From assembly GCA_041650755.1 (NCBI GenBank), contig JBAZKN010000004.1, positions 4,624 to 68,623 on the forward strand: a stretch of DNA of 64,000 nucleotides, given 5' to 3'. The notes beneath the pieces were generated by a model. The model was not told where the DNA came from. It ran no database searches and was given only the letters and a program-made list of their open reading frames with translations. Within the stretch, counting starts at the first letter, position 1, and every line of letters starts with the position of its first letter. A program made the translations under genes and the position numbers. The stretch is from Patescibacteria group bacterium (lineage in GTDB: Bacteria > Patescibacteriota > Patescibacteriia > UBA1558 > GWA2-36-10). This document shows positions 1-64,000 of this stretch, one piece after another.

Positions 1-40
1 AATATCGAAATTAGACACAATTTTTCCGCCCCAGAAAGAG

Positions 41-781
41 ATGCAATTATTTTTTATAGCAGCGCTTGAGGGCTATCTTAGCAATAGTGTATATAAAGAT
101 ATATTTGAAGCGCTCAAAAAGGTATATTGGGACGCCATAGTATTATTAGGAAAAAATCAAGATAAGGCTGGTTATAGAGTAGCTGATATTGATGAGCGTT
201 TGCCTCAGCATTTAATGGTGGTTTATATTCGCGATTCAAAACACGATGACCTAATACAACATTTCTTTTCGGATGCTCCGGCTAAAGTCCGGGGGCAGGC
301 TATTAATTTCCTGGGTAGAGTAATTCTGCGCGAGGTTTCTGGTTACGCAGATAAAGAAATTGTTGTTGAGAGAATCGGTAAGCTTTGGGATCAGAGAATT
401 TCTTCCTCTGGAACTACCGAGACCGAAGAACTTCAAGAGTTTGGATGGTGGTTTAAACAGAGTCCTTTTGGTCGCAAAAATACTATTGATAGGCTCTTGA
501 AAACCCTAAATGTCTCTAAGGGAATCATTGATGTCGCTTACGAAATTATTGAGGAGCTGCAAGAATATGCCCCCGAACTTCCTATAGAAACTATTACGGT
601 ATTAGATTTGATAGCTCGTGCCGAGCGAGAATATCATGAATTTTCTTATAAAAAAGAGGAATACAAGGAAATTATTCGCCGAGTAAAAGCGACTGGGAAT
701 GAAGAGGCGATCCAAAAAGCTAATGAACTGATTAATTTTTTGGGATCAAAAGGGTTTATTGAATTCAGAGAATTACTATAA
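41..781 (+). CDS. Hypothetical protein, first gene of a 4-gene cluster. The reading frame stays open to the window edge, so it may extend upstream.
   Basis: 246-aa ORF with AAAGAG upstream of the ATG at 41 and no stop between pos 2 and 41. It overlaps the next ORF by 23 nt, suggesting coupling. No recognisable motif. Confidence 0.5.
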   Translation: MQLFFIAALEGYLSNSVYKDIFEALKKVYWDAIVLLGKNQDKAGYRVADIDERLPQHLMVVYIRDSKHDDLIQHFFSDAPAKVRGQAINFLGRVILREVSGYADKEIVVERIGKLWDQRISSSGTTETEELQEFGWWFKQSPFGRKNTIDRLLKTLNVSKGIIDVAYEIIEELQEYAPELPIETITVLDLIARAEREYHEFSYKKEEYKEIIRRVKATGNEEAIQKANELINFLGSKGFIEFRELL

Positions 782-2339
782 ATTTATGGCTAATATAAAA
801 ATCCAAACTTCATCTGATATTGAATTTTCTAGGAACTTTACCATCGAAGATTTTAATAAAACGGTAAAGGATTTTGACCTAGTAGGTTCATTAATGTCTC
901 TGCAAAAATTAGGAGCGCTCATGGGAAATCAGGTTGCCGTAAATGTAAACTTGGAATTTGAATTCTATGCTTCACCTAAAATAAAACAGAGAGCCGGCAT
1001 GCTAACGAGGGATTTTGTTTCTTTTGCTGCAAAATACATTTTATTGAACTGCAAAAAACAAGAGCTACAGTACAATGATGTAGACTTGGCAAGTTTGGTT
1101 TATCTATATGGGAACTTGGAAATTGACCTTCATAAATTAAAATCCGGAGAAGAAACAAAAAAGAATGGCTGGCTTTGGGTCGTTAGGTCAACAAATCATC
1201 AATGGTATTATCTTAGATTTCACTCAAGCATTATTGCACGATATTATTGGATTTTTTCCAAAGTTTTTGAAAAAAACGAAATGCTTGGACAAAAATTGAA
1301 CCAAGCGTTGGATATGAATGTTTTTGATGCAATGAAGATTGGGACCTGCATCTACGCTAATTTCTGTCCACGAGAGGATGGTAAGTTTGCAACGTCGTTT
1401 TTGATGGATAGCTATACAAAAACTTCGATATTGGAATTAAGGCCATTGCTAACTGAACAAAATATCTTGAGATATTTTGATGTTTTTGCTATTACACAAA
1501 AACAGTTTCAAGAAGAAAACAAAAAGTTTGAGCTTGCGGATGACTCTTTGAAAAAGTACGAATTTAACCCTCTCAAAAGGTTCCCCGTAATCAAGACTGA
1601 TTCAGAAAAAAAGAATGAACAATATATAATCCCATCTCTCTCTGATTTTTTGTATGGCGCGTTTGAGGGCCTTTATTATGTTCTCTTAGATAAGTTGGAT
1701 GAGGCTGATAAAGCGACTTTACTTCAAGAAATTGGGAGTGTTTTCGAAATGTATATTGGAGAATTCTTAAAACAATACAACATTGATATTCTTAGTCGGG
1801 CTGTAATATTTCCGGAAAAAATATACAAAATTGGCTCCGATGAATGGAAGACCGTCGACTGGCTATTGGTTTCAGATGAGTACATTTTTCAGATTGAATG
1901 CAAGAAGAGAAAAATTGATACTTACTCGAAAGCAGGAATTCAAAGCGAGAATGGTACCGGTATTGATAATTTATTGGGAGATGTAGCTAAAGAGCTAGAT
2001 AAGATAGCTGAGAAAGAGAAACATATTAAGGAGAATAAAGTTGAGGGCGTAGCTTATAATGGCCAAAAAATTATTAATATGATTGTCTTTTTGGATGAAA
2101 TGTTTGGCATGAATGACTATGCTAGAGAGAAAATTAAAGAAAAGATGGAACAGCCTAGTAATAATTTTTATATATTTGGTTGCTGGGAATTTGAATTAAT
2201 ATGTCAGCAATCGAAAGACAAACAACAGAATTTGTTTTATTCAATTCAGGACTTAATCGCTGGTAGAGTAAATATTTATCACATTGATTTTCTTGATCGG
2301 GTTTACCATAATTTTTTTGATTCTATAAAAAGTACATAA
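759..2339 (+). CDS. Hypothetical protein with a PD-(D/E)xK-like nuclease motif
   Basis: 526-aa ORF. The segment TVDWLLVSDEYIFQIECKK (nt ~1853-1910) fits a hydrophobic-D ... hydrophobic-ExK pattern with 16-aa spacing. No Walker motifs seen. Translationally coupled to its neighbours. Confidence 0.6.
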   Translation: MNSENYYKFMANIKIQTSSDIEFSRNFTIEDFNKTVKDFDLVGSLMSLQKLGALMGNQVAVNVNLEFEFYASPKIKQRAGMLTRDFVSFAAKYILLNCKKQELQYNDVDLASLVYLYGNLEIDLHKLKSGEETKKNGWLWVVRSTNHQWYYLRFHSSIIARYYWIFSKVFEKNEMLGQKLNQALDMNVFDAMKIGTCIYANFCPREDGKFATSFLMDSYTKTSILELRPLLTEQNILRYFDVFAITQKQFQEENKKFELADDSLKKYEFNPLKRFPVIKTDSEKKNEQYIIPSLSDFLYGAFEGLYYVLLDKLDEADKATLLQEIGSVFEMYIGEFLKQYNIDILSRAVIFPEKIYKIGSDEWKTVDWLLVSDEYIFQIECKKRKIDTYSKAGIQSENGTGIDNLLGDVAKELDKIAEKEKHIKENKVEGVAYNGQKIINMIVFLDEMFGMNDYAREKIKEKMEQPSNNFYIFGCWEFELICQQSKDKQQNLFYSIQDLIAGRVNIYHIDFLDRVYHNFFDSIKST

Positions 2340-2364
2340 TAATCAAGGAACGGAAATTAATTAT

Positions 2365-3093
2365 ATGAATGGTGTTAAAAAATTTCTTAGGAGAACAGAA
2401 ACCAGTTTAATACAATTCTTTTTGTATGTTGGGGCTTTAATATATCTATTGGTAACGGGCCATGGCTGGCTTTCGGTTGTCTTCGTCCATCTCTTTTTTG
2501 TGGTTATCTATGGCATTATTTATTTCAGAGAAGATTTTTTATTGTTTTTCCTTTCGCCTGTAACGGCAATAATTTTCCCCATCCAAAATTACCTTTTAAG
2601 AAAATATTTAAAAAAATTTAAACAAAATATTCCAACAGAGGCGGTTATTGTTTTAGGGCGATCTGACTGGTTCAAGCTTGAAGCTTGGATTAAACATAAC
2701 TTTCTCAAGAGTGAAATTGAATCACTTATTAGATACTTGAAAGCAAAAGGCCAGGATTTTTCCTTTTACCCAGATGCAGATTTAAAGGATATTGAAAAAA
2801 TTATGAGTGATAAGAATATAAAAGAAGTGTATTTTTTCGGACACGGGACTTCGCATGTATTTCAACTGAGTGCCGATAATTATTTATATTATTGTGATTT
2901 TAATGATCAGCATAAATATGGGAAAGAATTTGTCCACCAGGTACACTGTGGCACCTCGGACGGAAAAAGCTTAGTTGATTATGTCGTTCCTAAAGAAAAC
3001 CAAAATGGATGCTTTCTTTTCAGAAAACCTATAAATTCCTTTGACATTCAAAAGGAGTTCAAAAGAAGGACTAAAAACTTAATAAAAAAATGA
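2365..3093 (+). CDS. Membrane-anchored hypothetical protein with a putative His/Cys motif
   Basis: 242 aa. The N-terminal ~90 aa are strongly hydrophobic (2-3 TM). The C-terminal domain carries EVYFFGHGTSH ... FVHQVHCGTSDG, which resembles a beta-strand-HG / beta-strand-xCxxSG catalytic dyad arrangement (speculative). Stop overlaps the next start (ATGA). Confidence 0.55.
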   Translation: MNGVKKFLRRTETSLIQFFLYVGALIYLLVTGHGWLSVVFVHLFFVVIYGIIYFREDFLLFFLSPVTAIIFPIQNYLLRKYLKKFKQNIPTEAVIVLGRSDWFKLEAWIKHNFLKSEIESLIRYLKAKGQDFSFYPDADLKDIEKIMSDKNIKEVYFFGHGTSHVFQLSADNYLYYCDFNDQHKYGKEFVHQVHCGTSDGKSLVDYVVPKENQNGCFLFRKPINSFDIQKEFKRRTKNLIKK

Positions 3094-4001
3094 AAACTTT
3101 TACTGTTAACGATATAGATAGTCTCCAAAAGGAATTTTACCAGATGTACGATCCGGATTATTGGCTATACAGAATAATGCTTTTGAAGAACTCCCACGAC
3201 GATTTCGATCAACTCAAGTCAAGCTTAACAAAAAATACAGAAAAGACAATTGATAAAGATTTTAGACGGGTAATGCGGACCGAAATGCATTTTCTTTACT
3301 TTCAAATGATTGAAACTTTGTTCGAGATAATCTTTGCTGTTTCGGAAAGTGATAATCGGGATTTATGGTTAGCGCTCACCTTTTCTGATTTTAGGAATAA
3401 TTACAAAAAGATTGCGGAGTTAAACGACCGATCTGAAATTTTTATTGAGAGGATAAAGACCGAAGTAGATGGAAAGCAAACGGAAGTTCCTGCCCTAAGA
3501 TGGATTTTTTATTTTATTTATCCGTCGAAGTTAAGCGATGGGGACTGGATAAAAAATTTAGAAAATATCAAGCGATTGCTTTTGACTTTTGCTCGGGACT
3601 TTTCTGACAGAGGAGAATATAACGCCTATAAACATTCGCTCCGTTTCTATAACTCTCCGTTTTCTATGGCTATCGGTATAACCGGTAGCAAACAAACGCA
3701 TTCGTTGGGTTCGTCTGAAGATTGCATTACATTCCTTGAGGAGCAGAAAAAGATAGATTCAGATGGTAAATTGCAGGCTACCGGCCAAATCATGAGGACC
3801 CAAAAACCCTTTGACTTTCAAAGGGATTATGAGAGATGTATTTTAATCTATGCTATGATTAAAAATATCATCTATACCAGAAAATATACGATCTTAAATG
3901 AGCTACACGGCCAGAATTTCGCAATGGCCAATTTTGTTGATTTGGATTTTTATAAGACTGCTTTTTCTGGGGGCGTAACGAAGTCTAGCTTTACTGCTTA
4001 G
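3090..4001 (+). CDS. Hypothetical protein, last gene of the 4-gene cluster
   Basis: 303-aa ORF with a 4-nt overlap to the upstream ORF. No recognisable motifs. Confidence 0.55.
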   Translation: MKTFTVNDIDSLQKEFYQMYDPDYWLYRIMLLKNSHDDFDQLKSSLTKNTEKTIDKDFRRVMRTEMHFLYFQMIETLFEIIFAVSESDNRDLWLALTFSDFRNNYKKIAELNDRSEIFIERIKTEVDGKQTEVPALRWIFYFIYPSKLSDGDWIKNLENIKRLLLTFARDFSDRGEYNAYKHSLRFYNSPFSMAIGITGSKQTHSLGSSEDCITFLEEQKKIDSDGKLQATGQIMRTQKPFDFQRDYERCILIYAMIKNIIYTRKYTILNELHGQNFAMANFVDLDFYKTAFSGGVTKSSFTA

Positions 4002-4002
4002 G

Positions 4003-4153
4003 TTACTCAATCCAATCAAACGGCGACTCATGGCGGAGCATTTTGACGGCCGCGTCCATTTCGTAGGAGTGCCAGCCGTTCATGATTACGGTTCTAAGTT
4101 CACGCACGGCTCTGAGCCAACAAAAAAAATGTAACGGATAATTTTTTAAGCAT
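4003..4153 (-). other. Small GC-rich ORF or gene remnant (about 50 aa, MLKKLSVTFFCWLRAVRELRTVIMNGWHSYEMDAAVKMLRHESPFDWIE)
   Basis: A roughly 110-bp GC-rich patch (4010-4120) sits in an AT-rich spacer and is readable on the minus strand as the C-terminal end of an ORF. No SD. Could be a pseudogene fragment. Confidence 0.2.
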
Positions 4154-4349
4154 GATTTTAATTTTATAAATATAAACTAAAGATGGCTACCATCTTGTTA
4201 ACTACTAACCAGGCTAAACCGCTATGATCATACCCAAATTGGTAGTTAACAAAAATTAATCAAAAACTGCCTACGCTATAATGGCAACAACCGATATTAA
4301 AATTATTTTTAAAACGAAACCATTTATAAAGAACCAAAAATTCTTATTT

Positions 4350-5633
4350 TTATCCAAACATTAACCATTCCGGCCTAAATATCAACATCAACCCAATTAA
4401 CAGCATTACCAGGCCTCCTATAAGGCGAGAAATTCTGGCATATTTTGTGGTTACTCCCACCATCTCAAGCGTTATCATGGCTACAAAGAAGATAAATAAG
4501 TCATCCAACATGAAAAAAAAGATATACAACAAAATATAAAGATAGTATTGCCATCCGACCATTTGGTTTAATGCCAAAACTTGAGTATACACCGCTGGCA
4601 GACCGGCAGAACAAATAAGCTCCACCAAATTAACGGCAAAAGCTAAAATAATAATTCCCCCCATGGCCAACCACAAACTATTTTGCTGTATCGCCAGCTT
4701 CATCCTTTTAAAAACTTCCTGCCTCTTTTCATTCCCAGCCACCTTACACCCGCTTTCTTTATTAAATAAAAATTCTTTAAGACTATAGCCTCCCCCAAAA
4801 ATCGCCAATAATCCTATCACTATTCTAATCCAGATGACAAACCCCAAAAAAAGAATAAGATTCAGCCAAGCCGACATAAATAAAAAATATACCAAAGCAG
4901 AGGCAATAATGAAGACTGTGCCCAATATCCACATTCGTTTTCTATTTTGCATGCCTAGTAATAGGCTAATCAGAAATAGGAGTGTCCACATGGCACAAGG
5001 ATTAAAGCCATCCAACGCTCCCATGGTTATAGTCAAAATTGGCAATGAAAAATTTAGAATATTAATTTCACCAAATAATGGCAATTTTATATTTTTTTCG
5101 GTTGGCTCCTTGATGGGCTTCGAGGTATTGTCTGGTAAGATTTGATCATCATTGGGCGACTCTGCCTTATTTTGCCCACCAGTGATATCCCCCGCCATTT
5201 TTTTTTCTTGAAATTCTAAATTATTTATTCCAACAATAGAAGAAATCGGGTCGGGGCACTTTTCTAAAGAACACTGTTTTACTTGTTGCTCTATCATCTG
5301 CGGGCTAATACCGTCAGCATAACCGACAAAATGATTATCACTGATAACCAAAAACGGCACACCGTCCACACCTACACCCAATTTTTCTGCAGTTTTTTGT
5401 AGTAAAAGGGCATTTTCTTGACTGTTGTATATTTCATATTCATAAATTTGCAAATTAGGATATTTTCCCTTTAAAACATCAAGAAGATACTGCCTCTCCC
5501 GGGCACAATGGGGGCAGCCATCACCATAAAAAAAATAAACGTTGACTGGAATATTTTGAGCGAAAACCGCTTGAGCTGAAAAAGACAAAACAAATAGCAA
5601 TGCCCCTAATGTTTTTTTAACTATTAATTTCAT
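4350..5633 (-). CDS. Thioredoxin-fold (CPHC) domain fused to a DsbD/CcdA-like polytopic membrane thiol-disulfide transporter
   Basis: Signal peptide followed by YGDGCPHCARE (CxxC) in the N-terminal domain. The C-terminal half has many TM helices with GFNPCA and SAGLPA-type Cys motifs. Confidence 0.65.
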   Translation of the reverse strand: MKLIVKKTLGALLFVLSFSAQAVFAQNIPVNVYFFYGDGCPHCARERQYLLDVLKGKYPNLQIYEYEIYNSQENALLLQKTAEKLGVGVDGVPFLVISDNHFVGYADGISPQMIEQQVKQCSLEKCPDPISSIVGINNLEFQEKKMAGDITGGQNKAESPNDDQILPDNTSKPIKEPTEKNIKLPLFGEINILNFSLPILTITMGALDGFNPCAMWTLLFLISLLLGMQNRKRMWILGTVFIIASALVYFLFMSAWLNLILFLGFVIWIRIVIGLLAIFGGGYSLKEFLFNKESGCKVAGNEKRQEVFKRMKLAIQQNSLWLAMGGIIILAFAVNLVELICSAGLPAVYTQVLALNQMVGWQYYLYILLYIFFFMLDDLFIFFVAMITLEMVGVTTKYARISRLIGGLVMLLIGLMLIFRPEWLMFG

Positions 5634-5636
5634 AGT

Positions 5637-5906
5637 TTATCTTTCCTTGTTTTGATTGATGATTTCAATCAATTCCTTTTTATCTATTTCGCCGGCTAAA
5701 CGCATAAATTCCTTGCCGTCTTTATCTAAAAATATAAAAATCGGCAACACATTAGTAATCTTATACTTTTTTACCATTTCTTTATCTTGATCGAAATCAT
5801 AGTATTCGTTCTCTAGCCATGGATTTTCCGTTTCTATATCTTTCCATCTTGGCTTCATTACCAAACACCCTGGACACCACACTGCACCAAATTTTAGTAC
5901 TTTCAT
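5637..5906 (-). CDS. Thioredoxin-like protein
   Basis: WCPGC active-site motif; 89 aa. Confidence 0.75.
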   Translation of the reverse strand: MKVLKFGAVWCPGCLVMKPRWKDIETENPWLENEYYDFDQDKEMVKKYKITNVLPIFIFLDKDGKEFMRLAGEIDKKELIEIINQNKER

Positions 5907-5912
5907 ATTTTA

Positions 5913-6188
5913 TTATTTAATAATTTGAATCGCCTTACCATTGACAAGGGCGTCGGCGATTTTCTTATAAGAAGAATATAAAATTCTCTGATAAGTGCTG
6001 GTTGATGTTTTCATTTTTTTGGCTGCCTCCTGTTGCTCCAGATCAATTAAATGACGAAGTCTGTAAGCATCCATTTCCTCGGCGGTTAATTCTACAATCT
6101 CAAGTTTTCTCATGGGCACACCTCGAGGCTTAAAATATGTCACATTAGGATCAAATTCTACATGTCTGCAAAGTCTTGGTCTGGGCAT
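5913..6188 (-). CDS. DUF134/UPF0251 family putative DNA-binding protein
   Basis: MPRPRLCRHVEFDP...YFKPRG N-terminus is characteristic of the family. Confidence 0.7.
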   Translation of the reverse strand: MPRPRLCRHVEFDPNVTYFKPRGVPMRKLEIVELTAEEMDAYRLRHLIDLEQQEAAKKMKTSTSTYQRILYSSYKKIADALVNGKAIQIIK

Positions 6189-6285
6189 AGTTGTTGAAAA
6201 ATTATATTAAATTTGATATTGTATATTTGTAAAAGAAGGCTGCGCCGGCCTCTTTACTAGAAGAGGCCGGTTTCCTCGCCTTCTT

Positions 6286-6531
6286 TTACTTTTGACCTTT
6301 TAGGGATTCTTTCTCGGCCTTAACGGCTTCCAGTTCTTTTAAAAGCATCTTTTCCTCATCCTCCAAAGCTTGAAGTTGATTTTTAGGAGAACGAAAAAAT
6401 CTCCCAAATCCAACACCCCGGCCCTGTCCGCGGCCGCACCAACCCGCTCTTATTCCTCCTCCGCAAGGACCCATACCACGGCCGGTCATTGGACCTTGAC
6501 CCATAGGACCCGTCCCATCCATTCTTGCCAT
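6286..6531 (-). CDS. DUF5320 family protein
   Basis: MARMDGTGPMGQGPMTGRGMGPCGGG Gly-rich N-terminus plus a coiled-coil C-terminus. This family is typically adjacent to DUF134. Confidence 0.65.
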   Translation of the reverse strand: MARMDGTGPMGQGPMTGRGMGPCGGGIRAGWCGRGQGRGVGFGRFFRSPKNQLQALEDEEKMLLKELEAVKAEKESLKGQK

Positions 6532-6835
6532 ATTTATATCTATTAATCAATTTGTTAATGGGTAACTCGACCTTTATACGTTACCTATTATGAGTATATA
6601 CCCATAATTATTTTATGTCAAATTCCCTAAATATCATTCTAAAAATCCGTAAATAAGATAATACGTAAAAACAGTAAGCTTGTAAAAATTACGTACCTTA
6701 ATTTTACTAAAAACAACTAGAGAAAGCAACGCCCCAACATTGAGCCACTTAGTAATACTTTATACTAAATTAATCAACAATATAAAAATTTCATAGACAC
6801 TACATAAGGCTAAAAAAATGTGTTATGATTTACTT

Positions 6836-8047
6836 ATGCGCAAAATATTATTCGCTACATTATTATTCTGCCTATTGGTCCCCCACTCGAGTCTAGCGGC
6901 TGGGCTAAATTTAGCCCAAAAATATGCCGGTAAATTTATTATCCAGAGCGAAAGTTATGACCGCTTATGGTATATTGATCCTCAAGAAAAAACCCGCTAT
7001 GTCTTGCGCGATGCCCAAGGAATCATGGACTTTTTCCGACAAAAAGCTACCGGCATCAGCAACAAAGATTTGGCTAAAATAAAAACCGCCGCTAAACAAA
7101 GCTACAATGTCAAACTAACCAATCGTTTTCGGGGAAAATTTTTACTAGCCGCAGAAAATAATGGGGAGATCTGGTATGTCGACCCAGATACTGGCATCAG
7201 ATATTTTCTCAAGGATGGGCAAGCAGCTTATGATTTTTTTGTAAACCGGGCTATTAAATTAAAAAATAATAATTTAAAAAAAATCGCCATAAGCAGCCAG
7301 CAAATTACTCCAAGCTATACTTTCGACAACGTCGCTTATGCTGTCTATAATGATGGTGTTTTCCAGGCAGGCTTGTATAGCAATGATATATTGCCCATTG
7401 CTTCTTTATCAAAACTTATGACCGCCTTAGTACTTTTGGATACCAAGCCAGATTGGCAAAAGAAAATCACCATTACTCCTGAACAAATTAATTATCCAAA
7501 AATTTACGTAGGCAATGACGTAACCTCGGAGGTCAATATTGCCAGCGGGCAAACTATATCTTTTTATGATCTATGGGTGGCTATGCTTTTAGCCTCATCA
7601 AATCAGTCGGCTGTGGCTTTGGCTGAATCCACCGGCCTATCCCGTCAGGACTTTGTGGATAAGATGAATGCCAAGTCTGCTGCTTTGGGCTTGCGTAAAA
7701 CAATCTTTTATGACATTGCCGGGCTAGATGAAGGCAATGCTTCCACGGCCAGAGAAATGGCCCAAATTGCCATAGCTGCTTTTGCTCACCCAGAAATTGC
7801 CGAAGCAACTGCCAAAAATCAGTACACGCTAAATATACTAAATACTGATGGCACCAATACTACCTGTGAAGCAATCAATCGCAACACCAGTTTGATGGCC
7901 TTTGGGCCCGAAGCAGCCAAAAGCGGCTACCTGGTAGAAGCCCAGCGCACCGCTGTACTAAAAAAAGACCCGCAAATCATCGCCATTCTACATGCCAACA
8001 GCATGCAGGAAAGAAATAAAATAATTGCTAAATATTTAGGACAATAA
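6836..8047 (+). CDS. Serine-type D-Ala-D-Ala carboxypeptidase (peptidase S11-like) with two N-terminal repeats of about 55 aa
   Basis: SLSK (SxxK), SSN (SxN) and KSG (KTG) motifs. Signal peptide. Likely start at MRKILF (6836) rather than 6818. N-terminal repeats carry the WY(I/V)DP..G.RY pattern. Confidence 0.7.
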   Translation: MRKILFATLLFCLLVPHSSLAAGLNLAQKYAGKFIIQSESYDRLWYIDPQEKTRYVLRDAQGIMDFFRQKATGISNKDLAKIKTAAKQSYNVKLTNRFRGKFLLAAENNGEIWYVDPDTGIRYFLKDGQAAYDFFVNRAIKLKNNNLKKIAISSQQITPSYTFDNVAYAVYNDGVFQAGLYSNDILPIASLSKLMTALVLLDTKPDWQKKITITPEQINYPKIYVGNDVTSEVNIASGQTISFYDLWVAMLLASSNQSAVALAESTGLSRQDFVDKMNAKSAALGLRKTIFYDIAGLDEGNASTAREMAQIAIAAFAHPEIAEATAKNQYTLNILNTDGTNTTCEAINRNTSLMAFGPEAAKSGYLVEAQRTAVLKKDPQIIAILHANSMQERNKIIAKYLGQ

Positions 8048-8071
8048 AAAAATAATTTCTGGTTTTGAAAT

Positions 8072-8099
8072 AAAAAAGACCGTTTCCGCAGAAACGGCC
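8072..8099 (-). terminator. Rho-independent terminator for the GC-rich ORF 8128..8679
   Basis: GACCGTTTC-CGCA-GAAACGGcC hairpin flanked by an A-run on the plus strand, which is a T-run on the minus strand. Confidence 0.5.
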
Positions 8100-8127
8100 T
8101 GTGCGTGCGCGAAACCACGAGGGCCCG

Positions 8128-8679
8128 CTACATGGGAATGCGCTCTGACTTGAAAGGCGGAGCCTTGTCGTCGGGCACCGGCAGCTGCCAAGTCCAGAAG
8201 CTGGAGTCCTCCAGAGAGGCGAGAGTGTGTCGAGCCGAAGGATCGGCTATGTGCAGGGAACCGGGCAGCAAGATCGAGCTATTGCCCAGCAGCGCATCTC
8301 TGTCGCTGCTGCAAAACCGCGACAACATCTGTCGAACCTGCTCAACTGTCAAGGTCTCGTGCTCGACGGCCAACAAGGCACCCTCGATGACACAAGTGAT
8401 CTCCAGACAGGTGCCATTGTGGCCGTGAAACTCTTGCACACAACCACCGGGCAGAATGGTGTGGATAGCCTGAGCCTGGACATTGAGGCGACCGATGATC
8501 AGCCCCTTGAAATAGGACCTGACCTCCACGCCGCCCTTCTGAATCATCTGGACGACATGGAGCTCACCGCGGACATCGTCTGGCTGCAAACGACACGAGC
8601 GACCAATATCTTCCCTACCCAAGCGATGATCAATGACGAGCCAACCAAGAGGTGGTTGAGTATACAGCATCGAGCTCAT
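8128..8679 (-). CDS. Hypothetical protein encoded in GC-rich island 1
   Basis: 183-aa ORF with GGGAGGG SD 5-6 nt upstream and a terminator downstream. High GC with a G/C-rich third codon position. The strand choice is uncertain because long ORFs exist on both strands. Confidence 0.35.
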   Translation of the reverse strand: MSSMLYTQPPLGWLVIDHRLGREDIGRSCRLQPDDVRGELHVVQMIQKGGVEVRSYFKGLIIGRLNVQAQAIHTILPGGCVQEFHGHNGTCLEITCVIEGALLAVEHETLTVEQVRQMLSRFCSSDRDALLGNSSILLPGSLHIADPSARHTLASLEDSSFWTWQLPVPDDKAPPFKSERIPM

Positions 8680-8896
8680 TGCAACGCCCTCCCGTAAAGT
8701 TATTCTTGGAATGTTCGAACGTGGACATATTAAATTATAATATCTTTAGAAAATTGTCAATAATATCCAATGTTTTTTATATAGTCAAATGACTTTACTT
8801 TTTCTTTTAAAAATGGGAAAATTAAAATAGTTTCTAAGAGACATATCGGCTGCACTGGCAACAATCGTAAACTCAAACCCTGCCTCAAATAAAAAA

Positions 8897-10390
8897 ATGA
8901 CTATCTACCAAAAAATATTACAAAACCAAAAAGCATCTTCGCTTTTGATTATAATATTTTTTTTGCTACTAGCCTTTTTTTATTTATATCAACTAAACAA
9001 ATTGCCCCTGACTGCCTACGATGAAGCCATTTATGCCCAAGTGACACGCCAGACACTAGTTAGCAGCCAAATAACAACCCTGTATAATTTTGGCCAAGCT
9101 TGGTTAGAAAAACCACCGCTCTATTTTTGGCTAGCCATGACGAGTGTGAAAATTTTTGGCGATAGCGAAGCTGCTTTTCGTCTGCCCTCAGCCCTGCTGG
9201 CTATTTTGAGTTTTTGTCTGGTGTACCTGGTGACAAAAAAACTTAGCGGCAAAAAATCACTAGGTCTGATGGCTGCTTTTATTTTGGCCATCATTCCTTT
9301 TTATTATATTACTGGTCGGCAAGTCAGACTGGATGTGCCGCTGACCGCTATCATTCTATCTACCATCTATGTCTTTATTTTGGGTTGGGATAATAAAAAA
9401 TATTTACTAGGTATCTTCCCGCTAATGGCTTTGGCTGTACTGACAAAAAATATCGTTGGACTATTGGCCATACCCTTTGTCCTGATCTTTAGCCTAATCT
9501 ACAAACAGTGGTCTTGGTTAAAAAGTAAATATTTTTGGCTCGGTCTGCCCATCGGACTATTACTGGCCATACCCTGGCACTGGCGCCAGTATCAGCTTTG
9601 GGGAAATAATTTTTTGGAAACTTATCTTGGCTTTCATGTTTTAAACAGGTTTAGCAGCGGCTTTGGTAATGTCACACAAACCAACCCTTTAAGCTATTTT
9701 CATATTCTTTGGGATTATAGCTGGCCCTGGTGGCAAATATTTATTTTGCTATTAATAGTGGCCCTCATATTAAAAAAATTCTACCACACAGAAAAATCCT
9801 GGCGCTTGCTGCTGACCAGCTGGACTATCATGGCTTTTGTGATTTTTTTCTTTTCTTTATCCAAAACCAAAATATCCAGCTATCTACTACTAATGTATCC
9901 TTATTTAGCAATTGCCATAGCCGTCAGCCTATCTTACCTCTGGCAAATCATAAAACATAAATGGCTAAAAATACTGTATCTATTGTTCACTGGCGCCCTC
10001 TGCCTCTACTCTATCTTACTTTGTCTGGGGCAAGATGATCGTATCCTGAAAAATTTTCACTTCTTTTATGATTATAATCTGCGCGATATTGGCCGCTTGA
10101 TCAACTTGGAAAATAAACCTAATGCTAAAATCTATTATTTGTCCGGGCCGCCAGCTGAAACTATTAATTTTTACGCTCAACAACCGGTCAGCCAGGTTTC
10201 AGTCGACCAAGAAACAAAAACCATCAACCTGTCGGGGCCAGCCTTTATTTACCTCTATGACAGCAATCTGCCCCTATTTCTAGATGATGCCGGCCAAGTA
10301 AAAAAAGAATTTAGCTCTATCAGAGTAAAATATTCCCAGGACCATATACTCTTGCTCTATGGTGAACAGGACATTGTCTTACATTTTTAA
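8897..10390 (+). CDS. GT-C fold membrane glycosyltransferase, ArnT/PMT (GT39/GT83)-like
   Basis: About 11 TM segments, with YDEAIYAQ in the first periplasmic loop. Confidence 0.55.
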   Translation: MTIYQKILQNQKASSLLIIIFFLLLAFFYLYQLNKLPLTAYDEAIYAQVTRQTLVSSQITTLYNFGQAWLEKPPLYFWLAMTSVKIFGDSEAAFRLPSALLAILSFCLVYLVTKKLSGKKSLGLMAAFILAIIPFYYITGRQVRLDVPLTAIILSTIYVFILGWDNKKYLLGIFPLMALAVLTKNIVGLLAIPFVLIFSLIYKQWSWLKSKYFWLGLPIGLLLAIPWHWRQYQLWGNNFLETYLGFHVLNRFSSGFGNVTQTNPLSYFHILWDYSWPWWQIFILLLIVALILKKFYHTEKSWRLLLTSWTIMAFVIFFFSLSKTKISSYLLLMYPYLAIAIAVSLSYLWQIIKHKWLKILYLLFTGALCLYSILLCLGQDDRILKNFHFFYDYNLRDIGRLINLENKPNAKIYYLSGPPAETINFYAQQPVSQVSVDQETKTINLSGPAFIYLYDSNLPLFLDDAGQVKKEFSSIRVKYSQDHILLLYGEQDIVLHF

Positions 10391-10403
10391 GCAGCCAAAA
10401 AAT

Positions 10404-10432
10404 AAAAGCCAAAAATTGGCTCTTTATTTTTC
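10404..10432 (+). terminator. Rho-independent terminator
   Basis: AGCCAA-AAA-TTGGCT hairpin followed by a T-run, located after the stop at 10390. Confidence 0.45.
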
Positions 10433-10487
10433 TAAAATTTGATGCTAAACTCTAATAGCTTTCTAATAAAAATAACTAATATTATTT

Positions 10488-10868
10488 ATGAGTAAAAAAA
10501 TTTTGTTGTTGGTAGCTTTAGTCCTGATGTTCGGCGTCAGCGGCTGCGGCCGACCAAGCAACAATGATGCCAACGGCAATATTGGCGATCAAAATCTGAA
10601 CATGATCCTGCCGGATAATACTGTGCGAGTCAGAATAAAAGACTCCCAATTCATTTCCAAGACAGCTATTATCAAGGCTGGCATGACAGTATTATGGGTC
10701 AACCAAGACAATGTTGACCACCAAATAAAATCTACCACCTTTAGCTCACCCAAACTAAAACCCGGGGACACCTTCAGCTACACCTTTGATAATGTTGGCG
10801 TGTATGATTATGTTTGCTCGCTCCACCCAACGATGGCCGGCTCTATATCAGTCCAAACGCAAGAATAA
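10488..10868 (+). CDS. Cupredoxin (type-1 copper, amicyanin/plastocyanin-like) lipoprotein
   Basis: Lipobox VSGC. C-terminal CSLHPTM (Cys-x2-His-x2-Met) plus an upstream His. Confidence 0.65.
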   Translation: MSKKILLLVALVLMFGVSGCGRPSNNDANGNIGDQNLNMILPDNTVRVRIKDSQFISKTAIIKAGMTVLWVNQDNVDHQIKSTTFSSPKLKPGDTFSYTFDNVGVYDYVCSLHPTMAGSISVQTQE

Positions 10869-10879
10869 AAATAATAAGA

Positions 10880-11425
10880 ATGGATCGAGAGATTTTGGAT
10901 CAAAAAATAAGAAAGGTGCCCAATTTTCCTAAAGACGGGATTCTATTTTATGATGTCACTACTTTATTTGAAGACAAAGATACTTGGCGACAGTTGATCG
11001 ATGAGCTTTGCTGGCCATATCAGGATAAAAAAATAGATAAAATAGTCGGCATTGATGCTCGCGGATTTTTATTGGCAGCCGCCATGGGCTACAAACTGGG
11101 CACCGGTATTTCTTTGGTCCGTAAAAAGGGCAAATTGCCCTACGCCACAAAACAAGCCACCTATGAAAAAGAATATGGCCCAGATACGGTAGAAATGCAT
11201 GCCGACACTATTCGACCAGGAGAAACTGTTTTGATAGTTGACGACTTACTAGCTACTGGCGGGACAATATTGGCTGCCATTGATTTGGTGGAACAAATGC
11301 AAGGAAAAATTATCGGCCTTGAATTCATTATTAATTTGTCATTTTTACCCGGCTTAAAGAAACTGCAAGCCAATGGATTTGTGCCACATTATTTAATCGA
11401 TTATGATAATGAAAAAATTAAATAA
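10880..11425 (+). CDS. apt: Adenine phosphoribosyltransferase
   Basis: LIVDDLLATGGT PRPP-binding motif. Real start is MDREILD at 10880, inside the longer predicted ORF. Confidence 0.8.
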   Translation: MDREILDQKIRKVPNFPKDGILFYDVTTLFEDKDTWRQLIDELCWPYQDKKIDKIVGIDARGFLLAAAMGYKLGTGISLVRKKGKLPYATKQATYEKEYGPDTVEMHADTIRPGETVLIVDDLLATGGTILAAIDLVEQMQGKIIGLEFIINLSFLPGLKKLQANGFVPHYLIDYDNEKIK

Positions 11426-11436
11426 TTATACAAAAG

Positions 11437-12255
11437 ATGACTAGTGCAAAAATAAAAGTTGGTATCATCGGTGGCTCTGGACTGGACAACCCTGACCTAC
11501 TAACCAGACAAAAATCCATCGACTTAGACACGCCTTTTGGCCAACCATCATCTAGTATCAATACCGGAAAAATTGGCGAGGTAGAAGTGGCCATCATTGC
11601 CCGACACGGTAAAAACCATTCTTTGATGCCAGGCAAAGTCCCCTATCAAGCCAATGTCTGGGCGCTCAAACAAGTCGGCTGCAGCCATATTTTAGCTACT
11701 ACCGCTTGCGGCTCGCTGCAAAAAAATTTTAGACCAGGCGACCTCGTTTTTATCGATCAATTTATTGACTTCACCAAACACCGCAACCCAACCTTTTACC
11801 AGGACCATGTCATTCACACGCCCATGGCTGATCCATTTTGCTATAATTTACGCCAACGATTGACGGCAACAGCCAAGGAGCTAAAACTGCCACACCATTC
11901 TCAAGGCACCATCGTCACCATTGAGGGACCCCGTTTTTCTACCCGGGCAGAATCAAAAATGTTTCGCTCTTGGCAAGCAGATGTTATCAATATGTCTACT
12001 GTACCAGAAGTGACTTTGGCTAGAGAAATAGGTATTTGTTATCAATCTATCGCTATGGTCACCGACTATGACTGCTGGAAAGAAAAAGAAGCGCCAGTCA
12101 CTTGGGAAATGGTCATGGAACAAATGAATAAAAATATTGGCAATATCAAAAAATTATTACTGGCTGTCCTGCCTAAAATAGATTTTTATGCCTGCGACTG
12201 CAAAAAAACTACGGCCGACATGGCTGAATACGAAACCAAAAAACCCGTCCAATAA
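11437..12255 (+). CDS. mtnP: S-methyl-5'-thioadenosine phosphorylase
   Basis: KVGIIGGSGL N-terminus and the PNP/MTAP family pattern throughout. Confidence 0.75.
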   Translation: MTSAKIKVGIIGGSGLDNPDLLTRQKSIDLDTPFGQPSSSINTGKIGEVEVAIIARHGKNHSLMPGKVPYQANVWALKQVGCSHILATTACGSLQKNFRPGDLVFIDQFIDFTKHRNPTFYQDHVIHTPMADPFCYNLRQRLTATAKELKLPHHSQGTIVTIEGPRFSTRAESKMFRSWQADVINMSTVPEVTLAREIGICYQSIAMVTDYDCWKEKEAPVTWEMVMEQMNKNIGNIKKLLLAVLPKIDFYACDCKKTTADMAEYETKKPVQ

Positions 12256-12270
12256 GACGGGTTTAAAAAT
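12237..12270. terminator. Bidirectional intrinsic terminator between convergent genes
   Basis: ACCCGTC-caataa-GACGGGT hairpin flanked by A-run and T-run. Overlaps the mtnP stop. Confidence 0.5.
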
Positions 12271-13934
12271 TATTTAATTATTTTCAGCTGGCCAAAGTCA
12301 AGGGTCATTATTTTCATCTGATCAGCATCTATCTTTTGCGCTAAATCCCCTTGGGGCAAAAGCCTGATCAAATTGGCGGTATAGTTTTGATAATTATAAT
12401 GCCACAGCTCCCAATACATATCAAACATATTAATAGAAGTAGTACCAGTTACTACAAAGCTGCCATCAATGCTCTCCGCCCACCAGCCCTTAGCGTCCCG
12501 ACGCCAATTCAATAAATGATAATTGGCATTTTTTTGGTTAAGCTGAAGATAAACTGGCAGAGGCATAATTTCTGGATAAGTGTCTGGATAAGTAAGCATC
12601 AGGGCCTGCTGCAGATTATTGCGAAAAACTTCGGCTCCAGCTAGGTTATCCGGCAAGCCAACGGTTATTATTTTTTGCCCCGGCGCCAAGCCAAGTCTAG
12701 GATAACTAGCTACGATTTGTCTGGCTAGTTGGCTGCTTTTTTCCCAGATCATATTTTTTTGGCCGATAATCAATAGACTGCAAAGCAAACAAAACCCCAA
12801 TAAGGCCAGACGGCTAGTTTTATTAAAACTTATCTTATTAAATAAAAATATAAACCAGTAGAGAAAAAATATGACCGGCAGATAAACATAGCGCTCACCA
12901 GCAAAAGTGGTCCGATGCAAACCCAGTGGCACAACTGGCAACAAAGTAGCCAGACACAATAGCCATAAAAATAATTGCTTGTATTTTTTCTTAATTAGAA
13001 GATAGGCAACGTAGAGCAAGAGCAGCAAAACAAAAAATATGCCAATTAATAAAGGATAATTATACCATAGCTTATAAAGTGGCGACCGAAAATAGCCGGC
13101 GCTAGCAAACTCCAATATCATGGCCTGGGCATTGGCCAGCCAAATGCTCCAGTGAAACTGCAAATTATTTTGACCATAATATCCAAAAAAGGTTTGAGTT
13201 GCTTCCTGCCTGACTGCAAAAAATATAGCCAATAAAATAAAATCCGCTAAAATATATTTGCCATTCTGCCAAAATTGTTTCGCCTTCGTGTCTCCTATCG
13301 CCAAGAGGTAGCACTCTAATAATAAAATTAGTATGGGCAAGGTCAAAACAATTTCTTTGACCAATAGGCCGATTGCGAAAGCCAAAATAGACAGGCTGAA
13401 AAATGTTTTTTGCTGATTCTCACGCGCTCGTAAAAATAATAAAAAGCTAAGTAAATAAAATAGGGTCGCCCAAAGGTGTGGCCAGGCCGCTAACCAAGAA
13501 ACTGCCTCTACTTGCGTTGGCCAGACTAAAAATAATATGGCCGCTAAACTTGATAATGCTCGACTGGAATCTACTTTGCATAAGCTGAATATTTTTTTAC
13601 CCAAACAATATACCAGGCAGGCATTGGTAGCGTGCAACACCAGACTTAAGCCGTGGTAGGCGCTGGCTTTTAGGCCGAATAAGGTGAAAAATATTTTCCA
13701 AATGACAAATAAAAATGGGTTATAAGAACCGCCCCAAGTAGTGCCTTCATAATTAGTAACAAAAATAGACCAGCTCCAAAGCCTAGTTTTAGCCAGCCAA
13801 AGCCAATGCCAATCATCTGAAACAAAATAATAATTTAGCGTAGAACCAAAAATAAAAAACGCAACTAACAAAAACACCAGCCAGATAAGTACTGACCGAT
13901 ACTTGGCTGGTGTCTTGGCTATAAATTTAAACAT
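12270..13934 (-). CDS. Polytopic membrane protein, possibly a GT-C glycosyltransferase
   Basis: 554 aa with many TM helices. N-terminal YFVSDDWHW acidic motif sits in the first loop. Confidence 0.35.
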   Translation of the reverse strand: MFKFIAKTPAKYRSVLIWLVFLLVAFFIFGSTLNYYFVSDDWHWLWLAKTRLWSWSIFVTNYEGTTWGGSYNPFLFVIWKIFFTLFGLKASAYHGLSLVLHATNACLVYCLGKKIFSLCKVDSSRALSSLAAILFLVWPTQVEAVSWLAAWPHLWATLFYLLSFLLFLRARENQQKTFFSLSILAFAIGLLVKEIVLTLPILILLLECYLLAIGDTKAKQFWQNGKYILADFILLAIFFAVRQEATQTFFGYYGQNNLQFHWSIWLANAQAMILEFASAGYFRSPLYKLWYNYPLLIGIFFVLLLLLYVAYLLIKKKYKQLFLWLLCLATLLPVVPLGLHRTTFAGERYVYLPVIFFLYWFIFLFNKISFNKTSRLALLGFCLLCSLLIIGQKNMIWEKSSQLARQIVASYPRLGLAPGQKIITVGLPDNLAGAEVFRNNLQQALMLTYPDTYPEIMPLPVYLQLNQKNANYHLLNWRRDAKGWWAESIDGSFVVTGTTSINMFDMYWELWHYNYQNYTANLIRLLPQGDLAQKIDADQMKIMTLDFGQLKIIK

Positions 13935-13938
13935 TTAT

Positions 13939-14397
13939 TTAAAGGGATAGTTTGAGCATCGCCAAAATAAAAACCAATTGAATGACGACACCTACCTTAA
14001 AAGGAAGTTTAACCCCCAGAATATCATGGATTTTGCTATGCAGTCGGCAAAACCAATCCAGCCATTTGACCCTAAAAACCTGGACGCTGGCCCAAAGCAC
14101 ATCTGGCAGCCAGGCACCAATCACGGCCGATGATAACGCTCCATGATTTATGTTTAATTTTGACTGCAAAAAAATAAATACTAAACATAGTGATAAAAAA
14201 GCATCTAGAGCCGCTGTTTTTACAAAATAACGCAAGCGAGCTGATTCATCGGTAATATGCTGTCCGATATTTTCATCTCCATGGGGGATAATATCTAAAA
14301 TAAAGTGGGATACAATACCTAAAATAAAAGCCAATAGCGGATTGGCCACTTTGGTAGAAATATAAATAGCGGCCGAAGTATGTGCGGATAATGTCAT
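13939..14397 (-). CDS. Membrane-bound metal-dependent hydrolase (DUF457-like)
   Basis: HFILDIIPHGD motif and 4 TM segments. Confidence 0.45.
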   Translation of the reverse strand: MTLSAHTSAAIYISTKVANPLLAFILGIVSHFILDIIPHGDENIGQHITDESARLRYFVKTAALDAFLSLCLVFIFLQSKLNINHGALSSAVIGAWLPDVLWASVQVFRVKWLDWFCRLHSKIHDILGVKLPFKVGVVIQLVFILAMLKLSL

Positions 14398-14408
14398 GGG
14401 ATTAATGT

Positions 14409-15713
14409 TTAATAGTCTCTTAGCTTGCGCATGTCCTCGTGTTTCTTGATGCGCTCCAGAGCTTTGGCCTCAATCTGCCTGATGCGTTCACGAGTCACGC
14501 CAAACTCTTGACCCACTTCCTCCAGAGTATGAGCTACGCCGTCTAAGAGGCCAAAGCGCATTTCCAAAATTTTCTGCTCCCGCGGCGTCAGATCTTGAAT
14601 TACTTTACGAACGTGATCAGATAATAGCTTCATGGCGGCTACTCTATCGGGGCCGATATTTTTTTCGTCTTCAATAAAATCACCCAAGGTGCTGTCTTCA
14701 TCATCATCACCAACTGACGCCTCCAAAGACACGGTCTCCTGGGAAATTTTTATAATTTGCCGGATTTTATCAATATCCTCGCCCATTTCAGCAGCAATCT
14801 CCTCTGGCAACGGATCACGACCAAGCTCCTGGACCAAACGCCGCTCTATTTGATTGAAACGATTAATAGTCTCGACCATGTGCACTGGAATACGAATAGT
14901 ACGCGATTGATCGGCCAGAGCACGAGTAATAGCTTGCCTAATCCACCAAGTGGCATAAGTAGAAAATTTGTAACCCTTGCGATAATCAAATTTCTCTACT
15001 GCCCTAAACAGACCAATATTACCCTCTTGGATGAGATCAAGAAGAGTCAAGGACCGGCCGGTAAATTTTTTGGCTATGGACACAACCAGACGCAAATTTG
15101 ATTCGATCAATTTCTTCTTGGCTTCCAGGTCGCCTTTTTCTTTGCGTTTGGCATACATCATCTCTTCCTCTTGATTAAGCAGGGGCACCTTACCAATTTC
15201 CCGCAAATACATCTGGATGCTGTCGGCGGCGATATCAGTCAGATCACCCCGTTTTTCATCACTCTGAATGCCGGATTTGGCCAGCATCTCTGTCCCCTTG
15301 GTATGGACATCCAAAATGCTGCCATCAGTTGAGACTACCTGAACAGCCATATCCTCCAGCCTATCCAGAAAATTTTCCAAGCGGGGCACATAATCTTCAA
15401 GATCAGAAAACACCCGCAGAACCTCTTCTTCGGTAACAAAACCACGGCCATGAGCCTTTCTCAATAAAGCATCTACCACTTCTTGAGTCAGCTCTGCTTT
15501 GGGGGCCTTGATTTTTACTTTTAATTTTTTACGAGTTTTGGCAACTTTCTTGCCGGATTTTTTTAGCGCTGAAGCTTGATTTTTTTTAGCCGCCGCATGT
15601 TTTGCGGAGATTGGCTTGACCCGAGAGGTCTTGTGCGCACTGCGTGGGGCAGTGTGTTTAGAATTTTTATTCAATTTTTTCTTAGGCCTGTTTGGCCTCG
15701 TTTTTTTTGCCAT
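14409..15713 (-). CDS. rpoD: RNA polymerase sigma-70 factor RpoD
   Basis: Regions 2-4 are conserved ([39 protein letters not shown]; helix-turn-helix (HTH) region 4). Lys-rich basic N-terminal tail. Confidence 0.9.
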
Positions 15714-17503
15714 TAGCGCTGCAATTTATTTAACTCTTTATTTAATAAATTAATCTGATGGGTTAAAATATCTACTTTGATAATATCGCCAGCTAATTCC
15801 GCCTGCTTGAGCTGCTCCCGCAAAGTCTGGTGTTGCTCCTGGCAGCGAGTTAATTTTAGGCGATTTACTAAATTTTCAAAGATCAGGGACAATTCGCGCT
15901 CCGTCATCTGATCATAATCCTTTTCACCGGTGATGCTGAGGCGTACCCAATCATCTTTTTCATTTGACTCCAACTCGCCGTTATCGGCAAAATTGTCCAA
16001 AGTATGATGCTTAGTATAATAAATGATAACCTTTCTGTAAAGAGATTGCAAATCGGCAGCCATCAACTCTGGGTCTACCTGAGCCAATAATTTATCAAGA
16101 TATTCACCCCGATAAAAAGCTATAGCCAGTAGCTGATCGCTCAAGAGCCACAAAGTATTCTTTTTTTGAGACAAAGACTGCTGCCAGGTTTGCTCTTGGC
16201 TGGATAAAAAAGTCTTGGCTTGAGAAATATCAGCTTGTAAAATCGATATAGGTATATTCAGCTTATCTGATAAAGCTTGCAAATAATGGACCTGCTCTAC
16301 TTGACTTTTTAAAAACTTGATAATCGGCAATAATTTTTGTACGGCAATCTTTTTGTGATCAGCCCGATTCAAATCCACGCCTGATAAAATTCTAAGGAAA
16401 TAATAATCCATAACCGGGATTGCCTCTTTGACTGCCTGGCGCCACTTAGCCGGATCATCCTTCACCATATCAGCTGGGTCAGAGCTGGGAGGTAAAACTA
16501 AAATTTTGATATTGAAATCAACCTGCCAACCCAAAGTAATACTACGAAAGGCCGCCTGTGATCCGGCTGTATCCCCATCAAAAGCCAAAATAATATTATC
16601 AGTATAGCGTTTTATTAATTTCAAGTGATCAATGGTCAAAGCCGTGCCCGAGACAGCCACAGTATTAGTGGTGCCAGCTTGATGACAGGCGATAGCATCC
16701 ATGTTGCCCTCGACAATAATCAAATATTTTTTCTGCCTAATGGCTTCTTTGGCTAAATGCCAGCCATACAATATTTTTCCTTTGTCATAAACAGAAGTCT
16801 GGGGACTATTGATATACTTACCGCCAAAATCATCCTCTACATAGGCAATACCAGCCAGAGTGCGCGAAGTAAAAGCTACTACCTTGCCGCTAGCATCGCT
16901 GAGTGGAAACATTAGTCGTTTGCGAAAACGATCAACATAGCCTGAACCGTTTTTCTTCTTAACTATCAAACCGGCTTGAAAAATCTCATCATCCTGATAA
17001 TTTTTTTCTCTCAAAAATAAATATAGCTCATCCCAAGCTTCGCCCGACAAGCCTAATTGCCATTTTTTTATGCTATCTGAAGTAATTTTGCGCTTGGTCA
17101 AATATCCTTGAACTTTTTCGGCAATCTCTATATCGGCGGCCAATTTTTTTTGATAAAATTCAAGAGCCAATTGATTCATATCATAAAGCCGACCATGATC
17201 TTCTTTATGGCTAGCCGTATATTCTGGCAAAACCACGTTGGCTTTTTGAGCCAGCTGGCGCAAGGCCTCGGGAAAGGTCAAACCCTCGTATTCCTGAACA
17301 AAAGTAATCACATCTCCGCCCTTGCCGCAGCCAAAACAATGCCAAATTTGCTTTTCTTTAGAAACCATAAAGCTGGGAGTTTTTTCATTATGAAAAGGGC
17401 AGCGGGCGCGCCAATTGGCGCCAGCCAAAGCTAAATTAATATAACTGCCAATAATATCAACTATATCCAGTCTAGCTTTTATTTCCTCGGTGGGATTCAT
17501 CAT
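15713..17503 (-). CDS. dnaG: DNA primase
   Basis: Zinc ribbon [11 protein letters not shown]...CFGCG and a TOPRIM domain. Located upstream of rpoD in the classic arrangement. Confidence 0.9.
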
Positions 17504-17550
17504 AACCTTATATTAAGGTAAATAGGCATTTTAGTCAAAATCAAACCTAA

Positions 17551-17578
17551 AGAAAAAGCGCCCGATCGCTCGAGCGCT
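17551..17578 (-). terminator. Terminator for the GC-rich ORF 17589..18026
   Basis: AGCGC...GCGCT hairpin followed by T-run on the minus strand. A TTGACT-N17-TAATAT promoter-like sequence for dnaG lies directly downstream. Confidence 0.4.
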
Positions 17579-17588
17579 CCCCATGTGT

Positions 17589-18026
17589 TCAGGAGATCTG
17601 GTAGAGAGGTGTGCCGTGCCGAGAGCGTCGGCACTGCACCACTCCGCTACTCTGCAGAGCATCGAGCACCTGATCCAGTTCCTTCTGGCTGACCTGGCGT
17701 CCATGACGACGGAGCATCCGAAGAATCTCGCCAGATGGTCTGGCATTGCTCTGCCGCAGCAAGACAGCAAGAACTGCATCACGGCTCAAGCTCGGTTGAG
17801 AAGGCTGCGGCGACACAGCCACTGCGGCAACGCGCCGACCACCCGTAGGGCCAAGATCCACGTAGGCACCCACGCCCTTTGGACCACAGCTGGCCTGTGT
17901 GGGCTGAGCTAGCTTCGGTTGTTGCTCACGTCGAGCTCGCTCGACTCTGCCTTGCCTGGCCAGAGCGATGCAACCCCAGACACCCAGCGCCAGAATGACC
18001 AACGAAAGCGCTATTGAGAACCACAT
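17589..18026 (-). CDS. Hypothetical protein in GC-rich island 2: N-terminal TM helix plus a C-terminal winged-helix-like domain
   Basis: 145 aa with GGGGGAGGTG SD. One TM (WFSIALSLVILALGVWGCIAL). C-terminus EILRMLRRHGRQVSQKELDQVLDALQSSGVV is wHTH-like. Visibly GC-rich. Confidence 0.45.
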   Translation of the reverse strand: MWFSIALSLVILALGVWGCIALARQGRVERARREQQPKLAQPTQASCGPKGVGAYVDLGPTGGRRVAAVAVSPQPSQPSLSRDAVLAVLLRQSNARPSGEILRMLRRHGRQVSQKELDQVLDALQSSGVVQCRRSRHGTPLYQIS

Positions 18027-18148
18027 CCTTAGAACACCTCCCCCCTTAAATTATGGGTGAAAATTGACTGTTGATGTACACCTGATGTGAAATCAGAAAA
18101 AATTATAATATTATATATTATTAATTCTGTCAACCCACAAGGCAACCA

Positions 18149-18616
18149 TCACCTCGCGGATGGTATTTCCAAATCTAATAAATATTGCTTTCTTTTTAAT
18201 CCCCCCGCATAACCAATTAAATCTCCTTTGCTGCCCACCACCCGATGGCAAGGAATGACTATGGCTATGGAATTTTTGTGGACTGCTTGACCGACTGCCC
18301 TAGCAGATTTAGGCCTACCAATAGCCAAAGCTAAATCTTGATAAGAAATAACACTGCCATAGGGTATGCCCTTTAGACAATGCCAGACCGCGGTCTGAAA
18401 TTCTGTGCCAGAAATAACCATGGGTAAAAAAAATTTTTTCCTTTTTTGAGAAAAATATTCCTGCAGTTGTCTGGCTGCCTGCCGAGAAATTTTATTAGCA
18501 GAACCGATGCGCCTAGTAGCCGTGGAAACAAAATCAATACCAACCACAAATTGGCCTGCCACCACAATGCGGAGCAGGCCAATCGGCGTTTCCAGATAAC
18601 TAAAATATTCCTTCAC
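18149..18616 (-). CDS. ogt: Methylated-DNA-protein-cysteine methyltransferase
   Basis: VIPCHRVVGSKG active-site motif. Confidence 0.85.
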   Translation of the reverse strand: MKEYFSYLETPIGLLRIVVAGQFVVGIDFVSTATRRIGSANKISRQAARQLQEYFSQKRKKFFLPMVISGTEFQTAVWHCLKGIPYGSVISYQDLALAIGRPKSARAVGQAVHKNSIAIVIPCHRVVGSKGDLIGYAGGLKRKQYLLDLEIPSAR

Positions 18617-18620
18617 AGAA

Positions 18621-19571
18621 CTACTTTACCGGCACTGGCACATTACCAATCGGCGTGCCGTCTTTTGCTAGAGCCTCTACTTTTTGACTCAAGCATTGAT
18701 AGCCGGACGCATGCACCCAGCGGGCGTCATAATAATAGTAAGCTTCTTTGTTGGGATCTATTTTGGTAGTGTCGGTCAAAAAAGTAGCGCACAATTCGTA
18801 ATCGCGGTCACCTTTGACTTGATACTTAAAAACTTCTTGGCTGCTGGGATTCTCAAATAGGCTATCGTTCAAATATTTATACTCAGCGCGCAAGGCCTGA
18901 AAATCAGCCGGCAATTTTTTGTAAGTCTGATAATAGTTATTTAAATTATAATGAATTTCACTCAAATTATTGGTCACCCGCTGATCTATTTGTCTGGATC
19001 TGGCTAATTTTGGCGACTCAACAATTGTCAAAGAAGCAATGAAAACGGCTACCACTAAACACAAAGACCCATAAAAATAAAAGCGAATTAATTTGTCTTT
19101 GTGGCCTTCAACTTTTTCGCGACGAATATCGTAAAAATAAAAAGAAAAAACAATACCGGCAATCACCAGGGTAGTCAAGGCTTTGAGTATAAAACGACTG
19201 CTCAGTTCACCATTCAAAAACATGACCAAAACGCCTATCAAAGATCCGATCATCACCAAAAAGGCGATAAAAATAATCAAATAAGTCAGCCATTTACGCA
19301 CGCCTGACTCCTTATCAAGTTCTCCTTTGTACAGACTGCGATAAATAAATCTGGTGCTTAAATAATAAACCGGCGTGGCGATGACAATAGCGGCAATGGC
19401 AAATTTCAGCATTTCTTGATTGAACATGCCGGTATTATTGCCTATAGTATCAACTATGTACTTATTGACAAATTGAAAAATCACCTGGCCAACATCAACT
19501 GCCACAAAACCTAAGGCCACTAAGGATAGAAGGTACAAAAAAGCGAATTTAGCTGAATTATTTTTGCTCAT
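18621..19571 (-). CDS. Membrane protein, hypothetical
   Basis: 316 aa with multiple TM helices in the N-terminal half. No motif recognised. Confidence 0.5.
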   Translation of the reverse strand: MSKNNSAKFAFLYLLSLVALGFVAVDVGQVIFQFVNKYIVDTIGNNTGMFNQEMLKFAIAAIVIATPVYYLSTRFIYRSLYKGELDKESGVRKWLTYLIIFIAFLVMIGSLIGVLVMFLNGELSSRFILKALTTLVIAGIVFSFYFYDIRREKVEGHKDKLIRFYFYGSLCLVVAVFIASLTIVESPKLARSRQIDQRVTNNLSEIHYNLNNYYQTYKKLPADFQALRAEYKYLNDSLFENPSSQEVFKYQVKGDRDYELCATFLTDTTKIDPNKEAYYYYDARWVHASGYQCLSQKVEALAKDGTPIGNVPVPVK

Positions 19572-19676
19572 AATTTTTTATCCCGTTAGAAATTTATATA
19601 TTAATTTAATAATAACTTATATAATGATAAAAGTAAAATTTTTATAATAAATGCCACTAAAAATAATGGTCAATTT

Positions 19677-20414
19677 CTAACGGGGTGAATTTAATTGATA
19701 AAGAATAATACCGGCAGCCACGGCGGCATTCAAAGACTCCACTTGGCCGCTACCGGCTATTTTATATTTTATATCGGCTAAATCTAAAATTTTCTTTTCT
19801 ACTCCTCTGGCTTCACTGCCTATAACTATGCCCAGTTTACCGCTGGGCAGAACGCTGGTCTGAGCGTGACTGTCGGCTGCCACTATTTTGAAACCATGCT
19901 TTTGCAAACCAACTATCAATTTTGCCAAATCTTGATCGGGAAAAAGCTTGACTTGAAAAATTGAGCCCATGCTAGCCGCCACTGTCTTGGGGCTAAAAAC
20001 ATCAGCGCAAGCTGAGTTCAAAAAAATGCTTTTTATGCCAAACCAATCGGCCGTGCGGATAATGGTGCCGACATTACCCGGGTCCTGAATGCCATCAAGT
20101 AAGAGGATCTGCTCATTACCATAATTAAATTCTATACTCGGAGGCAAAGCAAAGACAGCCAGCATCCCCTGCGGCGTAATGCTGGGCGAAATTTTTTTCA
20201 GCTCTGCCTCGCTAATAATCTGGTACTTTATGCCCCGCAAGGCCTGCTTATACTTTTCAGTGGCTGCCTCAATAATATACAGCTCTCGGAAAAGCTTATG
20301 CCGGCGTTGCTCAAGGATGACTTTGGGGTTATCAATGATAAATTGGCCCTCCTGTTGACGGTCTTTTTTTTGTTGTAAAGATTTGAGAAAAGCTAATTTT
20401 TTGGCAGATATCAT
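19677..20414 (-). CDS. TrmH/SpoU family RNA 2'-O-methyltransferase
   Basis: SPOUT motifs (IVIGSEARG, ESLNAAVAAGIILY). Start moved to MISAKK at 20414 to avoid overlap with the upstream gene. Confidence 0.7.
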   Translation of the reverse strand: MISAKKLAFLKSLQQKKDRQQEGQFIIDNPKVILEQRRHKLFRELYIIEAATEKYKQALRGIKYQIISEAELKKISPSITPQGMLAVFALPPSIEFNYGNEQILLLDGIQDPGNVGTIIRTADWFGIKSIFLNSACADVFSPKTVAASMGSIFQVKLFPDQDLAKLIVGLQKHGFKIVAADSHAQTSVLPSGKLGIVIGSEARGVEKKILDLADIKYKIAGSGQVESLNAAVAAGIILYQLNSPR

Positions 20415-20514
20415 GTATAGATTATAGCCTTTTTTACAAAATAAACAAATAGAGCCGACTCTTATGCCGACTCTAGTAGTCTGACCTGAATATTTTTTGC
20501 CAATAACCGGCCGC

Positions 20515-23500
20515 CTAAAAACTAAAGTTATTTTCAATAAATTCCCTAGTAGCCGGCCCAAAATACCCCGTACCATTTTTTAGTTTTTGCGGATCAAGAA
20601 TCTCTTTTTTATACTTGTTTTGAAATTTGATAAGGGCTGCTTTAGTGGCTCTACCAAAAAATTTAGTCTCCTGGCCCGGCGAACCCGGCCCGCTACCCGC
20701 TACTATAAATCCATTGGCATTCAAAAATTTTTGTAAATTCAAAACATCATCGCTAAAATCACCTAATTTCATGTCTACAGAAAATGAATACTCGCTATGA
20801 GCAGGTGGTGACACAATGTCTGCGCTACCAATCACTTTTCCCAGAGGATAACTATCCAAATTAACAGCATCTTTGATATCAGACCAAGAAAATCCTTTGG
20901 CCAAAAAAGTTTCTGCATCAACAATGTGCCTTCTATACCCATTTTCAATCAAATATACCGCAGGATCATCCGGTGTTTTGACTAGGCTGCCCTCGGTAAA
21001 TGATGTTGTTTGGGACATTGATGGATTCAATCTATCCAAAGCCAAAATAATTTGATTAACCTTTAATTGCTTATAATTTATCCGCAAATCAGTCTGTCTA
21101 TTACCATCAAGATCAAAGCTCTGAGTCTGATTAGGTGACAAATAAAATATCTCTGCTCCCAGTTGAGCCTTGATAAGCCCATTGTTAGTATCTAATTCTA
21201 AAATTTGCAAATTATATTTTGACTTTGAGTTCTCAAAAGAAAAAACCAAGGGAGAGTTTATATATGTAAAAATGTTCACTCCGGCATCTCCTATATAAGG
21301 AATTTCTCTACTTTGCCCCATGGGCACATAGTAGTCATTTTGTCCGCTACCGGTGCCGCCAAACGTATAACCGGAGACACCACCGCCTCCACAGACAGAT
21401 GTTGATTTGGTTATCGTGACAGCATCGGTTTCTGTGCCGTCGCCATTTCTGTATTTTATTGAATAAGTATAGCTGGTCCCGCAAGAAAGGCTCGTATCTT
21501 GCCAGCTATTGGTAGTAATCCAACCAGAATTTGCGCCACTGCGAGAGAAATAATAGCCGGATGAACCAGAGCTGGCATTATTAAAACTATCTACTGATAA
21601 ACTTACTGTCGATAGACCGGCTGTAGCTGAAAAGCTGGTTGGGGTAGGAGCTAAAGTGTATTTTGATAAGGTAGTCGAATAACTCGATTCATTGTCATTG
21701 CCATCCTTAGCTTTGACACGATAAGTATATTGAGTATTGGCTGACAGACTAGAATCAATGTAAGTAGCCGACGCCTGCCAGGTCGAAGAGTCAGTGGCTC
21801 CGGAGCCACTAGTTGTTTCATCAAACCAATATGGTGTCGCCGATAGACCCGGGTCAGCGTCTGTAGCTGTATTTGCCAAAACGGTCAATTGACTTGCAGA
21901 ATCTGCCGTAACAGATGTCAATCCAATATTGGTCGGCGCAGTCGTATTTTGCACCAAAGCAAATGTGTGAGTAGAATATCCGCCAGTATATGTAAAAGTC
22001 AGGTTGCCAGAAGAATCTGCTTTACATATACCACTCGTACAAGCAGCATTGGTGACGGCTGTCGTGGAAGCCACACCGTCTACTTGAAACTGATAATATT
22101 TATTGGCCGCTAAATCACCAATCGTATAAATAGTAGTAGTGGCTACAGTAGAAGTAGCTGTCCATTGCTTATTATACGTACCGCTAGTCAGCCACGAGTC
22201 AATATTGATATCCATCCATTGAGATTGATCACCAGTCGTAAAACTACTACCCCACGCTGGAGTTACTGCCAAATCAGCAGTTGTTCCTGAGGTCGTTTCG
22301 TGATCCCTGAATTTACCATTGGCATAAATTCTAGCACCAGCGCCAATATCAATTTCATCAGTACCTATGGTGTGATGGTCATAATATAGATATTCAGCAA
22401 AATCGCCAATCAATGTATAGCCAGCAGTATTAGGGTGAACATTGCCGTCAGTATCATAATAGCCATCGGGGGAGGCTGACTGCCAATTAGAATTGAGGGT
22501 CATTTGATCATAATAAGAGTCGCAAGTCCAGCCATGGCTAGTACACTCCGTTTCCATGGCCGCATTAATGGCGGTAACTGATTCATCATCATAGCCATTA
22601 ATATCATTGAGCGTACCTATACCTAACCAAATCGGCGTTGCTCCCCAATCTTCAATTTTTTGCATCATTTCCGAGAGATAATCCACATATTCATCAGTAG
22701 TGGCCGCTGATGGTGATACGGTAGCTAAATTATTAATACCGATGGACAAGAATACTGTGCTCGGACTAGTATTTATCATAACAGTATCAATAGAAGCAAA
22801 TATTTTTTGCATATAAGCGCCGGAGATAGCCGTATCAGCTTGAGTAGCAACGGTCAGGCCAGTTTGACTATTGAATTCTGTTCCTATGGTAGTACTCAAC
22901 ATTATCGAATCGCCAACAAAAGCTACTTTATCAAGTAAAGTTACGCCAGTGCTAGAACTAGGACATTTATAGGCACCAACATCATTACCCGTCCAAGCTG
23001 CTCCAGTTACATCACCACTGGCCGGCAAAGATGCCTGCAGGCCATGGCCGCAAACATATGAACCATTCTGGATAGTAAAATCGTTCGTGGAAGTAGCTGT
23101 AAATTGGGGATCTATAAAATGATTAGTAGCATCGACCTGTTCAAAATGATTATTGCCCGAGATAAATTGTTGATAACCAGAAGCGCGATACCAAACATTA
23201 TTAGTGACATTCCAATAGGCCGGTGTGGCAATAATTTCTGCCGCTATCGCATCTCCCATGGCAAAAGGGCGGTTGTCGGAAGTCGTATCGGCATAAAAAA
23301 TATTATTTTTAAAATTATACGTAGAGCCACTAGAAGCAGCTTGGCTCAGGACTTTTACACTACTAGTAAAAAATGTGCAGTTGGTCGCTGTAAAGTTGGT
23401 AGCGGCATTGAGGTAAAAAAGATAAGTTGTTTGATCATAAAATAAACTGCTTTCAATGGTGAGGTTTGCTGCACTGCTGGTAATAAAAATATAACTAGTT

Positions 23501-24336
23501 TGATTATAAAATTTACTGTTTTTTATTACAAAATTTACTCCAGTGACACTTATTGGACTAAAAATATAAGTTGTTTGATCGTAGAATGTACTGCTATCAA
23601 CTGTAACATTAGCCCCAGCTTTAGCCACATAAAATACAAAATTACCCAGTGTCGGACTACCAATAACTGTAGTTCTGGTAAGGGTCAGATTAGCATCTTC
23701 CGTATCAGCGCCAATCCAAAAAGCATGTGTGTTGACTGCACTAAGAGTAATGGTGCAATCTTCAAGGGTTAAATTGTGCCCGTAAGTCCAGAACATCCGA
23801 GTAGCGACATTATTGGAATTGGTAAAATTTATATGTTTAAAAGTGAATTCTCCCCATTGGGTTGAAAGTGGAATAAAAAAGGCCATGTTGGTAGCAGAGT
23901 TGCTTGGCACATCAAGTGTTACTGTGGCGCCATCAGCAGCCTGGATTATAACCGGGCCACTGCCGCTGGCAGTATTTATAACAGGACTAAGATAGGTATG
24001 AGCCCCATTAAATGAGCTATAAGTTCCAGCTTCGATAATTACTGTATCCCCTTTGGCCACTCGAGAGCCGGTCAAAGCATAATCCAGGGTCAGCCAGGCA
24101 TTGGCGCCTGTGCCGGTGCCGTGGCTAGCATCGTCAGTGCCAGTTGTTGAAACATACCAAGTAGCTGCATTAACTTTTTGGACACCAATAAACAAAAAAC
24201 CCACCAAAAAAATCAAGGGAAATATAAAAAAGTATATCTTATGTCGGCTATTGTTTCTGTTTCTGCGGCAAAACACTGCTAACCGGCAAGATACAAAATT
24301 GTCTATATTTATATCCATATTTATAATAAAAACCAC
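20515..24336 (-). CDS. Large secreted multidomain protein: right-handed beta-helix, SGNH/GDSL hydrolase, FN3-like repeats and a C-terminal peptidoglycan-binding domain
   Basis: Signal peptide, then repeated N.T.xxS.FYDQTTY beta-helix rungs. VAFVGDSIM (GDS) and DGNVHPN (DxxH) indicate SGNH. FN3-like segments follow, and the C-terminal LQKFLNANGF...FGRATKAALIKFQ resembles PG_binding_1. Confidence 0.6.
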   Translation of the reverse strand: MVFIINMDINIDNFVSCRLAVFCRRNRNNSRHKIYFFIFPLIFLVGFLFIGVQKVNAATWYVSTTGTDDASHGTGTGANAWLTLDYALTGSRVAKGDTVIIEAGTYSSFNGAHTYLSPVINTASGSGPVIIQAADGATVTLDVPSNSATNMAFFIPLSTQWGEFTFKHINFTNSNNVATRMFWTYGHNLTLEDCTITLSAVNTHAFWIGADTEDANLTLTRTTVIGSPTLGNFVFYVAKAGANVTVDSSTFYDQTTYIFSPISVTGVNFVIKNSKFYNQTSYIFITSSAANLTIESSLFYDQTTYLFYLNAATNFTATNCTFFTSSVKVLSQAASSGSTYNFKNNIFYADTTSDNRPFAMGDAIAAEIIATPAYWNVTNNVWYRASGYQQFISGNNHFEQVDATNHFIDPQFTATSTNDFTIQNGSYVCGHGLQASLPASGDVTGAAWTGNDVGAYKCPSSSTGVTLLDKVAFVGDSIMLSTTIGTEFNSQTGLTVATQADTAISGAYMQKIFASIDTVMINTSPSTVFLSIGINNLATVSPSAATTDEYVDYLSEMMQKIEDWGATPIWLGIGTLNDINGYDDESVTAINAAMETECTSHGWTCDSYYDQMTLNSNWQSASPDGYYDTDGNVHPNTAGYTLIGDFAEYLYYDHHTIGTDEIDIGAGARIYANGKFRDHETTSGTTADLAVTPAWGSSFTTGDQSQWMDINIDSWLTSGTYNKQWTATSTVATTTIYTIGDLAANKYYQFQVDGVASTTAVTNAACTSGICKADSSGNLTFTYTGGYSTHTFALVQNTTAPTNIGLTSVTADSASQLTVLANTATDADPGLSATPYWFDETTSGSGATDSSTWQASATYIDSSLSANTQYTYRVKAKDGNDNESSYSTTLSKYTLAPTPTSFSATAGLSTVSLSVDSFNNASSGSSGYYFSRSGANSGWITTNSWQDTSLSCGTSYTYSIKYRNGDGTETDAVTITKSTSVCGGGGVSGYTFGGTGSGQNDYYVPMGQSREIPYIGDAGVNIFTYINSPLVFSFENSKSKYNLQILELDTNNGLIKAQLGAEIFYLSPNQTQSFDLDGNRQTDLRINYKQLKVNQIILALDRLNPSMSQTTSFTEGSLVKTPDDPAVYLIENGYRRHIVDAETFLAKGFSWSDIKDAVNLDSYPLGKVIGSADIVSPPAHSEYSFSVDMKLGDFSDDVLNLQKFLNANGFIVAGSGPGSPGQETKFFGRATKAALIKFQNKYKKEILDPQKLKNGTGYFGPATREFIENNFSF

Positions 24337-24463
24337 TTATCAATAAAGCTGTTTTTACGGGTGATTAAGTAGATATATTATAACTATTATTATGCATTAA
24401 ATCAAGCACATTAATTTAAGAAACAAATATAAAAATAGTCTCGGTGACTGCTAAAAAAAGAAA

Positions 24464-25159
24464 TCATCTATATAAGTATTGTTTCCTTAATTTCAACGGC
24501 AGCCGTTCAATAGCATAGCGCAAGCAAGTGCGCGGCATGATTTTATGATGCTTGTCCAAAAAATCAAGCAGAATTTTTTCATCACAGCGCTTACCCACTT
24601 CTCTAAGCATCCAGCCAACAGCCTTGTGAATCAAATCATGCTTATCGTGAAGCAAAATTCTGGAAATTTTTATAGCCTCCCGACTATCCCCCCGATAAAT
24701 GAAAGCAAAAGTTGATAAAATGGCTATGCGCCGCTGCCACAAATTTTTACTTTTGGCTAATTTGTATAAAATGTCCTTTGGTTTATCAATCAAGTAAGAG
24801 CCAACGACACGCGGCGCAGTCAAGTCAACCAAATCCCAATTATTTATATACTTATAATTTTTTAAATACAGATTAAAAACCTGCTTTTGCTTTTTACTGT
24901 CCCCTTTTTGATATTGATCAACCAAAATTAAAAGGGCGCAGAGTCTCTCTTCATGAATTTTTGAGCGCAAAGAGCTGAGCACCCCCACCAAAGGCAAGGC
25001 AGCATATTTTTTGGCGACTTTTCTAATGTCCGGCACTACTACACCGATAAATTTATCACCCTCACCATACTCACCCCGGCCAGTCTTAAAAAAACCCTGC
25101 AAAATAACGGCTTTTTGCGGAGAAGAGTATTGTTTTAATTCTGCTGACAGCCCCGTCAT
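24464..25159 (-). CDS. DNA alkylation repair enzyme (AlkD/AlkC-like HEAT-repeat glycosylase)
   Basis: WQRRIAIL...HKAVGWMLREVGK pattern of the DNA_alkylation family. Confidence 0.55.
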   Translation of the reverse strand: MTGLSAELKQYSSPQKAVILQGFFKTGRGEYGEGDKFIGVVVPDIRKVAKKYAALPLVGVLSSLRSKIHEERLCALLILVDQYQKGDSKKQKQVFNLYLKNYKYINNWDLVDLTAPRVVGSYLIDKPKDILYKLAKSKNLWQRRIAILSTFAFIYRGDSREAIKISRILLHDKHDLIHKAVGWMLREVGKRCDEKILLDFLDKHHKIMPRTCLRYAIERLPLKLRKQYLYR

Positions 25160-25380
25160 TTTTTGCGTTGCAATCTTATTAACTCCCCAGCAGCTGTCAG
25201 TATAAACACAATTTGTAAAACTATAAAAATCCAGTCATTAATAAAAATACTATAAACTAACAAAGCTAAGCCGCCTAAAATAAAAAATATATCTTGCTTT
25301 TTTTCTGATTTTATCAGAACACCGACCGTAATCAAAATTAAACCCAAGACACCTACTATTTTAAACATGACACTATTCAT
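25156..25380 (-). CDS. Small membrane protein
   Basis: Hydrophobic 74-aa ORF. The likely start MNSVMFK overlaps the upstream small ORF's stop (ATGAATAG). Confidence 0.4.
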   Translation of the reverse strand: MNSVMFKIVGVLGLILITVGVLIKSEKKQDIFFILGGLALLVYSIFINDWIFIVLQIVFILTAAGELIRLQRKK

Positions 25381-25546
25381 AACAAGGTGTGGTGGGCATG
25401 ACAGCACTAGGATTACCGTGCTTTACCCATTGGCCATCCTGGCACAGCCAAGTATCCTCTGGGCTAAAGAGCCTAGCAACAATAACCCCGGCAAAAAGCA
25501 AGACTAGAAGAATGATGATGATAATAAAAAATTTTGGTGGTTTCAT
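25373..25546 (-). CDS. Small secreted or membrane protein (57 aa), not in the supplied ORF track
   Basis: MKPPKFFIIIIILLVLLFAGVIVARLFSPEDTWLCQDGQWVKHGNPSAVMPTTPCYE. TM or signal N-terminus. Translationally coupled to the downstream ORF. Confidence 0.3.
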   Translation of the reverse strand: MKPPKFFIIIIILLVLLFAGVIVARLFSPEDTWLCQDGQWVKHGNPSAVMPTTPCYE

Positions 25547-25829
25547 CCTATTAAAAATCTAATTAAAATTTGCCGCTTAAGATAAAACTTTCAATGCAAA
25601 TCTTTATTTTTCTGCCAAATTATACACCCAGAAAAATAGCAACGAAGCAAAAACTAGAATCAGGGCTGTTTTGGGATCAACCAAAGCCGCCACCAAAATC
25701 AAAAAAATATCCAAAACTACTAAATGATTATTTTTCTTGGCTTTTTTGATATTCAGCTGATCCATAAGTTTACCTGTTCTATCAGTTTAGCATAATTTTA
25801 TCTACCAACCAACTAGATAACAAATAAAA

Positions 25830-26573
25830 CTAGTCCCTGATATTCAAAGTATACAAGACTGGGTAATGATTTGAAACTGGCGGCTCCTTTATAAGTAGCC
25901 CTTCGGCCAATGCTATGCGACCAGTTATAGACTTATTCAAAAAATAATCTGCCTTAATGTTTACTCGCCCCTTTTTGTTGAATCTGGTCTGACTGTATGG
26001 ACTGGCTTCCGACAAGGTCCACTCTTTGTTTTTCTCTATTTCAAAAAAGCCATTATTTAGCTTAGCCAGTTCATAATCAGCCATGTTGAAATCACCAGCC
26101 AAAAAATAATCTCCTGCCTGACAAAATTTTATCAAATCATTGAATTGATCAGTCACAATAGATAAATTTTCTGTATGCTGCGGATCATAAAGGTGGAGAT
26201 TTATAAAATTCAATTTATGATCTCCTAAATTTACCAGACAATTTAACCAACCCTTATTAGCTAATCTTTCTTGGATATTATAGCCACGATTCTTTTTGAA
26301 AAAAAATGAATAGCTGTCCATGGGTTTAACCTTGGTCAAAGTCACTAAGCCTGACTTATTATAAAACCAAGTGCCGGCCGAAAACACAAAGTATTCCGGC
26401 AAAGCCTTATGAATTTTATTTCTATCATGATTTAGCCACACTTCTTGCAGATGGACAACATCGGGCTGATGAGTCTTGATCAGCTGAATCAAATCTTGCA
26501 TCCGCTTATTTTTATCAATAGAAAAAGGCCAAGGTAATAGCCACAAATTAGCCGTCATTAATTTTATTTGCAT
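25830..26573 (-). CDS. Endonuclease/exonuclease/phosphatase (EEP) family protein
   Basis: DVVHLQEV, GDFN and SNHYPV motifs. Confidence 0.7.
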   Translation of the reverse strand: MQIKLMTANLWLLPWPFSIDKNKRMQDLIQLIKTHQPDVVHLQEVWLNHDRNKIHKALPEYFVFSAGTWFYNKSGLVTLTKVKPMDSYSFFFKKNRGYNIQERLANKGWLNCLVNLGDHKLNFINLHLYDPQHTENLSIVTDQFNDLIKFCQAGDYFLAGDFNMADYELAKLNNGFFEIEKNKEWTLSEASPYSQTRFNKKGRVNIKADYFLNKSITGRIALAEGLLIKEPPVSNHYPVLYTLNIRD

Positions 26574-26710
26574 GGAGTCGGAAACAATATTTTAAATTTT
26601 TTAGATATTTGAAACTATACCAAATATCTATAAAAAAAACAACGCCTCAAAATAACTTTATTATTGACTTATAAAACCCAATCTATTATATTTATATAGC
26701 TTTTATAGCA

Positions 26711-26750
26711 AGGGAGGTTCGCATAGTGGTCGAGTGCGCACGCTTGGCCA
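26711..26750 (+). pseudogene. Diverged copy of a tRNA 5' half (acceptor + D arm + 5' anticodon-stem side), not a complete tRNA
   Basis: GGGAGGTTCGCATAGTGGTCGAGTGCGCACGCTTGG aligns at about 80% identity to positions 1-35 of the tRNA-Ser at 27041. It then diverges into GC-rich hairpins. No T-arm and no matching 3' acceptor strand. Confidence 0.4.
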
Positions 26751-26800
26751 CCGCCTACGGCGGGGTCCCGCCAAAGGCGGGAAAAGCTTAGTCGTATATT

Positions 26801-27055
26801 ATGTATAAATTATATATAATTCGAAGTCTAAAAACAAAAAAATACTACATTGGTATTAGTGCAGATTTGGAGCAAAGGCTACGTCACCATAATAGTGGGG
26901 CAAATAAATCTACTAGAAATGCTAAACCCTGGACAATAGTGTATACAGAGGAATTTAATGATAAAAAATCGGCATGGTTAAGAGAAAGACAAATTAAAAA
27001 ATATAAAAGCGGTGAAGCATTTAAAAAATTAATCAATCGTGGAGAGGTCGCATAG
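26801..27055 (+). CDS. Small GIY-YIG nuclease superfamily protein
   Basis: YKLYIIRSLKTKKYYIGISADLEQRLRHHN matches the GIY-(x10)-YIG ... R ... H(H)N core. 84 aa. Its last 15 nt overlap the tRNA-Ser. Confidence 0.65.
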   Translation: MYKLYIIRSLKTKKYYIGISADLEQRLRHHNSGANKSTRNAKPWTIVYTEEFNDKKSAWLRERQIKKYKSGEAFKKLINRGEVA

Positions 27056-27131
27056 TTGGTCTAGTGCGCTCGCTTGGAAAGCGGGTAGGGTGTCAAAGCC
27101 CTCGCAGGTTCGAATCCTGTCCTCTCCGCCA
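27041..27131 (+). tRNA. tRNA-Ser (anticodon GGA), class II with a long variable arm and an encoded CCA
   Basis: Manual cloverleaf: GGAGAGG/CCTCTCC acceptor, 3-bp D stem, CTCGC/GCGGG anticodon stem with loop TTGGAAA, 17-nt variable arm, TTCGAAT T-loop, G discriminator, CCA. Confidence 0.85.
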
Positions 27132-27175
27132 ATATATATTTGAAAATGCGACAGATAAATATAAAATAAAAAAAT

Positions 27176-28228
27176 ATGGCCATGGTTAAAAAAACCAAAA
27201 TTTACCTTATTAGTTCCATTATTTTAATTATTTTAGCCATTGCTGGTTATTTGTTTTTTAATAGGGGCTACTATTCTTATCCGACGGAATATAAAATTGA
27301 TCTAATCCATGTTTCTGACCAAGGGGAGACGGAAAAATACGGCAAAAAAATCGGTGGCAATTGTTATTTAGCTACGACTACTATGCTGTTAAAACATTTT
27401 GACCCAAGTATTGAGTTTTGGAAAGTGTTTATCTATCAAGGAAACGCAGTCAGTTTTTCATATTATTGGTCGGATGGCGCGAATGGCGGCACAATGGCCA
27501 ACTTGGCCGACGGCTCAACGGATATTCTGCTCACAGCCGCCAGTAATCTAGGGTACACGCCTCATGTCAGAATGAACAGATTTGCCAATGGTGGTATGGG
27601 GATATGGGAAGACAAAACCAAAGAGCTTGATGGCGATTTCCGCTATTACTATTTCCATCAGCCAATGAATGAATATAAGAGCCTTATCGCTTCAGATATA
27701 CCTTTGGGCACATCCGGCTCACCTTGCCATAATGATTATAATGTGATCGAGGGTTATAATGAAAAGGAGTTATCTGTGGTGATTCCCGATCCGCAAGATC
27801 GTGGATTACAAGACGCCAAGATCACCTGCCCCATAGATTCTGGCCTTACGCACACCGTTTTTTGGTTCACTCCGGACGGAGAAAAAATCAGTGACAAAGA
27901 ATTAGTACTTAAAATGAAAAACACCATCAATGAATCATTGGAGGTTATGGCCAGGTATATCAAAAATTTGAAAGAAGGAGCTGATGTTATAGAATTTCAG
28001 CAAAAAATATATTTAGGCCGTAAAGTAGCCTCCATGTATTTTAATGAACAGGGGTATTCTGAATTGGCCAAAGGATACGAAAAATCAGCCGAACTTTTAT
28101 TGCCTTTGGCAGAAATTTATCCGCCCGACATAAATAAGAAAGAAAACAGGGATTTGATTATCACCCAAATGGAAAAAATATTGGAAAATGAAAAAAATTT
28201 AGTTAAATACTGGGAAGTGATTAACTAG
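27176..28228 (+). CDS. Membrane-anchored putative papain-like (C39-like) cysteine peptidase
   Basis: N-terminal TM. GGNCYLATT (candidate Cys) and CHNDYNVIEGY (HxxxxVxGY) are papain-fold signatures. Helical C-terminal domain. Confidence 0.35.
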   Translation: MAMVKKTKIYLISSIILIILAIAGYLFFNRGYYSYPTEYKIDLIHVSDQGETEKYGKKIGGNCYLATTTMLLKHFDPSIEFWKVFIYQGNAVSFSYYWSDGANGGTMANLADGSTDILLTAASNLGYTPHVRMNRFANGGMGIWEDKTKELDGDFRYYYFHQPMNEYKSLIASDIPLGTSGSPCHNDYNVIEGYNEKELSVVIPDPQDRGLQDAKITCPIDSGLTHTVFWFTPDGEKISDKELVLKMKNTINESLEVMARYIKNLKEGADVIEFQQKIYLGRKVASMYFNEQGYSELAKGYEKSAELLLPLAEIYPPDINKKENRDLIITQMEKILENEKNLVKYWEVIN

Positions 28229-28322
28229 TTTTTGGTGGCGCATTTTTCTTTAAAAAAATAAGCACTATAAAAAACTCCGCCGGGGAGTAAGAAGACGTTT
28301 ACAAAAAAATTAAAATCAGCCG

Positions 28323-28955
28323 ATGACTGAACACCTTATAAATATTTTTACCAATATCATTTCTACTGGTGGCTACTCAGGCCTGGCTTTTCTGATGACC
28401 CTAGAAAGTATGGTGGCTCCTGTGCCCAGTGAAGCCGTCATGCCGTTTGCCGGCTTTTTGTGGTATTCAGGAAAAATGTCCTTGTGGCCAATCATTGCTT
28501 TTAGCACCTTGGGCAGCATTATCGGCTCGCTGATATCATACTATATCGGCGACTATGGCGGCCGGCCCCTGGTCAAAAAATTTGGTCGCTATTTGCTGCT
28601 CAATGAGCATCACCTAGAGCTGACTGAAAATTTTTTTAATAAATACGGCGGCAAAACGATTTTTATCAGCCGCTTTATACCAATAATCAGGCACTTGATT
28701 TCTTTGCCGGCCGGGGTAGCTAAAATGAATATCTTTAAATTTAGCCTTTATACTATTGTCGGCGCCGGCTTATGGAATGCTTTTTTGGCTTACTTGGGAT
28801 ATTATTTGGGCAGCAACTGGTCTGTAATCCGCCAATATGGCGAGGTGATCGACAAAATACTGCTGGCTATCATCGTGGTAGTTATTATCTATTTTATTCA
28901 CTGGAAGCGCCGGCGCCGCACCATTACCCAATCAACTGATCAAACAAAAAACTGA
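28323..28955 (+). CDS. DedA family membrane protein
   Basis: Family pattern VMPFAGFL...GS.IGS...Y.G..GGR. Confidence 0.65.
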   Translation: MTEHLINIFTNIISTGGYSGLAFLMTLESMVAPVPSEAVMPFAGFLWYSGKMSLWPIIAFSTLGSIIGSLISYYIGDYGGRPLVKKFGRYLLLNEHHLELTENFFNKYGGKTIFISRFIPIIRHLISLPAGVAKMNIFKFSLYTIVGAGLWNAFLAYLGYYLGSNWSVIRQYGEVIDKILLAIIVVVIIYFIHWKRRRRTITQSTDQTKN

Positions 28956-28975
28956 CCAAGCAAGCGGTCAGTTTT
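28937..28975. terminator. Bidirectional intrinsic terminator between dedA and mscL
   Basis: ACTGACC-aagcaagc-GGTCAGT hairpin flanked by A5 and T5. Confidence 0.5.
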
Positions 28976-28981
28976 TATTTT

Positions 28982-29305
28982 TTATTGGGGATTCTCTTCT
29001 TTCTTCTTGTCTAGTCTATCAAACTTCAAAATCTTGACGCCAAAATAGACGACAAAAGCGATAATAACAAAATCAATCACAATATTTATAAAGGCGCCCA
29101 GCATTACCTTATTGGCGCCCACCTGCCAGGCCAGCTGATCTAAATTAGCCCCACCCAAAAGCGCCCCCACCAATGGGTTGATGATGTCTGTGACCAAACC
29201 TGACACAACTTTGGAAACAGCACCGCCCAGGATAAAGCCGACTGCTAAGCCAACCACGCCTTGCTCGCGAATAAAATTGACAAAACCATTAAAATGTTCA
29301 CGCAT
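28982..29305 (-). CDS. mscL: Large-conductance mechanosensitive channel
   Basis: FVNFIREQGVVGLAVGFILGGA N-terminus; 107 aa. Confidence 0.85.
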   Translation of the reverse strand: MREHFNGFVNFIREQGVVGLAVGFILGGAVSKVVSGLVTDIINPLVGALLGGANLDQLAWQVGANKVMLGAFINIVIDFVIIAFVVYFGVKILKFDRLDKKKEENPQ

Positions 29306-29308
29306 ATT

Positions 29309-31699
29309 TTATCTCTTTAATTTTTTCTCCGTCTGATTGATAGCCAAGGTGGTTTTGACAACGGTATCAGGATTCAAAGAAATTGAATCAATCCCCTCTT
29401 CCACCAAAAATTGAGCAAAATCCGGAAAATCCGATGGAGCTTGGCCGCAGATACCAATTTTAGTCTTGTGCATTTTAGCGGTTTTGATCACTTGGCGCAA
29501 TAATAATTTGACTGATTCGTTTCTTTCATCATACACATGGGCAACCAGCGGCGAGTCCCGATCCACGCCCAGGGTAAGCTGAGTAAGATCATTGGAGCCA
29601 ATAGAAAAACCATCAAAAATTTTACAAAAATCTGCAGCTAAAATTACATTGGATGGAATCTCACACATAACATAAATCTCCAAGCCGTTGACACCCCGTT
29701 TGAGGCCATGCTCGGCCATAATGCCCAAAACATTCCTGCCTTCCTCTATGGTCCGGCAGAAAGGCACCATAATTTTTAAATTTTTGAGGCCCATAGCCCG
29801 GCGCACTCGGGCCAGAGCTTTGCATTCTAGCACAAAGGCCGGCAAATATTTCTCATCATAATAGCGACTTGCCCCGCGCCAGCCAAGCATTGGATTGTTC
29901 TCTGTCGGCTCAAATTCTTTACCACCAATCAAATTAGCGTATTCATTTGATTTGAAGTCCGATAAACGAACAATGACGTCTTTAGGATAAAAACTAGCGG
30001 CAATCCGCGCTACGCCTTCAGTTAATTTATCCACAAAATATTGGGTCTTATTATTATAGCCGACCGTCAAAGCTTCAATCTGTTTTTTGGCCTTGTGATC
30101 TTTTAGATGATGAAAATGTATCAGAGCCAGGGGATGAATCTTTATGGTATTATTGATGATAAATTCTTCTCTGGCTAAACCCACGCCATCATTTGGTATA
30201 AAGCTGTCGGCCATAGCTGTTTCTGGGTTGCCAACATTCATCATGATCTTGGTCCGAGGTTTTTTTATAGTCTTTAAATCCGTCTTTTTTATTTTAAAAG
30301 ATAATAAGCCCTCATAAACAAAGCCCCGCTCGCCTTCGGCGCAAGACACTGTCACATTTTGTTTATTGCGAATATGCTCGGTGCCATTTTGCGTGCCCAC
30401 TACGCAGGGAATGCCTAGCTCACGGCTGACAATGGCCGCATGACAGGTGCGGCCACCTTCGTTGGTGACTATGGCCGAGGCTTTTTTCATGATTGGCTCC
30501 CAATCGGGATCAGTCATGACTGTGACCAACACTTCGCCCTGTTTAAAATTATCAATTTCCGAAACATCTCTGATGACATGGGCCACTCCCTGGCCAATCT
30601 TGTTGCCTACTGAAGCGCCTTCGGCTAAAAGCGGACCGCGGCCGTGCAAAATATATTCCAATAAAACATTCTGATCGTCTTGAGAGCGGACAGTCTCCGG
30701 CCGAGCCTGGACAATATAAAGTCTGCCCGTCACGCCGTCTTTGGCCCACTCCATGTCCATCGGTTTTTTGTAATGTTTTTCAATGGTCACGCCCCACTTG
30801 GCAAGCTGTAAAACTTCACTGTCGGTCAAACAAAATTTATTTCTTTCCAACACCGACACCCTTACATTCTTGGTGCTCTTATTACCGCCAAAACTATAAA
30901 CTAATTTCTGTTCTTTAGAACCCAAACGCCGACCAATAATTGATTTGAAGCCTTTTAGCAATGTAGGTTTGAAAATATAATATTCATCAGGATTGACTGC
31001 TCCTTTGACCACATACTCTCCAAGACCATAAGAGGCGTTAATCAACACCGCATCTTTAAAGCCGGATTCAGTGTCAATGGAAAACATCACGCCCGAACAA
31101 GCCTTGTCAGAGCGCACCATTTTTTGCACCGTGATAGATAACTTTACTTTAAAGTGATCAAAGCCCTTATCCTTGCGGTAAGAAATAGCCCGATCAGTAA
31201 ATAAAGACGACACGCATTTTTTACAAGCTTCCAGCAAATCATGCTCGCCACGAATATTGAGATATGATTCTTGCTGGCCGGCAAAAGAAGCATCAACCAG
31301 GTCTTCGGCCGTCGCCGAACTCCTGACCGCCACATCAACATGGCTGGTCTTAAACTCCCTGGATAATTTTTTATAAGCAGCAATAATCTCCTTTTTTAAA
31401 TCATCGGGAAATTCTGCCCGCAAAATAGCCTGGCGGACCAAATGGCCGCGGCTCGATAAATTTTTTATATTACCAGTATCCAGGCCCCGCAAAATATTCT
31501 TGATCTTATCTTTGACTTTGCCGGTAGTGATAAAATATTCATAAGCCTGGGCTGTGACAGCAAAGCCATTGGGCACGCGAATGCCGGCTTTGGTCAGGTG
31601 CCGATACATTTCACCCAAAGAAGCGCCTTTGCCGCCCACCAAAGGAACGTCTTTGATACCGATTTCTTTGAACCAGAGAATATATTTATTTTTTTGCAT
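29309..31699 (-). CDS. ppsA: Phosphoenolpyruvate synthase (pyruvate, water dikinase)
   Basis: VGGKGASLGEM N-terminal ATP-grasp motif, GGRTCHAAIVSRELGIPCVVG phospho-His domain and a C-terminal PEP-utilising TIM barrel. 796 aa. Confidence 0.8.
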   Translation of the reverse strand: MQKNKYILWFKEIGIKDVPLVGGKGASLGEMYRHLTKAGIRVPNGFAVTAQAYEYFITTGKVKDKIKNILRGLDTGNIKNLSSRGHLVRQAILRAEFPDDLKKEIIAAYKKLSREFKTSHVDVAVRSSATAEDLVDASFAGQQESYLNIRGEHDLLEACKKCVSSLFTDRAISYRKDKGFDHFKVKLSITVQKMVRSDKACSGVMFSIDTESGFKDAVLINASYGLGEYVVKGAVNPDEYYIFKPTLLKGFKSIIGRRLGSKEQKLVYSFGGNKSTKNVRVSVLERNKFCLTDSEVLQLAKWGVTIEKHYKKPMDMEWAKDGVTGRLYIVQARPETVRSQDDQNVLLEYILHGRGPLLAEGASVGNKIGQGVAHVIRDVSEIDNFKQGEVLVTVMTDPDWEPIMKKASAIVTNEGGRTCHAAIVSRELGIPCVVGTQNGTEHIRNKQNVTVSCAEGERGFVYEGLLSFKIKKTDLKTIKKPRTKIMMNVGNPETAMADSFIPNDGVGLAREEFIINNTIKIHPLALIHFHHLKDHKAKKQIEALTVGYNNKTQYFVDKLTEGVARIAASFYPKDVIVRLSDFKSNEYANLIGGKEFEPTENNPMLGWRGASRYYDEKYLPAFVLECKALARVRRAMGLKNLKIMVPFCRTIEEGRNVLGIMAEHGLKRGVNGLEIYVMCEIPSNVILAADFCKIFDGFSIGSNDLTQLTLGVDRDSPLVAHVYDERNESVKLLLRQVIKTAKMHKTKIGICGQAPSDFPDFAQFLVEEGIDSISLNPDTVVKTTLAINQTEKKLKR

Positions 31700-31745
31700 A
31701 AATATTTGTTTCTGCTAAATTTATTTAACAGGATAAATTTTTATT

Positions 31746-32054
31746 TTATAAATTGAGCTTGTCTATATACTTGCCAAAAAATGGTAAGCGCCAATATTTA
31801 CCGTGCAAAACTTGGCTAATACCATACAGAGAAAAGAAGACTGCTAGTAGAAATACCGGCCACAATAGCCAGCCAAAAGCACCAGAAATAATCTCCACCA
31901 ATAAAAGCACTAGGCCCTGCTTGGCGTGCCACTGGACAAAAGATGATTGTTTTTTAAAAATTAGCGGAATAAAACACAAAATGCCGACATAAGACATGGC
32001 AGCTGAAATTTTATGTTCCTCAACATCATTCTTGTTGGGCAAAATAGGTTTCAT
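31746..32054 (-). CDS. Small membrane protein (DUF4870-like)
   Basis: SYVGILCFIPLIF ... HAKQGL pattern; 102 aa. Confidence 0.4.
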   Translation of the reverse strand: MKPILPNKNDVEEHKISAAMSYVGILCFIPLIFKKQSSFVQWHAKQGLVLLLVEIISGAFGWLLWPVFLLAVFFSLYGISQVLHGKYWRLPFFGKYIDKLNL

Positions 32055-32161
32055 CGCGTTAAAAATTTTAATTAATTAAGTATTGTGTTCTAAAATAGAA
32101 TATACAAATTCTCAATATTCCCGCAAAACATATTTGATAAATTTTAACGGGATAAATATTT

Positions 32162-32722
32162 TTACTTTTTTACTAATTTAAAATACAGGGCGCTGACTAA
32201 GGCTACTAATAATATCGCCCAAATCGGGTCAATCAAGAGATTTAGCCAAGCCCAGACAGCCTGCATATAAATAATCTTGACGATGCCGGATAAAATAGTG
32301 CCTAGTAGCCAAGCCGTAAAAGCTACAGCCAAAATCCGATCACGACTAAAGCCCCAGGTGTGCCCCAGCTGCAGCCAAACGATCAGGGCCACCAAGCGCC
32401 ATAGCCAGCTGACTAGCAAAAGAGTGTCTCCTGTCCAAAAACTATGTTCTGACCAAAACAACAATAAATATTCACCAGCTACCAAAATAGCCAAAACTAC
32501 CAGTGAAGTAAAAATCCAGCTCAAAATCTTTGGCTCTTTTGGTTTTAGTTTACTAACCTCAGTGCGTAGTAGCTCCTCTATTTCCGGTGAACCAAAATCA
32601 GCTACCCAAACTTCAGTCTCCCGAAAACCCAAAACCGGGTCAGTATTTTTATTTTTCTTTTTAAAAATAGATCTAACCATGTCTATATTATAACATAAAA
32701 TAAGCCAAACAAAAAATCCCAC
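32162..32722 (-). CDS. Membrane protein, hypothetical
   Basis: 186 aa with 4-5 TM helices. Confidence 0.45.
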   Translation of the reverse strand: MGFFVWLILCYNIDMVRSIFKKKNKNTDPVLGFRETEVWVADFGSPEIEELLRTEVSKLKPKEPKILSWIFTSLVVLAILVAGEYLLLFWSEHSFWTGDTLLLVSWLWRLVALIVWLQLGHTWGFSRDRILAVAFTAWLLGTILSGIVKIIYMQAVWAWLNLLIDPIWAILLVALVSALYFKLVKK

Positions 32723-32762
32723 CCCACATTATAAAAATTTACGTGGAGCGGGACAGATTAAT

Positions 32763-34868
32763 TTACTCTGAAATCTTATTTAAATCATCATTGCTAATGC
32801 CTAAACTCAAATAACGCATAATCTGATAAGCGGCCGTACCATCCTTCATATAGTAACGCTTGCCATCTGCTGGGTTTACATACCAGGCTTCGCCATTGTT
32901 TTCCACCTGAAGTAATATTCTACCTTTTACTCTGTTCACCAAAGCTTGGTTAGTTGTACTACCGGCATTAGCCGTCGGTGGCAAAGTAATATTTAGACGA
33001 CTATCATTGCCGATAGGAATTTTTTGTAAATCAACATTTTTGATCCCCAGTCCGGTATCCCGCATAACTCCGTAAGCGGTCTCGCCGTCTTTTATATATA
33101 TTTTTTTGCCATCGGTTGGTTTGACATAATAAGCCTCCCCGCGAGATTCCACTTGCAGTAAAATTCTCCCCTTAACTCTATTTATCAATCCGGTTTCAAC
33201 TTTTATCGGTTTGGCCGCAACGGTGCAAGGACCTTCTTTATCACCATGAGCTAAGTGCGCGGCTAAAGCTGATTTCGCAATCTCCAAAGTGTTGGTTTTA
33301 TTATTACCCATCACATGGCAGACAAAAACTTTTTCTTCAGGAATATAGCCTGGAGAACCATAGGTAGTAAAATCAATAATTTTAGGAGCACCATATTTAT
33401 AACTAAGCTCCCCTGGTATACCAGCTGTCTTTTTTAGCTCTACATAATACTTAGTATCAGCTAATAAATTATTCAAGGTAACTATGCTGGCATTAATATT
33501 GCCCGTCACTGTCGCATCATCAGATACACCGCTATTTAACCAACTTATATTAGACAAAGCATTGGTATTAGTAGCATGGCGATACCAACCGTTGCTACCC
33601 ATATTTACTGCCTGCCAATATATTCTAGCCGAATTTGTAGTCAGCTGGTCAACTCTGGTTTCGGCAATATCCAAACTAGGTGAATATGAGCCCACGGTAC
33701 CTGTGACAAAAGAAAATTCAGTAAGCTGACCGTATTGACTACCAAGATTTTTTCTAACTTGAATATAATAAGTAGCGCCGGCATCCAGACCGGACAAGTC
33801 TACTTGGCTAGCAAACATGTTGCCAGTCACATCTGGATTATTACTGACCCCTTCTGTAAGCCAAGACAAATTACTCAATGCATTTTTATCTTTAGAATAA
33901 CGATATTCTCCGGTGCTACCAATATTTGCGCGCCACCAAATTCTAACGGAATTTTTCGTCACATTAATCGCTCTGTACTCAATAACATTGAGTAAATTAG
34001 TATCATAAACGGTAATCCATTTGCTGGCACTATTATTCCAAAAACTTAATTCAGCGTCTGTATCATGGGGATTATAAACAAAGCTAATAAACTCATTTCT
34101 CTTTTTTGGATATGTGCCCTTGAAGCTATAATAAAAAGTATCCCCTGGTTTAATTGGATTGGCGCTAGATACTTTAGGCATAGTAGTTTCCGTTACCACC
34201 AAATTACCCAGCACTTTATAAATATTATCTAATATAGCTTGGCTGGTAATATTAGTGGTGCCGGTATTTCTAGCCTGTATTTTAATTTCTACTGGCTCAT
34301 TCACTATCGGCATATCCGGTATTATCTGAATATAATCTACCCCAATATCCGGACCTCCAACCGCCTCACCAATGGTATCAACTATGCCCTGAAATGTCCC
34401 GGCACACCAGTGGATATCATTTACTTCATACTTTTTTGTAAACTGATAATAACAAGCTTGACTATAATCGTTGTTATACCAATTTGCTATCAAACTAATA
34501 TCTGATAAGTTAACTTTGCCGTCATTATTGATATCAACAATTTCATTATAAGTCTGCGTGCGCACAGCATCACTCACCAACCCAAACAAAGAACTGCACC
34601 AGCTATCACTAACAGAATAATTAGGGCTACTGCCGGTTGTATTTTGTGGGGCAGATAACTTTGATTGGTAAAATTGATAACACTTTGCATGATTATTGGA
34701 AGTGAGCCAACCAGATACCAGACTGGTATCTGATAAATTAATTGCCTGGTCTTTATTAAGGTCAAAAATGTTGGAATAGCGACCAACGTAAATGCTGGCT
34801 GAACCAGACTGAGCCATCAATAAAAATGCCAAAGCTATTATTAACCCTAGATAAACTTTTTTAGACAT
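32763..34868 (-). CDS. Secreted protein with dockerin-like Ca-binding repeats, FN3-like domains and two C-terminal repeats of about 55 aa shared with the S11 peptidase
   Basis: Signal peptide. DLNKDQAINLSDTSL and DINNDGKVNLSDISL are dockerin or EF-hand-like. There are two W.RA/WQA FN3-like repeats. C-terminal NRVKGRILLQVE..GEAWYV.P.DGKRYY.KDG repeats. Confidence 0.6.
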   Translation of the reverse strand: MSKKVYLGLIIALAFLLMAQSGSASIYVGRYSNIFDLNKDQAINLSDTSLVSGWLTSNNHAKCYQFYQSKLSAPQNTTGSSPNYSVSDSWCSSLFGLVSDAVRTQTYNEIVDINNDGKVNLSDISLIANWYNNDYSQACYYQFTKKYEVNDIHWCAGTFQGIVDTIGEAVGGPDIGVDYIQIIPDMPIVNEPVEIKIQARNTGTTNITSQAILDNIYKVLGNLVVTETTMPKVSSANPIKPGDTFYYSFKGTYPKKRNEFISFVYNPHDTDAELSFWNNSASKWITVYDTNLLNVIEYRAINVTKNSVRIWWRANIGSTGEYRYSKDKNALSNLSWLTEGVSNNPDVTGNMFASQVDLSGLDAGATYYIQVRKNLGSQYGQLTEFSFVTGTVGSYSPSLDIAETRVDQLTTNSARIYWQAVNMGSNGWYRHATNTNALSNISWLNSGVSDDATVTGNINASIVTLNNLLADTKYYVELKKTAGIPGELSYKYGAPKIIDFTTYGSPGYIPEEKVFVCHVMGNNKTNTLEIAKSALAAHLAHGDKEGPCTVAAKPIKVETGLINRVKGRILLQVESRGEAYYVKPTDGKKIYIKDGETAYGVMRDTGLGIKNVDLQKIPIGNDSRLNITLPPTANAGSTTNQALVNRVKGRILLQVENNGEAWYVNPADGKRYYMKDGTAAYQIMRYLSLGISNDDLNKISE

Positions 34869-35006
34869 AGTTTTTAATAAAAATTTTAATTAAAGTATAT
34901 AAAAATATATTAAAAATCAGGAAGTAGCTCTTATTTTATTATACCAAAAACACCTGCCTAATAAAAGACGGGTGTTTTCTAAAATTAATTTTGTTTGAGC
35001 AATACA

Positions 35007-36770
<1,764 letters not shown>

Positions 36771-36780
36771 ACGTAAAAAA

Positions 36781-37056
36781 TTATTCAACGACAGCTAACA
36801 AGTCCTCGTGGTTTAATATCTTGTACTCCGCACCATCAATCTTAATCTCCGATCCGCCGTATTCAGAAAAAACGACCTTTTGTCCGATTTGCAAATTTAA
36901 TTTAGAAATTTTTTCACCGGCTCCGACAGCCACTATCTCACCTTGGGAGCGAGATTCTTTATTGACTGTGTCCGGTAAAATAATGCCGCCTTTGGTGGTT
37001 TCTTCTTTGGGTAATGGTTTGACAACTACCCGATCGCCTAGTGGTTTTAACTTCAT
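36781..37056 (-). CDS. groS: Co-chaperonin GroES
   Basis: MKLKPLGDRVVVKP ... 91 aa. Start trimmed to the conserved N-terminus. Confidence 0.9.
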   Translation of the reverse strand: MKLKPLGDRVVVKPLPKEETTKGGIILPDTVNKESRSQGEIVAVGAGEKISKLNLQIGQKVVFSEYGGSEIKIDGAEYKILNHEDLLAVVE

Positions 37057-37082
37057 ATTATTTTTATACTTAAAATTAATGA

Positions 37083-37109
37083 TTAGCACTTTGTATTTTA
37101 GAGTGCTAA
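37083..37109. promoter_or_regulatory. CIRCE operator (HrcA binding site) upstream of groES
   Basis: TTAGCACTT-N9-GAGTGCTAA, a near-perfect match to the CIRCE consensus TTAGCACTC-N9-GAGTGCTAA. Confidence 0.8.
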
Positions 37110-37123
37110 TAAAAAATTGTCAA
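37095..37123 (-). promoter_or_regulatory. Sigma-70-type promoter for groES-groEL overlapping CIRCE
   Basis: On the minus strand, TTGACA-N17-TAAAAT. Confidence 0.55.
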
Positions 37124-37179
37124 GAGAATGTAATACTATATCACAAAATAATCAAAATAAAACGAAGTAAAAATAAAGG

Positions 37180-37208
37180 TTGACAAAAAAATATATTTAT
37201 GCTATTAT
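37180..37208 (+). promoter_or_regulatory. Sigma-70-type promoter upstream of the NfeD-like/flotillin pair
   Basis: TTGACA-N17-TATTAT lies in host-like AT-rich sequence immediately before the GC-rich island. Confidence 0.45.
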
Positions 37209-37378
37209 GCAACGTTTTGGCTAAACGGCAAAAATGGAGCCTTTGGTTAGCCAAGGGGTTCCTTAAAAGTCATACATCATTGTTGTTCAGCATCGATATC
37301 TGCACACTCAAGGTGCCAGTAGACAGGACGCAGCAATTCAACACTGCTGCCGGTTTCTTCCAACGAAAGGGGTCTACG

Positions 37379-37978
37379 ATGCTCGCAGTCCTGGCAATGA
37401 CCTTCTGGCAAAAGCTGGGGAACGACATCGGAATGATGGTGTTCGCTGCCCTGGCGATGATCGGTGGGGTCTTCACCTTGATCTCCATGATCTTCGGTCA
37501 TGGCGACCACGACGTCGGCCACGACTTCAGCGCGGGCGACCACGACTTCAGCGCGGGCGACCAGGATGACAGTGCCGGCTCGAACTTCTTCTCGGTTCGC
37601 AACATCATGCTCTTCATGACCGGATTCGGCGGCATCGGCATGCTGGCCAAGTACAAGGGCGCTGACTTCATCGAGAGCAGCTTCTGGGGCGCTTTCTCTG
37701 GCCTCATCATGGCGTTGATCGGCTATCTGATCTACCGCGCTCTCTACAAGAGCCAGGCCTCGTCGCACATCGACAACTCGATGTTGCGCGGTTCAATCGC
37801 GCAAGTGGAAGAGCCCATCGTCCAGAACGGCGTGGGCATCATCGTGGCCGGGGGCGAGATCAACCACATCGTCCGCCTCCGAGCCAGAACCAAGGAGGGC
37901 ACGCCGGTCCCGAGTGGCCGCCAAGTCCGCATTCTGGAGGTCAGCGGCACCGAAGCTCTGGCCGAAGCGCAGCAGTAG
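37379..37978 (+). CDS. NfeD-like membrane protein (flotillin partner)
   Basis: GAAAGGGG SD. Two TM helices, an acidic HDFSAGD repeat, then a C-terminal OB-like domain (GVGIIVAGGEINHIVRLRARTK ... RQVRILEVSGT). High GC. The supplied ORF's upstream extension is probably untranslated leader. Confidence 0.6.
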   Translation: MLAVLAMTFWQKLGNDIGMMVFAALAMIGGVFTLISMIFGHGDHDVGHDFSAGDHDFSAGDQDDSAGSNFFSVRNIMLFMTGFGGIGMLAKYKGADFIESSFWGAFSGLIMALIGYLIYRALYKSQASSHIDNSMLRGSIAQVEEPIVQNGVGIIVAGGEINHIVRLRARTKEGTPVPSGRQVRILEVSGTEALAEAQQ

Positions 37979-38042
37979 TCTACACCACCCACCCAACTCC
38001 ATCCAGTGAAGGAGACGAGTCATAGAGCAGGCAACCCACCTC

Positions 38043-39788
38043 ATGCAGTACCTGATCCCGGCGATCGTACTGTTCGTACTGATCGCCTTCGGCGGTGTGA
38101 TCCGTCTGGCGGCCAGGAATTACATCAAGGTCGCGCCCAACGAGGTCGCGATCGTGTGCGGCAGCCGGCACAGGACCTCGGTCATCGTACCCGGCCAGGC
38201 AGAGCCGAAGAGCGTGGTTCGAGGCTTCAGGATCGTCACCGGCGGTGCCTTCTTCAAGATCCCGATCCGTGATCGGGTCGAGATGATGAAGCTGAACCTG
38301 ATGCAGATCTCCGTTCAGGTCGTCAACGTGCCTGACATCAACGGCGTGCGCATCTCGGTCAAGGGCATCGCGAACCTCAAAGTCTTGTCGGACATGGCCT
38401 CGTTGGTCCTGGCCGTCGAGAGGTTCCTGGGCTTTGGCCTGGATTACATCGAGAAGGTAGCCAAGGAGAACCTGGAGTCCAACCTCCGCGCAGTCGTCGG
38501 CAAGATGGCCGTGGAGGAGCTGATCCGTGACCGGACCAAGCTCCAGCAGATGGTCACCGAGGAAGCGGTCCAGGACATGGCCAAGATGGGCTTGGGTCTG
38601 GATCTGATGAACGTCCAGGAGATTTCGGACGAGCAGGGGTACATCGAGGCCTTGGGCAAGAAGAGGACGGCCGAGATCAAGCGCAACGCCACCATCGGCG
38701 AAGCCGAAGCCCTGCGCGACGCCGCCATCAAGTCGGCCGAGGCCAAGCAGGCCGGCGAGACCGCCAAGGCGGCCGCCGAGCAAGCCATCAGCGACGCGAA
38801 CAAGGACATGGACGTGCGCATCGCCGAGAACAATGCCACGGTGCAGGCTCAGAAGGCCAGGATTCCGATCGTCGCCAACCAGGCCGCGGCCGAGGAACAG
38901 CGGATCCTGAACGTCAAGCTGGTCGAGGCCGACAAGGCCAAGACCGAGGCCGAGATCCTGCTGCAGGAAGCGGCGCAGAAGCGACGCGAGGCCGAACTCG
39001 ACGCGACCACGATCATCGAGGCCCAGAAGAGCAAGGAGGCCAAGATCATCGAGGCCGACGCCGAGGCGCAGGCCGCGGAACGCAAGGGCGAGGCCTACCG
39101 CATCCAGCACTCCAAGGAAGGCGAGGGCAACCAGGCCAAGCTGACCGCCGAGGCCAAGGGTCGCAAGGAAGCGGCCAGTGCCACTCAGGCGGAGCTGGTA
39201 GCTCAGGCCGAGGGCAAGAAGGCCGGACTGCTGGCCGACGCCGAGGGCAAGAAGGCCGGACTGCTGGCCGACGCCGAGGGTGTCAGGCAGACTGGTCTGG
39301 CTCGTGCTGCGGGCGTCGAGGCCGTCGGTCTGGCCGAAGGCAAGGCGTCCGAAGCCAAGGCCGCGGCCTACAAGCAGTTGGATGGCCAGGGCATGATGCT
39401 CATGTTCATCCAGCAGTCTCCCGAGGTCATCGAAGCCCTCGGCAAGGCCATCGGCAACGCCATCGCGCCGTCGGCGAACGCCATCGGGCAGGGCCTGGCC
39501 AACATCCAGGAGCTGCGCATGGTGGATCTCGGCGGCGGAATGTCCGGTTCCGCCGGCAAGGACAACATCCTGGGCCAGTTCACCAAGATGCCGATCGAGA
39601 CCATCTACGGCTTGGTGGAGCGGATGAAGGCCACGGGCATGGCTCCGGCCATCATCAAGCTCGCCAAGGACAAGTTCGGGCTCGATCTCGAGTCCGTGTT
39701 CGCCGGCGCCCCGAACCCGAAGCAGTCGCCGAGCGGTCGGGATGCCACGCATCCGGAAGGTGATGATGGCACCGCTGCCGCGGCTTAG
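38043..39788 (+). CDS. Flotillin (SPFH/band-7 domain protein, FloT/YuaG-like)
   Basis: N-terminal hydrophobic hairpin, an SPFH domain, and a long Ala/Glu/Lys-rich coiled coil with EA repeats. High-GC codon usage. Confidence 0.8.
   Translation: MQYLIPAIVLFVLIAFGGVIRLAARNYIKVAPNEVAIVCGSRHRTSVIVPGQAEPKSVVRGFRIVTGGAFFKIPIRDRVEMMKLNLMQISVQVVNVPDINGVRISVKGIANLKVLSDMASLVLAVERFLGFGLDYIEKVAKENLESNLRAVVGKMAVEELIRDRTKLQQMVTEEAVQDMAKMGLGLDLMNVQEISDEQGYIEALGKKRTAEIKRNATIGEAEALRDAAIKSAEAKQAGETAKAAAEQAISDANKDMDVRIAENNATVQAQKARIPIVANQAAAEEQRILNVKLVEADKAKTEAEILLQEAAQKRREAELDATTIIEAQKSKEAKIIEADAEAQAAERKGEAYRIQHSKEGEGNQAKLTAEAKGRKEAASATQAELVAQAEGKKAGLLADAEGKKAGLLADAEGVRQTGLARAAGVEAVGLAEGKASEAKAAAYKQLDGQGMMLMFIQQSPEVIEALGKAIGNAIAPSANAIGQGLANIQELRMVDLGGGMSGSAGKDNILGQFTKMPIETIYGLVERMKATGMAPAIIKLAKDKFGLDLESVFAGAPNPKQSPSGRDATHPEGDDGTAAAA
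39207..39272. repeat. Perfect 33-bp tandem duplication inside flotillin, with a partial third copy
   Basis: GCCGAGGGCAAGAAGGCCGGACTGCTGGCCGAC occurs twice, encoding AEGKKAGLLAD x2. Confidence 0.85.
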
Positions 39789-39837
39789 TAGAACAGACCG
39801 TCATTGACGGGATGATCTCATAGCTGGGTAGCTCTAT

Positions 39838-39872
39838 AGGGGGCAAGGTCCCACGACCTTGCCCCTTTTTCT
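39838..39872 (+). terminator. Rho-independent terminator after flotillin
   Basis: GGGGCAAGGTC-CCAC-GACCTTGCCCC followed by TTTTTCTTTT. Confidence 0.75.
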
Positions 39873-39873
39873 T

Positions 39874-41169
39874 TTACTTATTAAATTGCCGAGAAAAATT
39901 TATAATAGCAAAAAATAAAATACATAAGCCCACCCAAGAAGTCCAAAGATAGTGATCAAATAATCCTAAAGCTAAAACACTGATCAATAAACTAAAGCCA
40001 AAAAAATCCGGCTTGATTTTTTTTCTAAAAAATCTCCAAAGCAAAAATACCAAGCTCAAAAAACCAATTAAGCCGATTTCCCCCAGAGCCAGCAGATAAA
40101 TATTATGAATCGGCTGAAAGTCATAAGACATTTTATGCTTTTGCTCTGACTTTGCCCAGGCCACAAAAGTATTGGTGCCCAAACCTTGACCCAAGATCAC
40201 TTCTTTGGGGTTGCGCCAATTGATCTGTTGCCAGGAGCTGATCCTTTGACTGGTAGAAATATCTTCTAAGCGCCCCCTGGACTCGATCCGATTCAGCCAG
40301 GCATTGGGTAAAAAATAATTTATCAACAAAATAGATAAAATCAACAGTACAAAATATTTGATAATGATTTGCCGCCACAAGTTTAGCTTGTTTTTTAGAC
40401 TAAAAATAAAAATCAACAATATAAATACTAGCAAAGCTAGTAAAGCGCCACGAGAAAAGGTCAAAGCTAGCCCGGCAGTTTGCAGAACTAAGGCAATAAT
40501 AACAATGATTAGATGCCACCAGCTTTTTTTCATGAACTCCCTTGACCACTGACTGTTTTCGCCAGCCTGATAAATCTTTTGCCACCAATAAACGCTGGCA
40601 ACAATGCTGACTAGCAAAAATCCGCCCAAAACATTGGGATGAGTAAGCGCTCCATAAGCTCTTAGCCACCTTTGATCGCCAACCTGCACTACTGACGCGC
40701 CCGGATCTTTGGCTAGATGCTCGGCTAATCCCAGCCACTTATCAGCGGATATCTTTTGGCTAAAAAATTGCCCGATAGCCAGGACAGCTTGTCCTGTGCC
40801 GCTAATAAGCCAAGCTAAAGACAAAAAATCCCAGCTAAATTTTTTACTAAGCAGGGCAAAAAGCAAAGCCAGAATCACCAAGCCTAGATAATAAAAACTT
40901 ATTAACGGCCAGCTGGAAAAAATGGAAATCAAGACTAGGTAAAATAAAAAAATATACAACCATTTGTTTTTTGACCAAGCCAATCTTGGTTTTTGACTAA
41001 AAAAATTCACGACTAAGGCAGCTAATAAAATTATCATGCTGCCATAAAAGCTCAAACGGCCATACTCCCAAACCTGACCGCCTAAACTGGCATCAAAAAA
41101 TATCCATCTGGTCTGCCAGGGCAGCGAAACAATAAAAAGAAAAATAAAAATTTTAGCTAATCTATGCAT
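39874..41169 (-). CDS. O-antigen ligase / Wzy_C-like polytopic membrane protein
   Basis: About 12 TM helices. ALTHPNVLGGFLL resembles the Wzy_C H...G.G...F motif. Start taken at MHRLAK (41169) to avoid overlap. Confidence 0.5.
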   Translation of the reverse strand: MHRLAKIFIFLFIVSLPWQTRWIFFDASLGGQVWEYGRLSFYGSMIILLAALVVNFFSQKPRLAWSKNKWLYIFLFYLVLISIFSSWPLISFYYLGLVILALLFALLSKKFSWDFLSLAWLISGTGQAVLAIGQFFSQKISADKWLGLAEHLAKDPGASVVQVGDQRWLRAYGALTHPNVLGGFLLVSIVASVYWWQKIYQAGENSQWSREFMKKSWWHLIIVIIALVLQTAGLALTFSRGALLALLVFILLIFIFSLKNKLNLWRQIIIKYFVLLILSILLINYFLPNAWLNRIESRGRLEDISTSQRISSWQQINWRNPKEVILGQGLGTNTFVAWAKSEQKHKMSYDFQPIHNIYLLALGEIGLIGFLSLVFLLWRFFRKKIKPDFFGFSLLISVLALGLFDHYLWTSWVGLCILFFAIINFSRQFNK

Positions 41170-41177
41170 GGTTTTTT

Positions 41178-42119
41178 TTAAGCAAATAATTGTTTGACTC
41201 TGTCGCGCCACTGATGATAAAAAAAATCTCGCCTATCATTGGCATGAAATTTGAGCATATGTTCGTTGACTATCACCCTGGTATCGACATTGACGATCTG
41301 TTGCAGATTGCGGCCGATAATCGAGGATTGAAATTTACGCTGCAGACCATAAAGGCCGCGGGATAGAAATGGCGGATCAAAAATAAAACCCAAAATTTTG
41401 GACGCTAACCTAGAGCTACGAGTCGCTTTTACCTCATAAACAAATTTGTTGGCATAAGAATTCGGCAAATACTCTTTATACCACTGATTGGCTGCCAAAA
41501 ATTTTGGATAAATATTTTCAGGGTCAAATACCGGCAAAACCTGCTGCACCCAATAGGCTGAATAAATATCGTGCTGGCCAAGTAGGATGGATTGTATATT
41601 GAGATAATCCTCGTCAATAAAAAAACTAAAACAAAAAGTATCTTTCCGCTTTTTATCGGTCTGGCGCAGGCCCAGCAACTGAACAAGCAAAACCGCCCAA
41701 AATCTGGCTAGCCAAATTTTATCCTTACTGGTCACCACAAAAAGATCAATGTCACTATCATTGCGGGCATTGCTATAGGCCAGAGAATTACAGACGGCTA
41801 TCAGCTTGATAAACGGCAGGTAGCGATAAAATTTTACCAACCTCACCACTTTGGCAAACTTTCTTTCCGCCCAATTATTATTTTGCTTGCGCAACAAAAA
41901 AATATTCTCTCTGCCTTTGAGACAATAAAATCCTTCAGTCGCGGATATTTTTTCTTGAAGCCACTGGCCGCTGGATAAACACTCCCTTACTTTGGCTAAA
42001 GTAACCGGGCTGTGCGGCCGATAAAGCCACTTCCAGACTTCTGTGGCCGTCAGCGGATAATCAAAAATATCAAAATAGGCCAAAGTTTTGCTGATGGATT
42101 TTTCCAAGTCAGAAGGCAT
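41178..42119 (-). CDS. Hypothetical protein with a nucleotidyltransferase-fold-like motif
   Basis: NARNDSDIDLFVVT resembles a G[SG]...D.D nucleotidyltransferase (NTase) motif. 313 aa. Confidence 0.4.
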   Translation of the reverse strand: MPSDLEKSISKTLAYFDIFDYPLTATEVWKWLYRPHSPVTLAKVRECLSSGQWLQEKISATEGFYCLKGRENIFLLRKQNNNWAERKFAKVVRLVKFYRYLPFIKLIAVCNSLAYSNARNDSDIDLFVVTSKDKIWLARFWAVLLVQLLGLRQTDKKRKDTFCFSFFIDEDYLNIQSILLGQHDIYSAYWVQQVLPVFDPENIYPKFLAANQWYKEYLPNSYANKFVYEVKATRSSRLASKILGFIFDPPFLSRGLYGLQRKFQSSIIGRNLQQIVNVDTRVIVNEHMLKFHANDRRDFFYHQWRDRVKQLFA

Positions 42120-42152
42120 GCCTTTATATTACTGCCAAAAATAAAATTTTAC

Positions 42153-42184
42153 AAATAAAAAACTCAAGGGGCTACCCCCTTGAG
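42153..42184 (-). terminator. Terminator for 42207..42479
   Basis: CTCAAGGGG-cta-CCCCcTTGAG hairpin with a T-run on the minus strand. Confidence 0.5.
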
Positions 42185-42206
42185 AAGCGCAGTTTCCTGG
42201 GCAAGT

Positions 42207-42479
42207 CTACCTGGCCGTATATAGGCCAAAAAGCAGCACAACGGCTCCAATATATAGTAATGGGTTACGGAGTATTGTTCTCTGATCCCAGTCCCCGAAT
42301 ACAGTGACCACAAAACCAGCGAACAATATGATATAGATTGCCAGATGGGCGCAGCCGCGCGAAAGCCAGGTAATATGGCCGAAGCCCAGACAATATATGG
42401 CCAAAGCCGTCAGCAAATAAGTGATCACCAACGTGCGTTTGGTGAAAAGGTGCCCCACACCATCGTATTTACGCCACAT
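42207..42479 (-). CDS. Small membrane protein (90 aa, 3 TM)
   Basis: GGGAGGG SD. Hydrophobic. Intermediate GC. Confidence 0.5.
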   Translation of the reverse strand: MWRKYDGVGHLFTKRTLVITYLLTALAIYCLGFGHITWLSRGCAHLAIYIILFAGFVVTVFGDWDQRTILRNPLLYIGAVVLLFGLYTAR

Positions 42480-42566
42480 AACTAGCCCTCCCTGTGCCTG
42501 AAACTACTTATCAAAAGACCATGAACAAGCACAGTGTATTAAAAATCAAAAAAATAGTCAATTCAG

Positions 42567-42750
42567 ACAAAAAGAAAAACTCGGCTGCCGAAGCAGACCG
42601 AGCCGGGCGAGTCGCGAACACGGCGGTGACAGAAACAGACGGGGGGGGGGATGGAAGCGAACGCGCTCAAGTGTGAGGTGGATCTCACGATCGTGGTGCA
42701 GATGTAACACCATACGTCGGAGATCAACCTCCGGAGAAGAACTGGTGATA
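42567..42750 (-). ncRNA. Candidate GC-rich small RNA of about 170-180 nt with its own promoter and terminator (may contain a tiny ORF)
   Basis: Minus-strand TTGACG-N16-TATACT promoter (-35 at 42778-42783, -10 at 42756-42761). The terminator is CTCGG-CTGC-uucg-GCAG-CCGAG (a UUCG tetraloop hairpin at 42579-42601) plus a U-run (42567-42578). Contains a G10/C10 tract. Confidence 0.3.
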
Positions 42751-42796
42751 TTTGTAGTATATCATTTACAAATTATCCGTCAAGCAAAACCTGTGG

Positions 42797-42825
42797 ATAA
42801 AAAAAGGCGGCCAAAAGCCGCCAAG
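42797..42825 (-). terminator. Terminator of the twin-peptide operon
   Basis: GGCGGC-TTTT-GGCCGCC hairpin followed by TTTTTTAT on the minus strand. Confidence 0.6.
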
Positions 42826-42853
42826 CAGGGCAAGGAAAGCCGCCGGGCCAGTC

Positions 42854-42937
42854 CTAGACAACAGGGGCTGAGGTAAACAACCCCATACCAACCAGGATGC
42901 CCAGGACAGCGATCAGAAAAAGCAAACGCTTGATCAT
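42854..42937 (-). CDS. Small hydrophobic peptide 2 of the operon (27 aa, MIKRLLFLIAVLGILVGMGLFTSAPVV)
   Basis: AGGGGG SD. A single predicted TM with N-terminal KR. Paralogous to the upstream peptide. Not in the supplied ORF track because of the size cutoff. Confidence 0.45.
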   Translation of the reverse strand: MIKRLLFLIAVLGILVGMGLFTSAPVV

Positions 42938-42960
42938 GCTGGACCCCCTAAAGACAAGGG

Positions 42961-43047
42961 TCAGTTGATGGCCGCAAGGCTGGCCAGCCCCATGCCAACC
43001 AACACCGCCAGCATCAGAATCAGAAACATGACCCTCTTAATATTCAT
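42961..43047 (-). CDS. Small hydrophobic peptide 1 of the operon (28 aa, MNIKRVMFLILMLAVLVGMGLASLAAIN)
   Basis: GGAGGAGG SD 9 nt upstream, with a promoter upstream. A single TM. Confidence 0.45.
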   Translation of the reverse strand: MNIKRVMFLILMLAVLVGMGLASLAAIN

Positions 43048-43103
43048 ACTGGCTAGCCTCCTCCAACGCTGATTGCCCACAGAAACAACGCAAGTACGCA
43101 CTA

Positions 43104-43132
43104 ATTATCTGCTAAAGTATTTATCCTGTCAA
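43104..43132 (-). promoter_or_regulatory. Sigma-70-type promoter of the twin-peptide operon
   Basis: On the minus strand, TTGACA-N17-GATAAT followed by a leader of about 55 nt ending in the GGAGGAGG SD. Confidence 0.45.
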
Positions 43133-43171
43133 ATAAACGCATACTTAGATGCGCCGCCTGCGGCGCAAATC

Positions 43172-46024
43172 TTATTTTTCTCTAGCAAACATCTTCGCTA
43201 GATATTGGCCGGTAAAACTGCGCTTGATTTTAGCCACCTGCCTGGGCGTGCCTTCAGCCACCAGATAGCCTCCCTTGTCCCCGCCTTCTGGACCCAAATC
43301 TATAATCCAATCCGAACTCTTGATGACATCCAGGTTGTGCTCTATTACTAGGACGGTATTACCCTTATCTACCAGGCGATGCAAAACCTCCAGCAGTCTT
43401 TTGACATCATCAAAATGCAAGCCAGTAGTCGGCTCATCTAATATGTATAGTGTCTTACCCGAAGAACGACGAGATAATTCGGTTGCTAGCTTGATGCGCT
43501 GCGCTTCGCCACCAGATAGAGTGGTGGCTGACTGACCAAGCTGGATATAGCCCAAGCCGACATCATATAAAGTTTTTAACTTGTTGTGAATATTGGGGAT
43601 GTTAGCAAAAAAATGCATAGCCTCCTCGACCGTCATCTGCAGAACTTCAGCGATATTTTTCCCCTTATAGTGAATTTCCAGCGCCTCATCATTGTAGCGC
43701 TGGCCATGACATTCTTTACACTCCACATAGACATTGGGTAAAAAATTCATCTCAATCTTTATCACGCCATCGCCCTGGCAAGCTTCACAACGACCGCCTT
43801 TGACATTAAAAGAAAATCTGCCTGCTTGATAGCCGCGAATTTTCGCCTCTGGCACAGCCGCAAACATGTCTCTAATATAAGTAAAGACGCCAGTATAGGT
43901 AGCTGGATTGGAACGCGGCGTGCGGCCGATTGGCGATTGATCGATATCAATCACCTTATCAATATATTCTAAGCCTTTGATTAATTTATGCTTGCCGGGA
44001 TTATCTTTGGAACGATAAAAATGTTTGGTTAGGGCTTTAGCCAAAATCTCGGTCATCAAAGTTGATTTGCCAGAGCCAGAAACACCGGTGATGCTGATAA
44101 ATTTACCCAGTGGGAAATGCACATCAATATCTTTGAGGTTGAATTCGGCTGCACCCAAGACCGACAGAGTTTTGCCATTGCCCGAACGATACTTTTTTGG
44201 TGCCAGTATGTGTTTTGCACCGGACAAATATTGACCGGTCAGGGATTTTTTTACTTTCTTGATGGCCAGAGGAGTGCCTTCGGCTACTACTTCACCGCCA
44301 TGCTTACCGGCGCCCGGGCCAATATCAATCACATGATCGGCCGAAAGTATAGTCTCTTCATCGTGCTCGACCACGATCACTGTATTGCCCAGGTCGCGCA
44401 AATCTTTGAGCGTTTTGATCAGGCGATCATTATCGCGTTGATGTAAGCCGATAGATGGCTCATCCAAAATATACAGGACTCCGGTCAGAGCCGAGCCTAT
44501 TTGGGTAGCCAGTCTGATGCGTTGAGCTTCGCCACCAGATAGGGTACTGGCGTTACGATCAAGCGTCAGATAATCAAGACCGACATTACGCATAAAATTC
44601 AAGCGCTCTTTAATTTCTTTGATAATCTGTTTGGCAATAATCAGCTCTCTATCTGACAAGACTTTGGTCAAATTGTTAAAGAAATCTTGCAGTTCAGTGA
44701 TGTTGCGGGCTGATACTTCGGCGATATTCTGATTGTTGACTTTGATGCTCAAAATTTCCGGCTTCAGTCTTTTGCCTTGGCAAGCTTCACAAGGGTCGAT
44801 GCGCATATAACGCTCAATTTCACCGCGAATATAATCAGAATCAGTTTCTTTGTAGCGACGCTCGAGATTTGGAATCACTCCTTCAAAGGTCGGGCTATAA
44901 TTTCCGGAAAATCTATCCGTAGCAAAATTAAGATTATAGCGAATATCACCCGTGCCGTGCAAAATAATATCTAAATGTTTTTTGCTTAATTTATTGATTG
45001 GCGTACGGGTAGAAAAACCATGCTCTTTAGCGACTGCCTCCAAAATAGCGCTATACCAGCCCTGATTGGCGGCTGTTCTGGACCAGGGGCGGATGGCACC
45101 CTCCGCCAGAGATAATCTTTGGTTTGGTATGACCAGCTCCGGATCGACTGTCAGCTTGGTGCCCAGGCCGGTGCAGACTGGACAAGCGCCATGTGGACTA
45201 TTGAAAGAAAAATTGCGCGCTTCAATCTCCGGAAAACTAATCTCGCTATGATTAGGGCAGGTAAAATGCTCACTAAAATTCTGATCAGTATTATTCTTTG
45301 GCAAGTTAATGGTAATATATCCATTGCCCAAATCCAGAGCAGTCTCCAGTGACTGAGCCAAACGCGACTTGGTCTCCTTGCTTCCGTCACGGCGCAAACG
45401 ATCAACCACCACCTCGATGGTATGTTTTTTATATTTATCTAAATCCAGACCCTCGGCATCTTCTAGCGACATCATGTCGCCATCCAAACGCAAACGTCGG
45501 TAGCCGGCAATTTTGATGCGCTCCAAAATATTGCGATGCTCGCCTTTTTTGTCGCGAATCATGGGTGCCAAAAGCATAAACTCGGTTTCTTGGGGCAACT
45601 GCCAAATTTTATCAACAATCTGAGTCTTGGTCTGCTGCTCTACCGGCAAGCCGCATTTATAACAATAAGGCACGCCGATTTTGGCAAATAGTAAACGCAA
45701 GTAATCATAAATTTCCGTGACAGTGCCGACTGTCGAGCGTGGATTTCTAGAGCTGGAGCGCTGATCAATGGAAATTGCCGGCGACAAGCCATCAATACTC
45801 TCTACGTCCGGCTTATCCATCAAACCCAAAAACTGCCGTGCATAAGATGAGAGCGATTCCACATAGCGTCTTTGCCCTTCAGCATAAATAGTATCAAATG
45901 CTAGAGAAGATTTGCCTGATCCAGACAGGCCGGTAATCACTACCAATTTATCGCGCGGTATCTTCACACTTAAGTTTTTCAAGTTGTGGACGTTGGCGCC
46001 TTTGATAGTGATATATTTGGGCAT
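43172..46024 (-). CDS. uvrA: Excinuclease ABC subunit A
   Basis: 950 aa with two ABC ATPase modules ([20 protein letters not shown]), LSGGE signatures and zinc-finger Cys clusters. Confidence 0.95.
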
Positions 46025-46101
46025 GTATTTGTTTTAGAAAATAATTCTAAAAAAGGATAACACAAAAAAACCCGACCGTCAAGAGCTAAGGCAAACTAGG
46101 C

Positions 46102-46137
46102 AAAAATAAAAACCCGAGCCGCTTAAGACAGCTCGGG
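46102..46137 (-). terminator. Terminator for the small GC-rich ORF 46159..46350
   Basis: CCCGAGC-N11-GCTCGGG hairpin with a T-run on the minus strand. Confidence 0.5.
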
Positions 46138-46158
46138 CCTGTTTCCTGCCCTGCCGCG

Positions 46159-46350
46159 CTAGACGCCGGGCAGATGCTGATCAGGGCCACCCGACGAACC
46201 GATATCTGGGAAAATCGGTCCAGGTCGGCGGGAACGAGGCAGTACTTCTGGAGGCGGTTGCCCATCGCTGATTGGAGTAGTAGAACCCGAACAGTCCGGC
46301 TCAATACCGGGGTCTGAGCCAGAACCAGTTGAAAAGCATTTATCTTCCAT
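46159..46350 (-). CDS. Small Gly/Ser/Pro/Asp-rich protein (63 aa) in a GC-rich island
   Basis: AAGGAGAGG SD immediately upstream of MEDKCFSTGSGSDPGIEPDCSGSTTPISDGQPPPEVLPRSRRPGPIFPDIGSSGGPDQHLPGV. Low-complexity, with 2 Cys. Terminator downstream. Confidence 0.4.
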   Translation of the reverse strand: MEDKCFSTGSGSDPGIEPDCSGSTTPISDGQPPPEVLPRSRRPGPIFPDIGSSGGPDQHLPGV

Positions 46351-46472
46351 ATGGCCTCTCCTTGCAGTGCTGGAACGAAACGCTACGAACACAAAACCAC
46401 TATAAAGCTTATATTAAAAAACATAAAAAAGCAAAATTGCTTTAAATCATAAATTTCTGCTATATTTACCGC

Positions 46473-48041
46473 ATGCTAATTAATACCAAAAAAATCCCAA
46501 ATTCTCCGGGCATATATTACTTTTTAAATAAGGCCAATGAGATTATTTATATCGGCAAAGCCAAAAATCTGCGTAGCCGAATTGCTTCCTATTGGCAAAA
46601 AACAACTGAACTGACTGAATACAAACAACAAATGTTGGCAAAAATTGCCCACATTAGATATACCCTGGTAGACAATGAAACCGAGAGCCTGCTACTTGAG
46701 GCCAGCCAAATAAAAAAATATCAACCAAAATATAATATAGTCCTCAAAGATGATAAAAATTGGGGTTATATAGTGGTGACCAATGAAATATTCCCGCGCA
46801 TCATTATCACCCATGGACGGCAAAAAAGACGCGGGCAATATTTCGGCCCCTACACCTCTACTCTGTCAGCTAGAACCATGGTCCGGCTACTGCATCGACT
46901 ATTTTCTCTGTATACCAAAAATAGCGATTTGGTCAAAAAAAATGGGCAAGTATTTTTAAAAGAAAAATTTGGCGGCTTGGATACCAATCAACAATTGATC
47001 AGCCAAACTGAATATCAGAAAACTATTTTAACAGCCAAAAAAATCATCAGCGGCCAAACCAAAGAATTGTCAGCTGCTCTGCGCTCCCAAATACTGGCTG
47101 TCAGCGCCAAACAAAACTATGAATTGGCGCAAATAAAAAAACAGCAGCTCGAGGCTCTGGAAAAAATAGGGCAAAAACAAAAAGTAATTAGCTCGCCGCG
47201 CCTCAACCAAGATGTCCTAGCCCTAGCCCAAACACCGGAACAGGCAGTCATCACGGCCATGCAAATCCGCCGGGGTATTCTGGGTGATAAGCTGAATTTT
47301 TTTATAAAAAATCCCCTGCACTTATCAAGCGAGGAGATTTTGACTGATTTTATCAATCAGTTTTATAGCCAGCGGATAGACATACCCGCTAAAATCATAT
47401 TGCCAGCTAGTATCAGCAGAAAAAATATTATCTTGGCAAAAAAAATAAAACTCTTGGTGCCAAATGGTGGAAAAAATCTAGCCCTCTTAAAACTAGTGCA
47501 AAAAAACGCCCAAGATTATCTAGCAAAAAATATCGGACGCGGGGCCGAACAAAAGCTTCTGGAATTGCAAAAACTCTTGTCAACTAGTCATTACCCGCAA
47601 CGGATCGAAATTTATGATATCTCCAATATTCAAGGGAGTTTTGCTGTCGGCGCTATGGTGGTCTTCACTGCCGGGCAAATAGATGCCGCGCAATATAGAT
47701 TGTTTAAGATAAAAAATACTGCTGGGCCCGATGACCCGCACATGCTGGCCGAAGTTTTATTACGCCGCAGCCGGCACCATGAGTGGCCGGAGCCAGACTT
47801 AATCATCTTGGACGGCGGCAAACCGCAACTGAATACTGTGCTGCAGATATTGCCTCTGACTTGGAAAAATCGGACAATATCCTTAGCCAAAAAGCAAGAG
47901 GAAATATTTTTGCCTGGCAAAAAGTCCCCCCTGACTCTATCCAGCCGCGATCCGCTATCTTTATTCATCCAAAACATGCGCAATCAAGCGCATAAGTTTG
48001 CCATCAAAAATTATCGTAAATTGCACCGAAAAGCCATTTAA
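46473..48041 (+). CDS. uvrC: Excinuclease ABC subunit C (short form)
   Basis: N-terminal GIY-YIG (GIYYFLNKANEIIYIGKAKNLRSRIASY), UvrBC motif region and an RNase H-like endonuclease domain. At 522 aa, the C-terminal HhH appears reduced. Confidence 0.8.
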   Translation: MLINTKKIPNSPGIYYFLNKANEIIYIGKAKNLRSRIASYWQKTTELTEYKQQMLAKIAHIRYTLVDNETESLLLEASQIKKYQPKYNIVLKDDKNWGYIVVTNEIFPRIIITHGRQKRRGQYFGPYTSTLSARTMVRLLHRLFSLYTKNSDLVKKNGQVFLKEKFGGLDTNQQLISQTEYQKTILTAKKIISGQTKELSAALRSQILAVSAKQNYELAQIKKQQLEALEKIGQKQKVISSPRLNQDVLALAQTPEQAVITAMQIRRGILGDKLNFFIKNPLHLSSEEILTDFINQFYSQRIDIPAKIILPASISRKNIILAKKIKLLVPNGGKNLALLKLVQKNAQDYLAKNIGRGAEQKLLELQKLLSTSHYPQRIEIYDISNIQGSFAVGAMVVFTAGQIDAAQYRLFKIKNTAGPDDPHMLAEVLLRRSRHHEWPEPDLIILDGGKPQLNTVLQILPLTWKNRTISLAKKQEEIFLPGKKSPLTLSSRDPLSLFIQNMRNQAHKFAIKNYRKLHRKAI

Positions 48042-48111
48042 ACATTGACTACCTATATTGACAAAAATAAATTTTTGTGATACCATACAAAGGAATTGTT
48101 TAACTTCAACA

Positions 48112-48330
48112 ATGAAAAACATCCTGTATATAGCACAAATCATTCTTTCCATTCTTTTGATTGTGACGATTTTATTGCAACAAAAAGGTTCGAGTTTGGG
48201 TATGACTTTTGGCGGCGACAGCGCTGTCTATCGCACCAAGCGCGGGGCTGAAAAATTTATCTTCCGCCTAACTATAGTTTTGGTCGTTTTATTTTTAGCC
48301 ACGGCGGCTGCTAGCATGTTTGTCAGCTAG
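48112..48330 (+). CDS. secG: Preprotein translocase subunit SecG
   Basis: LLQQKGSSLGMTFGG motif with two TM segments. Start trimmed to MKNILY. Confidence 0.7.
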   Translation: MKNILYIAQIILSILLIVTILLQQKGSSLGMTFGGDSAVYRTKRGAEKFIFRLTIVLVVLFLATAAASMFVS

Positions 48331-48429
48331 TCTGCTAAATTAATATTTAAGCTGAAAAATATAAAACGCTTTCTCGCACAACTTAAGTCCGCTTGGTTTT
48401 CTATTCGACAAAAATGGCAAGGCCTAATT

Positions 48430-50244
48430 TTGCCAATTATTCAAAATATCAAAAAAAGGTTGAAAAGCGAAGAAACGCCTGATGTCAATCAGCAATTACT
48501 CTTTAAGCTCAATCAACGCAAACTGCCCAGCTGGACACAGGTCACCCAACTGCCCAAAGTCTTGAATACCTTGGAAAAGTTACAATTCAGTCTAGCTCTA
48601 CTTATATTAATAGCGTCCCTAAGCTGGCTGGGGGTACGCTGGTACACCAATCACTCAACTTCCCAAGCAGCTACCGGCGGTAACTATACCGAAGGCTTGG
48701 TTGGCGCTCCCGATCTCATCAACCCGATTTTGGCTACCACTGATGTCGACCGCGACTTAGTCAAGCTCACCTATGCTGGTCTGATGAAATTTGATGAGCA
48801 GGGGCAAATAATGCCTGATTTGGCCAGCAGCTACACCATAGATGCCAGTCAAAAAGTCTATACTTTTGAATTAAAAAATAATTTAGAATGGCAGGATGGC
48901 GAAAATCTTACCGCCGCAGACGTGATTTTCACTATTAATAATATAAAAAATCCTGAATACAAAAGCCCCTATCGGGCAAGTTTTGCCAATGTGACTGTCA
49001 ACCAGATTAATGACAATACTGTCCAATTTACTCTGGACAAACCCATGCCCACCTTTCTTTCCTTACTCACTATCGGCTTATTGCCAGAACATTTGTGGTA
49101 TAGCATACCGGCTATCGGCGCTACTTTGACCGATCTAAACCTCAAACCAATTGGCGCCGGTCCTTACAAATTCAAATCTTTGACTCGCGATGCTAGTGGT
49201 AATATCAAAAGCTACACTTTGGTAGCCTGGAACAAATATCACGCTGGTCCAGCCTATATTTCTAATTTAATTTTTAAATTTTATCCGGATTTCGAAACAG
49301 CTGTCACTGCTCTACAAAATAAAAATGTCGAGGGGCTGATCTATCTGCCCAAAGAATATAAAAACCAGATCAAAAATAATAATCTGACTTTGCACGAATT
49401 GCGCTTCCCCCAATACACCGCCATCTTCTTTAACCCGGACAATAATTCGCTATTGGCTCAGAGTGACTTCCGTCGCGCCCTAGCTTTGGCAGTAGATAAA
49501 CAGCGCATATTAAATGAAGTCTTACATGGTGACGGCCAAATTATTGACACACCCGTTTTACCCGGTATGCTGGGCTATGATTCCAGTATAAAAGCTGAAA
49601 GCTATTCACCAGAAAAAGCCAAACAACTACTAGATAAATTAGGCTGGCAAGTCAATACTGAAACCGCTTTTCGGACCAAAACTGGAGCCAAAGTAAAAGA
49701 AGGTGAAAAACCAGAAGAATTGTCGATTAAGCTGACTACTATTGACCAAAGTGATAATAGCAGAATAGTTTCTATCATCAGGGAAAATTGGCAGGCGGTC
49801 GGCATCAAAACTGAGCTAGAGATCATCCCTCGTGATCGCATCAAAAAAGAAATAATCGAACCACGCAATTATCAGGCATTGGTTTTTGGCGAAGTTTTAA
49901 ATCAGGCCTCTGGTCCATACCCATTTTGGCACTCTAGCCAAACCAAAAATCCCGGACTAAACTTGAGTAACTTTAGCAACCCCAGCATAGACAAGGACCT
50001 GGAGCTGATCCGCCAAGCCACTAGTGATGAAGCCAAGATTTCCCCTCTACAAGATTTTCAAAAAAAATTATCAGAACAAAATTTTGCTATTTTTCTATAC
50101 AACCCAACCTATACTTATCCGACAGCCAGCAAACTAAAAGGATTGGACTCTCTCCAATTTATAAATTTGTCGACTGATCGATTCAATAATATCAGCTCTT
50201 GGTACATAAAAACCAAACGAGCTCTAAATAAAAAAACCAACTAA
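48430..50244 (+). CDS. Solute-binding protein family 5 (OppA/DppA-like) with an N-terminal membrane anchor
   Basis: Family 5 SBP pattern (GGNYTEGLVGAPDLINPI..., WQDGENLTAADV). Confidence 0.6.
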   Translation: MPIIQNIKKRLKSEETPDVNQQLLFKLNQRKLPSWTQVTQLPKVLNTLEKLQFSLALLILIASLSWLGVRWYTNHSTSQAATGGNYTEGLVGAPDLINPILATTDVDRDLVKLTYAGLMKFDEQGQIMPDLASSYTIDASQKVYTFELKNNLEWQDGENLTAADVIFTINNIKNPEYKSPYRASFANVTVNQINDNTVQFTLDKPMPTFLSLLTIGLLPEHLWYSIPAIGATLTDLNLKPIGAGPYKFKSLTRDASGNIKSYTLVAWNKYHAGPAYISNLIFKFYPDFETAVTALQNKNVEGLIYLPKEYKNQIKNNNLTLHELRFPQYTAIFFNPDNNSLLAQSDFRRALALAVDKQRILNEVLHGDGQIIDTPVLPGMLGYDSSIKAESYSPEKAKQLLDKLGWQVNTETAFRTKTGAKVKEGEKPEELSIKLTTIDQSDNSRIVSIIRENWQAVGIKTELEIIPRDRIKKEIIEPRNYQALVFGEVLNQASGPYPFWHSSQTKNPGLNLSNFSNPSIDKDLELIRQATSDEAKISPLQDFQKKLSEQNFAIFLYNPTYTYPTASKLKGLDSLQFINLSTDRFNNISSWYIKTKRALNKKTN

Positions 50245-50264
50245 ACAACTTAATAAACACTATC

Positions 50265-52166
50265 ATGATTATGAAAGAAAACCCTGATACGACTGATAAA
50301 TTGTTATCAGCAAAAACCAAGCATTACCGACCTCATAAATCAAGCAAAAATAAAATTCACCCCCGACACCGCCAATCCCATAAGATTGGCCCGCGGAGAA
50401 AAACAACTGCCGTGTCACGTGAAATACCTTTGGCTGATGCCACGGGTAAAAAGAGCACTCGCAAAATTGATCGCCGCCGCCCCAAGCTGAGCCGAGCTCC
50501 TTTGGGCAAATTGCGTATTATCCCTTTGGGCGGCTGCGAAGAAGTCGGCCGCAATATGACTGTTTTTGAATATGAAAACGATATTGTGATTATTGATATG
50601 GGTCTGCAATGGCCAGAAGAAGATATGCCTGGCATTGATTATATCATCCCCAATACGGCCTACCTCAAAGGTAAAGAAAAAAATATCCGCGGCGTCATCA
50701 TTACCCATGGCCACTATGATCACATTGGCGCCGTGCCTCATCTAGCGCCGGTTTTGGGCAATCCAATTATTTATGGCACGCCCTTAACGCTCGGCATTAT
50801 CGCCAAACGCCAAGAAGATTTTAAGACTGGCCCCTTGCGCCTCAAATCCATTGCTAAAGACTCAGTGCTCCAGCTGGGTAAATTCCGAACTAGCTTTTTC
50901 GGCGTTTCCCACAATATCCCCGGCTCCGTCGGCGTCATCCTGGATACTCCGGTAGGCAAAATAGTCCACACCGGCGACTTTAAAATCGACCCCAAGACAT
51001 CTGGCGATGCTCCGGCTGAAATAGAGAAAATCAAAAAACTAGCCAGCCAAAATGTCCTGGCTCTGATGGCCGACTCAACCAATGCACCTGAACCGGGCCA
51101 TCAATTGGCTGAACACGATATTCAGGGCAACATTGATGAAATTATTGCCCAAGCTCCTGCTCGGACAATTATCGGCACTTTTGCTTCGCTCCTAGGGCGT
51201 ATCCAACAAATCATCTGGTCATCAGAAAAATTAGGCAAAAAAGTCATTATCCAAGGCTATAGTATGAAACGCAACGTCGAATTGGCCCAGCAGCTAGGTT
51301 ATATGACTGTTAAAAAGGGCACTATTATCGATATCAAAGAAATGCGCCGCTATCCGGACAATAAAATTGTCATACTCTGCACCGGCGCTCAAGGCGAAGA
51401 TAATGCTGTGCTAATGCGCATTGCCAGCCACGAAGACAAAATATTAAAAATCGAACCAGGCGACACAGTCGTCTTCTCGTCTTCAGTCGTCCCGGGCAAT
51501 GAACGCTCTGTTCAAAGATTGAAAGATTCCCTGTATCGCGAAGGCGCCGAAGTTATCCATTATAAAATGATGGATGTCCATGCCGGCGGCCATGCCAAAC
51601 AAGAGGATATTTTGGAATTGATAAAAATGGTCAAACCGCGCTATGAAATCCCCATCTATGGCAATCACTCTTTCTTGAGAATCCATGCCAAAGTCGCTCT
51701 GCGCGCTGGTCTGGCTCCTGATCATATTTTCGTGCCAGACAATGGCCAGGTCATAGAATTTGATAAACAAGGCCATGGCAGCCTGACTGCCGAGAAAGCG
51801 CCGTCTGATTATGTCTTTGTCGACGGCTTGGGTGTAGGCGATGTCTCTAATGTTGTCTTGCGCGATCGCCAGATGATGGCAGAAGATGGTATGATCGTGG
51901 TGATTGCCACTATTTCCGGCAAAAGCGGCAAATTGGTCCACTCGCCCGATATTATCTCCCGCGGCTTCATCTATATGCGCGAGCAAAAAGAATTAGTGGA
52001 GACTATCCGCACCAAAGTCAAAAATATAGTCAATGAACACAATAAAACCAATGCCCAGCTGAATGAGACTTATATCAAAGAAACTTTGCGCAATGACTTG
52101 GGCCAATTTATCTTTACCAAAACACAGCGTCGGCCGATGATTCTGCCGGTCGTTATCGAGGTATAA
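50265..52166 (+). CDS. rnj: Ribonuclease J (beta-CASP metallo-beta-lactamase) with a basic N-terminal extension of about 90 aa
   Basis: HGHYDH motif, beta-CASP motifs, and the conserved region around GNHSFLRIH. Confidence 0.85.
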   Translation: MIMKENPDTTDKLLSAKTKHYRPHKSSKNKIHPRHRQSHKIGPRRKTTAVSREIPLADATGKKSTRKIDRRRPKLSRAPLGKLRIIPLGGCEEVGRNMTVFEYENDIVIIDMGLQWPEEDMPGIDYIIPNTAYLKGKEKNIRGVIITHGHYDHIGAVPHLAPVLGNPIIYGTPLTLGIIAKRQEDFKTGPLRLKSIAKDSVLQLGKFRTSFFGVSHNIPGSVGVILDTPVGKIVHTGDFKIDPKTSGDAPAEIEKIKKLASQNVLALMADSTNAPEPGHQLAEHDIQGNIDEIIAQAPARTIIGTFASLLGRIQQIIWSSEKLGKKVIIQGYSMKRNVELAQQLGYMTVKKGTIIDIKEMRRYPDNKIVILCTGAQGEDNAVLMRIASHEDKILKIEPGDTVVFSSSVVPGNERSVQRLKDSLYREGAEVIHYKMMDVHAGGHAKQEDILELIKMVKPRYEIPIYGNHSFLRIHAKVALRAGLAPDHIFVPDNGQVIEFDKQGHGSLTAEKAPSDYVFVDGLGVGDVSNVVLRDRQMMAEDGMIVVIATISGKSGKLVHSPDIISRGFIYMREQKELVETIRTKVKNIVNEHNKTNAQLNETYIKETLRNDLGQFIFTKTQRRPMILPVVIEV

Positions 52167-52175
52167 AAATAATAA

Positions 52176-52205
52176 AAAATCCCCCTAAACAATGGGGATT
52201 TTTTT
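52176..52205. terminator. Bidirectional terminator between rnj and murI
   Basis: AATCCCC-ctaaacaa-TGGGGATT hairpin between A- and T-runs. Confidence 0.55.
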
Positions 52206-52209
52206 ATCT

Positions 52210-53016
52210 TTATATCAAATTAATTCTTTTGGCTTTGATGGGTCTGCCTAGATATTTTTTAGCAGCTGATTCAAATTTATCAGCGCTGTCGGTAGTCAAA
52301 AATATTCGCCGCGGCTTGCTTTTGGCGGGCGAAGCATATTCCGCATGACGTTCTAGATACTCCTGCAATTTTTTGGCGACAATCTGACCGCTATCCAAAA
52401 CTTTTATTTGGCCGCCAAAATATCTTTGCATATCTTTTTGCACCCAGCCATAGTGGGTGCAGCCCAAAATCACCACATCAGGGTGATGGCTTTTTACTGG
52501 ACGGACATACTTCTTAATAACCATCTTAGTCTCGGGCGCTTTTTCCCAATTCTCTTCTATCAAGGGGACTAGTAGCGGGCAGGCCTGTTGGACTACTTGT
52601 ATTTTTTTATATTGCAGCTGCAACTCTCGCACATAAGAATTTGATTCTATGGTGCTGCGCGTACCCAAAACCGCTATAATTTTATTTTTACTTAAAATCG
52701 CCGCCTCCTCGGCCAAAGGACGGATAACGCCTAGAATATTTTTGCCTTTATAATTTTTAGGAATATAATCCTGTTGTAGTTTGCGCAAAGCTTCGGCTGA
52801 GGCCGTATTGCAAGCTAAGATAATCAACTCACACTTTTCGGCAAACAAATAGTCTACTGCCTGACGAGTATACTCATAAATAACTGCCTGGCTATGGTTG
52901 CCATATGGCGCCCGGGCATTATCTCCCAAATAAATATAGTCATACTGGGGTAAAACTTTTTCAATGGCCTTAAAAATCGTCAGGCCACCAAAGCCCGAAT
53001 CAAAGACTCCGATCAT
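52210..53016 (-). CDS. murI: Glutamate racemase
   Basis: GVFDSGFGGLT and the LACNTASA / GCTHYG catalytic Cys motifs. Confidence 0.9.
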   Translation of the reverse strand: MIGVFDSGFGGLTIFKAIEKVLPQYDYIYLGDNARAPYGNHSQAVIYEYTRQAVDYLFAEKCELIILACNTASAEALRKLQQDYIPKNYKGKNILGVIRPLAEEAAILSKNKIIAVLGTRSTIESNSYVRELQLQYKKIQVVQQACPLLVPLIEENWEKAPETKMVIKKYVRPVKSHHPDVVILGCTHYGWVQKDMQRYFGGQIKVLDSGQIVAKKLQEYLERHAEYASPAKSKPRRIFLTTDSADKFESAAKKYLGRPIKAKRINLI

Positions 53017-53019
53017 ATT

Positions 53020-54390
53020 TTAGTTTTTAATTACTGCTAAAACTTCCTGCTGATGCGCCTCGGCGCTCTCCTTATCTTTGGCCTCAACTGTCACCCGAAG
53101 CAGACTTTCAGTGTTTGAGGGTCTGACATTAAACCACCAATCAGCTAATTCTACCGTGATACCATCTAACTCGTCACGAATATCATCTTTATAATGCTGG
53201 CGGACCTTCTCCAGGCTGGCCGCAGTGTCACTAATCTCCAAATTATATTCATCGGTCCGATAATATAGAGAAAAATCCTGACCTATAGCTGATAGTTTGC
53301 GACCATCTTCAGAAATTGCCTGGATAGCCAGCAGCATGGCAATAAAGCCAGAGTCAGCATAATAATTCTTTTGGAAAGCAAAGTGGCCGGATACCTCGCC
53401 GCTCATAATGCCAAACTCATGGTGCATATGGCGAGATAAATTTATATAGCCGACTTCGCTGCGAATTGCTTTGCCACCCCATTTTTTTATAAGCTCTGGC
53501 ACAGCGTGGGAAAAAACCAGATTGTAAACAATACCAGCCCCGGGATTTTTTTCTAATAACAGCTTGGCCAGCAATAATATGGTCACATCGCTGCGGATAA
53601 ATTCTCCCTTTTCATCGAGTAAAAATAAGCGATCGCCATCCGCATCAAACATCACGCCAAAATCCGCCCGCTCTTGTTTTATTTTTTCAGCTATTGCCCG
53701 GCTGGCTCCTTTAGTTAAAGGATTGGGCGGGCGCTTCAAAAAGTCCGGATCAAGCTCTGGAAAAAGATGGATAAATTGGCCGGGTAATTTGGCAAAAATT
53801 TTGGGCAAGAGCTGGCTGGTCATGCCCCCGCCGCTATCAACTACTATTTTTAGCGGTTTTATTTTTGATAAATCAACGAAAGATAAAATGTGCTGCAAAT
53901 GATCTCGACTGATTTCTTTGGTTTTTAGCTTACCGGGCTTTATGCCGGCAGTATCGGGTAAATTTATTTTTTCCAATTCGCTAGCAATCTGCTTGCCGGT
54001 AATAAACTGGATGCTGTCGGTATATTCTGGGTTATTGGTGGTCAGTTTGCAGCCGGCATATTGAGGCGGGTTGTGCGAGGCAGTGGCCATAAACCCACCA
54101 TCATATTTATACTTACCAGTAGCAAAATAAAAATCATTAATAGAAACTAGGCCAATGTCATACACTTCTACACCATACTGTAGAAATATCTCAATAGCCG
54201 CTTTAACCAATGGTTCTGACCCATGACGAATATCACGGGCTACCATGATTCTTAATTTTTCCACTGGCTTGTTTAGCTTGCTGCTCAAACGGCTCAAAAA
54301 AGCTTTGGCAATCTGCTTGCTGGCCTCGGCATTTATTTCCGTAGGATAAACCCCGCGGATATCATAGGAGCGAAAAATGTCCTGATTCAT
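53020..54390 (-). CDS. Phosphoglucomutase/phosphomannomutase family protein
   Basis: TASHNP active-site Ser loop. 456 aa. Confidence 0.85.
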   Translation of the reverse strand: MNQDIFRSYDIRGVYPTEINAEASKQIAKAFLSRLSSKLNKPVEKLRIMVARDIRHGSEPLVKAAIEIFLQYGVEVYDIGLVSINDFYFATGKYKYDGGFMATASHNPPQYAGCKLTTNNPEYTDSIQFITGKQIASELEKINLPDTAGIKPGKLKTKEISRDHLQHILSFVDLSKIKPLKIVVDSGGGMTSQLLPKIFAKLPGQFIHLFPELDPDFLKRPPNPLTKGASRAIAEKIKQERADFGVMFDADGDRLFLLDEKGEFIRSDVTILLLAKLLLEKNPGAGIVYNLVFSHAVPELIKKWGGKAIRSEVGYINLSRHMHHEFGIMSGEVSGHFAFQKNYYADSGFIAMLLAIQAISEDGRKLSAIGQDFSLYYRTDEYNLEISDTAASLEKVRQHYKDDIRDELDGITVELADWWFNVRPSNTESLLRVTVEAKDKESAEAHQQEVLAVIKN

Positions 54391-54528
54391 AAAATTCAGC
54401 TAAATTTTAAACTAATCTTATTTTATCATAAAAGGGTCAAAAAAACAGCCAAGCCCCACTTACTTGACAAGAATGTTAGAATAATATAACATTAAGTTAG
54501 AAATAATTAACATTTAAAGCAAAAAACT

Positions 54529-54906
54529 ATGAGTAAAAAACAATATTTAATCTGTCGCTTAGTTGTCTCTTTTTTCACCGCCCTCCTAGTAGCCAGCGCT
54601 ATCACTTTAGGCAACTACGTCATACCCCTGTTAGTCATCATAGCTGGCATGGTTGTGCTTTATACTTGCCGCAAAAAAGTTCAAGATGTCCTAGTTGATG
54701 AAAGGGACTACAAAATAGCCGGTCAAGCTAGCCGCTATGTGCTAAACGCTTATTGTCTGATTGGGGCTATCATCACCGTGGTTGTATTTGCCACATCCAA
54801 AGATAATGCCGCTCTAATGCTGCTAGCTAATTTTTTGGCCTATAGTATCTGTCTAATAATGATTATCAACTCCTTACTATTCAAATGGCTAAGCTCCCGC
54901 AAATAA
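54529..54906 (+). CDS. Small membrane protein (DUF2178-like) paired with an XRE regulator
   Basis: 125 aa with 4 TM segments. Its stop abuts the downstream HTH gene. Confidence 0.45.
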
Positions 54907-54907
54907 T

Positions 54908-55102
54908 ATGACCAACAAAATAAAGGAGTATCGTGCCAAATACGATCTCACGCAAGAAGAATTGGCTAAAAAAGTGCGGGTGCGCCGAGAAACTATATTA
55001 TTTCTGGAAAAAGGCACATACAACCCTTCACTTAAATTGGCCCATGATATAGCCATGGCTCTCAAAACTACAATTGATGATTTATTTGACTTCAAAGACT
55101 AA
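54908..55102 (+). CDS. XRE-family helix-turn-helix transcriptional regulator
   Basis: [28 protein letters not shown]_3 pattern. 64 aa. Confidence 0.75.
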
Positions 55103-55121
55103 ACTCTAGTATGCTTTCTAT

Positions 55122-55520
55122 ATGATTGGACAACTGCCTCATTATCAGGTCTATACTAGACTCAAGCCATCCAAAATTCATGGCGTGGGTGTTTTCGCTA
55201 TCCGCCATATACCAAAAGGTGTGCGTATTTTCTTGGGAGAAAAAACTCAAATAGTTTGGATAAAAGAATCTACTATTAAAAAACTTAGCCCGGAATACCG
55301 CCGACTTTATGATGATTTTTGTTTATTAAAAAAAGGCCGTCTAGCTTGCCCGGCAAATTTCAATCAACTGGCTCCTGGCTGGTATCTAAACCACTCCAAA
55401 AAACCAAATGTTGCTCTGGATAAAAAAATGGATTTTTTTACTCTCCGCAACATTCGTAAAGGAGAGGAATTGACTGTTGATTATACTACTTATTCTGAGC
55501 AACCAGCGCCAAAAAAATAA
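55122..55520 (+). CDS. SET-domain protein (putative lysine methyltransferase)
   Basis: GVFAIRHIPKGVRI, NHSKKPN and EELTVDY motifs. Confidence 0.65.
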   Translation: MIGQLPHYQVYTRLKPSKIHGVGVFAIRHIPKGVRIFLGEKTQIVWIKESTIKKLSPEYRRLYDDFCLLKKGRLACPANFNQLAPGWYLNHSKKPNVALDKKMDFFTLRNIRKGEELTVDYTTYSEQPAPKK

Positions 55521-55530
55521 TTTTAAAAAT

Positions 55531-55875
55531 ATGGAAATGCCTTATGAGGAAATCGAATTAAGACCCCAGGAGACTGATGACTCTGAATCACCAGAAGAAC
55601 CAGAAACCATCACTAAAATGAGAGTTGATGTTGAGGGGGTTAAAGAGGCCATTGAGACAGAAAATTGGCTAGAGCTTGATGTCTGCCTACAGGGCATCAT
55701 AGAGGATACTGCTGCTTTTCACCCGGCGGCTAATTATCGAGAAGAATTCCTGGCTAAATTGTCAGGGGCTGAAAACGCCATTAATGATCTTAATATACCA
55801 GAAAAAATCTTGGAGCGCCGCATCAAAAATAACCTTGCCAAAGCCAAAAGGCTTCTAAGAAATAGTGGTCAATAA
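55531..55875 (+). CDS. Acidic hypothetical protein
   Basis: ORF starts at MEMPYEE and is highly acidic. Confidence 0.4.
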   Translation: MEMPYEEIELRPQETDDSESPEEPETITKMRVDVEGVKEAIETENWLELDVCLQGIIEDTAAFHPAANYREEFLAKLSGAENAINDLNIPEKILERRIKNNLAKAKRLLRNSGQ

Positions 55876-55908
55876 GTCTGCTTGTAATAAAATAAATCCA
55901 AAAAATTC

Positions 55909-56808
55909 ATGTCAATCTACCTTAAAATTTTACCCGTAATATTAATTTTTATTTTGGGTTATTTTTTAAAAAAAACCAAACTATTTGATCGAGCAGATGC
56001 CGACCTCTTTCTGAAAGTAGTTTTTTATGTGGCCTCACCGGCCCTGATCCTGCTTTCCGTCTCCAGTATCAAGCTAAGCGCTTCACTTTGGTCATTACCG
56101 ATATCTGCTGTCATTATTATTTTAGTCAGCTATTTGATTGCGGCTGCCATCAGCCACACATTAAAATTGCCCCGCGAGTCTTTGGGAACATTTTTGATCG
56201 CCTGCCTAATCATGAATGTCGGCTTTCTCCTGCCGTTTGTCTTAGCGGCTTTCGGCAATGAGGGTGTTGCTAAAATATCATTATTTGATTTTGCTAACGG
56301 TCTGCTGACCTTTACTTTTGTTTATTATTTGGCTGTCAAATATGGCCAAGGACAAACCGACAAAAAATTTATCCGCAAAAAAATATTAATATCACCGCCA
56401 ATTTGGGCCCTAATTATAGCCATTACCCTCAACTTATCAAAAGTACAAATTACCGGATTAGCACATGACTTCCTCCAGCCGCTATCTTATCTTGTGTCGC
56501 CAATGATAATGCTATCACTGGGCATTTATTTCCAGCCAAAATTAAGCAAATTCAAAATACCTTTATTGGTACTAATACTGCGCTCTGGCTTGGGTTTGCT
56601 TTTGGGCTTATTATTAGCTAGTTTATTTCACTTGAGTGGCTTGGACAGGATCATCCTCATCTTGGCAGCCGCCGCCCCAGTCGGCTACAATACCCTGACT
56701 TTTTCTTCACTGGAAAAACTAGATCAAGATATGGCCGCCAATATTATATCCCTGTCTTTATTGTTTAGTATCATCTTTATCCCGATATTAATCGGCTTGT
56801 TACAATAA
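55909..56808 (+). CDS. AEC (auxin efflux carrier) family transporter
   Basis: 10 TM segments and an N-terminus typical of the family. Confidence 0.6.
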   Translation: MSIYLKILPVILIFILGYFLKKTKLFDRADADLFLKVVFYVASPALILLSVSSIKLSASLWSLPISAVIIILVSYLIAAAISHTLKLPRESLGTFLIACLIMNVGFLLPFVLAAFGNEGVAKISLFDFANGLLTFTFVYYLAVKYGQGQTDKKFIRKKILISPPIWALIIAITLNLSKVQITGLAHDFLQPLSYLVSPMIMLSLGIYFQPKLSKFKIPLLVLILRSGLGLLLGLLLASLFHLSGLDRIILILAAAAPVGYNTLTFSSLEKLDQDMAANIISLSLLFSIIFIPILIGLLQ

Positions 56809-56809
56809 A

Positions 56810-57478
56810 TTATTTTCTCACTAGACAATTTATATTGTATTTGGTCCGATATACTCCCCGTGGCTCTAAAACAAAACCGCTTTTTTGCAATAAACTTTTT
56901 AGCTCAAGGCTTGTGAAGTGGTGATAATAACGCCAATAGAATTTTTGGCTGTTTGGCAGCCTATAAGGGATGAAACAATCATTCCACGACTTTTTGCTTT
57001 TTATGTTCTGAAAAAAATATTTGCGATACTTGGGCTGCCACAAATACCAATTGGTCATAAATAAAATTCCGCCCGGTTTTAGCCAACGGTAAATATTATT
57101 AAGTAGCGCTTGCCGCTCCTGCCTATCTCTCAAGTGATGAAAAGCGGCCACCAAACACACAAGATCGAAAGTTTCTGCCGGCCAGTCGAGCTTAGTCATG
57201 TCAGCCACTTGGAAAGCATGATCAGGAAATTGCTGGCGAGCTTTGGCTAATAGCTTTTCACTAAAATCAACCCCTAAATAATCATATTTTTTCCGGGCTG
57301 TCTGCAAAATTTTTATCAAGCGGCCGTTGCCGCAGCCCAAATCCAAAATCTTGCCCATGTCGGGCAAATATGGTATAAAAACTGATAACTCCGGCCAAGC
57401 CAAAAATCTAGTGTGGGAAAACTCTTGGGCAATGGAGTCATAAGTATTTTGCAAATTTTCTACATCAGTCATGGACAA
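56810..57478 (-). CDS. Class I SAM-dependent methyltransferase
   Basis: ILDLGCGNGRL motif I and FDLVCLVAAFHHL. Confidence 0.7.
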   Translation of the reverse strand: MSMTDVENLQNTYDSIAQEFSHTRFLAWPELSVFIPYLPDMGKILDLGCGNGRLIKILQTARKKYDYLGVDFSEKLLAKARQQFPDHAFQVADMTKLDWPAETFDLVCLVAAFHHLRDRQERQALLNNIYRWLKPGGILFMTNWYLWQPKYRKYFFQNIKSKKSWNDCFIPYRLPNSQKFYWRYYHHFTSLELKSLLQKSGFVLEPRGVYRTKYNINCLVRK

Positions 57479-59072
57479 AAATAGTAAAATAATTGATAAA
57501 ATTATTTACGAGCTGGCTAGCCAAAAATATGCCACTGAATTAGATTTTGCCAAAAGCTTTCGACGGGCTTTTAGCAAGCATCGTTTGGCTCCCAGTACTA
57601 AGGCTACCTTGATTTCCCGCTATCGTCAATTAGTCAAAGCCAAAAAAATAAAAGCTACGGCCGCCTTTGAACAACTTTTGAAAAAACGGGCAGTGCGCAC
57701 CCTGTCAGGCGTTTCAGTCATTACTGTCTTATCCAAGCCATTCCCCTGCCCCGGGTCTTGCGTATATTGCCCGACTGAACCAAAAATGCCAAAAAGCTAT
57801 TTGAGTAACGAGCCGGCAGCTGCTAGGGCAAAAATGAACTTATTTGATGCCCAGCGGCAAGTTACGATGCGCATTCAGGCCCTAGAAAACAATGGGCACC
57901 TGGTAGATAAGCTGGAAATTTTGGTTTTGGGCGGCACTTGGTCTGTCTACCCCAAAAAATATCAGGATGATTTTATTCGTGATTGTTTTTACGCGGCCAA
58001 TACATACGCCAAAAAAACCAAGCGGAAAAAATACGGCTTAGGGCGTGAACAAAAAATAAATGAAACCGCTAAATACAAAATTATCGGCCTGACTTTGGAA
58101 ACTCGACCAGATTTTATCACCCCAAAAGAAATAAAAAACTTGCGCCGCCTGGGCGCTACCCGCATTCAACTTGGCATCCAACATACCGATGATAAGATTT
58201 TAAAAAAAATAAAGCGAGGACACACTGTCAAACAAAGTATTGCTGCAACCAGACTGCTAAAAGAGGCTGGTTTCAAAGTCGATCATCACTATATGCCAGA
58301 CCTGCCCGGCAGCACTCCCCAAAAAGATTTGGCTATGTTTAAATATGTTTTTTCTTCCCCTGACTTACAGCCCGATCAAATAAAAATCTACCCTTGCGTG
58401 GTCAATCAATATGCTCAAATATATCAATGGTACAAAAATAAAAAATACAAACCCTACACTATTAAACAATTAAACAATTTACTGTTATCAATTAAGCAGT
58501 TAGTACCGCCCTACGTGCGCCTTAATCGCTTAATTCGCGACATCCCTCAAAACAGTATCATAGCCGGCAACAAAATCACCAATCTACGGCAATACCTGCA
58601 AGCCGAGCTGGCAAAAAAAGGAAGGAGTTGCCAATGCTTGCGTTGCCGGGAAATACGCCGGTCCAAAGATAGAGATATGCGGCTAGTCAAAAGGCAATAC
58701 GCCGCCTCTGACGGCCAAGAAATTTTTTTGAGTTTTGAAAATAGAAACAGAACAAGAGTCTATGCTTTCCTACGTTTGCGTTTTAACGATAAAAATTTTT
58801 CCCCGCTCTTTCCGGTACTAAAAAACTCTGCTCTAATACGAGAACTGCATGTCTATGGACAGATGATACCGGTCTATCAAGAAAATTCGGATGATGAAAT
58901 CGGTGCTAATCAGCATCTAGGCCTAGGTAAGCGCTTGATGGCAACAGCTGAAAAAATAGCCAAAAAAAACGGCTACCGAAAAATAGCTGTAATTTCCGGC
59001 ATTGGCGTGCGCAATTACTATCGTAAACTCGGCTATAAATTGCAGGACGGCTACTTGACTAAATCTCTATAA
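57471..59072 (+). CDS. Elp3-like radical SAM plus GNAT protein (tRNA modification / acetyltransferase)
   Basis: CPGSCVYC (CxxxCxxC) radical-SAM cluster motif and a C-terminal GNAT-like domain. 533 aa. Confidence 0.65.
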   Translation: MDKNSKIIDKIIYELASQKYATELDFAKSFRRAFSKHRLAPSTKATLISRYRQLVKAKKIKATAAFEQLLKKRAVRTLSGVSVITVLSKPFPCPGSCVYCPTEPKMPKSYLSNEPAAARAKMNLFDAQRQVTMRIQALENNGHLVDKLEILVLGGTWSVYPKKYQDDFIRDCFYAANTYAKKTKRKKYGLGREQKINETAKYKIIGLTLETRPDFITPKEIKNLRRLGATRIQLGIQHTDDKILKKIKRGHTVKQSIAATRLLKEAGFKVDHHYMPDLPGSTPQKDLAMFKYVFSSPDLQPDQIKIYPCVVNQYAQIYQWYKNKKYKPYTIKQLNNLLLSIKQLVPPYVRLNRLIRDIPQNSIIAGNKITNLRQYLQAELAKKGRSCQCLRCREIRRSKDRDMRLVKRQYAASDGQEIFLSFENRNRTRVYAFLRLRFNDKNFSPLFPVLKNSALIRELHVYGQMIPVYQENSDDEIGANQHLGLGKRLMATAEKIAKKNGYRKIAVISGIGVRNYYRKLGYKLQDGYLTKSL

Positions 59073-59153
59073 AATATATACTATTGAGTTGATCTCTGTA
59101 CACTAGGCGATCAGGCTAAAAAGGCCACTGCCCATAGGGAAAGGAGCCCCAAG

Positions 59154-59471
59154 ATGCCACGACGAGGCAGAAGAAATCGCTTCCACTTCAGTCCATTGGA
59201 CTGGGTAGGAAGCCTGACCCCAGACGAAGCAGATGCCCTGCTGGCACACATCCATGAAGTCACGCCGCAGGACAACAGTCTCGCATCTCAACGCATTTGG
59301 GTGATCAATCTTCTGATCCTCCAGCCGGCGGTCGTAAGCCGGGGCTACATCAGCCAGAAGCCCAGCCATCAGAGGCTTTTGCGGGTTTTTGGCATGACAC
59401 CCAAGCTAATCGAACAGCGTCTGTGGCGACTTTGGCAAGAGGTCTGCCCAGCAGAACTCCGGGTTGGCTGA
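59154..59471 (+). CDS. Hypothetical protein (105 aa) in a GC-rich island
   Basis: GGAAAGGAG SD, high-GC codon usage and a strong terminator downstream. Possible HTH-like segment RLLRVFGMTPKLIEQRLWRL. Confidence 0.4.
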   Translation: MPRRGRRNRFHFSPLDWVGSLTPDEADALLAHIHEVTPQDNSLASQRIWVINLLILQPAVVSRGYISQKPSHQRLLRVFGMTPKLIEQRLWRLWQEVCPAELRVG

Positions 59472-59487
59472 ACGGGCAGTAACAAAA

Positions 59488-59525
59488 ACGTCCACTCCGG
59501 TCAGGGGCGGACGTTTCTTTTTTTA
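59488..59525 (+). terminator. Rho-independent terminator
   Basis: ACGTCC-N15-GGACGT hairpin followed by a T-run of about 10. Confidence 0.65.
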
Positions 59526-59538
59526 TCTCTATATATTT

Positions 59539-61179
59539 TTATGGCTGCTGATTTGGATTTAATTTACTGCCAGTCGGAGTCGGATTTATATTTAATATAC
59601 TCTTCAAATCCTGCCAATTAGTCACACAGACGTTACTGAGACAAATTCCATTAGTACTAATACCCCTATCGTTTAGAATAAGGCGATTATCTCCGTGCCA
59701 AAAATTCAATGTGCCGCTTAGGCTATTCTGATATATCCCCCAATGAGTATTGTTGCCACTCTGAATATCTAGTTCGGCATTGCCACTAGCGGTCTTAATG
59801 TGTAAATTAGCATTAGGATTAGCAACCCCTATCCCCAACTTACCATATTCTATAAATACATTACCATCAAATTTACCAGCATAATTGTTTACTACACTAT
59901 CACCATAAGCACCTCTACCATATACACCAACACCGCCGGGAGATAGTGTAGACCCCATAACAGCCGTACTATTGGCAGTATTAGCACTGGCCATAAAAGC
60001 TGTGGCTCCATCCACTATTACATTAGCATATATCGCTGGGTTTTCCGAACTAGCGCTGTCTACCCTTAAAGTTCCATGATCAATTGTCAAACCACCATTG
60101 AATAACTTTACTTTGCCGTCAAAATAACCAGCATATGAATTATTGCCAGTGGAAACAGCTCTCAATGCGATCGAATCAGACCCAGCGCTGATAAAATTTC
60201 CAGACACTGAATTTGCTCCCGTTGTTCTAGCAATAAAGGGATTTCTATTGGCTTCCATAGTAGTTAAATTAACATTATCACCATAGAGATTGTAGCCACT
60301 AATATTCAAATTACTGTCTACATAAATGGTGTTTTCTGTGCCGCCGTAATTACCAATTCTATCTAAATATACTTTGCCATCAAAATAACCGGCATATGAA
60401 CTAGTAGGGCTGGCAATACCATAAACAGCATAACTATTGTGACCATTGGCTTGGAAAAACCCGGCCTTGGCATTATCTCCGTTAGCTGCCGCACTAAAAG
60501 CTATGCCATTATTAACCTCGTCCATTACAGTGGATTTACCAGGCAAAGCTGGGCCGATATTAACATTATCTTCAATTATCAAATTTCCATTAAAAACCTT
60601 GACATGACCCTCAAACAAGCCAGCATAAGTAGCGGGAGAAGAAGTATTGTTGGCAAAGGCTCTAATAGCCGCTGAGTTAGCGCCCCAAGCAACAAAACTT
60701 CCGCCAGTAGAATTATTACCCAATACATTTACGCGCAAGGGGTTTCTATTGGCTTCCATAGTAGTTAAATTAACATTACCACCATATAAATAATTATTGC
60801 CAATATTCATGCTGCTATCTAGATAAACCACGTGGTCTAAGCCAGTATAACTGCCTATCCTATAATTTCCAACATCTAAATTGGCTGTCATCGGATTGGC
60901 CACATAAACATTGGTTGATGTAGCGGTGGATGTAGTGGTGCCCGTAATAGATTTTGGTACTACGGTTTTTTTTGTTTTGGTACTAATAGGCAAGGCGGAG
61001 CCCTCTTCAGCTGCAATGGCTATCTTGGCCCAAGCGTCATTATAGCCTTTTAGATAGTTGATGGTTTGCTGGGCATCACTGGTGCCAAACAAAGAAAATG
61101 CTTGGCTGTACTGTGGCCAAGACAAGACAATGCTTAGATTAATGATTAAGGCAAAAGACAAAATTTTACTTTTACGCAT
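59539..61179 (-). CDS. Secreted repeat protein (two internal repeats of about 165 aa), hypothetical
   Basis: Signal peptide. Repeated segments YLYGGNVNLTTMEANRNP... are mirrored by a DNA repeat of about 50 bp at 60238 and 60739. Confidence 0.55.
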   Translation of the reverse strand: MRKSKILSFALIINLSIVLSWPQYSQAFSLFGTSDAQQTINYLKGYNDAWAKIAIAAEEGSALPISTKTKKTVVPKSITGTTTSTATSTNVYVANPMTANLDVGNYRIGSYTGLDHVVYLDSSMNIGNNYLYGGNVNLTTMEANRNPLRVNVLGNNSTGGSFVAWGANSAAIRAFANNTSSPATYAGLFEGHVKVFNGNLIIEDNVNIGPALPGKSTVMDEVNNGIAFSAAANGDNAKAGFFQANGHNSYAVYGIASPTSSYAGYFDGKVYLDRIGNYGGTENTIYVDSNLNISGYNLYGDNVNLTTMEANRNPFIARTTGANSVSGNFISAGSDSIALRAVSTGNNSYAGYFDGKVKLFNGGLTIDHGTLRVDSASSENPAIYANVIVDGATAFMASANTANSTAVMGSTLSPGGVGVYGRGAYGDSVVNNYAGKFDGNVFIEYGKLGIGVANPNANLHIKTASGNAELDIQSGNNTHWGIYQNSLSGTLNFWHGDNRLILNDRGISTNGICLSNVCVTNWQDLKSILNINPTPTGSKLNPNQQP

Positions 61180-61311
61180 AAATTAAAAAATAAATGATTA
61201 TTAGAATATATAAAAAATCTGCTTTTATTATAGCATATTACCCCCACTAAAAAAAGACTATTGCCAGCCAACGGCTTTATGCTAAACTAAATGGTATAAA
61301 ATAAGAAAAAT

Positions 61312-62550
61312 ATGCTATATTTGCAAAAACAAGATCCAACAGTCGCCAAAATAATCCAAACCGAGCTCATGCGCCAAAGACAGGGACTAGAGCTTATACC
61401 CTCGGAAAACTTTGTGTCCCCAGCAGTGCTTGAAGCCCTGGGCAGTGTACTGACCAACAAATACTCCGAGGGCTATCCCGGAAAAAGATACTATGGCGGC
61501 ACGGAAAATGTTGATAATATGGAGCAGCTGGCCATTGATCGAGCTAAAAAACTTTTTGGCGCAGAACATGTCAATGTCCAGCCACTATCCGGAGCTCCAG
61601 CCAATATCGCCGTTTACTCTGCCTTGCTAGAGCCCGGCGATACTGTCTTGGGAATGGATTTATCGCATGGCGGCCACCTGACTCACGGGCACCCCATCAC
61701 TTGGATGGCCAAAATATTCAATTTTGTCCGCTACAAAACTAGGCCTGATGGCCAGATAGATTATGAGCAAGTGCGCGCCATGGCTCTAGAGCACAAGCCC
61801 AAGCTCATCCTCTGCGGCTATTCGGCTTATTCCCGCGACATAGATTATCAAAAATTTAAAAGCATTGCCGATGAAGTTGGTGCCTTAACTATGGCCGATG
61901 TTTCCCACATTGCCGGACTGATTGCTGCCGGCGAGATGAACAACCCAGTACCGTATTTTGATGTAGTCACCACCACTACTCACAAAACCTTGCGCGGACC
62001 GCGCGGTGGCTTGATCATGTGCAAACAAGTTCTAGCTGAAAAAATAGACAAAGCGGTTTTCCCCGGATTCCAAGGAGGCCCCCATGAGCACAATATTGCC
62101 GCCAAGGCTGTAGCTTTTGGTGAAGCGCTGCAGCCCGAATTCAAAGAGTACGCCAAACAAATCAAGCGCAACGCCAAAATCCTATGCGATACTTTGAAAG
62201 ATGAGGGGTTCAAAATTTGTTTTAATGGCACGGAAAATCATCTAATCTTAGTCGACGTCACGCCGCTTGGCATTGGAGGCAAGCAAGCTCAAAATTTGTT
62301 AGATGAAGTAAATATTACTTGCAACAAAAACATGGTCCCGGATGACCCTAAAAAACCCATGGACCCATCGGGCATTCGCCTAGGCACTCCGGCTTTGACC
62401 ACCAGGGGTTTCAAAGAAGAAGATATGAAAATTGTTGGCCAACTGATTGCCCAAGTATTGAAAAATCCAAATAATGATAATGTTAAAAAAGAAGTGGGCA
62501 AAAAAGTAAAAGAATTGACTGAAAAATATCCTCTTTATATAGAGCTATAA
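61312..62550 (+). CDS. glyA: Serine hydroxymethyltransferase
   Basis: Pyridoxal phosphate (PLP)-binding site region ([15 protein letters not shown]) and the overall family pattern. 412 aa. Confidence 0.95.
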
Positions 62551-62602
62551 GTGCACTTTGTAAAACATCTTCGGAGGGTGTAAAAGAGAGGGGAGGTAGG
62601 CC

Positions 62603-62818
62603 ATGTTCAGATTCTGTTGGCGACACTTTCGCGTAGTCATTGGCCCACTGTTGATCGCTTACGCAAGTCCGATCCTGCCGGTCAAGTGCCTCGCCGGCAC
62701 TCCGACCACCCCGCAGATCATTCTGTCCACTCTGGTATATCTGGCCCTGCTCGGCATCGCCGTGCTTTGGACCCTGCGCTTCGTGTGCAGCGAGAGCTAC
62801 CAGAATGGCACAGTTTGA
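62603..62818 (+). CDS. Small 2-TM membrane protein (71 aa) in a GC-rich island
   Basis: GAGAGGGGAGG SD. High GC. A GGAGGAGC-N6-GCTCCTCC hairpin lies downstream (62835-62856). Confidence 0.35.
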   Translation: MFRFCWRHFRVVIGPLLIAYASPILPVKCLAGTPTTPQIILSTLVYLALLGIAVLWTLRFVCSESYQNGTV

Positions 62819-62887
62819 TCCGCCGCCCCCACTGGAGGAGCGCGCCTGCTCCTCCGTCTTCCAAAGATGTTTTGCGAACAACAAATT

Positions 62888-63727
62888 ATGGAAAAAATTA
62901 TCGACGGCAAGGCTCTGGCCCAGAGCATCCAACAAAAACTCACTGAAGAAATACACACCAAACACTTGCATCCCAGTCTGGCTGTGCTTTTAATTGGCGA
63001 TGATCCGGCTTCTCGCCTCTATGTCAATCTCAAGAAAAAAGCCTGCCAAAATGTCGGTATAGATTTTCATGAGTATTTTTTACCAGATAATATCGGCATT
63101 GAAAAAGTTCTGGAGACTATAAATTTTTTGAATAAAGACGAGGCTGTCGATGCTATTCTCGTGCAACTGCCGTTACCCAAAGATCTGGATACCGATATCG
63201 TCATCCGGGCCATAGACCCAAAAAAAGATGTTGATGGCTTTCATCCGGAAAACATCAAAAAACTACTGGCAAACACCAGTGGTTTTGTGCCGGGTCTGCC
63301 TTTGGGAATCATAAAATTATTGGAAGCTACCGGAGAAAATCTCAATAACAAATCAGCTGTTATTGTGGCTAAAAATGATGTCTTTTTTCAACCCCTCACC
63401 AAAATATTGTCTGATAAAAATATCCGCGCAAAGTTGGTAGACCCCAAAAATCCGGATTTAGAAAAAATCTGCGCTCAAGCCGACATACTGATAGTAGCTG
63501 TGGGCCAAGCTTTTTTCATTGGCGAAAAAGCAATAAAAAAAGACGCCATTGTCATTGACATCGGCACGAATAAAATTGATGAGCACCACATTGTCGGCGA
63601 TGTGGACTATAGCGCAGTATTTGATAAAGTAAGCCACATCACACCCGTACCGGGCGGGGTCGGTCCCATGACAGTCGCTATGTTATTATATAATACTTTA
63701 CAATTACATAAGACTAAAAATACCTAG
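62888..63727 (+). CDS. folD: Bifunctional methylenetetrahydrofolate dehydrogenase/cyclohydrolase
   Basis: Family FolD core (ILVQLPLP, DVDGFHPEN, PGGVGPMTVAMLL). Start trimmed to MEKIIDGK. Confidence 0.85.
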   Translation: MEKIIDGKALAQSIQQKLTEEIHTKHLHPSLAVLLIGDDPASRLYVNLKKKACQNVGIDFHEYFLPDNIGIEKVLETINFLNKDEAVDAILVQLPLPKDLDTDIVIRAIDPKKDVDGFHPENIKKLLANTSGFVPGLPLGIIKLLEATGENLNNKSAVIVAKNDVFFQPLTKILSDKNIRAKLVDPKNPDLEKICAQADILIVAVGQAFFIGEKAIKKDAIVIDIGTNKIDEHHIVGDVDYSAVFDKVSHITPVPGGVGPMTVAMLLYNTLQLHKTKNT

Positions 63728-63799
63728 GCAGTCCACGCCCTGAGCATGGTCGAAGGGCGGGGTCGGTCCGATGACAGTCGCTATGTTGCTATATAACAC
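63652..63799. repeat. Imperfect direct duplication of about 45 bp of the folD 3' end
   Basis: GGGCGGGGTCGGTCC(C/G)ATGACAGTCGCTATGTT... occurs at 63652-63696 and again at 63755-63799. The second copy still encodes GGVGPMTVAMLLYNTA* in frame, with synonymous changes. Confidence 0.7.
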
Positions 63800-63848
63800 A
63801 GCATAACTACACAAAGCTAGAAAATAGTAATAAAACACAAAAAAATAA

Positions 63849-64000
63849 CTACAACAAACTCCCCTGCCAATTATCCATCTTGCCGACTATTTCGGCCTTT
63901 TTTATTTTATCCAAGTCAAAAATTCTGATCGCATCGCGCAAATGGCAAAAAGCCTTGATCTTATTGCCGTTGATATTTTGTACATCAATCTTGCGCTTGC
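63849..64000 (-). CDS. 3' end of a gene that continues beyond the window (C-terminal approximately 50 aa)
   Basis: An open frame runs from the window edge to the stop at 63849 (...KAEIVGKMDNWQGSLL*). Confidence 0.3.
   Translation of the reverse strand, partial: KRKIDVQNINGNKIKAFCHLRDAIRIFDLDKIKKAEIVGKMDNWQGSLL

Follow-up and report, generated by a model that had tools for sequence, protein, structure and literature searches.

The left end of the window, a 64,000-nucleotide stretch of contig JBAZKN010000004.1 from a Patescibacteria (CPR) genome, raises the question of whether four closely spaced genes on one strand constitute a single novel defence system, as the initial annotation had proposed, or whether each belongs to a family with a history of its own. 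We consider it probable that a mosaic defence island has its right-hand end in positions 1-4135, and that it is made up of independently mobile cargo genes, which are co-oriented and probably co-transcribed without forming one functional system. The GC content of positions 1-4000 is 0.347, the lowest among the sixteen 4-kb bins of the window, which has a mean of 0.419. The four open reading frames do lie on the plus strand as first described (41, or 2 when followed to its open end, to 781; 759, or 786 with the corrected start, to 2339; 2365-3093; and 3090-4001), and no terminator-like site was found on that strand between them. The junctions needed some revision. The 23-nt overlap reported for genes 1 and 2 was an artefact of choosing a TTG at 759 as the start of gene 2, which in all homologs and in the NCBI record MFA5127129.1 begins at the ATG at 786, 4 nt past the stop of gene 1; genes 2 and 3 are separated by 25 nt and not 26 nt, while the 4-nt overlap (ATGA) of genes 3 and 4 was confirmed.

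Each of the four genes occurs elsewhere with different neighbours. When genes 1, 3 and 4 were compared by tblastn with the 16 loci bearing gene 2 homologs, homologs of genes 3 and 4 were found in none of them and gene 1 in a single locus (L001), where it precedes gene 2 with the same junction. In an HMM search of 80 gene 4 loci with the gene 2 and gene 3 families, gene 2 was absent throughout and gene 3 adjoined gene 4 in three loci (L020, L023 and L027), each time with the ATGA overlap and each time behind another upstream gene, and six independent gene 3 contexts contained no homolog of gene 2 or gene 4. Tight spacing is not a sign of coupling here, since a gene 3 homolog with 72% identity shows the same 4-nt overlap with an unrelated HsdS gene and has no gene 4 after it, and many unrelated genes lie upstream of gene 4 homologs and overlap them. 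As this check of their neighbourhoods shows no joint conservation of the four genes, the proposal that they form a single, tightly coupled system has to be given up.

The initial statement that none of the proteins belongs to a nameable family does not apply to gene 2 (positions 786-2339, plus strand, 517 aa, MFA5127129.1, WC465_04020). The protein matches the NF047931 antiphage_GapS1 profile with an E value of 1e-12 and 47.6-47.7 bits over 354 positions (78-431 of 455), a score that lies far under the curated cut-off (47.7 versus 320 bits), and 20 of the 22 members of its own family match the same profile, with a best E value of 8.9e-18. The PD-(D/E)xK signature noticed earlier proved to be sound: it reads D358...E371-C-K373 in the 517-aa numbering (nt 1857-1904), and D358 (nt 1857-1859), E371 (nt 1896-1898) and K373 (nt 1902-1904) are invariant in the 22 sequences. 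A weak NERD match was also found. These sequence comparisons show gene 2 to be distantly related to the GapS1/GAPS1 anti-phage nuclease, within a wider family of putative PD-(D/E)xK phosphodiesterases. GAPS1, the GMT-island anti-phage system 1 described by Mahata et al. (bioRxiv 10.1101/2023.03.28.534373), is a single protein in which D313 and K328 are essential and which is triggered by the T7 capsid protein, with dormancy as the result; of the GAPS1 homologs that the study identified, about 78% come from Klebsiella pneumoniae genomes. Gene 2 likewise encodes about 500 aa with a C-terminal PD-(D/E)xK site, and its D-to-K distance is also 15 residues when the two proteins are compared by spacing alone. 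Like GAPS1 it is a single gene with changing defence-island neighbours, which differ in all 16 loci, three of which (L010, L014 and L015) have the gene on its own; such a pattern would be compatible with autonomous action. It differs from GAPS1 in forming a separate, deeply diverged branch found mainly in Patescibacteria. Gene 2 is likely to act as a single-protein sensor and nuclease. By analogy with GAPS1, the N-terminal two-thirds would sense a phage protein, upon which the C-terminal site formed by D358, E371 and K373 would cut nucleic acid and growth would halt.

Gene 3 (positions 2365-3093, plus strand, 242 aa, MFA5127130.1) had been described as a membrane-anchored protein with a His/Cys dyad-like motif, and both features were borne out, with hydrophobic segments within residues 12-56 of the N-terminal helices and with GHG and HCG motifs in which H160 (nt 2842-2844) and C195 (nt 2947-2949) do not vary among 28 sequences. 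The AF2 model (pLDDT 90.3) comprises helices at residues 2-82 and an alpha/beta domain at residues 93-241, in which H160 follows the strand at 154-158 and C195 the strand at 189-193. A Foldseek search of the PDB placed SAVED-CHAT (8tl0) at the top (E 1.5e-3, prob 1.0), followed by caspases 7, 3, 6 and 11, the gingipain RgpB and legumain, all of them modest fold matches with E values of 1.5e-3 to 3e-2 and TM-scores of about 0.3-0.4. At the sequence level, 8 of the 28 family members match Pfam CHAT (PF12770) below its gathering score, with a best E value of 0.0048, and the protein in the window itself gave no match to that family. Judging from the model, gene 3 is a small caspase-fold, CHAT-like cysteine protease with a predicted H160/C195 dyad and N-terminal membrane helices. 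As in caspases, an invariant His is followed by an invariant Cys, each after a beta-strand. In contrast to SAVED-CHAT, the domain, at about 150 aa, is minimal and lacks SAVED, TPR or any other sensor domain, and unlike the CHAT and clan CD proteases of conflict systems it is fused to N-terminal membrane helices instead. It also usually lacks the cyclase or CRISPR partner of CHAT conflict systems, although one homolog (L100) ends a CBASS-type operon. Tethered at the membrane, such a protease would cleave host or phage proteins upon infection. CBASS itself was considered for the four genes and rejected, as none of the four proteins matches a cyclase family and it is only the L100 homolog of gene 3 that follows SAVED and SMODS genes. 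A gasdermin and protease system was rejected as well, given that gene 4 is seldom found beside gene 3 (3 of 80 loci) and that Foldseek matched its model to no PDB fold (best E 0.8).

The product of gene 4 (positions 3090-4001, plus strand, 303 aa, MFA5127131.1) appears to be a soluble, enzyme-like protein. No sequence match was obtained in Pfam, NCBIfam, PADLOC, PHROG or the PDB, and the AF2 model (pLDDT 86, pTM 0.85) likewise found no Foldseek match in BFVD. The family is large, comprising 409 clusters at 50% identity, and among 120 diverse members the residues E75, N178, K181, H182, R185, D246 and R264 are near-universal. In eight distant relatives the domain forms the N-terminal part and long TPR arrays come after it, with a weak match to the TPR-S 'sensor' family among them. 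Since these relatives join the same domain to sensor-type repeats, we propose that gene 4, with its fixed polar constellation, may be an enzymatic effector, and in the window a candidate stand-alone one. The distant relatives thereby resemble TPR-fused defence and conflict effectors such as GAPS6, which combines TPR with PINc (bioRxiv 10.1101/2023.03.28.534373), whereas gene 4 of the window lacks the TPR part and its domain matched no known effector family, HEPN, PIN and PD-(D/E)xK included, in the searches made. An assignment as a HEPN ribonuclease was examined in particular and discarded: R174 and H182 are 7 residues apart as against the Rx4-6H motif, there is no Pfam match, and hhalign comparison with neighbouring HEPN_AbiU2 and AbiV proteins gave probabilities below 1%.

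Gene 1 (positions 2-781, plus strand) had been taken as a 246-aa gene. Its frame runs open to base 2 of the window and encodes 259 aa that form the C-terminus of a much larger protein, in keeping with the earlier suspicion that the gene might be longer; at about 1185 aa, the protein is cut by the window edge. These 259 aa gave no Pfam, NCBIfam or PDB sequence match, and they are 79.5% identical to residues 927-1185 of a 1185-aa open reading frame in another locus (L001:6439-9996), from which the features of the head were read, as the N-terminus of gene 1 falls outside the window. Residues 267-1184 of this full-length homolog match the C-terminal parts of three plasmid-linked proteins, namely a Halocatena plasmid P-loop ATPase protein (residues 267-1061, E 3e-44), a Legionella plasmid protein (E 6e-38) and, over the helical residues 566-1008, the 'SIR2 family protein' WP_063676537.1 of B. 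thuringiensis pBMB267 (E 2e-16). Its first 266 or so residues have no significant family match, and no head of the SIR2 or Walker A type was found in it. The homolog thus has the big helical C-terminal domain in common with the B. thuringiensis protein and lacks the heads of the SIR2 and P-loop ATPase proteins, a comparison that for the window itself covers the last 259 aa only. An assignment of gene 1 as a SIR2-type defence protein was consequently rejected, the helical part being all that is common. On sequence grounds, we regard gene 1 as the terminal part of a large, helical and sensor-like domain that is paired elsewhere with different N-terminal heads (SIR2, P-loop ATPase), which would correspond to a sensor with an exchangeable effector. 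A large helical domain with varying N-terminal heads is the usual layout of such proteins, and the defence-associated sirtuins DSR1 and DSR2 are presumably of a comparable type.

The initial reading of the genes as defence or accessory functions gains support from the surroundings of their homologs. Besides the place of gene 2 in the wider GapS1 family, homologs of genes 2, 3 and 4 lie repeatedly among restriction-modification, Mrr, GmrSD, CBASS and Abi/HEPN genes, and also among STAND, KAP NTPase and recombinase genes. Gene 2 homologs are accompanied by AlwI restriction-modification genes and a LexA-S24-Dam fusion in one locus (L001) and by GmrSD, a Dcm methylase, R.HinP1I and Vsr in another (L002), and gene 4 homologs by Mrr (L017) or by a type I restriction-modification system, nSTAND3, HEPN_AbiV and a resolvase (L018). 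The contexts of gene 3 homologs include CBASS with SAVED and CD-NTase (L100), Alw26I restriction-modification, HEPN_AbiU2 with DUF4238, and type I restriction-modification together with KAP NTPase and a serine recombinase, with AAA_13, or with SduA_C, WYL and NYN. Among 149 pooled neighbours, the top Pfam and PADLOC families were Mrr_cat, NA-iREase1, methyltransferases, ResIII, HSDR_N, integrase, resolvase, ZorD-like, type IV REase, type IIG restriction-modification and PDC-S02 by raw count. Most neighbours are unannotated, and housekeeping genes (PEPCK, AICARFT, tRNA synthetases) are also present among them. The families are patchily distributed across phyla and both domains (Patescibacteria, Elusimicrobiales, Bacillota, Caldisericia, Methanobacterium and Pacearchaeota), and they are essentially absent from viral contigs, which points to cellular genes.

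Two other explanations have to be weighed against a mosaic of separate cargo genes. All four genes, or the pairs of genes 1 and 2 and of genes 3 and 4, could be true multi-component defence systems in this lineage, in which, for example, the large gene 1 protein senses infection and activates the gene 2 nuclease, or the gene 3 protease processes or activates gene 4. Protease and substrate pairs are a known defence design, and the layout of the array is what such systems would lead one to expect, with one strand, a 4-nt gap, a 25-nt gap, a 4-nt overlap and no terminator in between on that strand; the identical junction of genes 1 and 2 in L001 and the recurrence of the overlapping pair of genes 3 and 4 in three loci with differing upstream genes fit as well. 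However, the pairs persist only among close relatives (78-89% identity for gene 4 and 94% for gene 2), and at 75-78% identity gene 4 homologs already stand behind a TM-Mrr nuclease instead, much as the gene 3 homolog does behind HsdS. Moreover, the solitary gene 2 homologs are flanked by genes on the opposite strand, GAPS1 works as a single protein (bioRxiv 10.1101/2023.03.28.534373), and gene 4 has no gasdermin-like or other known substrate fold. As such, we consider a multi-component system in this lineage unlikely.

It is also quite improbable, in our estimation, that the genes have no immune role, either as other cargo of mobile elements (addiction or toxin modules, inter-bacterial toxins, maintenance functions) or, in the case of genes 3 and 4, as housekeeping envelope or metabolic genes that happen to lie beside a GapS1-like gene. 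The neighbours often include serine recombinases, integrases, transposases and ParB-methyltransferase genes, the conserved element at the end of the array suggests a mobile unit, gene 3 encodes a membrane protein, gene 4 matches nothing known, and PADLOC matched none of the four proteins. Against this, a patchy distribution across phyla and domains is a poor fit to housekeeping genes, the immediate neighbours are mostly of the restriction and Abi type and not conjugation or secretion genes, and gene 2 has a homolog whose anti-phage action was proven by experiment. A tentative extension of the proposed defence island, which we put forward as a possibility, is that genes 3 and 4 each found a new single-gene anti-phage family that is common throughout Patescibacteria and passes between phyla and domains, and that the array is a hotspot of the cassette type, with a conserved element of about 100 nt marking where it ends.

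That element lies at positions 4003-4135 on the minus strand, where the AT-rich spacer (4126-4349, GC 0.26) with its GC-rich patch (4020-4125, GC 0.55) had been noted correctly. The same 80-110 nt, at 77-93% identity, directly follow arrays of different content in L001, L020 (twice), L021, L022 and L023, which suggests a cassette-like turnover of genes, be it at a hotspot of recombination or where a mobile element ends. The element is supported neither by RNA structure nor by Rfam. Its minus strand encodes ...LRAVRELRTxIxNGWxSYExDAAVxML... up to a stop, with differences that are synonymous or conservative, and it reads as the 3' fragment of a minus-strand gene that closes the variable array. 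Past the element, the genes mostly differ from locus to locus; in the window, the genes initially described as redox genes do follow on the opposite strand, with thioredoxin-type CxxC motifs recognisable from a reading of their translations.

The four tightly packed plus-strand open reading frames described at the start of the window by the initial annotation are present, and that observation was largely right, with two corrections to make. Gene 1 (41-781 as first called) has no stop codon upstream to window base 2, and the 259 residues that it encodes in the window align at 79.5% identity with the C terminus of an 1185-residue ORF on a related metagenomic contig (L001:6439-9996). Because the frame is open to base 2 and aligns to the C-terminal end of this long ORF, gene 1 is incomplete, truncated at the start of the window. 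Gene 2 was called at 759-2339; its homologs of 518 residues all begin MANIKIQ..., and the NCBI record MFA5127129.1 is exactly the window protein, with 517 residues. The homolog starts and this record place the true start at ATG 786 and not at TTG 759, so that the junction between genes 1 and 2 reads TAA-attt-ATG, a 4-nt gap that recurs in L001, in place of the 23-nt overlap reported before. Genes 2 and 3 (2365-3093) are separated by 25 nt, with AAGGA inside the gap, and genes 3 and 4 (3090-4001) are joined by an ATGA, which upholds the 4-nt overlap claimed there. No terminator-like sites were found on the plus strand between the four genes, and promoter-like sites across them were no more frequent than in shuffled sequence. 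With a GC content of 0.347, positions 1-4000 are the lowest of sixteen 4-kb bins (window mean 0.419). Genes 2-4 correspond to locus tags WC465_04020-04030 and protein records MFA5127129.1-MFA5127131.1 in the NCBI MAG 'Patescibacteria group bacterium', where all are annotated as hypothetical; the tag expected for gene 1 is WC465_04015.

The genes do not form the single four-gene system that had been proposed, since they are not co-conserved. Of 16 loci that carry a gene 2 homolog, one (L001) also has gene 1 and none has gene 3 or gene 4; the neighbours change from locus to locus, and some of the gene 2 homologs are solitary, flanked by genes on the opposite strand. The gene 2 family was never found in 80 gene 4 loci, three of which (L020, L023 and L027) carry a member of the gene 3 family directly upstream of the gene 4 homolog, and homologs of genes 2 and 4 were both missing from six independent gene 3 contexts. 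Homologs of gene 4 with 75-78% identity instead follow a TM-Mrr nuclease with a zinc ribbon; for others the preceding gene encodes an nSTAND3 protein, a trypsin-like protease or an unknown protein of 500-900 residues, often with stop and start codons that overlap, while one gene 3 homolog at 72% identity shares a 4-nt overlap with an HsdS gene. Such overlaps with unrelated neighbours mean that tight spacing is characteristic of these genomes and does not indicate that genes are coupled; in compact genomes, tight spacing and 4-nt overlaps are no evidence of a multi-gene system. The region is thus a mosaic of independent modules and not one new four-gene system.

The other half of the earlier interpretation, namely that the genes lie in a defence island, is borne out by the annotated neighbourhoods, which are of the defence-island type. 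L001 carries AlwI restriction-modification and a LexA-S24-Dam fusion, and a gene 2 homolog (L002) lies near GmrSD, Dcm, R.HinP1I and Vsr. Gene 4 homologs are found near Mrr (L017) or near type I restriction-modification, nSTAND3, HEPN_AbiV and a resolvase (L018). The neighbourhoods of gene 3 homologs include SAVED with CD-NTase; type I restriction-modification with a KAP NTPase and serine recombinase, with AAA_13, or with SduA_C, WYL and NYN; HEPN_AbiU2 with DUF4238; and Alw26I restriction-modification. When 149 genes neighbouring homologs of gene 2 or gene 4 were pooled, the commonest families were Mrr_cat, NA-iREase1, methyltransferases, ResIII, HSDR_N, integrase, resolvase, ZorD-like, type IV REase, type IIG restriction-modification and PDC-S02; these are raw frequencies, uncorrected for background, from a pool that also holds housekeeping genes. 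The families of genes 2-4 cross phyla and domains and are essentially absent from viral contigs. Bacteria of the candidate phyla radiation have tiny genomes, and their known immune repertoire is mostly restriction-modification; PADLOC and Pfam, as standard tools, see nothing in this region. The two unannotated families of genes 3 and 4, which recur inside restriction and Abi islands, are candidate defence genes, and they offer concrete, cheap candidates for single-gene phage challenge with obvious point mutants. Beyond homology, fold and motifs, what we say of function here is inferred.

Gene 2 returned nothing significant in Pfam, PADLOC or PHROGs. Against the NCBIfam profile NF047931 ('antiphage_GapS1') it gives E 1e-12 with an alignment that spans positions 78-431 of the 455-position profile; the score of 47.7 bits lies below the family cut-off of 320 bits, and the same profile is matched by 20 of 22 diverse members of the gene 2 family (best E 8.9e-18). 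This is the only match of all four proteins across Pfam, PADLOC, PHROGs and NCBIfam, and it replaces the earlier view that none could be assigned to a nameable family. D358 and E371-C-K373 (motif QIECKKRK) are invariant in the family alignment and form a PD-(D/E)xK motif. The distance from D358 to K373 equals that between D313 and K328, which are essential in GAPS1, a single-protein system with the T7 capsid protein as trigger and dormancy as outcome (bioRxiv 10.1101/2023.03.28.534373). Plasmids, among them those of Streptomyces, carry more distant relatives (19-25% identity), one of which is annotated as a nuclease-related domain protein. A PDB sequence-profile search with the family found nothing, a sequence search against phages gave nothing meaningful, and a pattern scan of viral contigs found no relative. 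Gene 2 thus encodes a deeply diverged GapS1-like protein outside the curated GapS1 family; it adds a new and remote branch to a known family, and these organisms carry a deeply diverged GapS1-type nuclease family. In two Candidatus Peribacteria MAG contigs (L011 and L012), the table 11 ORFs around the gene 2 homolog are broken into many short pieces, and the homolog is nonetheless aligned over its full length by tblastn; the breaks may reflect a frameshift-rich assembly or an ORF-calling artefact.

More than 150 homologs of gene 3 were found among the matches listed; most come from Patescibacteria, with others from Pacearchaeota and Caldisericia. Common to them are hydrophobic helices at the N terminus and a C-terminal domain in which the motifs YFxGHG (H160) and HQxHCG (C195) are invariant. 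In a confident AF2 model (pLDDT 90.3), H160 and C195 each lie just after a beta-strand; in clan CD proteases, the catalytic His and Cys lie at the ends of adjacent strands. Foldseek matched the model in the PDB to the SAVED-CHAT structure 8tl0 (E 1.5e-3, prob 1.0), caspases 7, 3, 6 and 11, gingipain RgpB and legumain, and eight of 28 family members have weak Pfam CHAT matches, while a PDB sequence-profile search with the family, tblastn against plasmids and a pattern scan of viral contigs found no relative. The model points to a putative minimal caspase with a predicted membrane anchor. In distant genomes (L102:5007-7735, L104:5526-7747 and L105), a gene 3 homolog is divergent to an adjoining large serine recombinase in an element that also encodes a ParB-N6_N4 methyltransferase and conserved proteins of 492 and 141-149 residues, which suggests a conserved integrative element with gene 3 as cargo.

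For gene 4, whose product is enzyme-like, 137 close homologs stood among the matches listed and a profile search gave 409 clusters at 50% identity. In its confident AF2 model (pLDDT 86, pTM 0.85), the N-terminal part is helical, residues 191-240 form an antiparallel sheet and a long helix lies at the C terminus; Foldseek found no match for it in the PDB (best E 0.8) or BFVD. There was likewise no PDB sequence match, no consistent Pfam match and no tblastn match in plasmids or phages; a pattern scan of viral contigs gave one distant relative. Across 120 diverse members, E75, F78, Y177, N178, K181, H182, R185 and R264 are conserved in at least 93%, and D246 and R174 in at least 82%, a set that looks like an active site. 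Eight distant relatives have long TPR arrays C-terminal to the gene 4 domain, an arrangement typical of effector-sensor fusions.

Several readings of gene 4 were considered. Motif spacing and hhalign speak against a HEPN protein, and gene 4 is not detectably HEPN. A gasdermin-like substrate of the gene 3 protease was rejected given the lack of a fold match and the rare co-occurrence of the two genes. Nor are its upstream partners hidden gene 3 homologs, since the commonest (F2) is a TM-Mrr_cat nuclease with a zinc ribbon, and others include the trypsin-like protease and nSTAND3 protein. Small membrane-anchored Mrr-type restriction endonucleases recur beside gene 4 homologs in Patescibacteria islands (L024:6300-6998, L025, L026, L029, L035 and L017:6244-6840), in which a TM helix at the N terminus precedes an Mrr_cat domain; most of them, though not the L017 member, also have a C4 zinc ribbon.

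The full-length gene 1 homolog of L001 had no match in Pfam, NCBIfam or PDB sequence-profile searches and lacks a Walker A motif. Its residues 267-1184 match the C-terminal parts of three plasmid proteins, namely a Halocatena P-loop ATPase protein (E 3e-44), a Legionella protein (E 6e-38) and a 'SIR2 family protein' of B. thuringiensis pBMB267 (E 2e-16). From this shared C-terminal homology, gene 1 would encode a large helical domain that is combined with exchangeable N-terminal heads.

What the initial annotation called a GC-rich remnant after gene 4 (4003-4135) proved to be a conserved element of about 100 nt. Copies with 77-93% identity are present in five other loci, and the element closes off, on the right, arrays whose gene content differs. 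It directly follows the gene 4 homologs in L021 (7951-7987) and L022 (1629-1723); in L001 (12079-12160), it follows an array of gene 1, gene 2 and a 166-residue ORF, without gene 3 or gene 4. In L020 (10877-10918 and 10958-11048), it lies 3 kb beyond gene 4, behind extra genes and with a second partial copy, and in L023 (9863-9918) after extra genes. Read on the minus strand, it encodes the last ~30 residues of a protein (...LRAVRELRTxIxNGWxSYExDAAVxML...*), with synonymous or conservative differences between copies and no 5' part, and it looks like the 3' fragment of a minus-strand gene; no parent gene was found in plasmids or phages. A structured RNA is not indicated by Rfam or covariation, and membership in a syntenic core was rejected given flanks that differ between loci, the genes beyond the element differing except for one common to L020 and L021. 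The element fits cassette turnover at a hotspot or at a mobile-element end. It could itself represent an att-like scar or a mobile element's terminus, and might serve as a handle for finding further cassette arrays.

Elsewhere in the window, the only Rfam match is an 88-nt tRNA (27041-27128), long enough for the long-variable-arm type, which lies 23 kb from the island with no evident link to it. A second compositional outlier at 36000-40000 (GC 0.544 against a window mean of 0.42) had no Rfam family at gathering score and contains overlapping, near-full-length opposite-strand ORFs (37980-39752, minus, 590 residues; 38043-39788, plus, 581 residues). A 600-bp patch at 8090-8710 (GC 0.52-0.58 against a genome value of ~0.40) carries ORFs at 8128-8679 (minus, 183 residues) and 8227-8697 (plus, 156 residues). 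It was rejected as a structured RNA, with no Rfam match and a folding z-score of ~0 against shuffled sequence on both strands, and probably represents a protein-coding gene of foreign origin, encoded on the minus strand, which in our view of its sequence might be cupin-like.

Follow-up and report, generated by a model that had tools for sequence, protein, structure and literature searches.

Phage morons, as described by Hendrix and colleagues, are extra promoter-gene-terminator units standing between phage genes and often differing from them in composition. Integron cassettes carry no promoter of their own, end in attC sites and lie in arrays beside the IntI integrase. The model of Lawrence and Ochman describes the amelioration of transferred genes, and yuaF-floT of B. 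subtilis is an operon of NfeD and flotillin (SPFH) genes. Horizontally transferred genes and islands of Patescibacteria are accessory and atypical in composition and come mostly from other Patescibacteria, and uptake by competence has been proposed (PMC12455944). Here, we analyzed a stretch of 64,000 nucleotides (the window) from a Saccharibacteria-like Patescibacteria (CPR) metagenome-assembled genome (MAG), whose chromosome holds about eight small GC-rich gene units amid low-GC DNA (Table 1).

Like phage morons, the islands are autonomous units of deviant composition placed precisely between genes and lacking a mobility gene of their own, but they stand between bacterial housekeeping genes rather than in a prophage, and no phage relatives were found. 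With integron cassettes they share small size, mostly single accessory ORFs and many orphan proteins; unlike those, they are dispersed, have their own promoters and no common end repeats, and the search for an integrase was negative. A GC content that falls in grades from lineage to lineage, both inside and outside the coding parts, and an excess of GC-to-AT changes resemble amelioration, whereas very high island GC3 at nearly saturated synonymous sites and a cupin GC3 excess of about +0.2 do not. The island 3 pair is similar to yuaF-floT in that a membrane protein whose soluble domain is C-terminal precedes a Band_7 protein of roughly 500-600 aa with Ala/Glu/Lys-rich coiled-coil repeats, and the NfeD-like plus flotillin pairing was kept in most of the 80 loci fetched. 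It differs in that the flotillin scored 178 bits against the FloT equivalog cut-off of 700, its partner had no NfeD profile match, and the pair acts as a mobile unit of foreign composition. As in the transfers reported for Patescibacteria (PMC12455944), accessory genes of atypical composition occur within the same phylum, but the units of the window measure 0.25-2.7 kb, hold one or two genes, are complete from promoter to terminator, and contrast by their high GC with a low-GC genome, a contrast that persists in diverged lineages; one of them occurs at three or more sites, and no donor is known.

Table 1 Coordinates of the GC-rich islands and their features in the window
Feature	Position	Strand	Properties
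Patch	4010-4120		GC 0.54; no convincing gene
Island 1 region	8072-8700		GC 0.57
Island 1 cassette	8077-8757	-	promoter and leader to about 8757, SD GGGAGGG, ORF, terminator
Cupin-like ORF	8128-8679	-	183 aa; GC 0.57, GC3 0.68
Terminator	8077-8100	-	terminator scan
Island 2 region	17545-18050		GC 0.60
Island 2 cassette	17553-18133	-	promoter, ORF, terminator
Promoter	18105-18133	-	TTGACA-17-TATTAT; promoter scan
ORF	17589-18026	-	145 aa, N-terminal membrane helix; GC 0.61, GC3 0.59
Terminator	17553-17582	-	terminator scan
Island 3 region	37260-39872		GC 0.62
Island 3 flotillin cassette	37180-39867	+	promoter, leader, two ORFs, terminator
Promoter	37180-37208	+	promoter scan
Hairpin in AT-rich leader	about 37237-37263	+	conserved hairpin
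NfeD-like ORF	37379-37978	+	199 aa; GC3 0.85
Flotillin/SPFH ORF	38043-39788	+	581 aa; GC3 0.88; Band_7 E=1.4e-24
Terminator	39838-39867	+	terminator scan
Island 4 region	42480-43170		GC 0.50 overall
Island 4a	42806-43132	-	promoter, two peptides, terminator
Promoter	43104-43132	-	TTGACA-17-GATAAT; promoter scan
Peptide	42961-43047	-	28 aa, hydrophobic
Peptide	42854-42937	-	27 aa, hydrophobic
Terminator	42806-42822	-	terminator scan
Island 4b	42558-42783	-	promoter, possible ORF, hairpin
Promoter	42756-42783	-	TTGACG-16-TATACT with TG; promoter scan
Possible ORF	42558-42713	-	51 aa; G10 tract 42641-42650
Terminator-like hairpin	42580-42592	-	
Island 5 region	46100-46365		GC 0.57
Island 5	46110-46350	-	ORF and terminator
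ORF	46159-46350	-	63 aa, Pro/Gly/Ser-rich; SD AAGGAGAGG; GC 0.56, GC3 only 0.44
Terminator	46110-46140	-	terminator scan
Island 6 region	59100-59530		GC 0.555
Island 6	59055-59525	+	promoter, ORF, hairpin and T run
Promoter	59055-59082	+	TTGACT-16-TATACT; promoter scan
ORF	59154-59471	+	105 aa; GC 0.57, GC3 0.61
Hairpin, then T run	about 59488-59525	+	read by eye
Island 7 region	62580-62860		GC 0.60
Island 7	62580-62856	+	SD GGGGAGG, ORF, hairpin
ORF	62603-62818	+	71 aa, two predicted membrane helices; GC 0.57, GC3 0.72
Hairpin without T run	62834-62855	+	read by eye

The window has a GC content of 41.9%. Gene by gene, 52 host ORFs had a GC of 0.406±0.038 and a GC3 of 0.411±0.058, against a GC of 0.50-0.64 (z-scores +2.5 to +6.3) and a GC3 of up to 0.88 in the island ORFs, and the flanks of the islands ranged from 0.33 to 0.46. 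At two-fold sites, C/(C+T) was 0.84 in nfeD plus flotillin, 0.53 in the small ORFs and 0.28 in the host, and G/(A+G) was 0.86, 0.76 and 0.31, respectively; codon choice in the islands is inverted relative to the host. The dinucleotide distance to the host was 257 for the flotillin unit and 206 for the pooled small islands (same-size host pieces, 60±22, maximum 133), a signature 3-4 times beyond the host range. The small-island proteins are abundant in R and P and scarce in K and N, as expected if they are encoded in GC-rich DNA. Island 4 reaches a GC of only 0.50 overall because the AT-rich promoter of island 4b splits two GC-rich sub-units. GC-rich RNA genes were ruled out as the nature of the islands, since Rfam and ARAGORN, applied to the window, gave a tRNA-Ser (27041-27131) as the sole match. 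The islands are compositionally foreign. The first-pass annotation had described GC-rich islands in spacers between intact low-GC host genes and had proposed a GC, GC3 and codon-usage check; the islands proved to be compositional outliers in exactly such spacers. The episymbiont that it had considered fits the host, a Saccharibacteria-like CPR bacterium that is presumably episymbiotic.

The islands are self-contained units with a near-consensus promoter, SD, ORF(s) and terminator. A promoter scan was positive for islands 2, 3, 4a, 4b and 6, and a terminator scan for islands 1, 2, 3, 4a, 4b and 5; in the regions scanned, four promoters match the consensus at 11 of 12 positions, namely those of islands 2, 3 and 4a and that of groES. 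Two further promoters were read by eye: that of island 1 (TTGACA, 15-nt spacer, TATAAT), which is conserved in the relative L176 with promoter/leader homology at E=1e-9, and that of island 7 (TTGACT-17-TATAGA), which lies within the 3' end of the upstream gene. No promoter was found for island 5, whose ORF is WC465_04240 in the NCBI MAG annotation. The island 4a peptides are paralogues with 56% identity to each other, while the coding status of island 4b is uncertain because it has no homologues and a hairpin lies within the ORF. An SD and terminator for each island, as first described, fit these minimal expression units except at the 4010-4120 patch, which is possibly a remnant and contains the end of the Logan contig L081 (4086). 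The AT-rich promoters at the island edges had been described as host-style; for islands 1 and 3, they belong to the cassette rather than to the host spacer. A dispersed cassette family agrees with the minimal units, but not with proteins among which only the two peptides are related, nor with borders that share no repeats, and no profile supports the labels "wHTH" and "NfeD". In keeping with the first description, no integrase or transposase appeared in a Pfam scan of 30 host ORFs or among precomputed Pfam labels for other ORFs.

In the closest reference genome (L001, UvrA 75% aa), which is colinear with the window over 29.3-54.4 kb, islands 3, 4 and 5 are missing, with spacers of just 316, 187 and 185 bp in their places; these islands are insertion/deletion polymorphisms at conserved sites. 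Island 1 has a positional orthologue adjoining Peptidase_S11 in L173, and a related MAG contig (L171) has neither cupin nor GC-rich island beside its PMT gene. For island 2, the probable positional orthologue is an ORF at 8507-8923 of L083, on the same side of dnaG, where the -35 and the flank are conserved and the C-terminal parts align with a z of about 4 (p=0.004); its GC is 0.62 and its GC3 0.86, and the contrast with 0.59 at the same locus in the window is not predicted by equal-age decay. With these counterparts and with island 3 in three other lineages, three islands or more did not enter by recent strain-specific uptake. Synteny and similar composition in relatives, which the first-pass annotation had named as evidence against its reading, were thus found in part: in island 1, probably in island 2, and in the recurrence of island 3.

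Islands 1 and 3 encode real proteins. The relatives of the island 1 product found by full HMMER (170-183 aa) share an invariant cupin motif, F-H-x-H...E...R-H, and an AF2 model built from their alignment (pLDDT 67) had only cupins as top Foldseek matches, which predicts a small cupin. All recognisable cupin relatives with known context are in low-GC genomes. As a syntenic orthologue in three lineages, the cupin has a GC3 about +0.2 above its own host although saturation is 87% at the four-fold sites of the host nearby, which counts against transfer and decay.

The flotillin unit, promoter included, stands at three or more sites across four lineages: between groES and Wzy in the window, between dnaG-island 2 and DUF5671 in L083, and between a tRNA gene and dnaJ in L084/L086; the AT-rich promoter and leader recur with it in the three other lineages, all of low GC. 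Leader homology among the window, L083 and L088 had z of 14-23 (window vs L083, 21; vs L088, 14) and was weaker for L086 (2.8 with the window and 5.7 with L083). By this conservation, the unit that moves extends from promoter to terminator. In the order window, L083, L087/88 and L084/86, GC3 was 0.88, 0.82, 0.74 and 0.74 for flotillin and 0.85, 0.83, 0.76 and 0.56 for nfeD; GC was 0.56, 0.53, 0.51 and 0.40 for the spacer between them (host intergenic, 0.30) and 0.52, 0.42, 0.38 and 0.42 for the distal leader, whose 26-nt segment in L084/86 breaks the order. GC loss is graded across lineages, non-coding parts included. Pooled polarised four-fold changes were 27 GC-to-AT vs 3 in reverse, while in the window lineage C/G interchanges predominated (12) and only 5 were GC-to-AT. 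Four-fold sites of the flotillin copies are 68-93% saturated (dnaG and sigA, window vs L083, about 70%) with a GC4 of 0.70-0.91, so that transfer and decay need the extra premise of copies whose divergence took place for the most part within an unseen GC-rich pool. The amino acids of the flotillin are low-GC-type for its GC3 (GC1 z=-3.5, FYMINK z=+4.7, vs 48 homologues), which is partly a trait of its subfamily.

A high-GC donor, as initially suggested, was found for none of the islands, either in a word-indexed search of 5.8 billion proteins for flotillin and cupin or, for cupin also, by full HMMER over 1.84 billion representatives. The nearest flotillin relatives with readable context (59-69% aa) were all in low-GC genomes, as was every relative with readable context closer than 59%.

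Because the window derives from a MAG, GC-rich reads might have been chimerically joined into a low-GC contig during assembly or binning. Over the shared DNA, however, assemblies from other assemblers (L081 from Logan and L082 from ENA) match the window at 100% identity and have islands 1, 3, 4 and 5 with the same junctions: those of island 1 are identical in L081, and L082 contains islands 4 and 5 and a flotillin cassette identical except for a 33-bp repeat indel. Counterparts of islands 1, 2 and 3 lie in low-GC context in relatives from other samples, so that another assembly or a relative supports all islands except 6 and 7. With the islands present in two other assemblies and in relatives, and with inserts that are whole genes with host-type signals exactly in spacers, such an artefact deserves next to no credence. 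Cargo or remnants of mobile elements (integron cassettes, prophage morons, ICE or plasmid fragments) would fit the moron-like layout and the tRNA gene adjoining the flotillin unit in L084/L086. This origin is very improbable and largely refuted, given that no integrase, transposase or phage genes were found in the window and no repeats common to island borders, that the small ORFs had no PHROG or PADLOC matches (islands 2 and 6 had no profile match in the libraries searched), and that relatives of flotillin, island 2 and island 6 were absent from IMG/VR and tblastn matches of island 1 from phages and plasmids. One of the two readings offered by the first-pass annotation was repeated uptake from a high-GC donor such as the host cell of an episymbiont; each island would then be a separate recent capture from the host cell of today, which could be an actinobacterium. 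A composition of 57-64% GC, GC3 values that differ between islands and a nearest reference genome without islands 3-5 are in its favour, and DNA import has been proposed for CPR bacteria (PMC12455944). We consider it improbable, as no high-GC genome contains a homologue closer than those of CPR, the AT-rich promoters and leaders of cupin and flotillin are common to other CPR lineages, relatives hold the island 1 orthologue and the probable island 2 orthologue, and complete genes, not random fragments, exactly fill the islands.

Alternatively, these may be accessory genes that have long resided in CPR genomes and whose high GC is upheld or raised in situ by an active process, which could be codon or mRNA selection (e.g., expression control through host-rare codons) or a local GC-biased process (e.g., biased gene conversion at frequently recombining accessory loci). 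The GC elevation of orthologous or relocated copies in all lineages studied, though their synonymous divergence is close to saturation, the conserved AT-rich promoter/leader directly adjoining GC-rich coding sequence, the failure of the protein searches to find a donor, the C/G interchanges of the window lineage and the amino-acid make-up of the flotillin all argue for it. The non-coding GC of the flotillin unit (0.38-0.56 vs 0.30), however, roughly tracks GC3 across lineages, which is not predicted by codon-level selection; pooled polarised changes favour GC-to-AT, GroEL has no codon bias of island type (GC3 0.47), and a GC3 shift from 0.41 to 0.88 far exceeds what biased gene conversion is known to do in bacteria. 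We regard maintenance in situ as rather unlikely. Though the flotillin amino-acid composition counts against it, we hold it narrowly probable that the islands are cassettes that came from a GC-rich pool, have spread between related CPR genomes through recombinase-independent insertion and are at present losing GC.

As cassettes from such a pool, the islands would be horizontally acquired accessory expression units in a Saccharibacteria-like CPR chromosome, and their source an unsampled gene pool of roughly 58-65% GC. Since the expression signals of this pool work in CPR cells, it may be a GC-rich relative or its element. Entry into intergenic spacers would require no dedicated recombinase, the likeliest route being DNA uptake followed by illegitimate or homology-facilitated recombination; horizontal transfer is documented in Patescibacteria, mostly among themselves and plausibly via competence (PMC12455944). 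Whole units would pass between related CPR genomes, and resident cassettes would slowly lose GC. Their products may act at the membrane or cell surface; the set would comprise an SPFH scaffold and the NfeD-like protein paired with it, small proteins and peptides of the membrane, and a cupin that is small and binds metal.

The window has a GC content of 41.9%, and its 300-bp profile peaks sharply, at 0.55-0.68 GC, where the first-pass annotation had placed seven or more GC-rich islands of foreign composition. The islands are real by every compositional measure applied. Island ORFs have a GC content of 0.50-0.64 (z +2.5 to +6.3 against the 52 host ORFs, whose GC is 0.406±0.038 and GC3 0.411±0.058), and GC3 is 0.85 and 0.88 in the NfeD-like and flotillin ORFs of i3 and ranges from 0.72 down to 0.44 in the small island ORFs. 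Codon choice in the islands is the inverse of the host's: at two-fold sites C/(C+T) is 0.84 in nfeD plus flotillin, 0.53 in the small ORFs and 0.28 in host genes, and G/(A+G) is 0.86, 0.76 and 0.31, respectively. In the dinucleotide signature, which is already corrected for base composition, the flotillin unit lies at a distance of 257 from the host and the small islands at 206, against 60±22 (maximum 133) for host pieces of equal length. As a group, the small island ORFs are rich in R and P and poor in K and N. About eight units occupy ~8% of the 64 kb. The stretch 42480-43170, previously drawn as one island, is GC-rich and resolves into two GC-rich units with an AT-rich promoter between them, while the patch proposed as a further island fragment near the start of the window holds no convincing gene. 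Logan contig L081 ends within this patch, at 4086, perhaps because strains differ here or because of a repeat.

Features of the window and of related contigs (positions are those of the window unless a contig is named)
Feature	Position	Promoter	Content
GC-richer patch	4010-4120		
i1	8077-8757		cupin-like ORF
i2	17553-18133	18133-18105	145-aa ORF
ogt	18149-18616		
Multidomain host ORF	20515-24336		1273 aa
tRNA-Ser	27041-27131		
CIRCE-like inverted repeat	37083-37109		TAGCACTTTGTATTTTAGAGTGCTAA
groES promoter		37123-37095, minus strand	TTGACA-17-TAAAAT
i3	37180-39867	37180-37208	NfeD-like and flotillin ORFs
Flotillin leader hairpin	37237-37263		
Flotillin leader hairpin, L083	about 9213-9240		
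In-frame tandem repeat in flotillin	39187-39285		33 bp, AEGKKAGLLAD
Membrane ORF beside island 4	42207-42479		90 aa, GC 0.49, GC3 0.56
i4b	42558-42783		possible 51-aa ORF
G10 homopolymer in i4b ORF	42641-42650		
i4a	42806-43132	43132-43104	27- and 28-aa peptides
i5	46110-46350		
uvrC	46473-48041		
SET-domain host ORF	55122-55520		132 aa
i6	59055-59525		
Host ORF	59539-61179		546 aa
i7	62580-62856		
Last window ORF	62867-63727		
3' end of last ORF	63652-63720		
Duplicate of that 3' end	63755-63823		81% identity
Mini island, L173	9555-9850		68-aa ORF
Single-gene island, L002	15814-16663		

Given that Rfam (at gathering thresholds) and ARAGORN returned only the tRNA-Ser gene across the window, the islands are not GC-rich structured RNA genes. 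An assembly artefact is scarcely credible. L081 is 100% identical to the window over 4086-11838 and spans island 1, ENA contig L082 is identical over 28043-49788, except for one 33-bp in-frame repeat indel in flotillin, and spans islands 3, 4 and 5, and a counterpart of island 2 occupies the corresponding site in another organism (contig L083). On the strength of these contigs and the relatives, we reject a chimera for islands 1-5. Only islands 6 and 7 stand without independent support, because the exact-protein look-up of the 546-aa ORF matched no record; look-ups of UvrA and flotillin likewise matched none. NCBI lists the same proteins under locus tags WC465_* (MAG, Patescibacteria group bacterium). 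The flotillin indel is a single copy of the tandem repeat, so that the window and L082 proteins have 581 and 570 aa.

The genes around the islands are ordinary bacterial housekeeping genes, encoding DnaG, sigma-70, GroEL/ES, UvrA, UvrC, RNase J and PPDK among others. By UvrA, the nearest genomes are the ‘Patescibacteria group’ MAG L001 (75% aa) and then Saccharibacteria MAGs (60-65%). Two host ORFs stand out, the SET-domain ORF and the multidomain ORF, which has beta-helix, GDSL-lipase and peptidoglycan-binding domains. The last window ORF, which we take to be folD, has its 3' end duplicated just downstream.

Judged by its sequence signals, each island is a self-contained expression unit, with the exception of i5, for which no promoter was located. 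Sigma-70-type promoters were found by scan for i2, i3, i4a, i4b and i6, and 11 of the 12 consensus positions were matched four times in the scanned regions, at i2, i3, i4a and groES. The i1 promoter, seen by eye, consists of TTGACA, a 15-nt spacer and TATAAT and is kept, within a promoter/leader match, in the cupin-bearing contig L176 (E=1e-9); that of i7 was placed by eye only. A GGAGG-type SD lies upstream of the island ORFs, and a GC-rich hairpin followed by a T run terminates i1, i2, i3, i4a, i4b and i5. By eye, i6 ends in the same way and i7 ends in a hairpin without a T run. The G10 homopolymer in i4b could be a site of slippage or phase variation. The flotillin cassette was inserted just past the CIRCE-like repeat at groES, which overlaps the groES promoter and is kept in L001.

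A conventional mobile element carrying the islands as cargo is very unlikely. No integrase, transposase or phage gene occurs among the 30 host ORFs scanned with Pfam or the precomputed labels of some others; the first-pass annotation likewise saw no integrase or transposase. Searching the window for repeats revealed none common to the island borders, no direct repeats flank the islands in the window, and the sole tRNA gene adjoins none of them. We also rejected a shared cassette family, since blastp of every island protein against every other one and the window-wide repeat search gave nothing in common; the proteins are mutually unrelated, except the 27- and 28-aa peptides (56% identity). Integron cassettes are promoterless ORFs with an attC end, arrayed by intI, whereas the window units have their own promoters, are dispersed and show no common end motif in the general repeat search, and no integrase was found. 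The closest architecture is that of phage ‘morons’, but the window units sit in a chromosome. A phage or defence-system origin of the small ORFs was rejected, as PADLOC, PHROG and NCBIfam gave no match, IMG/VR gave no relatives of flotillin, i6 or i2, and tblastn of i1 against phages and plasmids gave no match.

Among the products, the predicted i3 protein is flotillin-like, with a Band_7 (SPFH) domain (PF01145, E=1.4e-24, residues 29-223), and is no FloT equivalog (NF058507, 178 bits where the cut-off is 700). Its upstream partner, labelled NfeD in the first pass, has no Pfam or NCBIfam NfeD match at E<0.01 and agrees with NfeD in position and architecture only; of 80 loci fetched, most have a homologue of this partner ahead of flotillin. 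For the i1 protein, a word-indexed search suggested an orphan and full HMMER then gave relatives of 170-183 aa, which match Cupin_2 around or near threshold. F84, H85, H87, E93, G100, R150 and H151 are invariant in an alignment of seven sequences. AlphaFold from the single sequence was uninformative (pLDDT 31), and the alignment-based model (pLDDT 67, pTM 0.68) gave fold matches that were all cupins and weak (best E=6e-3). Given the H-x-H...E motif and the second conserved His on the predicted beta-barrel, we call the i1 product a small cupin. The cadherin and WD40 repeat proteins that also matched i1 (P0153, P0156, P0157 and P0159) were set aside as spurious.

The other small island ORFs matched nothing in Pfam, NCBIfam, PADLOC or PHROGs, so the earlier winged-helix (wHTH) label of the island 2 protein found no profile behind it; an N-terminal membrane helix is present in this protein as well as in its L083 counterpart. 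The hydrophobic i4a peptides resemble those of type I toxin-antitoxin loci, in which a small hydrophobic peptide is paired with an antisense or overlapping RNA; here the peptides alone were seen. Since the island products are mostly membrane-associated, they are candidates for components of the cell-surface interface with the host.

Comparison with relatives showed that some of the islands come and go at conserved sites. L001 is colinear with the window from 29.3 to 54.4 kb, and where the window has islands 3, 4 and 5 it shows bare spacers of 316, 187 and 185 bp. Similarly, in L171, whose PMT is 73% identical (aa), neither a cupin nor a GC-rich island adjoins the PMT gene, with synteny differing on the other side of PMT. 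The 90-aa membrane ORF is absent from L001 together with island 4 and could be an earlier piece of that insertion in which decay has gone further. Genes of host composition also come and go at island spacers, as uvrC is missing beside uvrA in L001 and ogt at the matching site of L083.

The flotillin unit occurs in four lineages at differing sites. In L083, which is more distant (for one shared protein, identity with the window is 50%, against 76% for L171), it lies between an i2-like gene adjoining dnaG and a DUF5671 gene, with 76% aa identity in the NfeD-like protein and 69-71% in flotillin. Further units were found in seawater contigs L084-86 (59% aa), where in L084 and L086 the unit lies between a tRNA gene and dnaJ, and in groundwater contigs L087-90 (66% aa); both groups have units of 0.55-0.65 GC between flanks of 0.30-0.40. 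In most other genomes the GC of flotillin equals that of its flanks. The AT-rich promoter and ~105-nt leader of the window are homologous to those of L083 and L088, as these are to each other (z 21, 14 and 23 for alignments against shuffles), with a weaker relation in L086 (z 2.8 and 5.7), and the 3' UTR is alignable too; thus the whole unit moved from promoter to terminator. The leader hairpin, kept in the window, L083 and L088 with a few compensatory changes, could be a regulatory RNA element; the window leader has no Rfam match.

Islands 1 and 2 have relatives as well. A positional orthologue of the cupin (46% aa) in L173 adjoins a Peptidase_S11 72% identical to the window's, and L176 holds a relative at 38% aa; cupin GC3 is 0.43 and 0.48 in these contigs, against 0.22-0.33 for host genes. 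The L083 gene beside dnaG is a probable orthologue of i2 at the same place, with a kept -35 element and dnaG-side flank, the same size and orientation, and a C-terminal alignment at p=0.004; its GC is 0.62 and its GC3 0.86. L173, L002 and L086 have mini GC-rich single-gene islands of their own. That of L173, a 34%-GC genome, lies beside the cupin orthologue (GC 0.59-0.61) and has a strong promoter, an SD and a terminator around an ORF whose product has its membrane helix at the C-terminus, with no Rfam match. The island of L002, a Saccharibacteria MAG, has a GC of 0.58 and a terminator, and its product looks by eye like a secreted protein whose tail resembles PEP-CTERM, a feature that would be unexpected in this phylum.

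To explain these units, we lean modestly towards repeated acquisition. The source would be a GC-rich pool, as yet unsampled, with expression signals that function in CPR cells; from it, cassettes would have entered several times, been inserted into spacers without a dedicated recombinase and then been passed among related CPR genomes. Flotillin copies differ at 0.42-0.56 of four-fold sites at conserved residues (68% saturated for window-L083, 83% for window-L087 and 93% for window-L084), and GC4 is 0.70-0.91 across copies; host dnaG and sigA are ~70% saturated between the window and L083, with GC4 near 0.5. Passive decay since a single ancient transfer misfits the window copy, because its GC4 is 0.88-0.91 despite the 83-93% saturation against L087 and L084. 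A consistent downward gradient nevertheless runs from the window through L083 and L087/88 to L084/86: GC3 is 0.88, 0.82, 0.74 and 0.74 in flotillin and 0.85, 0.83, 0.76 and 0.56 in nfeD. The GC of the spacer between the two genes is 0.56, 0.53, 0.51 and 0.40 (host intergenic DNA, 0.30), and that of the distal leader is 0.52, 0.42, 0.38 and 0.42, the last value being out of order and from 26 nt only. Because these non-coding parts are GC-elevated too, pure codon-level selection fits poorly, and DNA of foreign origin at varied stages of decay is favoured. Polarised four-fold changes were 27 GC-to-AT against 3, a count biased towards that outcome, and the window lineage alone had 12 C<->G, 5 GC-to-AT and 2 AT-to-GC changes.

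Very large searches located no GC-rich donor for the islands. L007 (CAZSAN010000005.1), a contig labelled Saccharibacteria, has 57% GC, so GC-rich group members or look-alikes exist as donor-pool candidates. Direct capture from a high-GC host cell seems improbable to us. Less improbable, though still unlikely, is maintenance of high GC in situ: a low-GC Saccharibacteria-like clade would hold an accessory set (flotillin operon, cupin and small membrane proteins) at 57-64% GC in the long term, through a GC-favouring process or selection on these units alone, with whole units relocating without a recombinase. The GC-elevated non-coding parts speak against its codon-level form. We keep it in consideration because no donor was located, the syntenic cupin orthologues hold a GC excess though host four-fold sites are 87% saturated, the probable i2 orthologues differ in GC3, and the amino-acid make-up of flotillin is of low-GC type, a hint of low-GC ancestry that is confounded by inertia, the trait being common to its subfamily. 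If true, a gene-specific compositional identity would be maintained inside a reduced genome.

Islands of horizontally transferred genes are already known in CPR genomes, and transfer is mostly between Patescibacteria, with competence a likely route (PMC12455944). In the literature we found no description of GC-rich mini-islands or of flotillin in Saccharibacteria/CPR, and nothing on minimal GC-rich units set so densely in a CPR chromosome of low GC, on a whole promoter-to-terminator unit relocating among lineages or on the persistence of high GC.

The gain of new genes is of interest in CPR bacteria, whose genomes are tiny and which rely on host cells. Here, minimal, ready-to-express units enter densely between housekeeping genes, mobility machinery is nowhere apparent, and at least one unit travels entire among related genomes. 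Foreign DNA is usually AT-rich, a pattern that is inverted here, where the islands are GC-rich and the genome around them is low in GC. If the source pool were identified, it would show with whom these episymbionts exchange DNA; if no such source exists, the lasting high GC would suggest that some unrecognised force acts on gene composition.

Follow-up and report, generated by a model that had tools for sequence, protein, structure and literature searches.

The stretch of DNA analysed here (64,000 nucleotides, hereafter the window) contained a single intact transcription unit between groES and wzy, running from a promoter through a leader, a short NfeD-type gene and a flotillin gene to a terminator (Table 1). 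The left neighbour, groES, was CIRCE-regulated (Cpn10, 9e-27), and the right neighbour belonged to the Wzy_C O-antigen-ligase family (1e-14), matching the location given in an earlier note on this DNA. The NfeD-type gene lay directly upstream of the flotillin gene in the same orientation, with a 64-nt gap, and the two shared one promoter and one terminator. Together with the Band_7 match and the NfeD family profile, this bore out the note's description of a membrane-scaffold pair in one operon. The pairing was kept in every lineage whose contig extends far enough 5' of the flotillin gene to show it.

Table 1 Features of the NfeD-flotillin transcription unit, in window coordinates.
Feature	Position	Strand	Evidence or remark
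σ70-type promoter TTGACA-N17-TATTAT, extended -10 (TG)	37180..37208	+	11/12 matches to consensus
AT-rich conserved 5' leader, ~75 nt	37214..37288	+	Alignments of relatives and covariance model
Leader hairpin GGAGCCTTTGG-TTAG-CCAAGGGGTTCC	37236..37262	+	RNAalifold and pair counts; overlaps the earlier-noted inverted repeat
Variable 5' UTR part ending in RBS	37289..37378	+	Stretch between leader and RBS not conserved
Short NfeD-type membrane protein, 199 aa (YuaF/YqiJ type)	37379..37978	+	Family profile and predicted structure
Flotillin-type SPFH protein, 581 aa	38043..39788	+	Band_7 (PF01145), 1.4e-24
Perfect 33-bp tandem duplication (AEGKKAGLLAD x2.2) within the flotillin gene	39207..39280	+	Comparison with L001
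Intrinsic terminator: 13-bp G+C-rich stem, 4-nt loop, T-run	about 39838..39877	+	-24.5 kcal/mol

The public annotation of the first gene, a 259-aa ORF from 37199, runs too far 5' and passes through the leader. We placed the start at 37379 because of the conserved RBS GAAAGGGG (37365-37372) and the start codons of the homologues. The resulting protein had three TM helices, a His/Asp-rich loop and a C-terminal OB-fold, and the loop carried HDFSAGD twice, encoded by a 21-bp tandem repeat (37519-37563). On its own the window protein scored 15.1 bits against Pfam NfeD (PF01957), under the cut-off of 29.1. Nineteen of 35 relatives matched PF01957 (best 5.7e-9), and the family profile matched Bacillus subtilis YuaF (2k14) at 2.3e-10. 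The AF2 model (pLDDT 69) placed helices at residues 2-38, 73-92 and 97-128 and a β-barrel at residues 138-197 whose fold matched the NfeD C-domains 2k14, 3cp0, 3wwv and 2exd; the top fold match of the whole model was full-length YbbJ. By profile and model, the window protein is thus predicted to have the C-terminal NfeD OB-fold, the partner-binding domain. The N-terminal ClpP-like protease domain of the long NfeD type had no match in this protein of only 199 aa.

The Band_7 domain of the flotillin spanned residues 29-223 (87.5 bits against a cut-off of 23.6). The translation itself shows a hydrophobic N-terminal anchor (MQYLIPAIVLFVLIAFGGVIRLAA...), and a long region at residues 225-440, approximately, is A/E/K-rich. 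An in-frame ATA at 38022 aligned with the ATG start of the homologue in the relative L002. In a PDB sequence search, human flotillin-1/2 matched at 5e-35 to 1e-31 and prohibitin, QmcA and stomatin at 2e-5 to 8e-5; flotillin-1/2 being the best solved-structure relatives, we assigned the protein to the flotillin subtype and not to stomatin, prohibitin or HflK/C. The FloT equivalog model (NCBIfam NF058507) gave E 3e-52 but only 178.2 bits against a cut-off of 700, which makes the protein a family member and not a FloT equivalog. The tandem duplication in the gene was seen against L001, which was 100% identical to the window over 21.7 kb save one 33-bp copy, and which may share raw data with the window and is therefore weak as independent confirmation.

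The promoter, the AT-rich leader and the strong terminator reported earlier were all present. The promoter was divergent from that of groES (37123-37095), and its stretch from the -35 to about +5 was kept in L002, L129, L135, L153 and L155, as well as in L152 ahead of other downstream cargo. Similarity between copies began precisely at the -35 element. The 5' UTR totalled ~165 nt, of which the first ~75 nt formed the conserved leader; the RBS block AACGAAAGGRGT was kept in the four closest leader lineages (window/L001, L002, L129 and L135) and not in L134. A covariance model of the leader matched only upstream of this cassette clade (56-96 bits), with no match upstream of more distant Patescibacteria flotillins. 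An Rfam scan of the leader returned nothing at the gathering threshold, the only match at E≤10 being a spurious snoRNA (13.5 bits against a threshold of 100). In the leader hairpin 88% of cells were paired, with one compensatory pair and a folding energy of -12.8 kcal/mol; covariation was not significant among the 6 distinct sequences, as 91/500 shuffles equalled it. The terminator (z = -5.4; 0/200 shuffles folded equally well) abutted the wzy stop codon at 39874.

The earlier note had also read an 8-bp inverted repeat as a mark of the left junction. The repeat exists (TTGGCTAA at 37217-37224 and TTAGCCAA at 37247-37254), but we rejected it as an insertion junction. A perfect 8-bp inverted repeat occurred in 22% of all 250-nt windows here and in 12% of the region's shuffles, so this one is not above chance; its position is within the conserved leader, and what relatives share there is the local hairpin and not the repeat itself.

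Positions 37326-39875 had 62.8% GC versus 41.9% over the entire window, and the coding GC of the unit stood 20 points over that of its own genome. GC1/2/3 were 0.57/0.41/0.86 for the NfeD-like CDS and 0.65/0.40/0.88 for the flotillin CDS, while the remaining 45 ORFs that reach 120 aa had a GC3 of 0.42±0.07 (maximum 0.68); the composition is as foreign-looking as had been claimed. A 590-aa antisense ORF (37980-39752, minus strand) was rejected as an overlapping gene, being interrupted in L002. Long antisense ORFs are expected at GC3 = 0.88 because antisense stop codons require A at sense third positions, and the same artefact had led to spurious gene calls in L002, L152 and L153. The window was also dotted with other small GC-rich ORFs bearing AT-rich promoters and hairpin terminators. 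Small GC-rich genes beside dnaG (window 17589-18026 and L002 8504-8920) had merely marginal homology to each other (E = 0.18). No integrase or transposase ORFs were found in the window and no flanking repeats around the unit, and the sole tRNA of the window was at 27041.

Composition changed in abrupt steps at both ends of the island, as would be seen had a foreign GC-rich fragment been joined into an AT-rich contig during assembly or binning. We give such an artefact next to no credence: the island was interior both to the 64-kb window and to the 100-kb contig, its junctions coincided with the functional promoter and terminator, and the fusion of an AT-rich leader to GC-rich genes recurred across contigs that differ in sample and assembler (JGI, ENA, Logan and NCBI).

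The same GC-rich unit, promoter and leader included, was shared by six or more further low-GC, Patescibacteria-like lineages and occupied three genomic slots, each time as an island of 60-65% GC in flanks of 30-43% GC. Copies in L002/L083, L135 and L155 lay between dnaG and ogt/DUF5671. Those in L128-131 resembled the window in being flanked on the right by a Wzy homologue, and those in L132-134 stood between a left-hand tRNA and a right-hand dnaJ, with the tRNA abutting the unit only in L132/L134. L136 held a further, intact GC-island copy; that of L135 was frameshifted. The groES|wzy slot was itself variable among relatives. In L152, whose Wzy was 70% identical to that of the window, different GC-rich cargo stood behind seemingly the same promoter, and in L153/L154, with 50% Wzy identity, an internal deletion had left the promoter, the leader and just the last ~640 bp of the flotillin gene. 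These were the states seen in that slot among relatives, and no truly empty site was among them. The flotillin remnant of L153 was 96% identical to L136, 93% to L135, 80% to L128 and 63% to the window, whereas its Wzy was 50% identical to the window and 41% to L128. A metagenome scan for close relatives returned the L002 contig again and nothing else. Neither viral contigs (best matches 32-37% identity) nor plasmids (best match 35%) held close copies.

The foreign composition had been taken to mean that the pair came recently from a high-GC, actinobacterial or proteobacterial donor and then passed under a resident host promoter. The extreme contrast (GC3 0.88 versus 0.42), with no amelioration signature, is indeed what a fresh import would show and is a point against long residence. 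The closest relative by Wzy (L152) has other cargo behind the apparently same promoter, as recent import would allow, and the flotillins of other Patescibacteria classes (L005, L010 and L053) were also GC-rich islands; that of L053 clustered with the Acidobacteriota proteins, an instance showing that GC-rich phyla do supply imports. No such donor was visible for the window unit, however. All relatives above 55% identity were in low-GC contigs, Patescibacteria-like wherever the flanks carried recognisable genes, and none in a GC-rich context was found among matches from 5.8 billion proteins. The nearest matches in other phyla were a Fischerbacteria MAG at 53%, an Actinomycetes MAG at 45% and Acidobacteriota at 35-38%.

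Divergence between copies also spoke against recent acquisition. Window and L002 were 74-76% identical in NfeD and 69-71% in flotillin, compared with 80-88% in sigma70, 62-68% in DnaG and 69% in DUF5671, and identity at 4-fold sites above the composition expectation was similar to or slightly higher in the unit than in host genes. Copy-to-copy divergence was thus comparable to host divergence, and a decayed copy occupied the same slot in a relative with 50% Wzy identity. Nor did control by a host promoter survive comparison, since the promoter and the ~75-nt leader were conserved with the genes at other positions, in L002, L135, L155 and L132/L134. Because promoter and leader were found with the unit elsewhere, and the protein and synonymous-site divergence of the unit tracked that of host genes at two time depths, promoter and leader belong to the unit, and any acquisition was old. 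On the phylogeny and composition by which the import claim was to be judged, the two parts pointed in different directions, the phylogeny being broadly congruent with the host lineage and the composition very atypical. We regard recent import followed by capture under a host promoter as improbable.

The three insertion slots, one of them directly after a tRNA gene, raise the alternative of a currently mobile promoter-to-terminator cassette, fed by an unsampled GC-rich reservoir (a plasmid, a phage or GC-richer Patescibacteria), with copies placed fairly recently by recombination after DNA uptake. The tree of the unit disagreed in detail with the host tree, as the L153 identities show, and some transfer between lineages is therefore likely; the NJ tree was rough. 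The further small GC-rich ORFs of the window described above would suit such a cassette, as does a survey in which transfers into Patescibacteria came mostly from other Patescibacteria (PMC12455944). Synonymous divergence was also lower in the unit than in host genes: between L155 and L002, 4-fold differences were 0.10-0.19 in the unit and 0.26-0.34 in host genes. The unit/host ratio nonetheless stayed at about 0.6-0.7 at both time depths, far apart as these are, which is easier to reconcile with co-divergence under synonymous-site constraint than with transfers at random times. Integrase, transposase and flanking repeats were all absent, viral contigs and plasmids yielded no copies, and no reservoir copy was seen. 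A currently mobile cassette therefore seems to us unlikely, if less so than recent import.

We consider it probable that the locus holds an ancient, family-level Patescibacteria GC-rich accessory unit that is self-contained, has been resident for long and has moved whole between slots. The unit would be part of a GC-rich accessory gene pool of a family-level clade, with a residence there about as long as the divergence of the member genomes. Promoter and leader included, it would have moved among the groES|wzy, dnaG|ogt and tRNA|dnaJ slots, decaying or being replaced in some lineages, and its GC richness would have been retained, not eroded. It is plausible that a GC-rich donor supplied the unit in the first place; such an import would be ancient and its donor not identifiable.

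Branch-specific changes in the intact L136 copy were balanced (8:8 GC-to-AT versus AT-to-GC), while the frameshifted L135 copy had 27:10 and twice as many in total. The counts were small, the whole-gene contrast was not significant (p = 0.125), and polarisation with GC-rich outgroups is biased. On these small counts, the pattern suggests that intact copies keep their GC while a frameshifted copy decays. Differences between L155 and L002 polarised with distant outgroups (49 GC-to-AT against 17 AT-to-GC) were discounted because GC-rich outgroups bias the inference. It is possible, though we hold it doubtful, that the promoter-equipped accessory units of the clade, of which NfeD-flotillin is the largest, are actively held at GC3 ~0.8-0.9 in genomes of 36-42% GC by synonymous-site selection or biased conversion acting only on intact genes, and that the unit is also under the control of its ~75-nt AT-rich leader, not described before, comprising a hairpin and a conserved mini-ORF, MSYI(I/T)R..., the latter lost in the window copy through a 1-nt deletion.

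At short range the proteins of the unit evolved faster than host genes (flotillin 90% identical between L155 and L002, DnaG 97%), and copies decayed frequently (the L135 frameshift and the L153 deletion). With the placing of an accessory unit in a variable slot, this could indicate anti-phage defence or another conflict system instead of a housekeeping scaffold, which would account for its accessory, patchy and fast-evolving character. Neither protein matched PADLOC models at E≤1, however, no defence genes lay nearby, and the architecture was that of ordinary FloT/YuaF and YqiK/YqiJ operons, making a conflict role highly improbable.

We infer the functions of both proteins and of the leader from homology and conservation. 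By homology, the hydrophobic segment at the flotillin N terminus would serve as membrane anchor, and a large oligomeric scaffold would form through the SPFH and coiled-coil regions of the protein. The NfeD, which has three TM helices and an OB-fold at its C terminus, may bind the flotillin by analogy with the solved QmcA-YbbJ complex, and together the two proteins would organise or stabilise membrane microdomains.

The locus indicates that recent import need not be the cause when a Patescibacteria genome contains a sharp GC island, and that an AT-rich, host-like promoter can be an inherited component of the island. If intact copies do maintain their GC, that is relevant both to what determines base composition in streamlined symbionts and to how far HGT calls based on composition can be trusted in such genomes. 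In organisms unable to make their own lipids, the conserved leader represents a candidate for a new element regulating a membrane-scaffold operon. Several public records misannotate the locus, with over-extended starts and antisense ORFs picked in the GC-rich DNA.

Among known systems, horizontally acquired atypical islands share with the unit the GC step, accessory content, a variable slot and, in one copy, adjacency to a tRNA. The unit differs from them in having no mobility genes, flanking repeats or amelioration, a conserved AT-rich promoter and leader, and divergence that tracks the host. Likeness to the eukaryotic flotillin-1/flotillin-2 complex (9bq2, 9l3g) covered residues 64-379 of the window flotillin; the window protein is bacterial, a single paralogue and NfeD-paired, and its C-terminal 200 residues lie outside the match. 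Escherichia coli QmcA-YbbJ (8z5g) offers a physical model of NfeD with an SPFH cage, YbbJ matching the predicted NfeD fold across TM helices and OB domain. QmcA, in contrast, is stomatin-like and matched the window flotillin at only 2.7e-5, and the full-length model fitted poorly (TM 0.29-0.35). The NfeD-flotillin operon itself is of a routine, ordinary kind. Both B. subtilis yuaF-yuaG (NfeD2-FloT) and E. coli yqiJ-yqiK have the same order, a short membrane NfeD just upstream of a 500-580 aa flotillin, and the likeness to YuaF (2k14) lay in the NfeD C-terminal OB-fold, with a model TM-score of 0.73 normalised to YuaF. The window unit departs from these two operons in a flotillin that scores far under the FloT equivalog cut-off, in the His/Asp-rich HDFSAGD repeat loop of its NfeD, and in combining a conserved AT-rich leader, absent from Rfam, with GC-rich coding sequence.

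The earlier note described a GC-rich NfeD-flotillin operon, and its account of the composition, genes, promoter and terminator proved accurate. The interval 37326-39875 had 62.8% GC compared with a window mean of 41.9%, and held two co-oriented genes, for a short NfeD and a flotillin-type protein. GC3 in the 45 other window ORFs of at least 120 aa was 0.42±0.07, with a maximum of 0.68. An AT-rich 5' UTR of ~165 nt separated the promoter from the NfeD gene. The folding energy of the terminator, which abutted the stop codon of an opposite-strand Wzy_C-family gene, was matched by 0/200 shuffles. The start of the NfeD ORF needed correction: the ORF annotated in public records (259 aa, start 37199) reads through the leader, and the predicted true start is 37379 because the RBS is conserved and the homologue start codons align there. 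For flotillin, an in-frame ATA at 38022, seven codons before the window's ATG, aligned with the ATG start in L002, a relative's contig, and an RBS-like motif suits this upstream position better than 38043. Several long antisense or wrong-frame ORFs that public records list as genes arise merely from the high GC3 of this DNA. To the left of the unit lay groES on the other strand, with a CIRCE-type palindrome and its own promoter in the classical HrcA-controlled groESL arrangement. The 701-aa secreted protein had weak fibronectin-III-like, purple-acid-phosphatase-N-like and dockerin-like matches; a CARDB-domain protein took its place in L153, a related locus.

Features of the NfeD-flotillin unit, its surroundings and related loci (window coordinates unless a locus is named)
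Feature	Location	Strand	Remarks
701-aa secreted protein	32763-34868	-	adjoins groEL
CIRCE-type palindrome TTAGCACT-N9-AGTGCTAA	37083-37109	-	groES leader; conserved in L152 and L153
groES promoter TTGACA-17-TAAAAT	37095-37123	-	conserved in L152 and L153
Unit promoter TTGACA-17-TATTAT	37180-37208	+	near-consensus, extended -10; upstream of both genes
Leader hairpin	37236-37262		CCTTTGG/CCAAGGG; CTTTTGG/CCAAAAG in L002
RBS GAAAGGGG	37365-37372	+	conserved; upstream of NfeD start
NfeD gene	37379-37978	+	199-aa membrane protein; GC3 0.86
21-bp tandem repeat, perfect	37519-37563		HDFSAGD x2; His/Asp-rich loop of NfeD
RBS-like motif GAAGGAGA	38010-38017		
Flotillin gene	38043-39788	+	581 aa; GC3 0.88
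33-bp tandem duplication, perfect	39207-39280; L001 ~11165-11205		AEGKKAGLLAD; flotillin gene
Terminator	39838-39877	+	13-bp G+C-rich hairpin + T-run; -24.5 kcal/mol
Antisense or wrong-frame ORF	37980-39752	-	
Antisense or wrong-frame ORF	L002 9301-10002	-	
Antisense or wrong-frame ORF	L153 9371-10054	+	
Antisense or wrong-frame ORF	L152 1769-2215	-	
Antisense or wrong-frame ORF	L152 2304-2690	+	
Decayed unit copy	L153 9290-10130	-	lacks NfeD gene and 5' two-thirds of flotillin; promoter, leader, terminator retained
Frameshifted flotillin	L135 1948-3692		1-nt deletion, giving 325-aa + 270-aa ORFs
tRNA gene	L132 1-75; L134 1393-1470		own terminator; directly upstream of unit promoter
GC-rich small ORF	8128-8679	-	intergenic slot
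GC-rich small ORF (post-dnaG gene)	17589-18026	-	intergenic slot
Post-dnaG gene	L002 8504-8920	-	
Post-dnaG gene	L155 7216-7599	-	
GC-rich small ORFs	42800-43050	-	two ~27-aa hydrophobic peptides; intergenic slot
GC-rich small ORF	46110-46350	-	intergenic slot
GC-rich small ORF	59154-59471	+	intergenic slot
GC-rich small ORF	62603-62818	+	intergenic slot

The 581-aa protein is a flotillin-type SPFH protein. It contained a Band_7/SPFH domain (1.4e-24), matched the NCBIfam FloT model at 3e-52, yet far under the equivalog cut-off, and was closest among solved structures to flotillin-1/2 (5e-35), with prohibitin, QmcA and stomatin at ~1e-5. The 199-aa protein alone fell under the Pfam NfeD cut-off (15.1 vs 29.1 bits). 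A profile built from this protein and five homologues detected 2,605 relatives when run against the full-scan library and matched B. subtilis YuaF (2.3e-10), and 19/35 sampled relatives had a Pfam NfeD match. In its AlphaFold model (pLDDT 69), a loop rich in His and Asp was disordered, three TM helices were present, and the C-terminus formed a β-barrel; the fold matched best to YbbJ from the QmcA-YbbJ complex, to YuaF and to the C-domains of three further NfeD proteins. The family profile, the relatives' Pfam matches and the fold matches identify it as a short NfeD. All functional readings rest on homology, and neither protein matched a PADLOC defence model. The HDFSAGD repeat also occurred in L002, with a third repeat unit in the homologue P0123, and this loop may be metal-binding or length-variable. 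The 33-bp duplication in the flotillin gene was the sole difference over 21.7 kb (otherwise 100% identical) between the window and contig L001, which may share source data with it, and is either a true polymorphism in length or the result of repeat collapse in assembly.

A search of 5.8 billion proteins for flotillin homologues returned the window's own MAG ('Patescibacteria group bacterium') and L001 as best matches, then a small set at 59-70% identity. Past this close set came a Fischerbacteria MAG (53%) and several Patescibacteria (46-51%), with more distant matches in an Actinomycetes MAG (45%) and Acidobacteriota (35-38%). In the close-set contigs that we fetched, the gene pair was always an island of 60-65% GC within flanks of 30-43% GC. 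It was flanked by dnaG and ogt/DUF5671 in L002, L155 and L135, by a Wzy homologue on its right in L128-131, like the window, and by a tRNA gene directly left and dnaJ right in L132-134. The unit in L132/L134 was the most divergent clade member (59% identity), and its adjoining tRNA gene alone hints at an integration target of the classical type. No copy of the unit was found in the viral contigs and plasmids searched. The more distant Patescibacteria flotillins L005, L010 and L053 were also in GC-rich islands, and that of L053 grouped with Acidobacteriota, which shows that this superphylum does take up genes from GC-rich phyla. Most detectable transfers into Patescibacteria originate from other Patescibacteria according to one survey (PMC12455944).

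The promoter and first ~75 nt of the leader were conserved together with the genes across the clade, which contradicts the earlier idea that foreign genes were captured by a resident host promoter. Between the window and L002, similarity began exactly at the -35 hexamer, ended at ...GTCATACATCA, lapsed, and returned at the RBS. A leader covariance model found its target upstream of every clade member, with no other occurrence in 296 kb (window and loci), and Rfam had no match for the leader. The 8-bp inverted repeat previously pointed out (37217-37224, 37247-37254) exists, but such repeats occurred in 22% of 250-nt windows and this one was unconserved in homologous leaders. A local hairpin was conserved and showed a single compensatory pair along with several changes compatible with G·U pairing; its covariation was not significant among six distinct sequences. 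A putative mini-ORF of 8-10 codons, MSYI(I/T)R..., opened by the block ATGTCATACATCA..., was present in L002, L155, L129, L135 and L153 with differences mostly at third codon positions, and the T of its ATG was absent in the window and L001. The leader is most likely a candidate post-transcriptional control element.

Searching with the window's Wzy protein and fetching the contigs of its nearest homologues provided relatives of the groES|wzy slot. L153/L154 were syntenic with the window over 17 kb (Wzy 50%, GroEL 88%, UvrA 90%) and contained the same promoter and leader between groES and wzy, then directly only the last ~640 bp of flotillin and a terminator: an internally deleted copy of the unit in the same slot. 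This remnant was still ~62-66% GC within a 36% GC genome. L152 (Wzy 70%, GroES 90%) held another GC-rich two-gene cargo, and its promoter aligned with the window's from -35 to ~+5 and diverged beyond. The genuine cargo of L152 consists of two small ORFs located on the other strand. The contents of these three loci indicate that the slot is variable, that its promoter can outlast its cargo, and that the flotillin unit either was already there in a deep ancestor or entered a second time. The window's dnaG|ogt slot, where L002 and L135 carry the unit, held just a small GC-rich gene (17589-18026). Further small GC-rich ORFs (55-61% GC) each had an AT-rich promoter-like region, most had a G+C-rich hairpin terminator, and none tested matched Pfam. 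This genome thus seems to carry accessory genes of high GC content as a general trait. Small GC-rich genes directly after dnaG in the window, L002 and L155 encode a product with a TM helix at the N-terminus and a C-terminus that may be winged-helix-like; the protein was 81% identical between L155 and L002, with 4-fold sites differing by 10% only, and similarity between the window and L002 was marginal (E = 0.18).

Unit proteins diverged between the window and L002 to the same degree as host proteins (NfeD 74-76% and flotillin 69-71%; sigma70 80-88%, DnaG 62-68%, DUF5671 69%). Normalised 4-fold-site identity above composition expectation was 0.19-0.26 in host genes and 0.31-0.40 in the unit. 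Between the close relatives L155 and L002 (DnaG 97%, sigma70 99%), host genes had 4-fold differences of 0.26-0.34 compared with 0.10-0.19 for the unit, and unit proteins (81-91% identity) differed more than host proteins. Synonymous divergence of the unit was therefore ~0.6-0.7 of the host's at both time depths, most simply explained by co-divergence with constrained synonymous sites. The L153 remnant was 96% identical to L136, 93% to L135, 80% to L128 and only 63% to the window. The unit tree, a rough NJ tree, was incompletely congruent with host relationships drawn from few genes, and some exchange of the unit between lineages is likely.

All intact unit copies had a GC3 of 0.74-0.88. If the copies are ~1 substitution per 4-fold site apart in AT-rich genomes, neutral amelioration should have lowered GC3 considerably. 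Unit GC3 was also above the level that would be expected from GC1 under the Lawrence-Ochman regressions, the opposite of an amelioration signature. Among branch-specific changes in three close copies, intact L136 had 8 GC-to-AT and 8 AT-to-GC over the whole gene, and frameshifted L135 had 27 and 10, with twice the total changes (p = 0.125 for the contrast). Counting only outgroup-supported changes in the C-terminal region, these ratios were 1:4 in L136 and 11:1 in L135. The counts are small and the contrast between intact and frameshifted copies is a suggestive lead.

What stands of the proposed acquisition is the foreign-looking composition, without host promoter capture, an identifiable donor or a recent event. 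The retained GC richness and conserved leader are the aspects of the unit that deserve follow-up. The system itself belongs to a well-known kind, the NfeD-flotillin operon, and shares its architecture with yuaF-yuaG (NfeD2-FloT) and yqiJ-yqiK.

Follow-up and report, generated by a model that had tools for sequence, protein, structure and literature searches.

Two open reading frames encoding peptides of only 28 and 27 residues lie beside uvrA in a Patescibacteria genome, each preceded by a well-placed ribosome binding site and each specifying little beyond a single hydrophobic helix. The locus raises the questions of whether such small ORFs are genes at all, where they came from, and what kind of membrane peptide they encode. 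We addressed these within a window of 64 kb (the whole 64,000-nucleotide stretch of DNA analysed) and by comparison with related uvrA loci and with large protein collections. The window belongs to a metagenomic contig of 100 kb (ENA ERZ27247363), which is assigned to Patescibacteria (Komeilibacteria/Parcubacteria-like) by its uvrA relatives and by an NCBI record.

Organization of the locus

The two ORFs, designated sORF1 and sORF2, form a minus-strand unit in which all of the elements named in the original prediction are present, these being a promoter, two ORFs each led by a Shine–Dalgarno (SD) sequence, a short spacer between them and a terminator (Table 1). Two details require correction, as the 5' UTR is present but is ~45-50 nt long and not about 55 nt, and the terminator is present but its 3' arm is GGCCGCC, differing from the GGCGGC-TTTT-GCCGCC structure described previously. 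The proposal of a self-contained bicistronic operon is well supported by the unit's own promoter and intrinsic terminator. Promoter sites matching the consensus in at least 11 of 12 positions are rare, with only seven in the 64-kb window, counting both strands, compared to an average of 2.3 in shuffled sequences, and the terminator hairpin is recovered in both the MFE and centroid folds. The neighbours of the unit are uvrA, a second small transcription unit, a 90-aa membrane ORF, a nucleotidyltransferase-like gene and a Wzy-like gene.

Table 1. Coordinates of the features of the two-gene unit, in positions of the 64-kb window.
Feature	Coordinates	Strand	Details and basis
Promoter, sigma-70-type, TTGACA-17 nt-GATAAT	43104..43132	minus	11/12 consensus match, read from sequence
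5' UTR, ~45-50 nt	43048..43097	minus	start site inferred from -10 position
SD1, GGAGGAGG	43064..43057	minus	9 nt 5' of sORF1 ATG
sORF1, 28 aa (87 nt), MNIKRVMFLILMLAVLVGMGLASLAAIN, stop TGA	42961..43047	minus	ORF list; stand-alone signal-peptide module copy, stop at module position 28
Inter-ORF spacer, 23 nt	42938..42960	minus	read from sequence
SD2, AGGGGG	42949..42944	minus	6 nt 5' of sORF2 ATG
sORF2, 27 aa (84 nt), MIKRLLFLIAVLGILVGMGLFTSAPVV, stop TAG	42854..42937	minus	ORF list; second stand-alone module copy
Intrinsic terminator, GGCGGCTTTTGGCCGCC then T7	42799..42822	minus	7 pairs, 6 G-C, loop 3, T-run

The unit lies in a GC-rich island by uvrA, as had been noted, with a local GC content of 52-57% compared to 42% for the whole window. 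The GC content at third codon positions (GC3) is 0.76 in sORF1 and 0.64 in sORF2, compared to 0.41-0.47 in uvrA, uvrC and the neighbouring housekeeping genes, and other GC-rich islands are present in the same window and genome. Taken together, the locus appears to be an autonomous two-gene cassette whose base composition is foreign to its surroundings.

Annotation of these ORFs varies among databases. Neither sORF1 nor sORF2 is called on the ENA contig ERZ27247363; sORF1 is represented at NCBI by a 46-aa GTG-extended product (MFA5127170.1, a hypothetical protein of Patescibacteria group bacterium), whereas in the JGI annotation it has its 28-aa length. Read-through or recoding of the TGA codon at the end of sORF1 was considered and is ruled out: uvrA and the other genes are normal in translation table 11, and the next in-frame stop is 8 codons further on.

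The description of the products as paralogous, single-helix hydrophobic peptides with basic N-termini also stands. The two peptides are 54% identical, with GRAVY values of 1.8-2.0 and best 19-residue Kyte-Doolittle windows of 2.46-2.65, and the net charge of +1 to +2 is confined to the N-terminus, the remainder being uniformly hydrophobic. Small residues are spaced along the helix at A13, G17, A21 and A25. Scanning the peptides against Pfam and NCBIfam gives no match at E <= 10 except DUF3094 (E = 0.43), and an Rfam scan of the locus gives no match. There is likewise no match among viral contigs, plasmids and phages, although the BLAST low-complexity filter may mask so hydrophobic a query.

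Conservation of the tandem pair and variability of its site

A total of 80 uvrA loci from reference genomes were compared. The syntenic order is uvrA, a variable slot of 120-1000 nt, a 313-aa nucleotidyltransferase-like gene and a Wzy-like gene. In one relative, L004, whose UvrA C-terminus is 93% identical at the aa level, an equivalent cassette is located directly 3' of uvrA and is composed of a promoter-like site, a 40-aa ORF with a single predicted transmembrane (TM) segment, the ORF L4a, a 23-nt spacer containing an SD, the ORF L4b, and a terminator. L4a (MVKRFMFLILCCAMLVGMGLALTAAID) and L4b (MTRGELIFRLAILILSLIVLVGMGLSTTAAIA) are the L004 orthologues of sORF1 and sORF2, respectively, and they provide a homologous pair of the kind that the original prediction suggested looking for, in the same place and with the same spacer length. 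The letters of the two 23-nt spacers have diverged except in the SD, and the cassette DNA outside of the ORFs does not align between the window and L004.

The ORFs themselves are much better preserved. sORF1 and L4a differ at 29 of 78 nt, with 9, 4 and 16 of the differences at the first, second and third codon positions, and the peptides are identical in 18 of 26 residues, a value reached in none of 20,000 simulations with the same number of randomly placed substitutions; the other two reading frames contain stops and have low identity. The dN/dS values are 0.10 for sORF1/L4a, 0.33-0.42 for sORF2/L4b and 0.24 for the combined pairs, bearing in mind that each comparison is 26 codons long and that dS is near saturation. 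The dS values of the sORF pairs are 1.2-2.9, compared to 1.0-1.4 for uvrA, for which omega is 0.03-0.05. The conservation is thus one of ORFs and not of DNA, as expected for translated genes under the original prediction, with differences weighted to third positions and non-coding DNA that cannot be aligned. Both peptides are under purifying selection, which is only moderate for sORF2/L4b. Because the architecture is shared, the differences are third-position-weighted and the dN/dS values are low, the tandem pair must predate the split of the window genome and L004, and has been kept under selection since then.

The stand-alone form is found in these two genomes only. L002 and L003 are relatives as close as L004, and both lack the cassette and have a small basic protein occupying the slot instead; the cassette is also absent from about 20 other Patescibacteria uvrA loci, and none of the remaining loci in the comparison has the peptides. 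These absences mark the cassette as dispensable, and the intergenic slot in which it resides is hypervariable. There is no partner gene linked to the cassette; the adjacent 90-aa membrane gene is present also in genomes without the peptides. A 51-aa ORF in the second small transcription unit gave the impression by eye of a truncated homologue of the small basic protein of L002-L004, and this was unsupported on comparison.

A rare and highly conserved signal-peptide module

A metagenome scan with an alignment of the four peptides identified five contigs in which the same sequence is the N-terminus of a full-length protein, and a local HMM matches the N-termini of the full-length carriers with E values of 1e-14 to 1e-17. 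The shared segment, referred to here as the module, has the 27-residue consensus MxKRLMFLILsLAvLvGMGLATsAAIA and is a Sec-type signal peptide. In four of the contigs (L082-L085; 63-68% GC) the carrier is a 467-aa Alginate_exp outer-membrane barrel (PF13372, E = 2e-20) with the C-terminus ...AKVEF, and its N-terminus is MFKRLMFLILCLAMLVGMGLATTAAIA followed by GDG...; in the fifth (L086) the carrier is a 181-aa protein unrelated to the barrel, starting with MVKRLMFIILGLAMLVGMGLATTAAIA followed by KNE.... Identity to the barrel signal peptide over 26 aa is 73% for sORF1 and 81-85% for L4a.

An exhaustive hmmsearch of 1.84 billion cluster representatives with a profile made from the window's two peptides only, and with a cut-off of E <= 0.001, yields 7 matches. 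These are sORF1 itself (68.7 bits), members and fragments of the barrel family, and the 222-aa protein P0014, all of them at residues 1-26; the carrier matches have E values of 6e-7 to 4e-6 at the library size of 1.84e9. The N-terminus of P0014 is the closest match to sORF2, with the sequence MWKRVIFLLVSLAVLVGMGLFTSAAIA followed by GKQ... (..LVGMGLFTSAAIA). The module carriers include the Alginate_exp barrels, P0014, and P0006 (181 aa), and the two small non-barrel carriers are exported proteins, unrelated to the barrel and to each other, that are encoded in GC-rich islands of AT-rich genomes. Because the exhaustive search gives so few matches, each at the extreme N-terminus, the module is rare and specific and not an instance of generic hydrophobic likeness. 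Apart from Alginate_exp on the barrel, scanning the peptides, locus and carriers with Pfam, NCBIfam and Rfam gave nothing of relevance, and neither the module nor the small carriers are covered by a model.

Two further searches addressed tandem arrangements. A tandem-module profile has no match at E <= 1 in a search of 5.8 billion proteins, a result that is no evidence of absence, since the word index probably failed to bring up any candidates; a local check shows that the HMMER filters are not the cause of the empty result. A concatenated-variant query matches only barrel proteins and P0046, and P0046 was discarded because it derives from a low-coverage chimeric contig.

A search with the barrel protein gives ~30 clusters, with identity down to 39%, and every one starts with the module. 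Among 31 barrels (39-100% identical) a total of 14 of the 27 module positions are invariant (M1, K3, R4, L8, L12, A13, L15, G17, M18, G19, T22, A24, A25 and A27), and no other stretch of 27 aa in the barrel is as well conserved as the module. P0011 and P0013, for example, are identical at 26 of 27 residues in the module and share 45% identity in the mature part, and 0 of ~380 later windows match the identity of the module. Nucleotide differences within the module of the barrel genes are mostly at third positions. In diderm genomes of 68-69% GC the barrel is encoded by a syntenic core gene, and the gene order there is a bat operon/MoxR, two DUF507 genes, a glycosyltransferase, the barrel, an aldolase and TonB. 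Because the barrel is a syntenic core gene and all of the clusters start with the module, the module must be ancestral in this lineage. For the sporadic copies in AT-rich genomes, the best explanation is that the 5' end of a barrel-type gene was transferred horizontally, which would fit both the elevated GC3 of sORF1 and sORF2 and the presence of several GC-rich islands in the window.

The stand-alone copies depart from the exported ones in a consistent manner. All four (sORF1, sORF2, L4a and L4b) stop at module position 28, which corresponds to position +1 of the mature carriers. L8, L15, G17-M18-G19, L20 and A24 are intact in all four copies, and K3 and R4 are both present in three of them, including sORF2, with L4b having R4 only. 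Position 27 (-1 relative to cleavage) is Asn in sORF1, Val in sORF2, Asp in L4a and Ala in L4b, whereas it is Ala in all 33 exported carriers (31 barrels, P0006 and P0014); T22 and A13 are also variable among the stand-alone copies. An alanine at -1 is required for signal peptidase I cleavage. Of the features expected of a signal peptide, the sORFs have the basic n-region, the hydrophobic h-region and homology to bona fide signal peptides, but they lack the AxA c-region and a downstream mature domain. When the mature part of every carrier was compared by tblastn with the window and with L004, no mature-domain remnant was found beside the sORFs; a 45-aa alignment extending past the sORF2 stop was judged to be a chance match, and the idea that the sORFs are a decayed full-length gene was rejected. 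The constraint appears to have moved from export and cleavage to keeping the membrane core, which is expected if selection acts on the free helix itself.

Possible roles and relationships to known systems

From these comparisons, sORF1 and sORF2 probably encode translated peptides that are homologous to the signal-peptide module, and the best reading is that the genes arrived by horizontal transfer and that their products are single-pass membrane microproteins of signal-peptide origin that escape cleavage. The fuller proposal, in which they are autonomous and functional membrane microproteins rather than relics and act by the mechanism outlined here, is one that we favour with modest confidence. 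The basic N-terminus and the ~17-residue hydrophobic stretch would target the peptides to the cytoplasmic membrane via SRP/Sec-YidC, where they would be oriented with the N-terminus in and the C-terminus out. Because there is no mature domain and the -1 Ala is missing in three of the four copies, signal peptidase I would be predicted to leave the peptides uncleaved, and they would then remain in the membrane as free signal-peptide-like helices. The core conserved in all four copies (L8, L15, G17-M18-G19, L20 and A24) could bind a partner, and the two paralogues possibly act as a heteromer. Candidate partners are the usual handlers of such a helix, namely Sec/YidC, signal peptidase and site-2 protease.

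An alternative that deserves serious consideration, although we regard it as unlikely, is that the sORFs are relics of cassette exchange. Recombination would have removed the mature part of former secreted-protein genes and left an empty 5' end, made up of promoter, SD and signal peptide, that is still transcribed and perhaps translated, but functionless. Passenger swapping behind a retained module does occur, because L086 and L089 have a common SD, module and ~150 nt of 3' flank, with unrelated mature proteins between them. The range of slot lengths 3' of uvrA among the relatives and the missing cassette in L002 and L003 are in keeping with such exchange, and the relaxed -1 position and the omega of ~0.4 for sORF2/L4b also match early decay. 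However, neutral relics would be expected to lose the frame, a start or an SD over such divergence, and it argues against this explanation that two genomes separated by a dS of at least 1.2 still share the tandem layout, the spacer length of 23 nt, the two SDs and a stop at position 28. So too do the omega of 0.10 for sORF1/L4a, the intact core (GMG, L8, L15, L20 and A24) in all four copies, and the tblastn result, which gave no mature-domain debris in either the window or L004.

A second alternative is that the peptides are processed or exported for signalling or interference, with the free product or a site-2 protease fragment acting outside of the producer. There is a precedent in the enterococcal pheromones, which are the last residues of lipoprotein signal peptides, and for which both the inducers and the inhibitor precursors encoded by short ORFs are processed by the site-2 protease Eep (PMC7117660). 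It could also account for the conservation of the module far beyond generic export needs, which would suggest that the freed peptide matters, for the occurrence of the same peptide in two forms, one a cleavable signal peptide and the other a stand-alone ORF, and for the donor-like, high GC3 of the cassette. Nonetheless we consider it quite improbable, as the peptides have no sequence homology to the enterococcal ones, the cassette has no linked gene for an RRNPP-type receptor, an Opp/PrgZ-like binding protein or an exporter, and the whole helix is conserved and not just a C-terminal 7-8-mer. In a variant of this idea, which is more of a long shot, a Patescibacteria (CPR) episymbiont captured the hyper-conserved signal peptide of the essential-looking barrel from a high-GC diderm, possibly its host, and uses the stand-alone peptides as mimics that either pass into the host or act as competitors where the barrel signal peptide is recognised in a dedicated step. 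Were this the case, the barrel signal peptide would have a second sequence-specific function beyond Sec targeting that keeps the module more conserved than the barrel; but the contigs of the Patescibacteria lineage and those of the barrel-bearing lineage come from different studies.

The original prediction likened the peptides to type I toxins (Hok/Ldr/Ibs/TisB type), which would be silenced by an antisense RNA or by mRNA structure. Their size, hydrophobicity and basic N-terminus, the possession of a promoter and terminator, and the location in a variable island are all compatible with this, but the proposal does not withstand closer inspection and now seems very improbable. The antisense RNA that was suggested as a check is not apparent, as a consensus scan reveals no plus-strand promoter-like site within or flanking 42797-43132, the locus has no Rfam match, and the sole hairpin on the plus strand across this interval is the uvrA terminator stem read backwards. 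The mRNA fold compared to shuffled sequences has z = -1.95, which is too little to argue for SD occlusion, and there are two strong, well-spaced SDs and two ORFs on one mRNA, with no relevant Pfam or NCBIfam match. Moreover, in many genomes a conserved core barrel has the same sequence as its ordinary signal peptide, and intrinsic toxicity is hard to reconcile with a helix that is a routine export signal. Least credible of all is a leaderless two-peptide bacteriocin, in which a paralogous pair from one operon acts jointly on target-cell membranes: the paralogues are conserved together, in tandem, in two genomes and the A13/G17/A21/A25 spacing could mediate helix-helix packing, but the peptides, being uniformly hydrophobic with charge at the N-terminus only, are neither cationic nor amphipathic, no immunity or ABC-exporter gene is linked (the 90-aa membrane neighbour also occurring without the peptides), and the homology is to signal peptides and not to any bacteriocin.

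Signal peptides are normally the fastest-evolving part of exported proteins, and are treated as disposable address labels. The module breaks this pattern in three respects: no other segment is as well conserved across the barrel family, it has apparently travelled between genomes of very different kinds and become attached to unrelated proteins, and it exists as stand-alone mini-genes under selection, with the residue at the cleavage site lost from three of the four copies. Should the free peptide have a function, it would clearly illustrate how a signal peptide can evolve into a membrane microprotein in its own right, and would point to a sequence-specific role of the module in the barrel-bearing bacteria. 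The locus also shows that ORFs below the standard gene-caller size (87 and 84 nt) can come under selection in the minimal genomes of Patescibacteria.

Comparison with known systems underscores the mixed character of the sORFs. They are like the Sec/SPase I signal peptide of the Alginate_exp (PF13372) barrel family, which is itself uncharacterised and has a K3/R4 n-region, a ~17-residue h-region with GMG, and a TxAAxA c-region; they differ from it in having no mature domain, with the stop at +1, in the loss of the -1 Ala from three of the four copies, and in being hosted by a Patescibacteria genome, where an outer-membrane barrel is not expected. The enterococcal pheromone-inhibitor precursors (prgQ/iCF10 and iad/iAD1) are also stand-alone signal-peptide-like ORFs of 20-30 aa that exist alongside peptides cut from full-length exported proteins (PMC7117660). 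There is, however, no sequence similarity between these and the sORFs, and whereas the enterococcal ORFs head a long plasmid operon, the sORF unit is a terminated two-ORF chromosomal unit; among the ORFs and called genes surrounding the cassette there is no RRNPP regulator, peptide-binding protein (PrgZ/Opp) or conjugation operon, and there is no plasmid match. The type I toxins Hok, Ldr, Ibs and TisB are alike in being small hydrophobic peptide genes (<60 aa) with their own promoters in variable regions, but the sORFs differ from them in having no antisense RNA signal and no occluding fold, in being bicistronic, and in the use of the helix as a normal export signal elsewhere.

The small membrane proteins KdpF, CydX, AcrZ and MgtS are shorter than 50 aa, have a single TM helix and their own SD, and are presumed to bind a larger membrane protein. 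The sORFs are similar to these in size, in the single predicted TM helix and in having their own SDs. KdpF and CydX, to which the peptides had also been compared at the outset, are encoded inside the operon of their partner (kdpFABC and cydABX), whereas the sORF unit has its own promoter and terminator and is outside of any partner operon, so that this assignment too falls away; there is also no homology, and the predicted signal-peptide origin and cross-phylum distribution are without counterpart there. Because one defining feature of each was looked for and is lacking here, the sORFs are outside of the toxin, KdpF/CydX, pheromone-inhibitor and bacteriocin families. They appear to be peptides that act like a small membrane protein and descend from a signal peptide.

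Small transcription units around the sORF cassette

The minus-strand sORF cassette next to uvrA has further small units as neighbors. The closest is a second mini transcription unit whose predicted transcript of ~179 nt folds better than shuffled sequences (z = -3.4), contains a run of 10 C residues, and has a GGAGG hidden inside a hairpin. In the uvrA loci of three related genomes (L002–L004) a small basic protein occupies this position; the 51-aa ORF within the unit shows no similarity to it, and an Rfam search of the unit gave no match. The unit may encode a small RNA or be a decayed gene. A 90-aa ORF predicted to span the membrane several times has homologues in the corresponding location in both L002 and L003 (E = 1e-8) and no assigned Pfam or NCBIfam family, and appears to encode a small membrane protein that is conserved in this lineage with or without the peptide cassette. 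The cassette in L004, which carries the equivalent tandem peptide pair, additionally includes a third short ORF (MTKERLKEFGKKALLVVIFFAIVFLITLIRGDEPIYTGPI), which is preceded by an SD of its own and lacks a counterpart in the window.

We note that several reference MAGs (L002, L003, L004, L009, L011 and others) with a uvrA 80–95% identical to the Patescibacteria uvrA of the window have records titled 'uncultured Gammaproteobacteria bacterium'; they are probably mislabelled bins.

GC-rich islands and the uvrA/uvrC intergenic region

Several discrete islands of 55–68% GC, each with its own genes, lie within this 42% GC genome; in the order in which the table gives the islands, they contain an NfeD-like gene together with a Band_7/flotillin gene, a 183-aa ORF, a 145-aa ORF, and the sORF cassette. 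Of the seven best sigma-70 promoter matches in the window, three (at 43,132 on the minus strand, 37,180 on the plus strand, and 18,133 on the minus strand) directly precede genes of these islands. Between the divergent uvrA and uvrC genes lies a ~290-nt stretch that ends in a strong terminator hairpin on the minus strand; the stretch has a fold z-score of -1.8, Rfam returns a single weak sub-threshold match (sX11, 26 bits), and the sequence could represent a non-coding RNA or a further small island.

Coordinates of the small units, islands and module-bearing loci
Feature	Location	Strand	Details
Second mini transcription unit	window 42575-42783	minus	directly 3' of sORF terminator
Its promoter		minus	TTGACG-16-TG-TATACT, 10/12 match
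Its terminator	window 42592..42580	minus	
Multi-TM ORF	window 42207-42479	minus	90 aa; own promoter-like site and terminator
Third small ORF, L004 cassette	L004 7027-7149		40 aa, single TM; upstream of peptide pair
GC-rich island	window 37200-39900		one of four listed
GC-rich island	window 8100-8700		one of four listed
GC-rich island	window 17600-18030		one of four listed
GC-rich island	window 42200-43100		one of four listed
uvrA/uvrC intergenic stretch	window 46098-46390	minus	59% GC
Alginate_exp barrel gene	L084 4995-6398		proteins P0001-P0040
Alginate_exp barrel gene	L091 and L093 10001-11419		proteins P0001-P0040
Orthologous-looking loci, AT-rich genomes	L086 60-1238 vs L089 1-1084		also L087, L088

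The signal-peptide module on other exported proteins

The 27-residue signal-peptide module also forms the N-terminus of an uncharacterised Alginate_exp barrel family encoded by diderm genomes of 68–69% GC, where gene order around the barrel gene is conserved and includes a bat/MoxR operon, two DUF507 genes and a glycosyltransferase gene. Members are 39–100% identical, and the signal peptide is conserved above every other part of the protein, with 14 of its 27 positions invariant.

A different arrangement is seen in AT-rich genomes, one of which (L088) shares its ENA assembly series with the window. The L086 and L089 loci share a 5' end comprising the SD and the signal-peptide module, and a 3' end of ~150 nt containing a hairpin, a terminator and the next promoter, whereas the genes between these ends are unrelated: one locus encodes products of 181 aa and 113 aa, and the other a product of 222 aa. 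The signal peptide has been kept while the mature protein behind it was exchanged.
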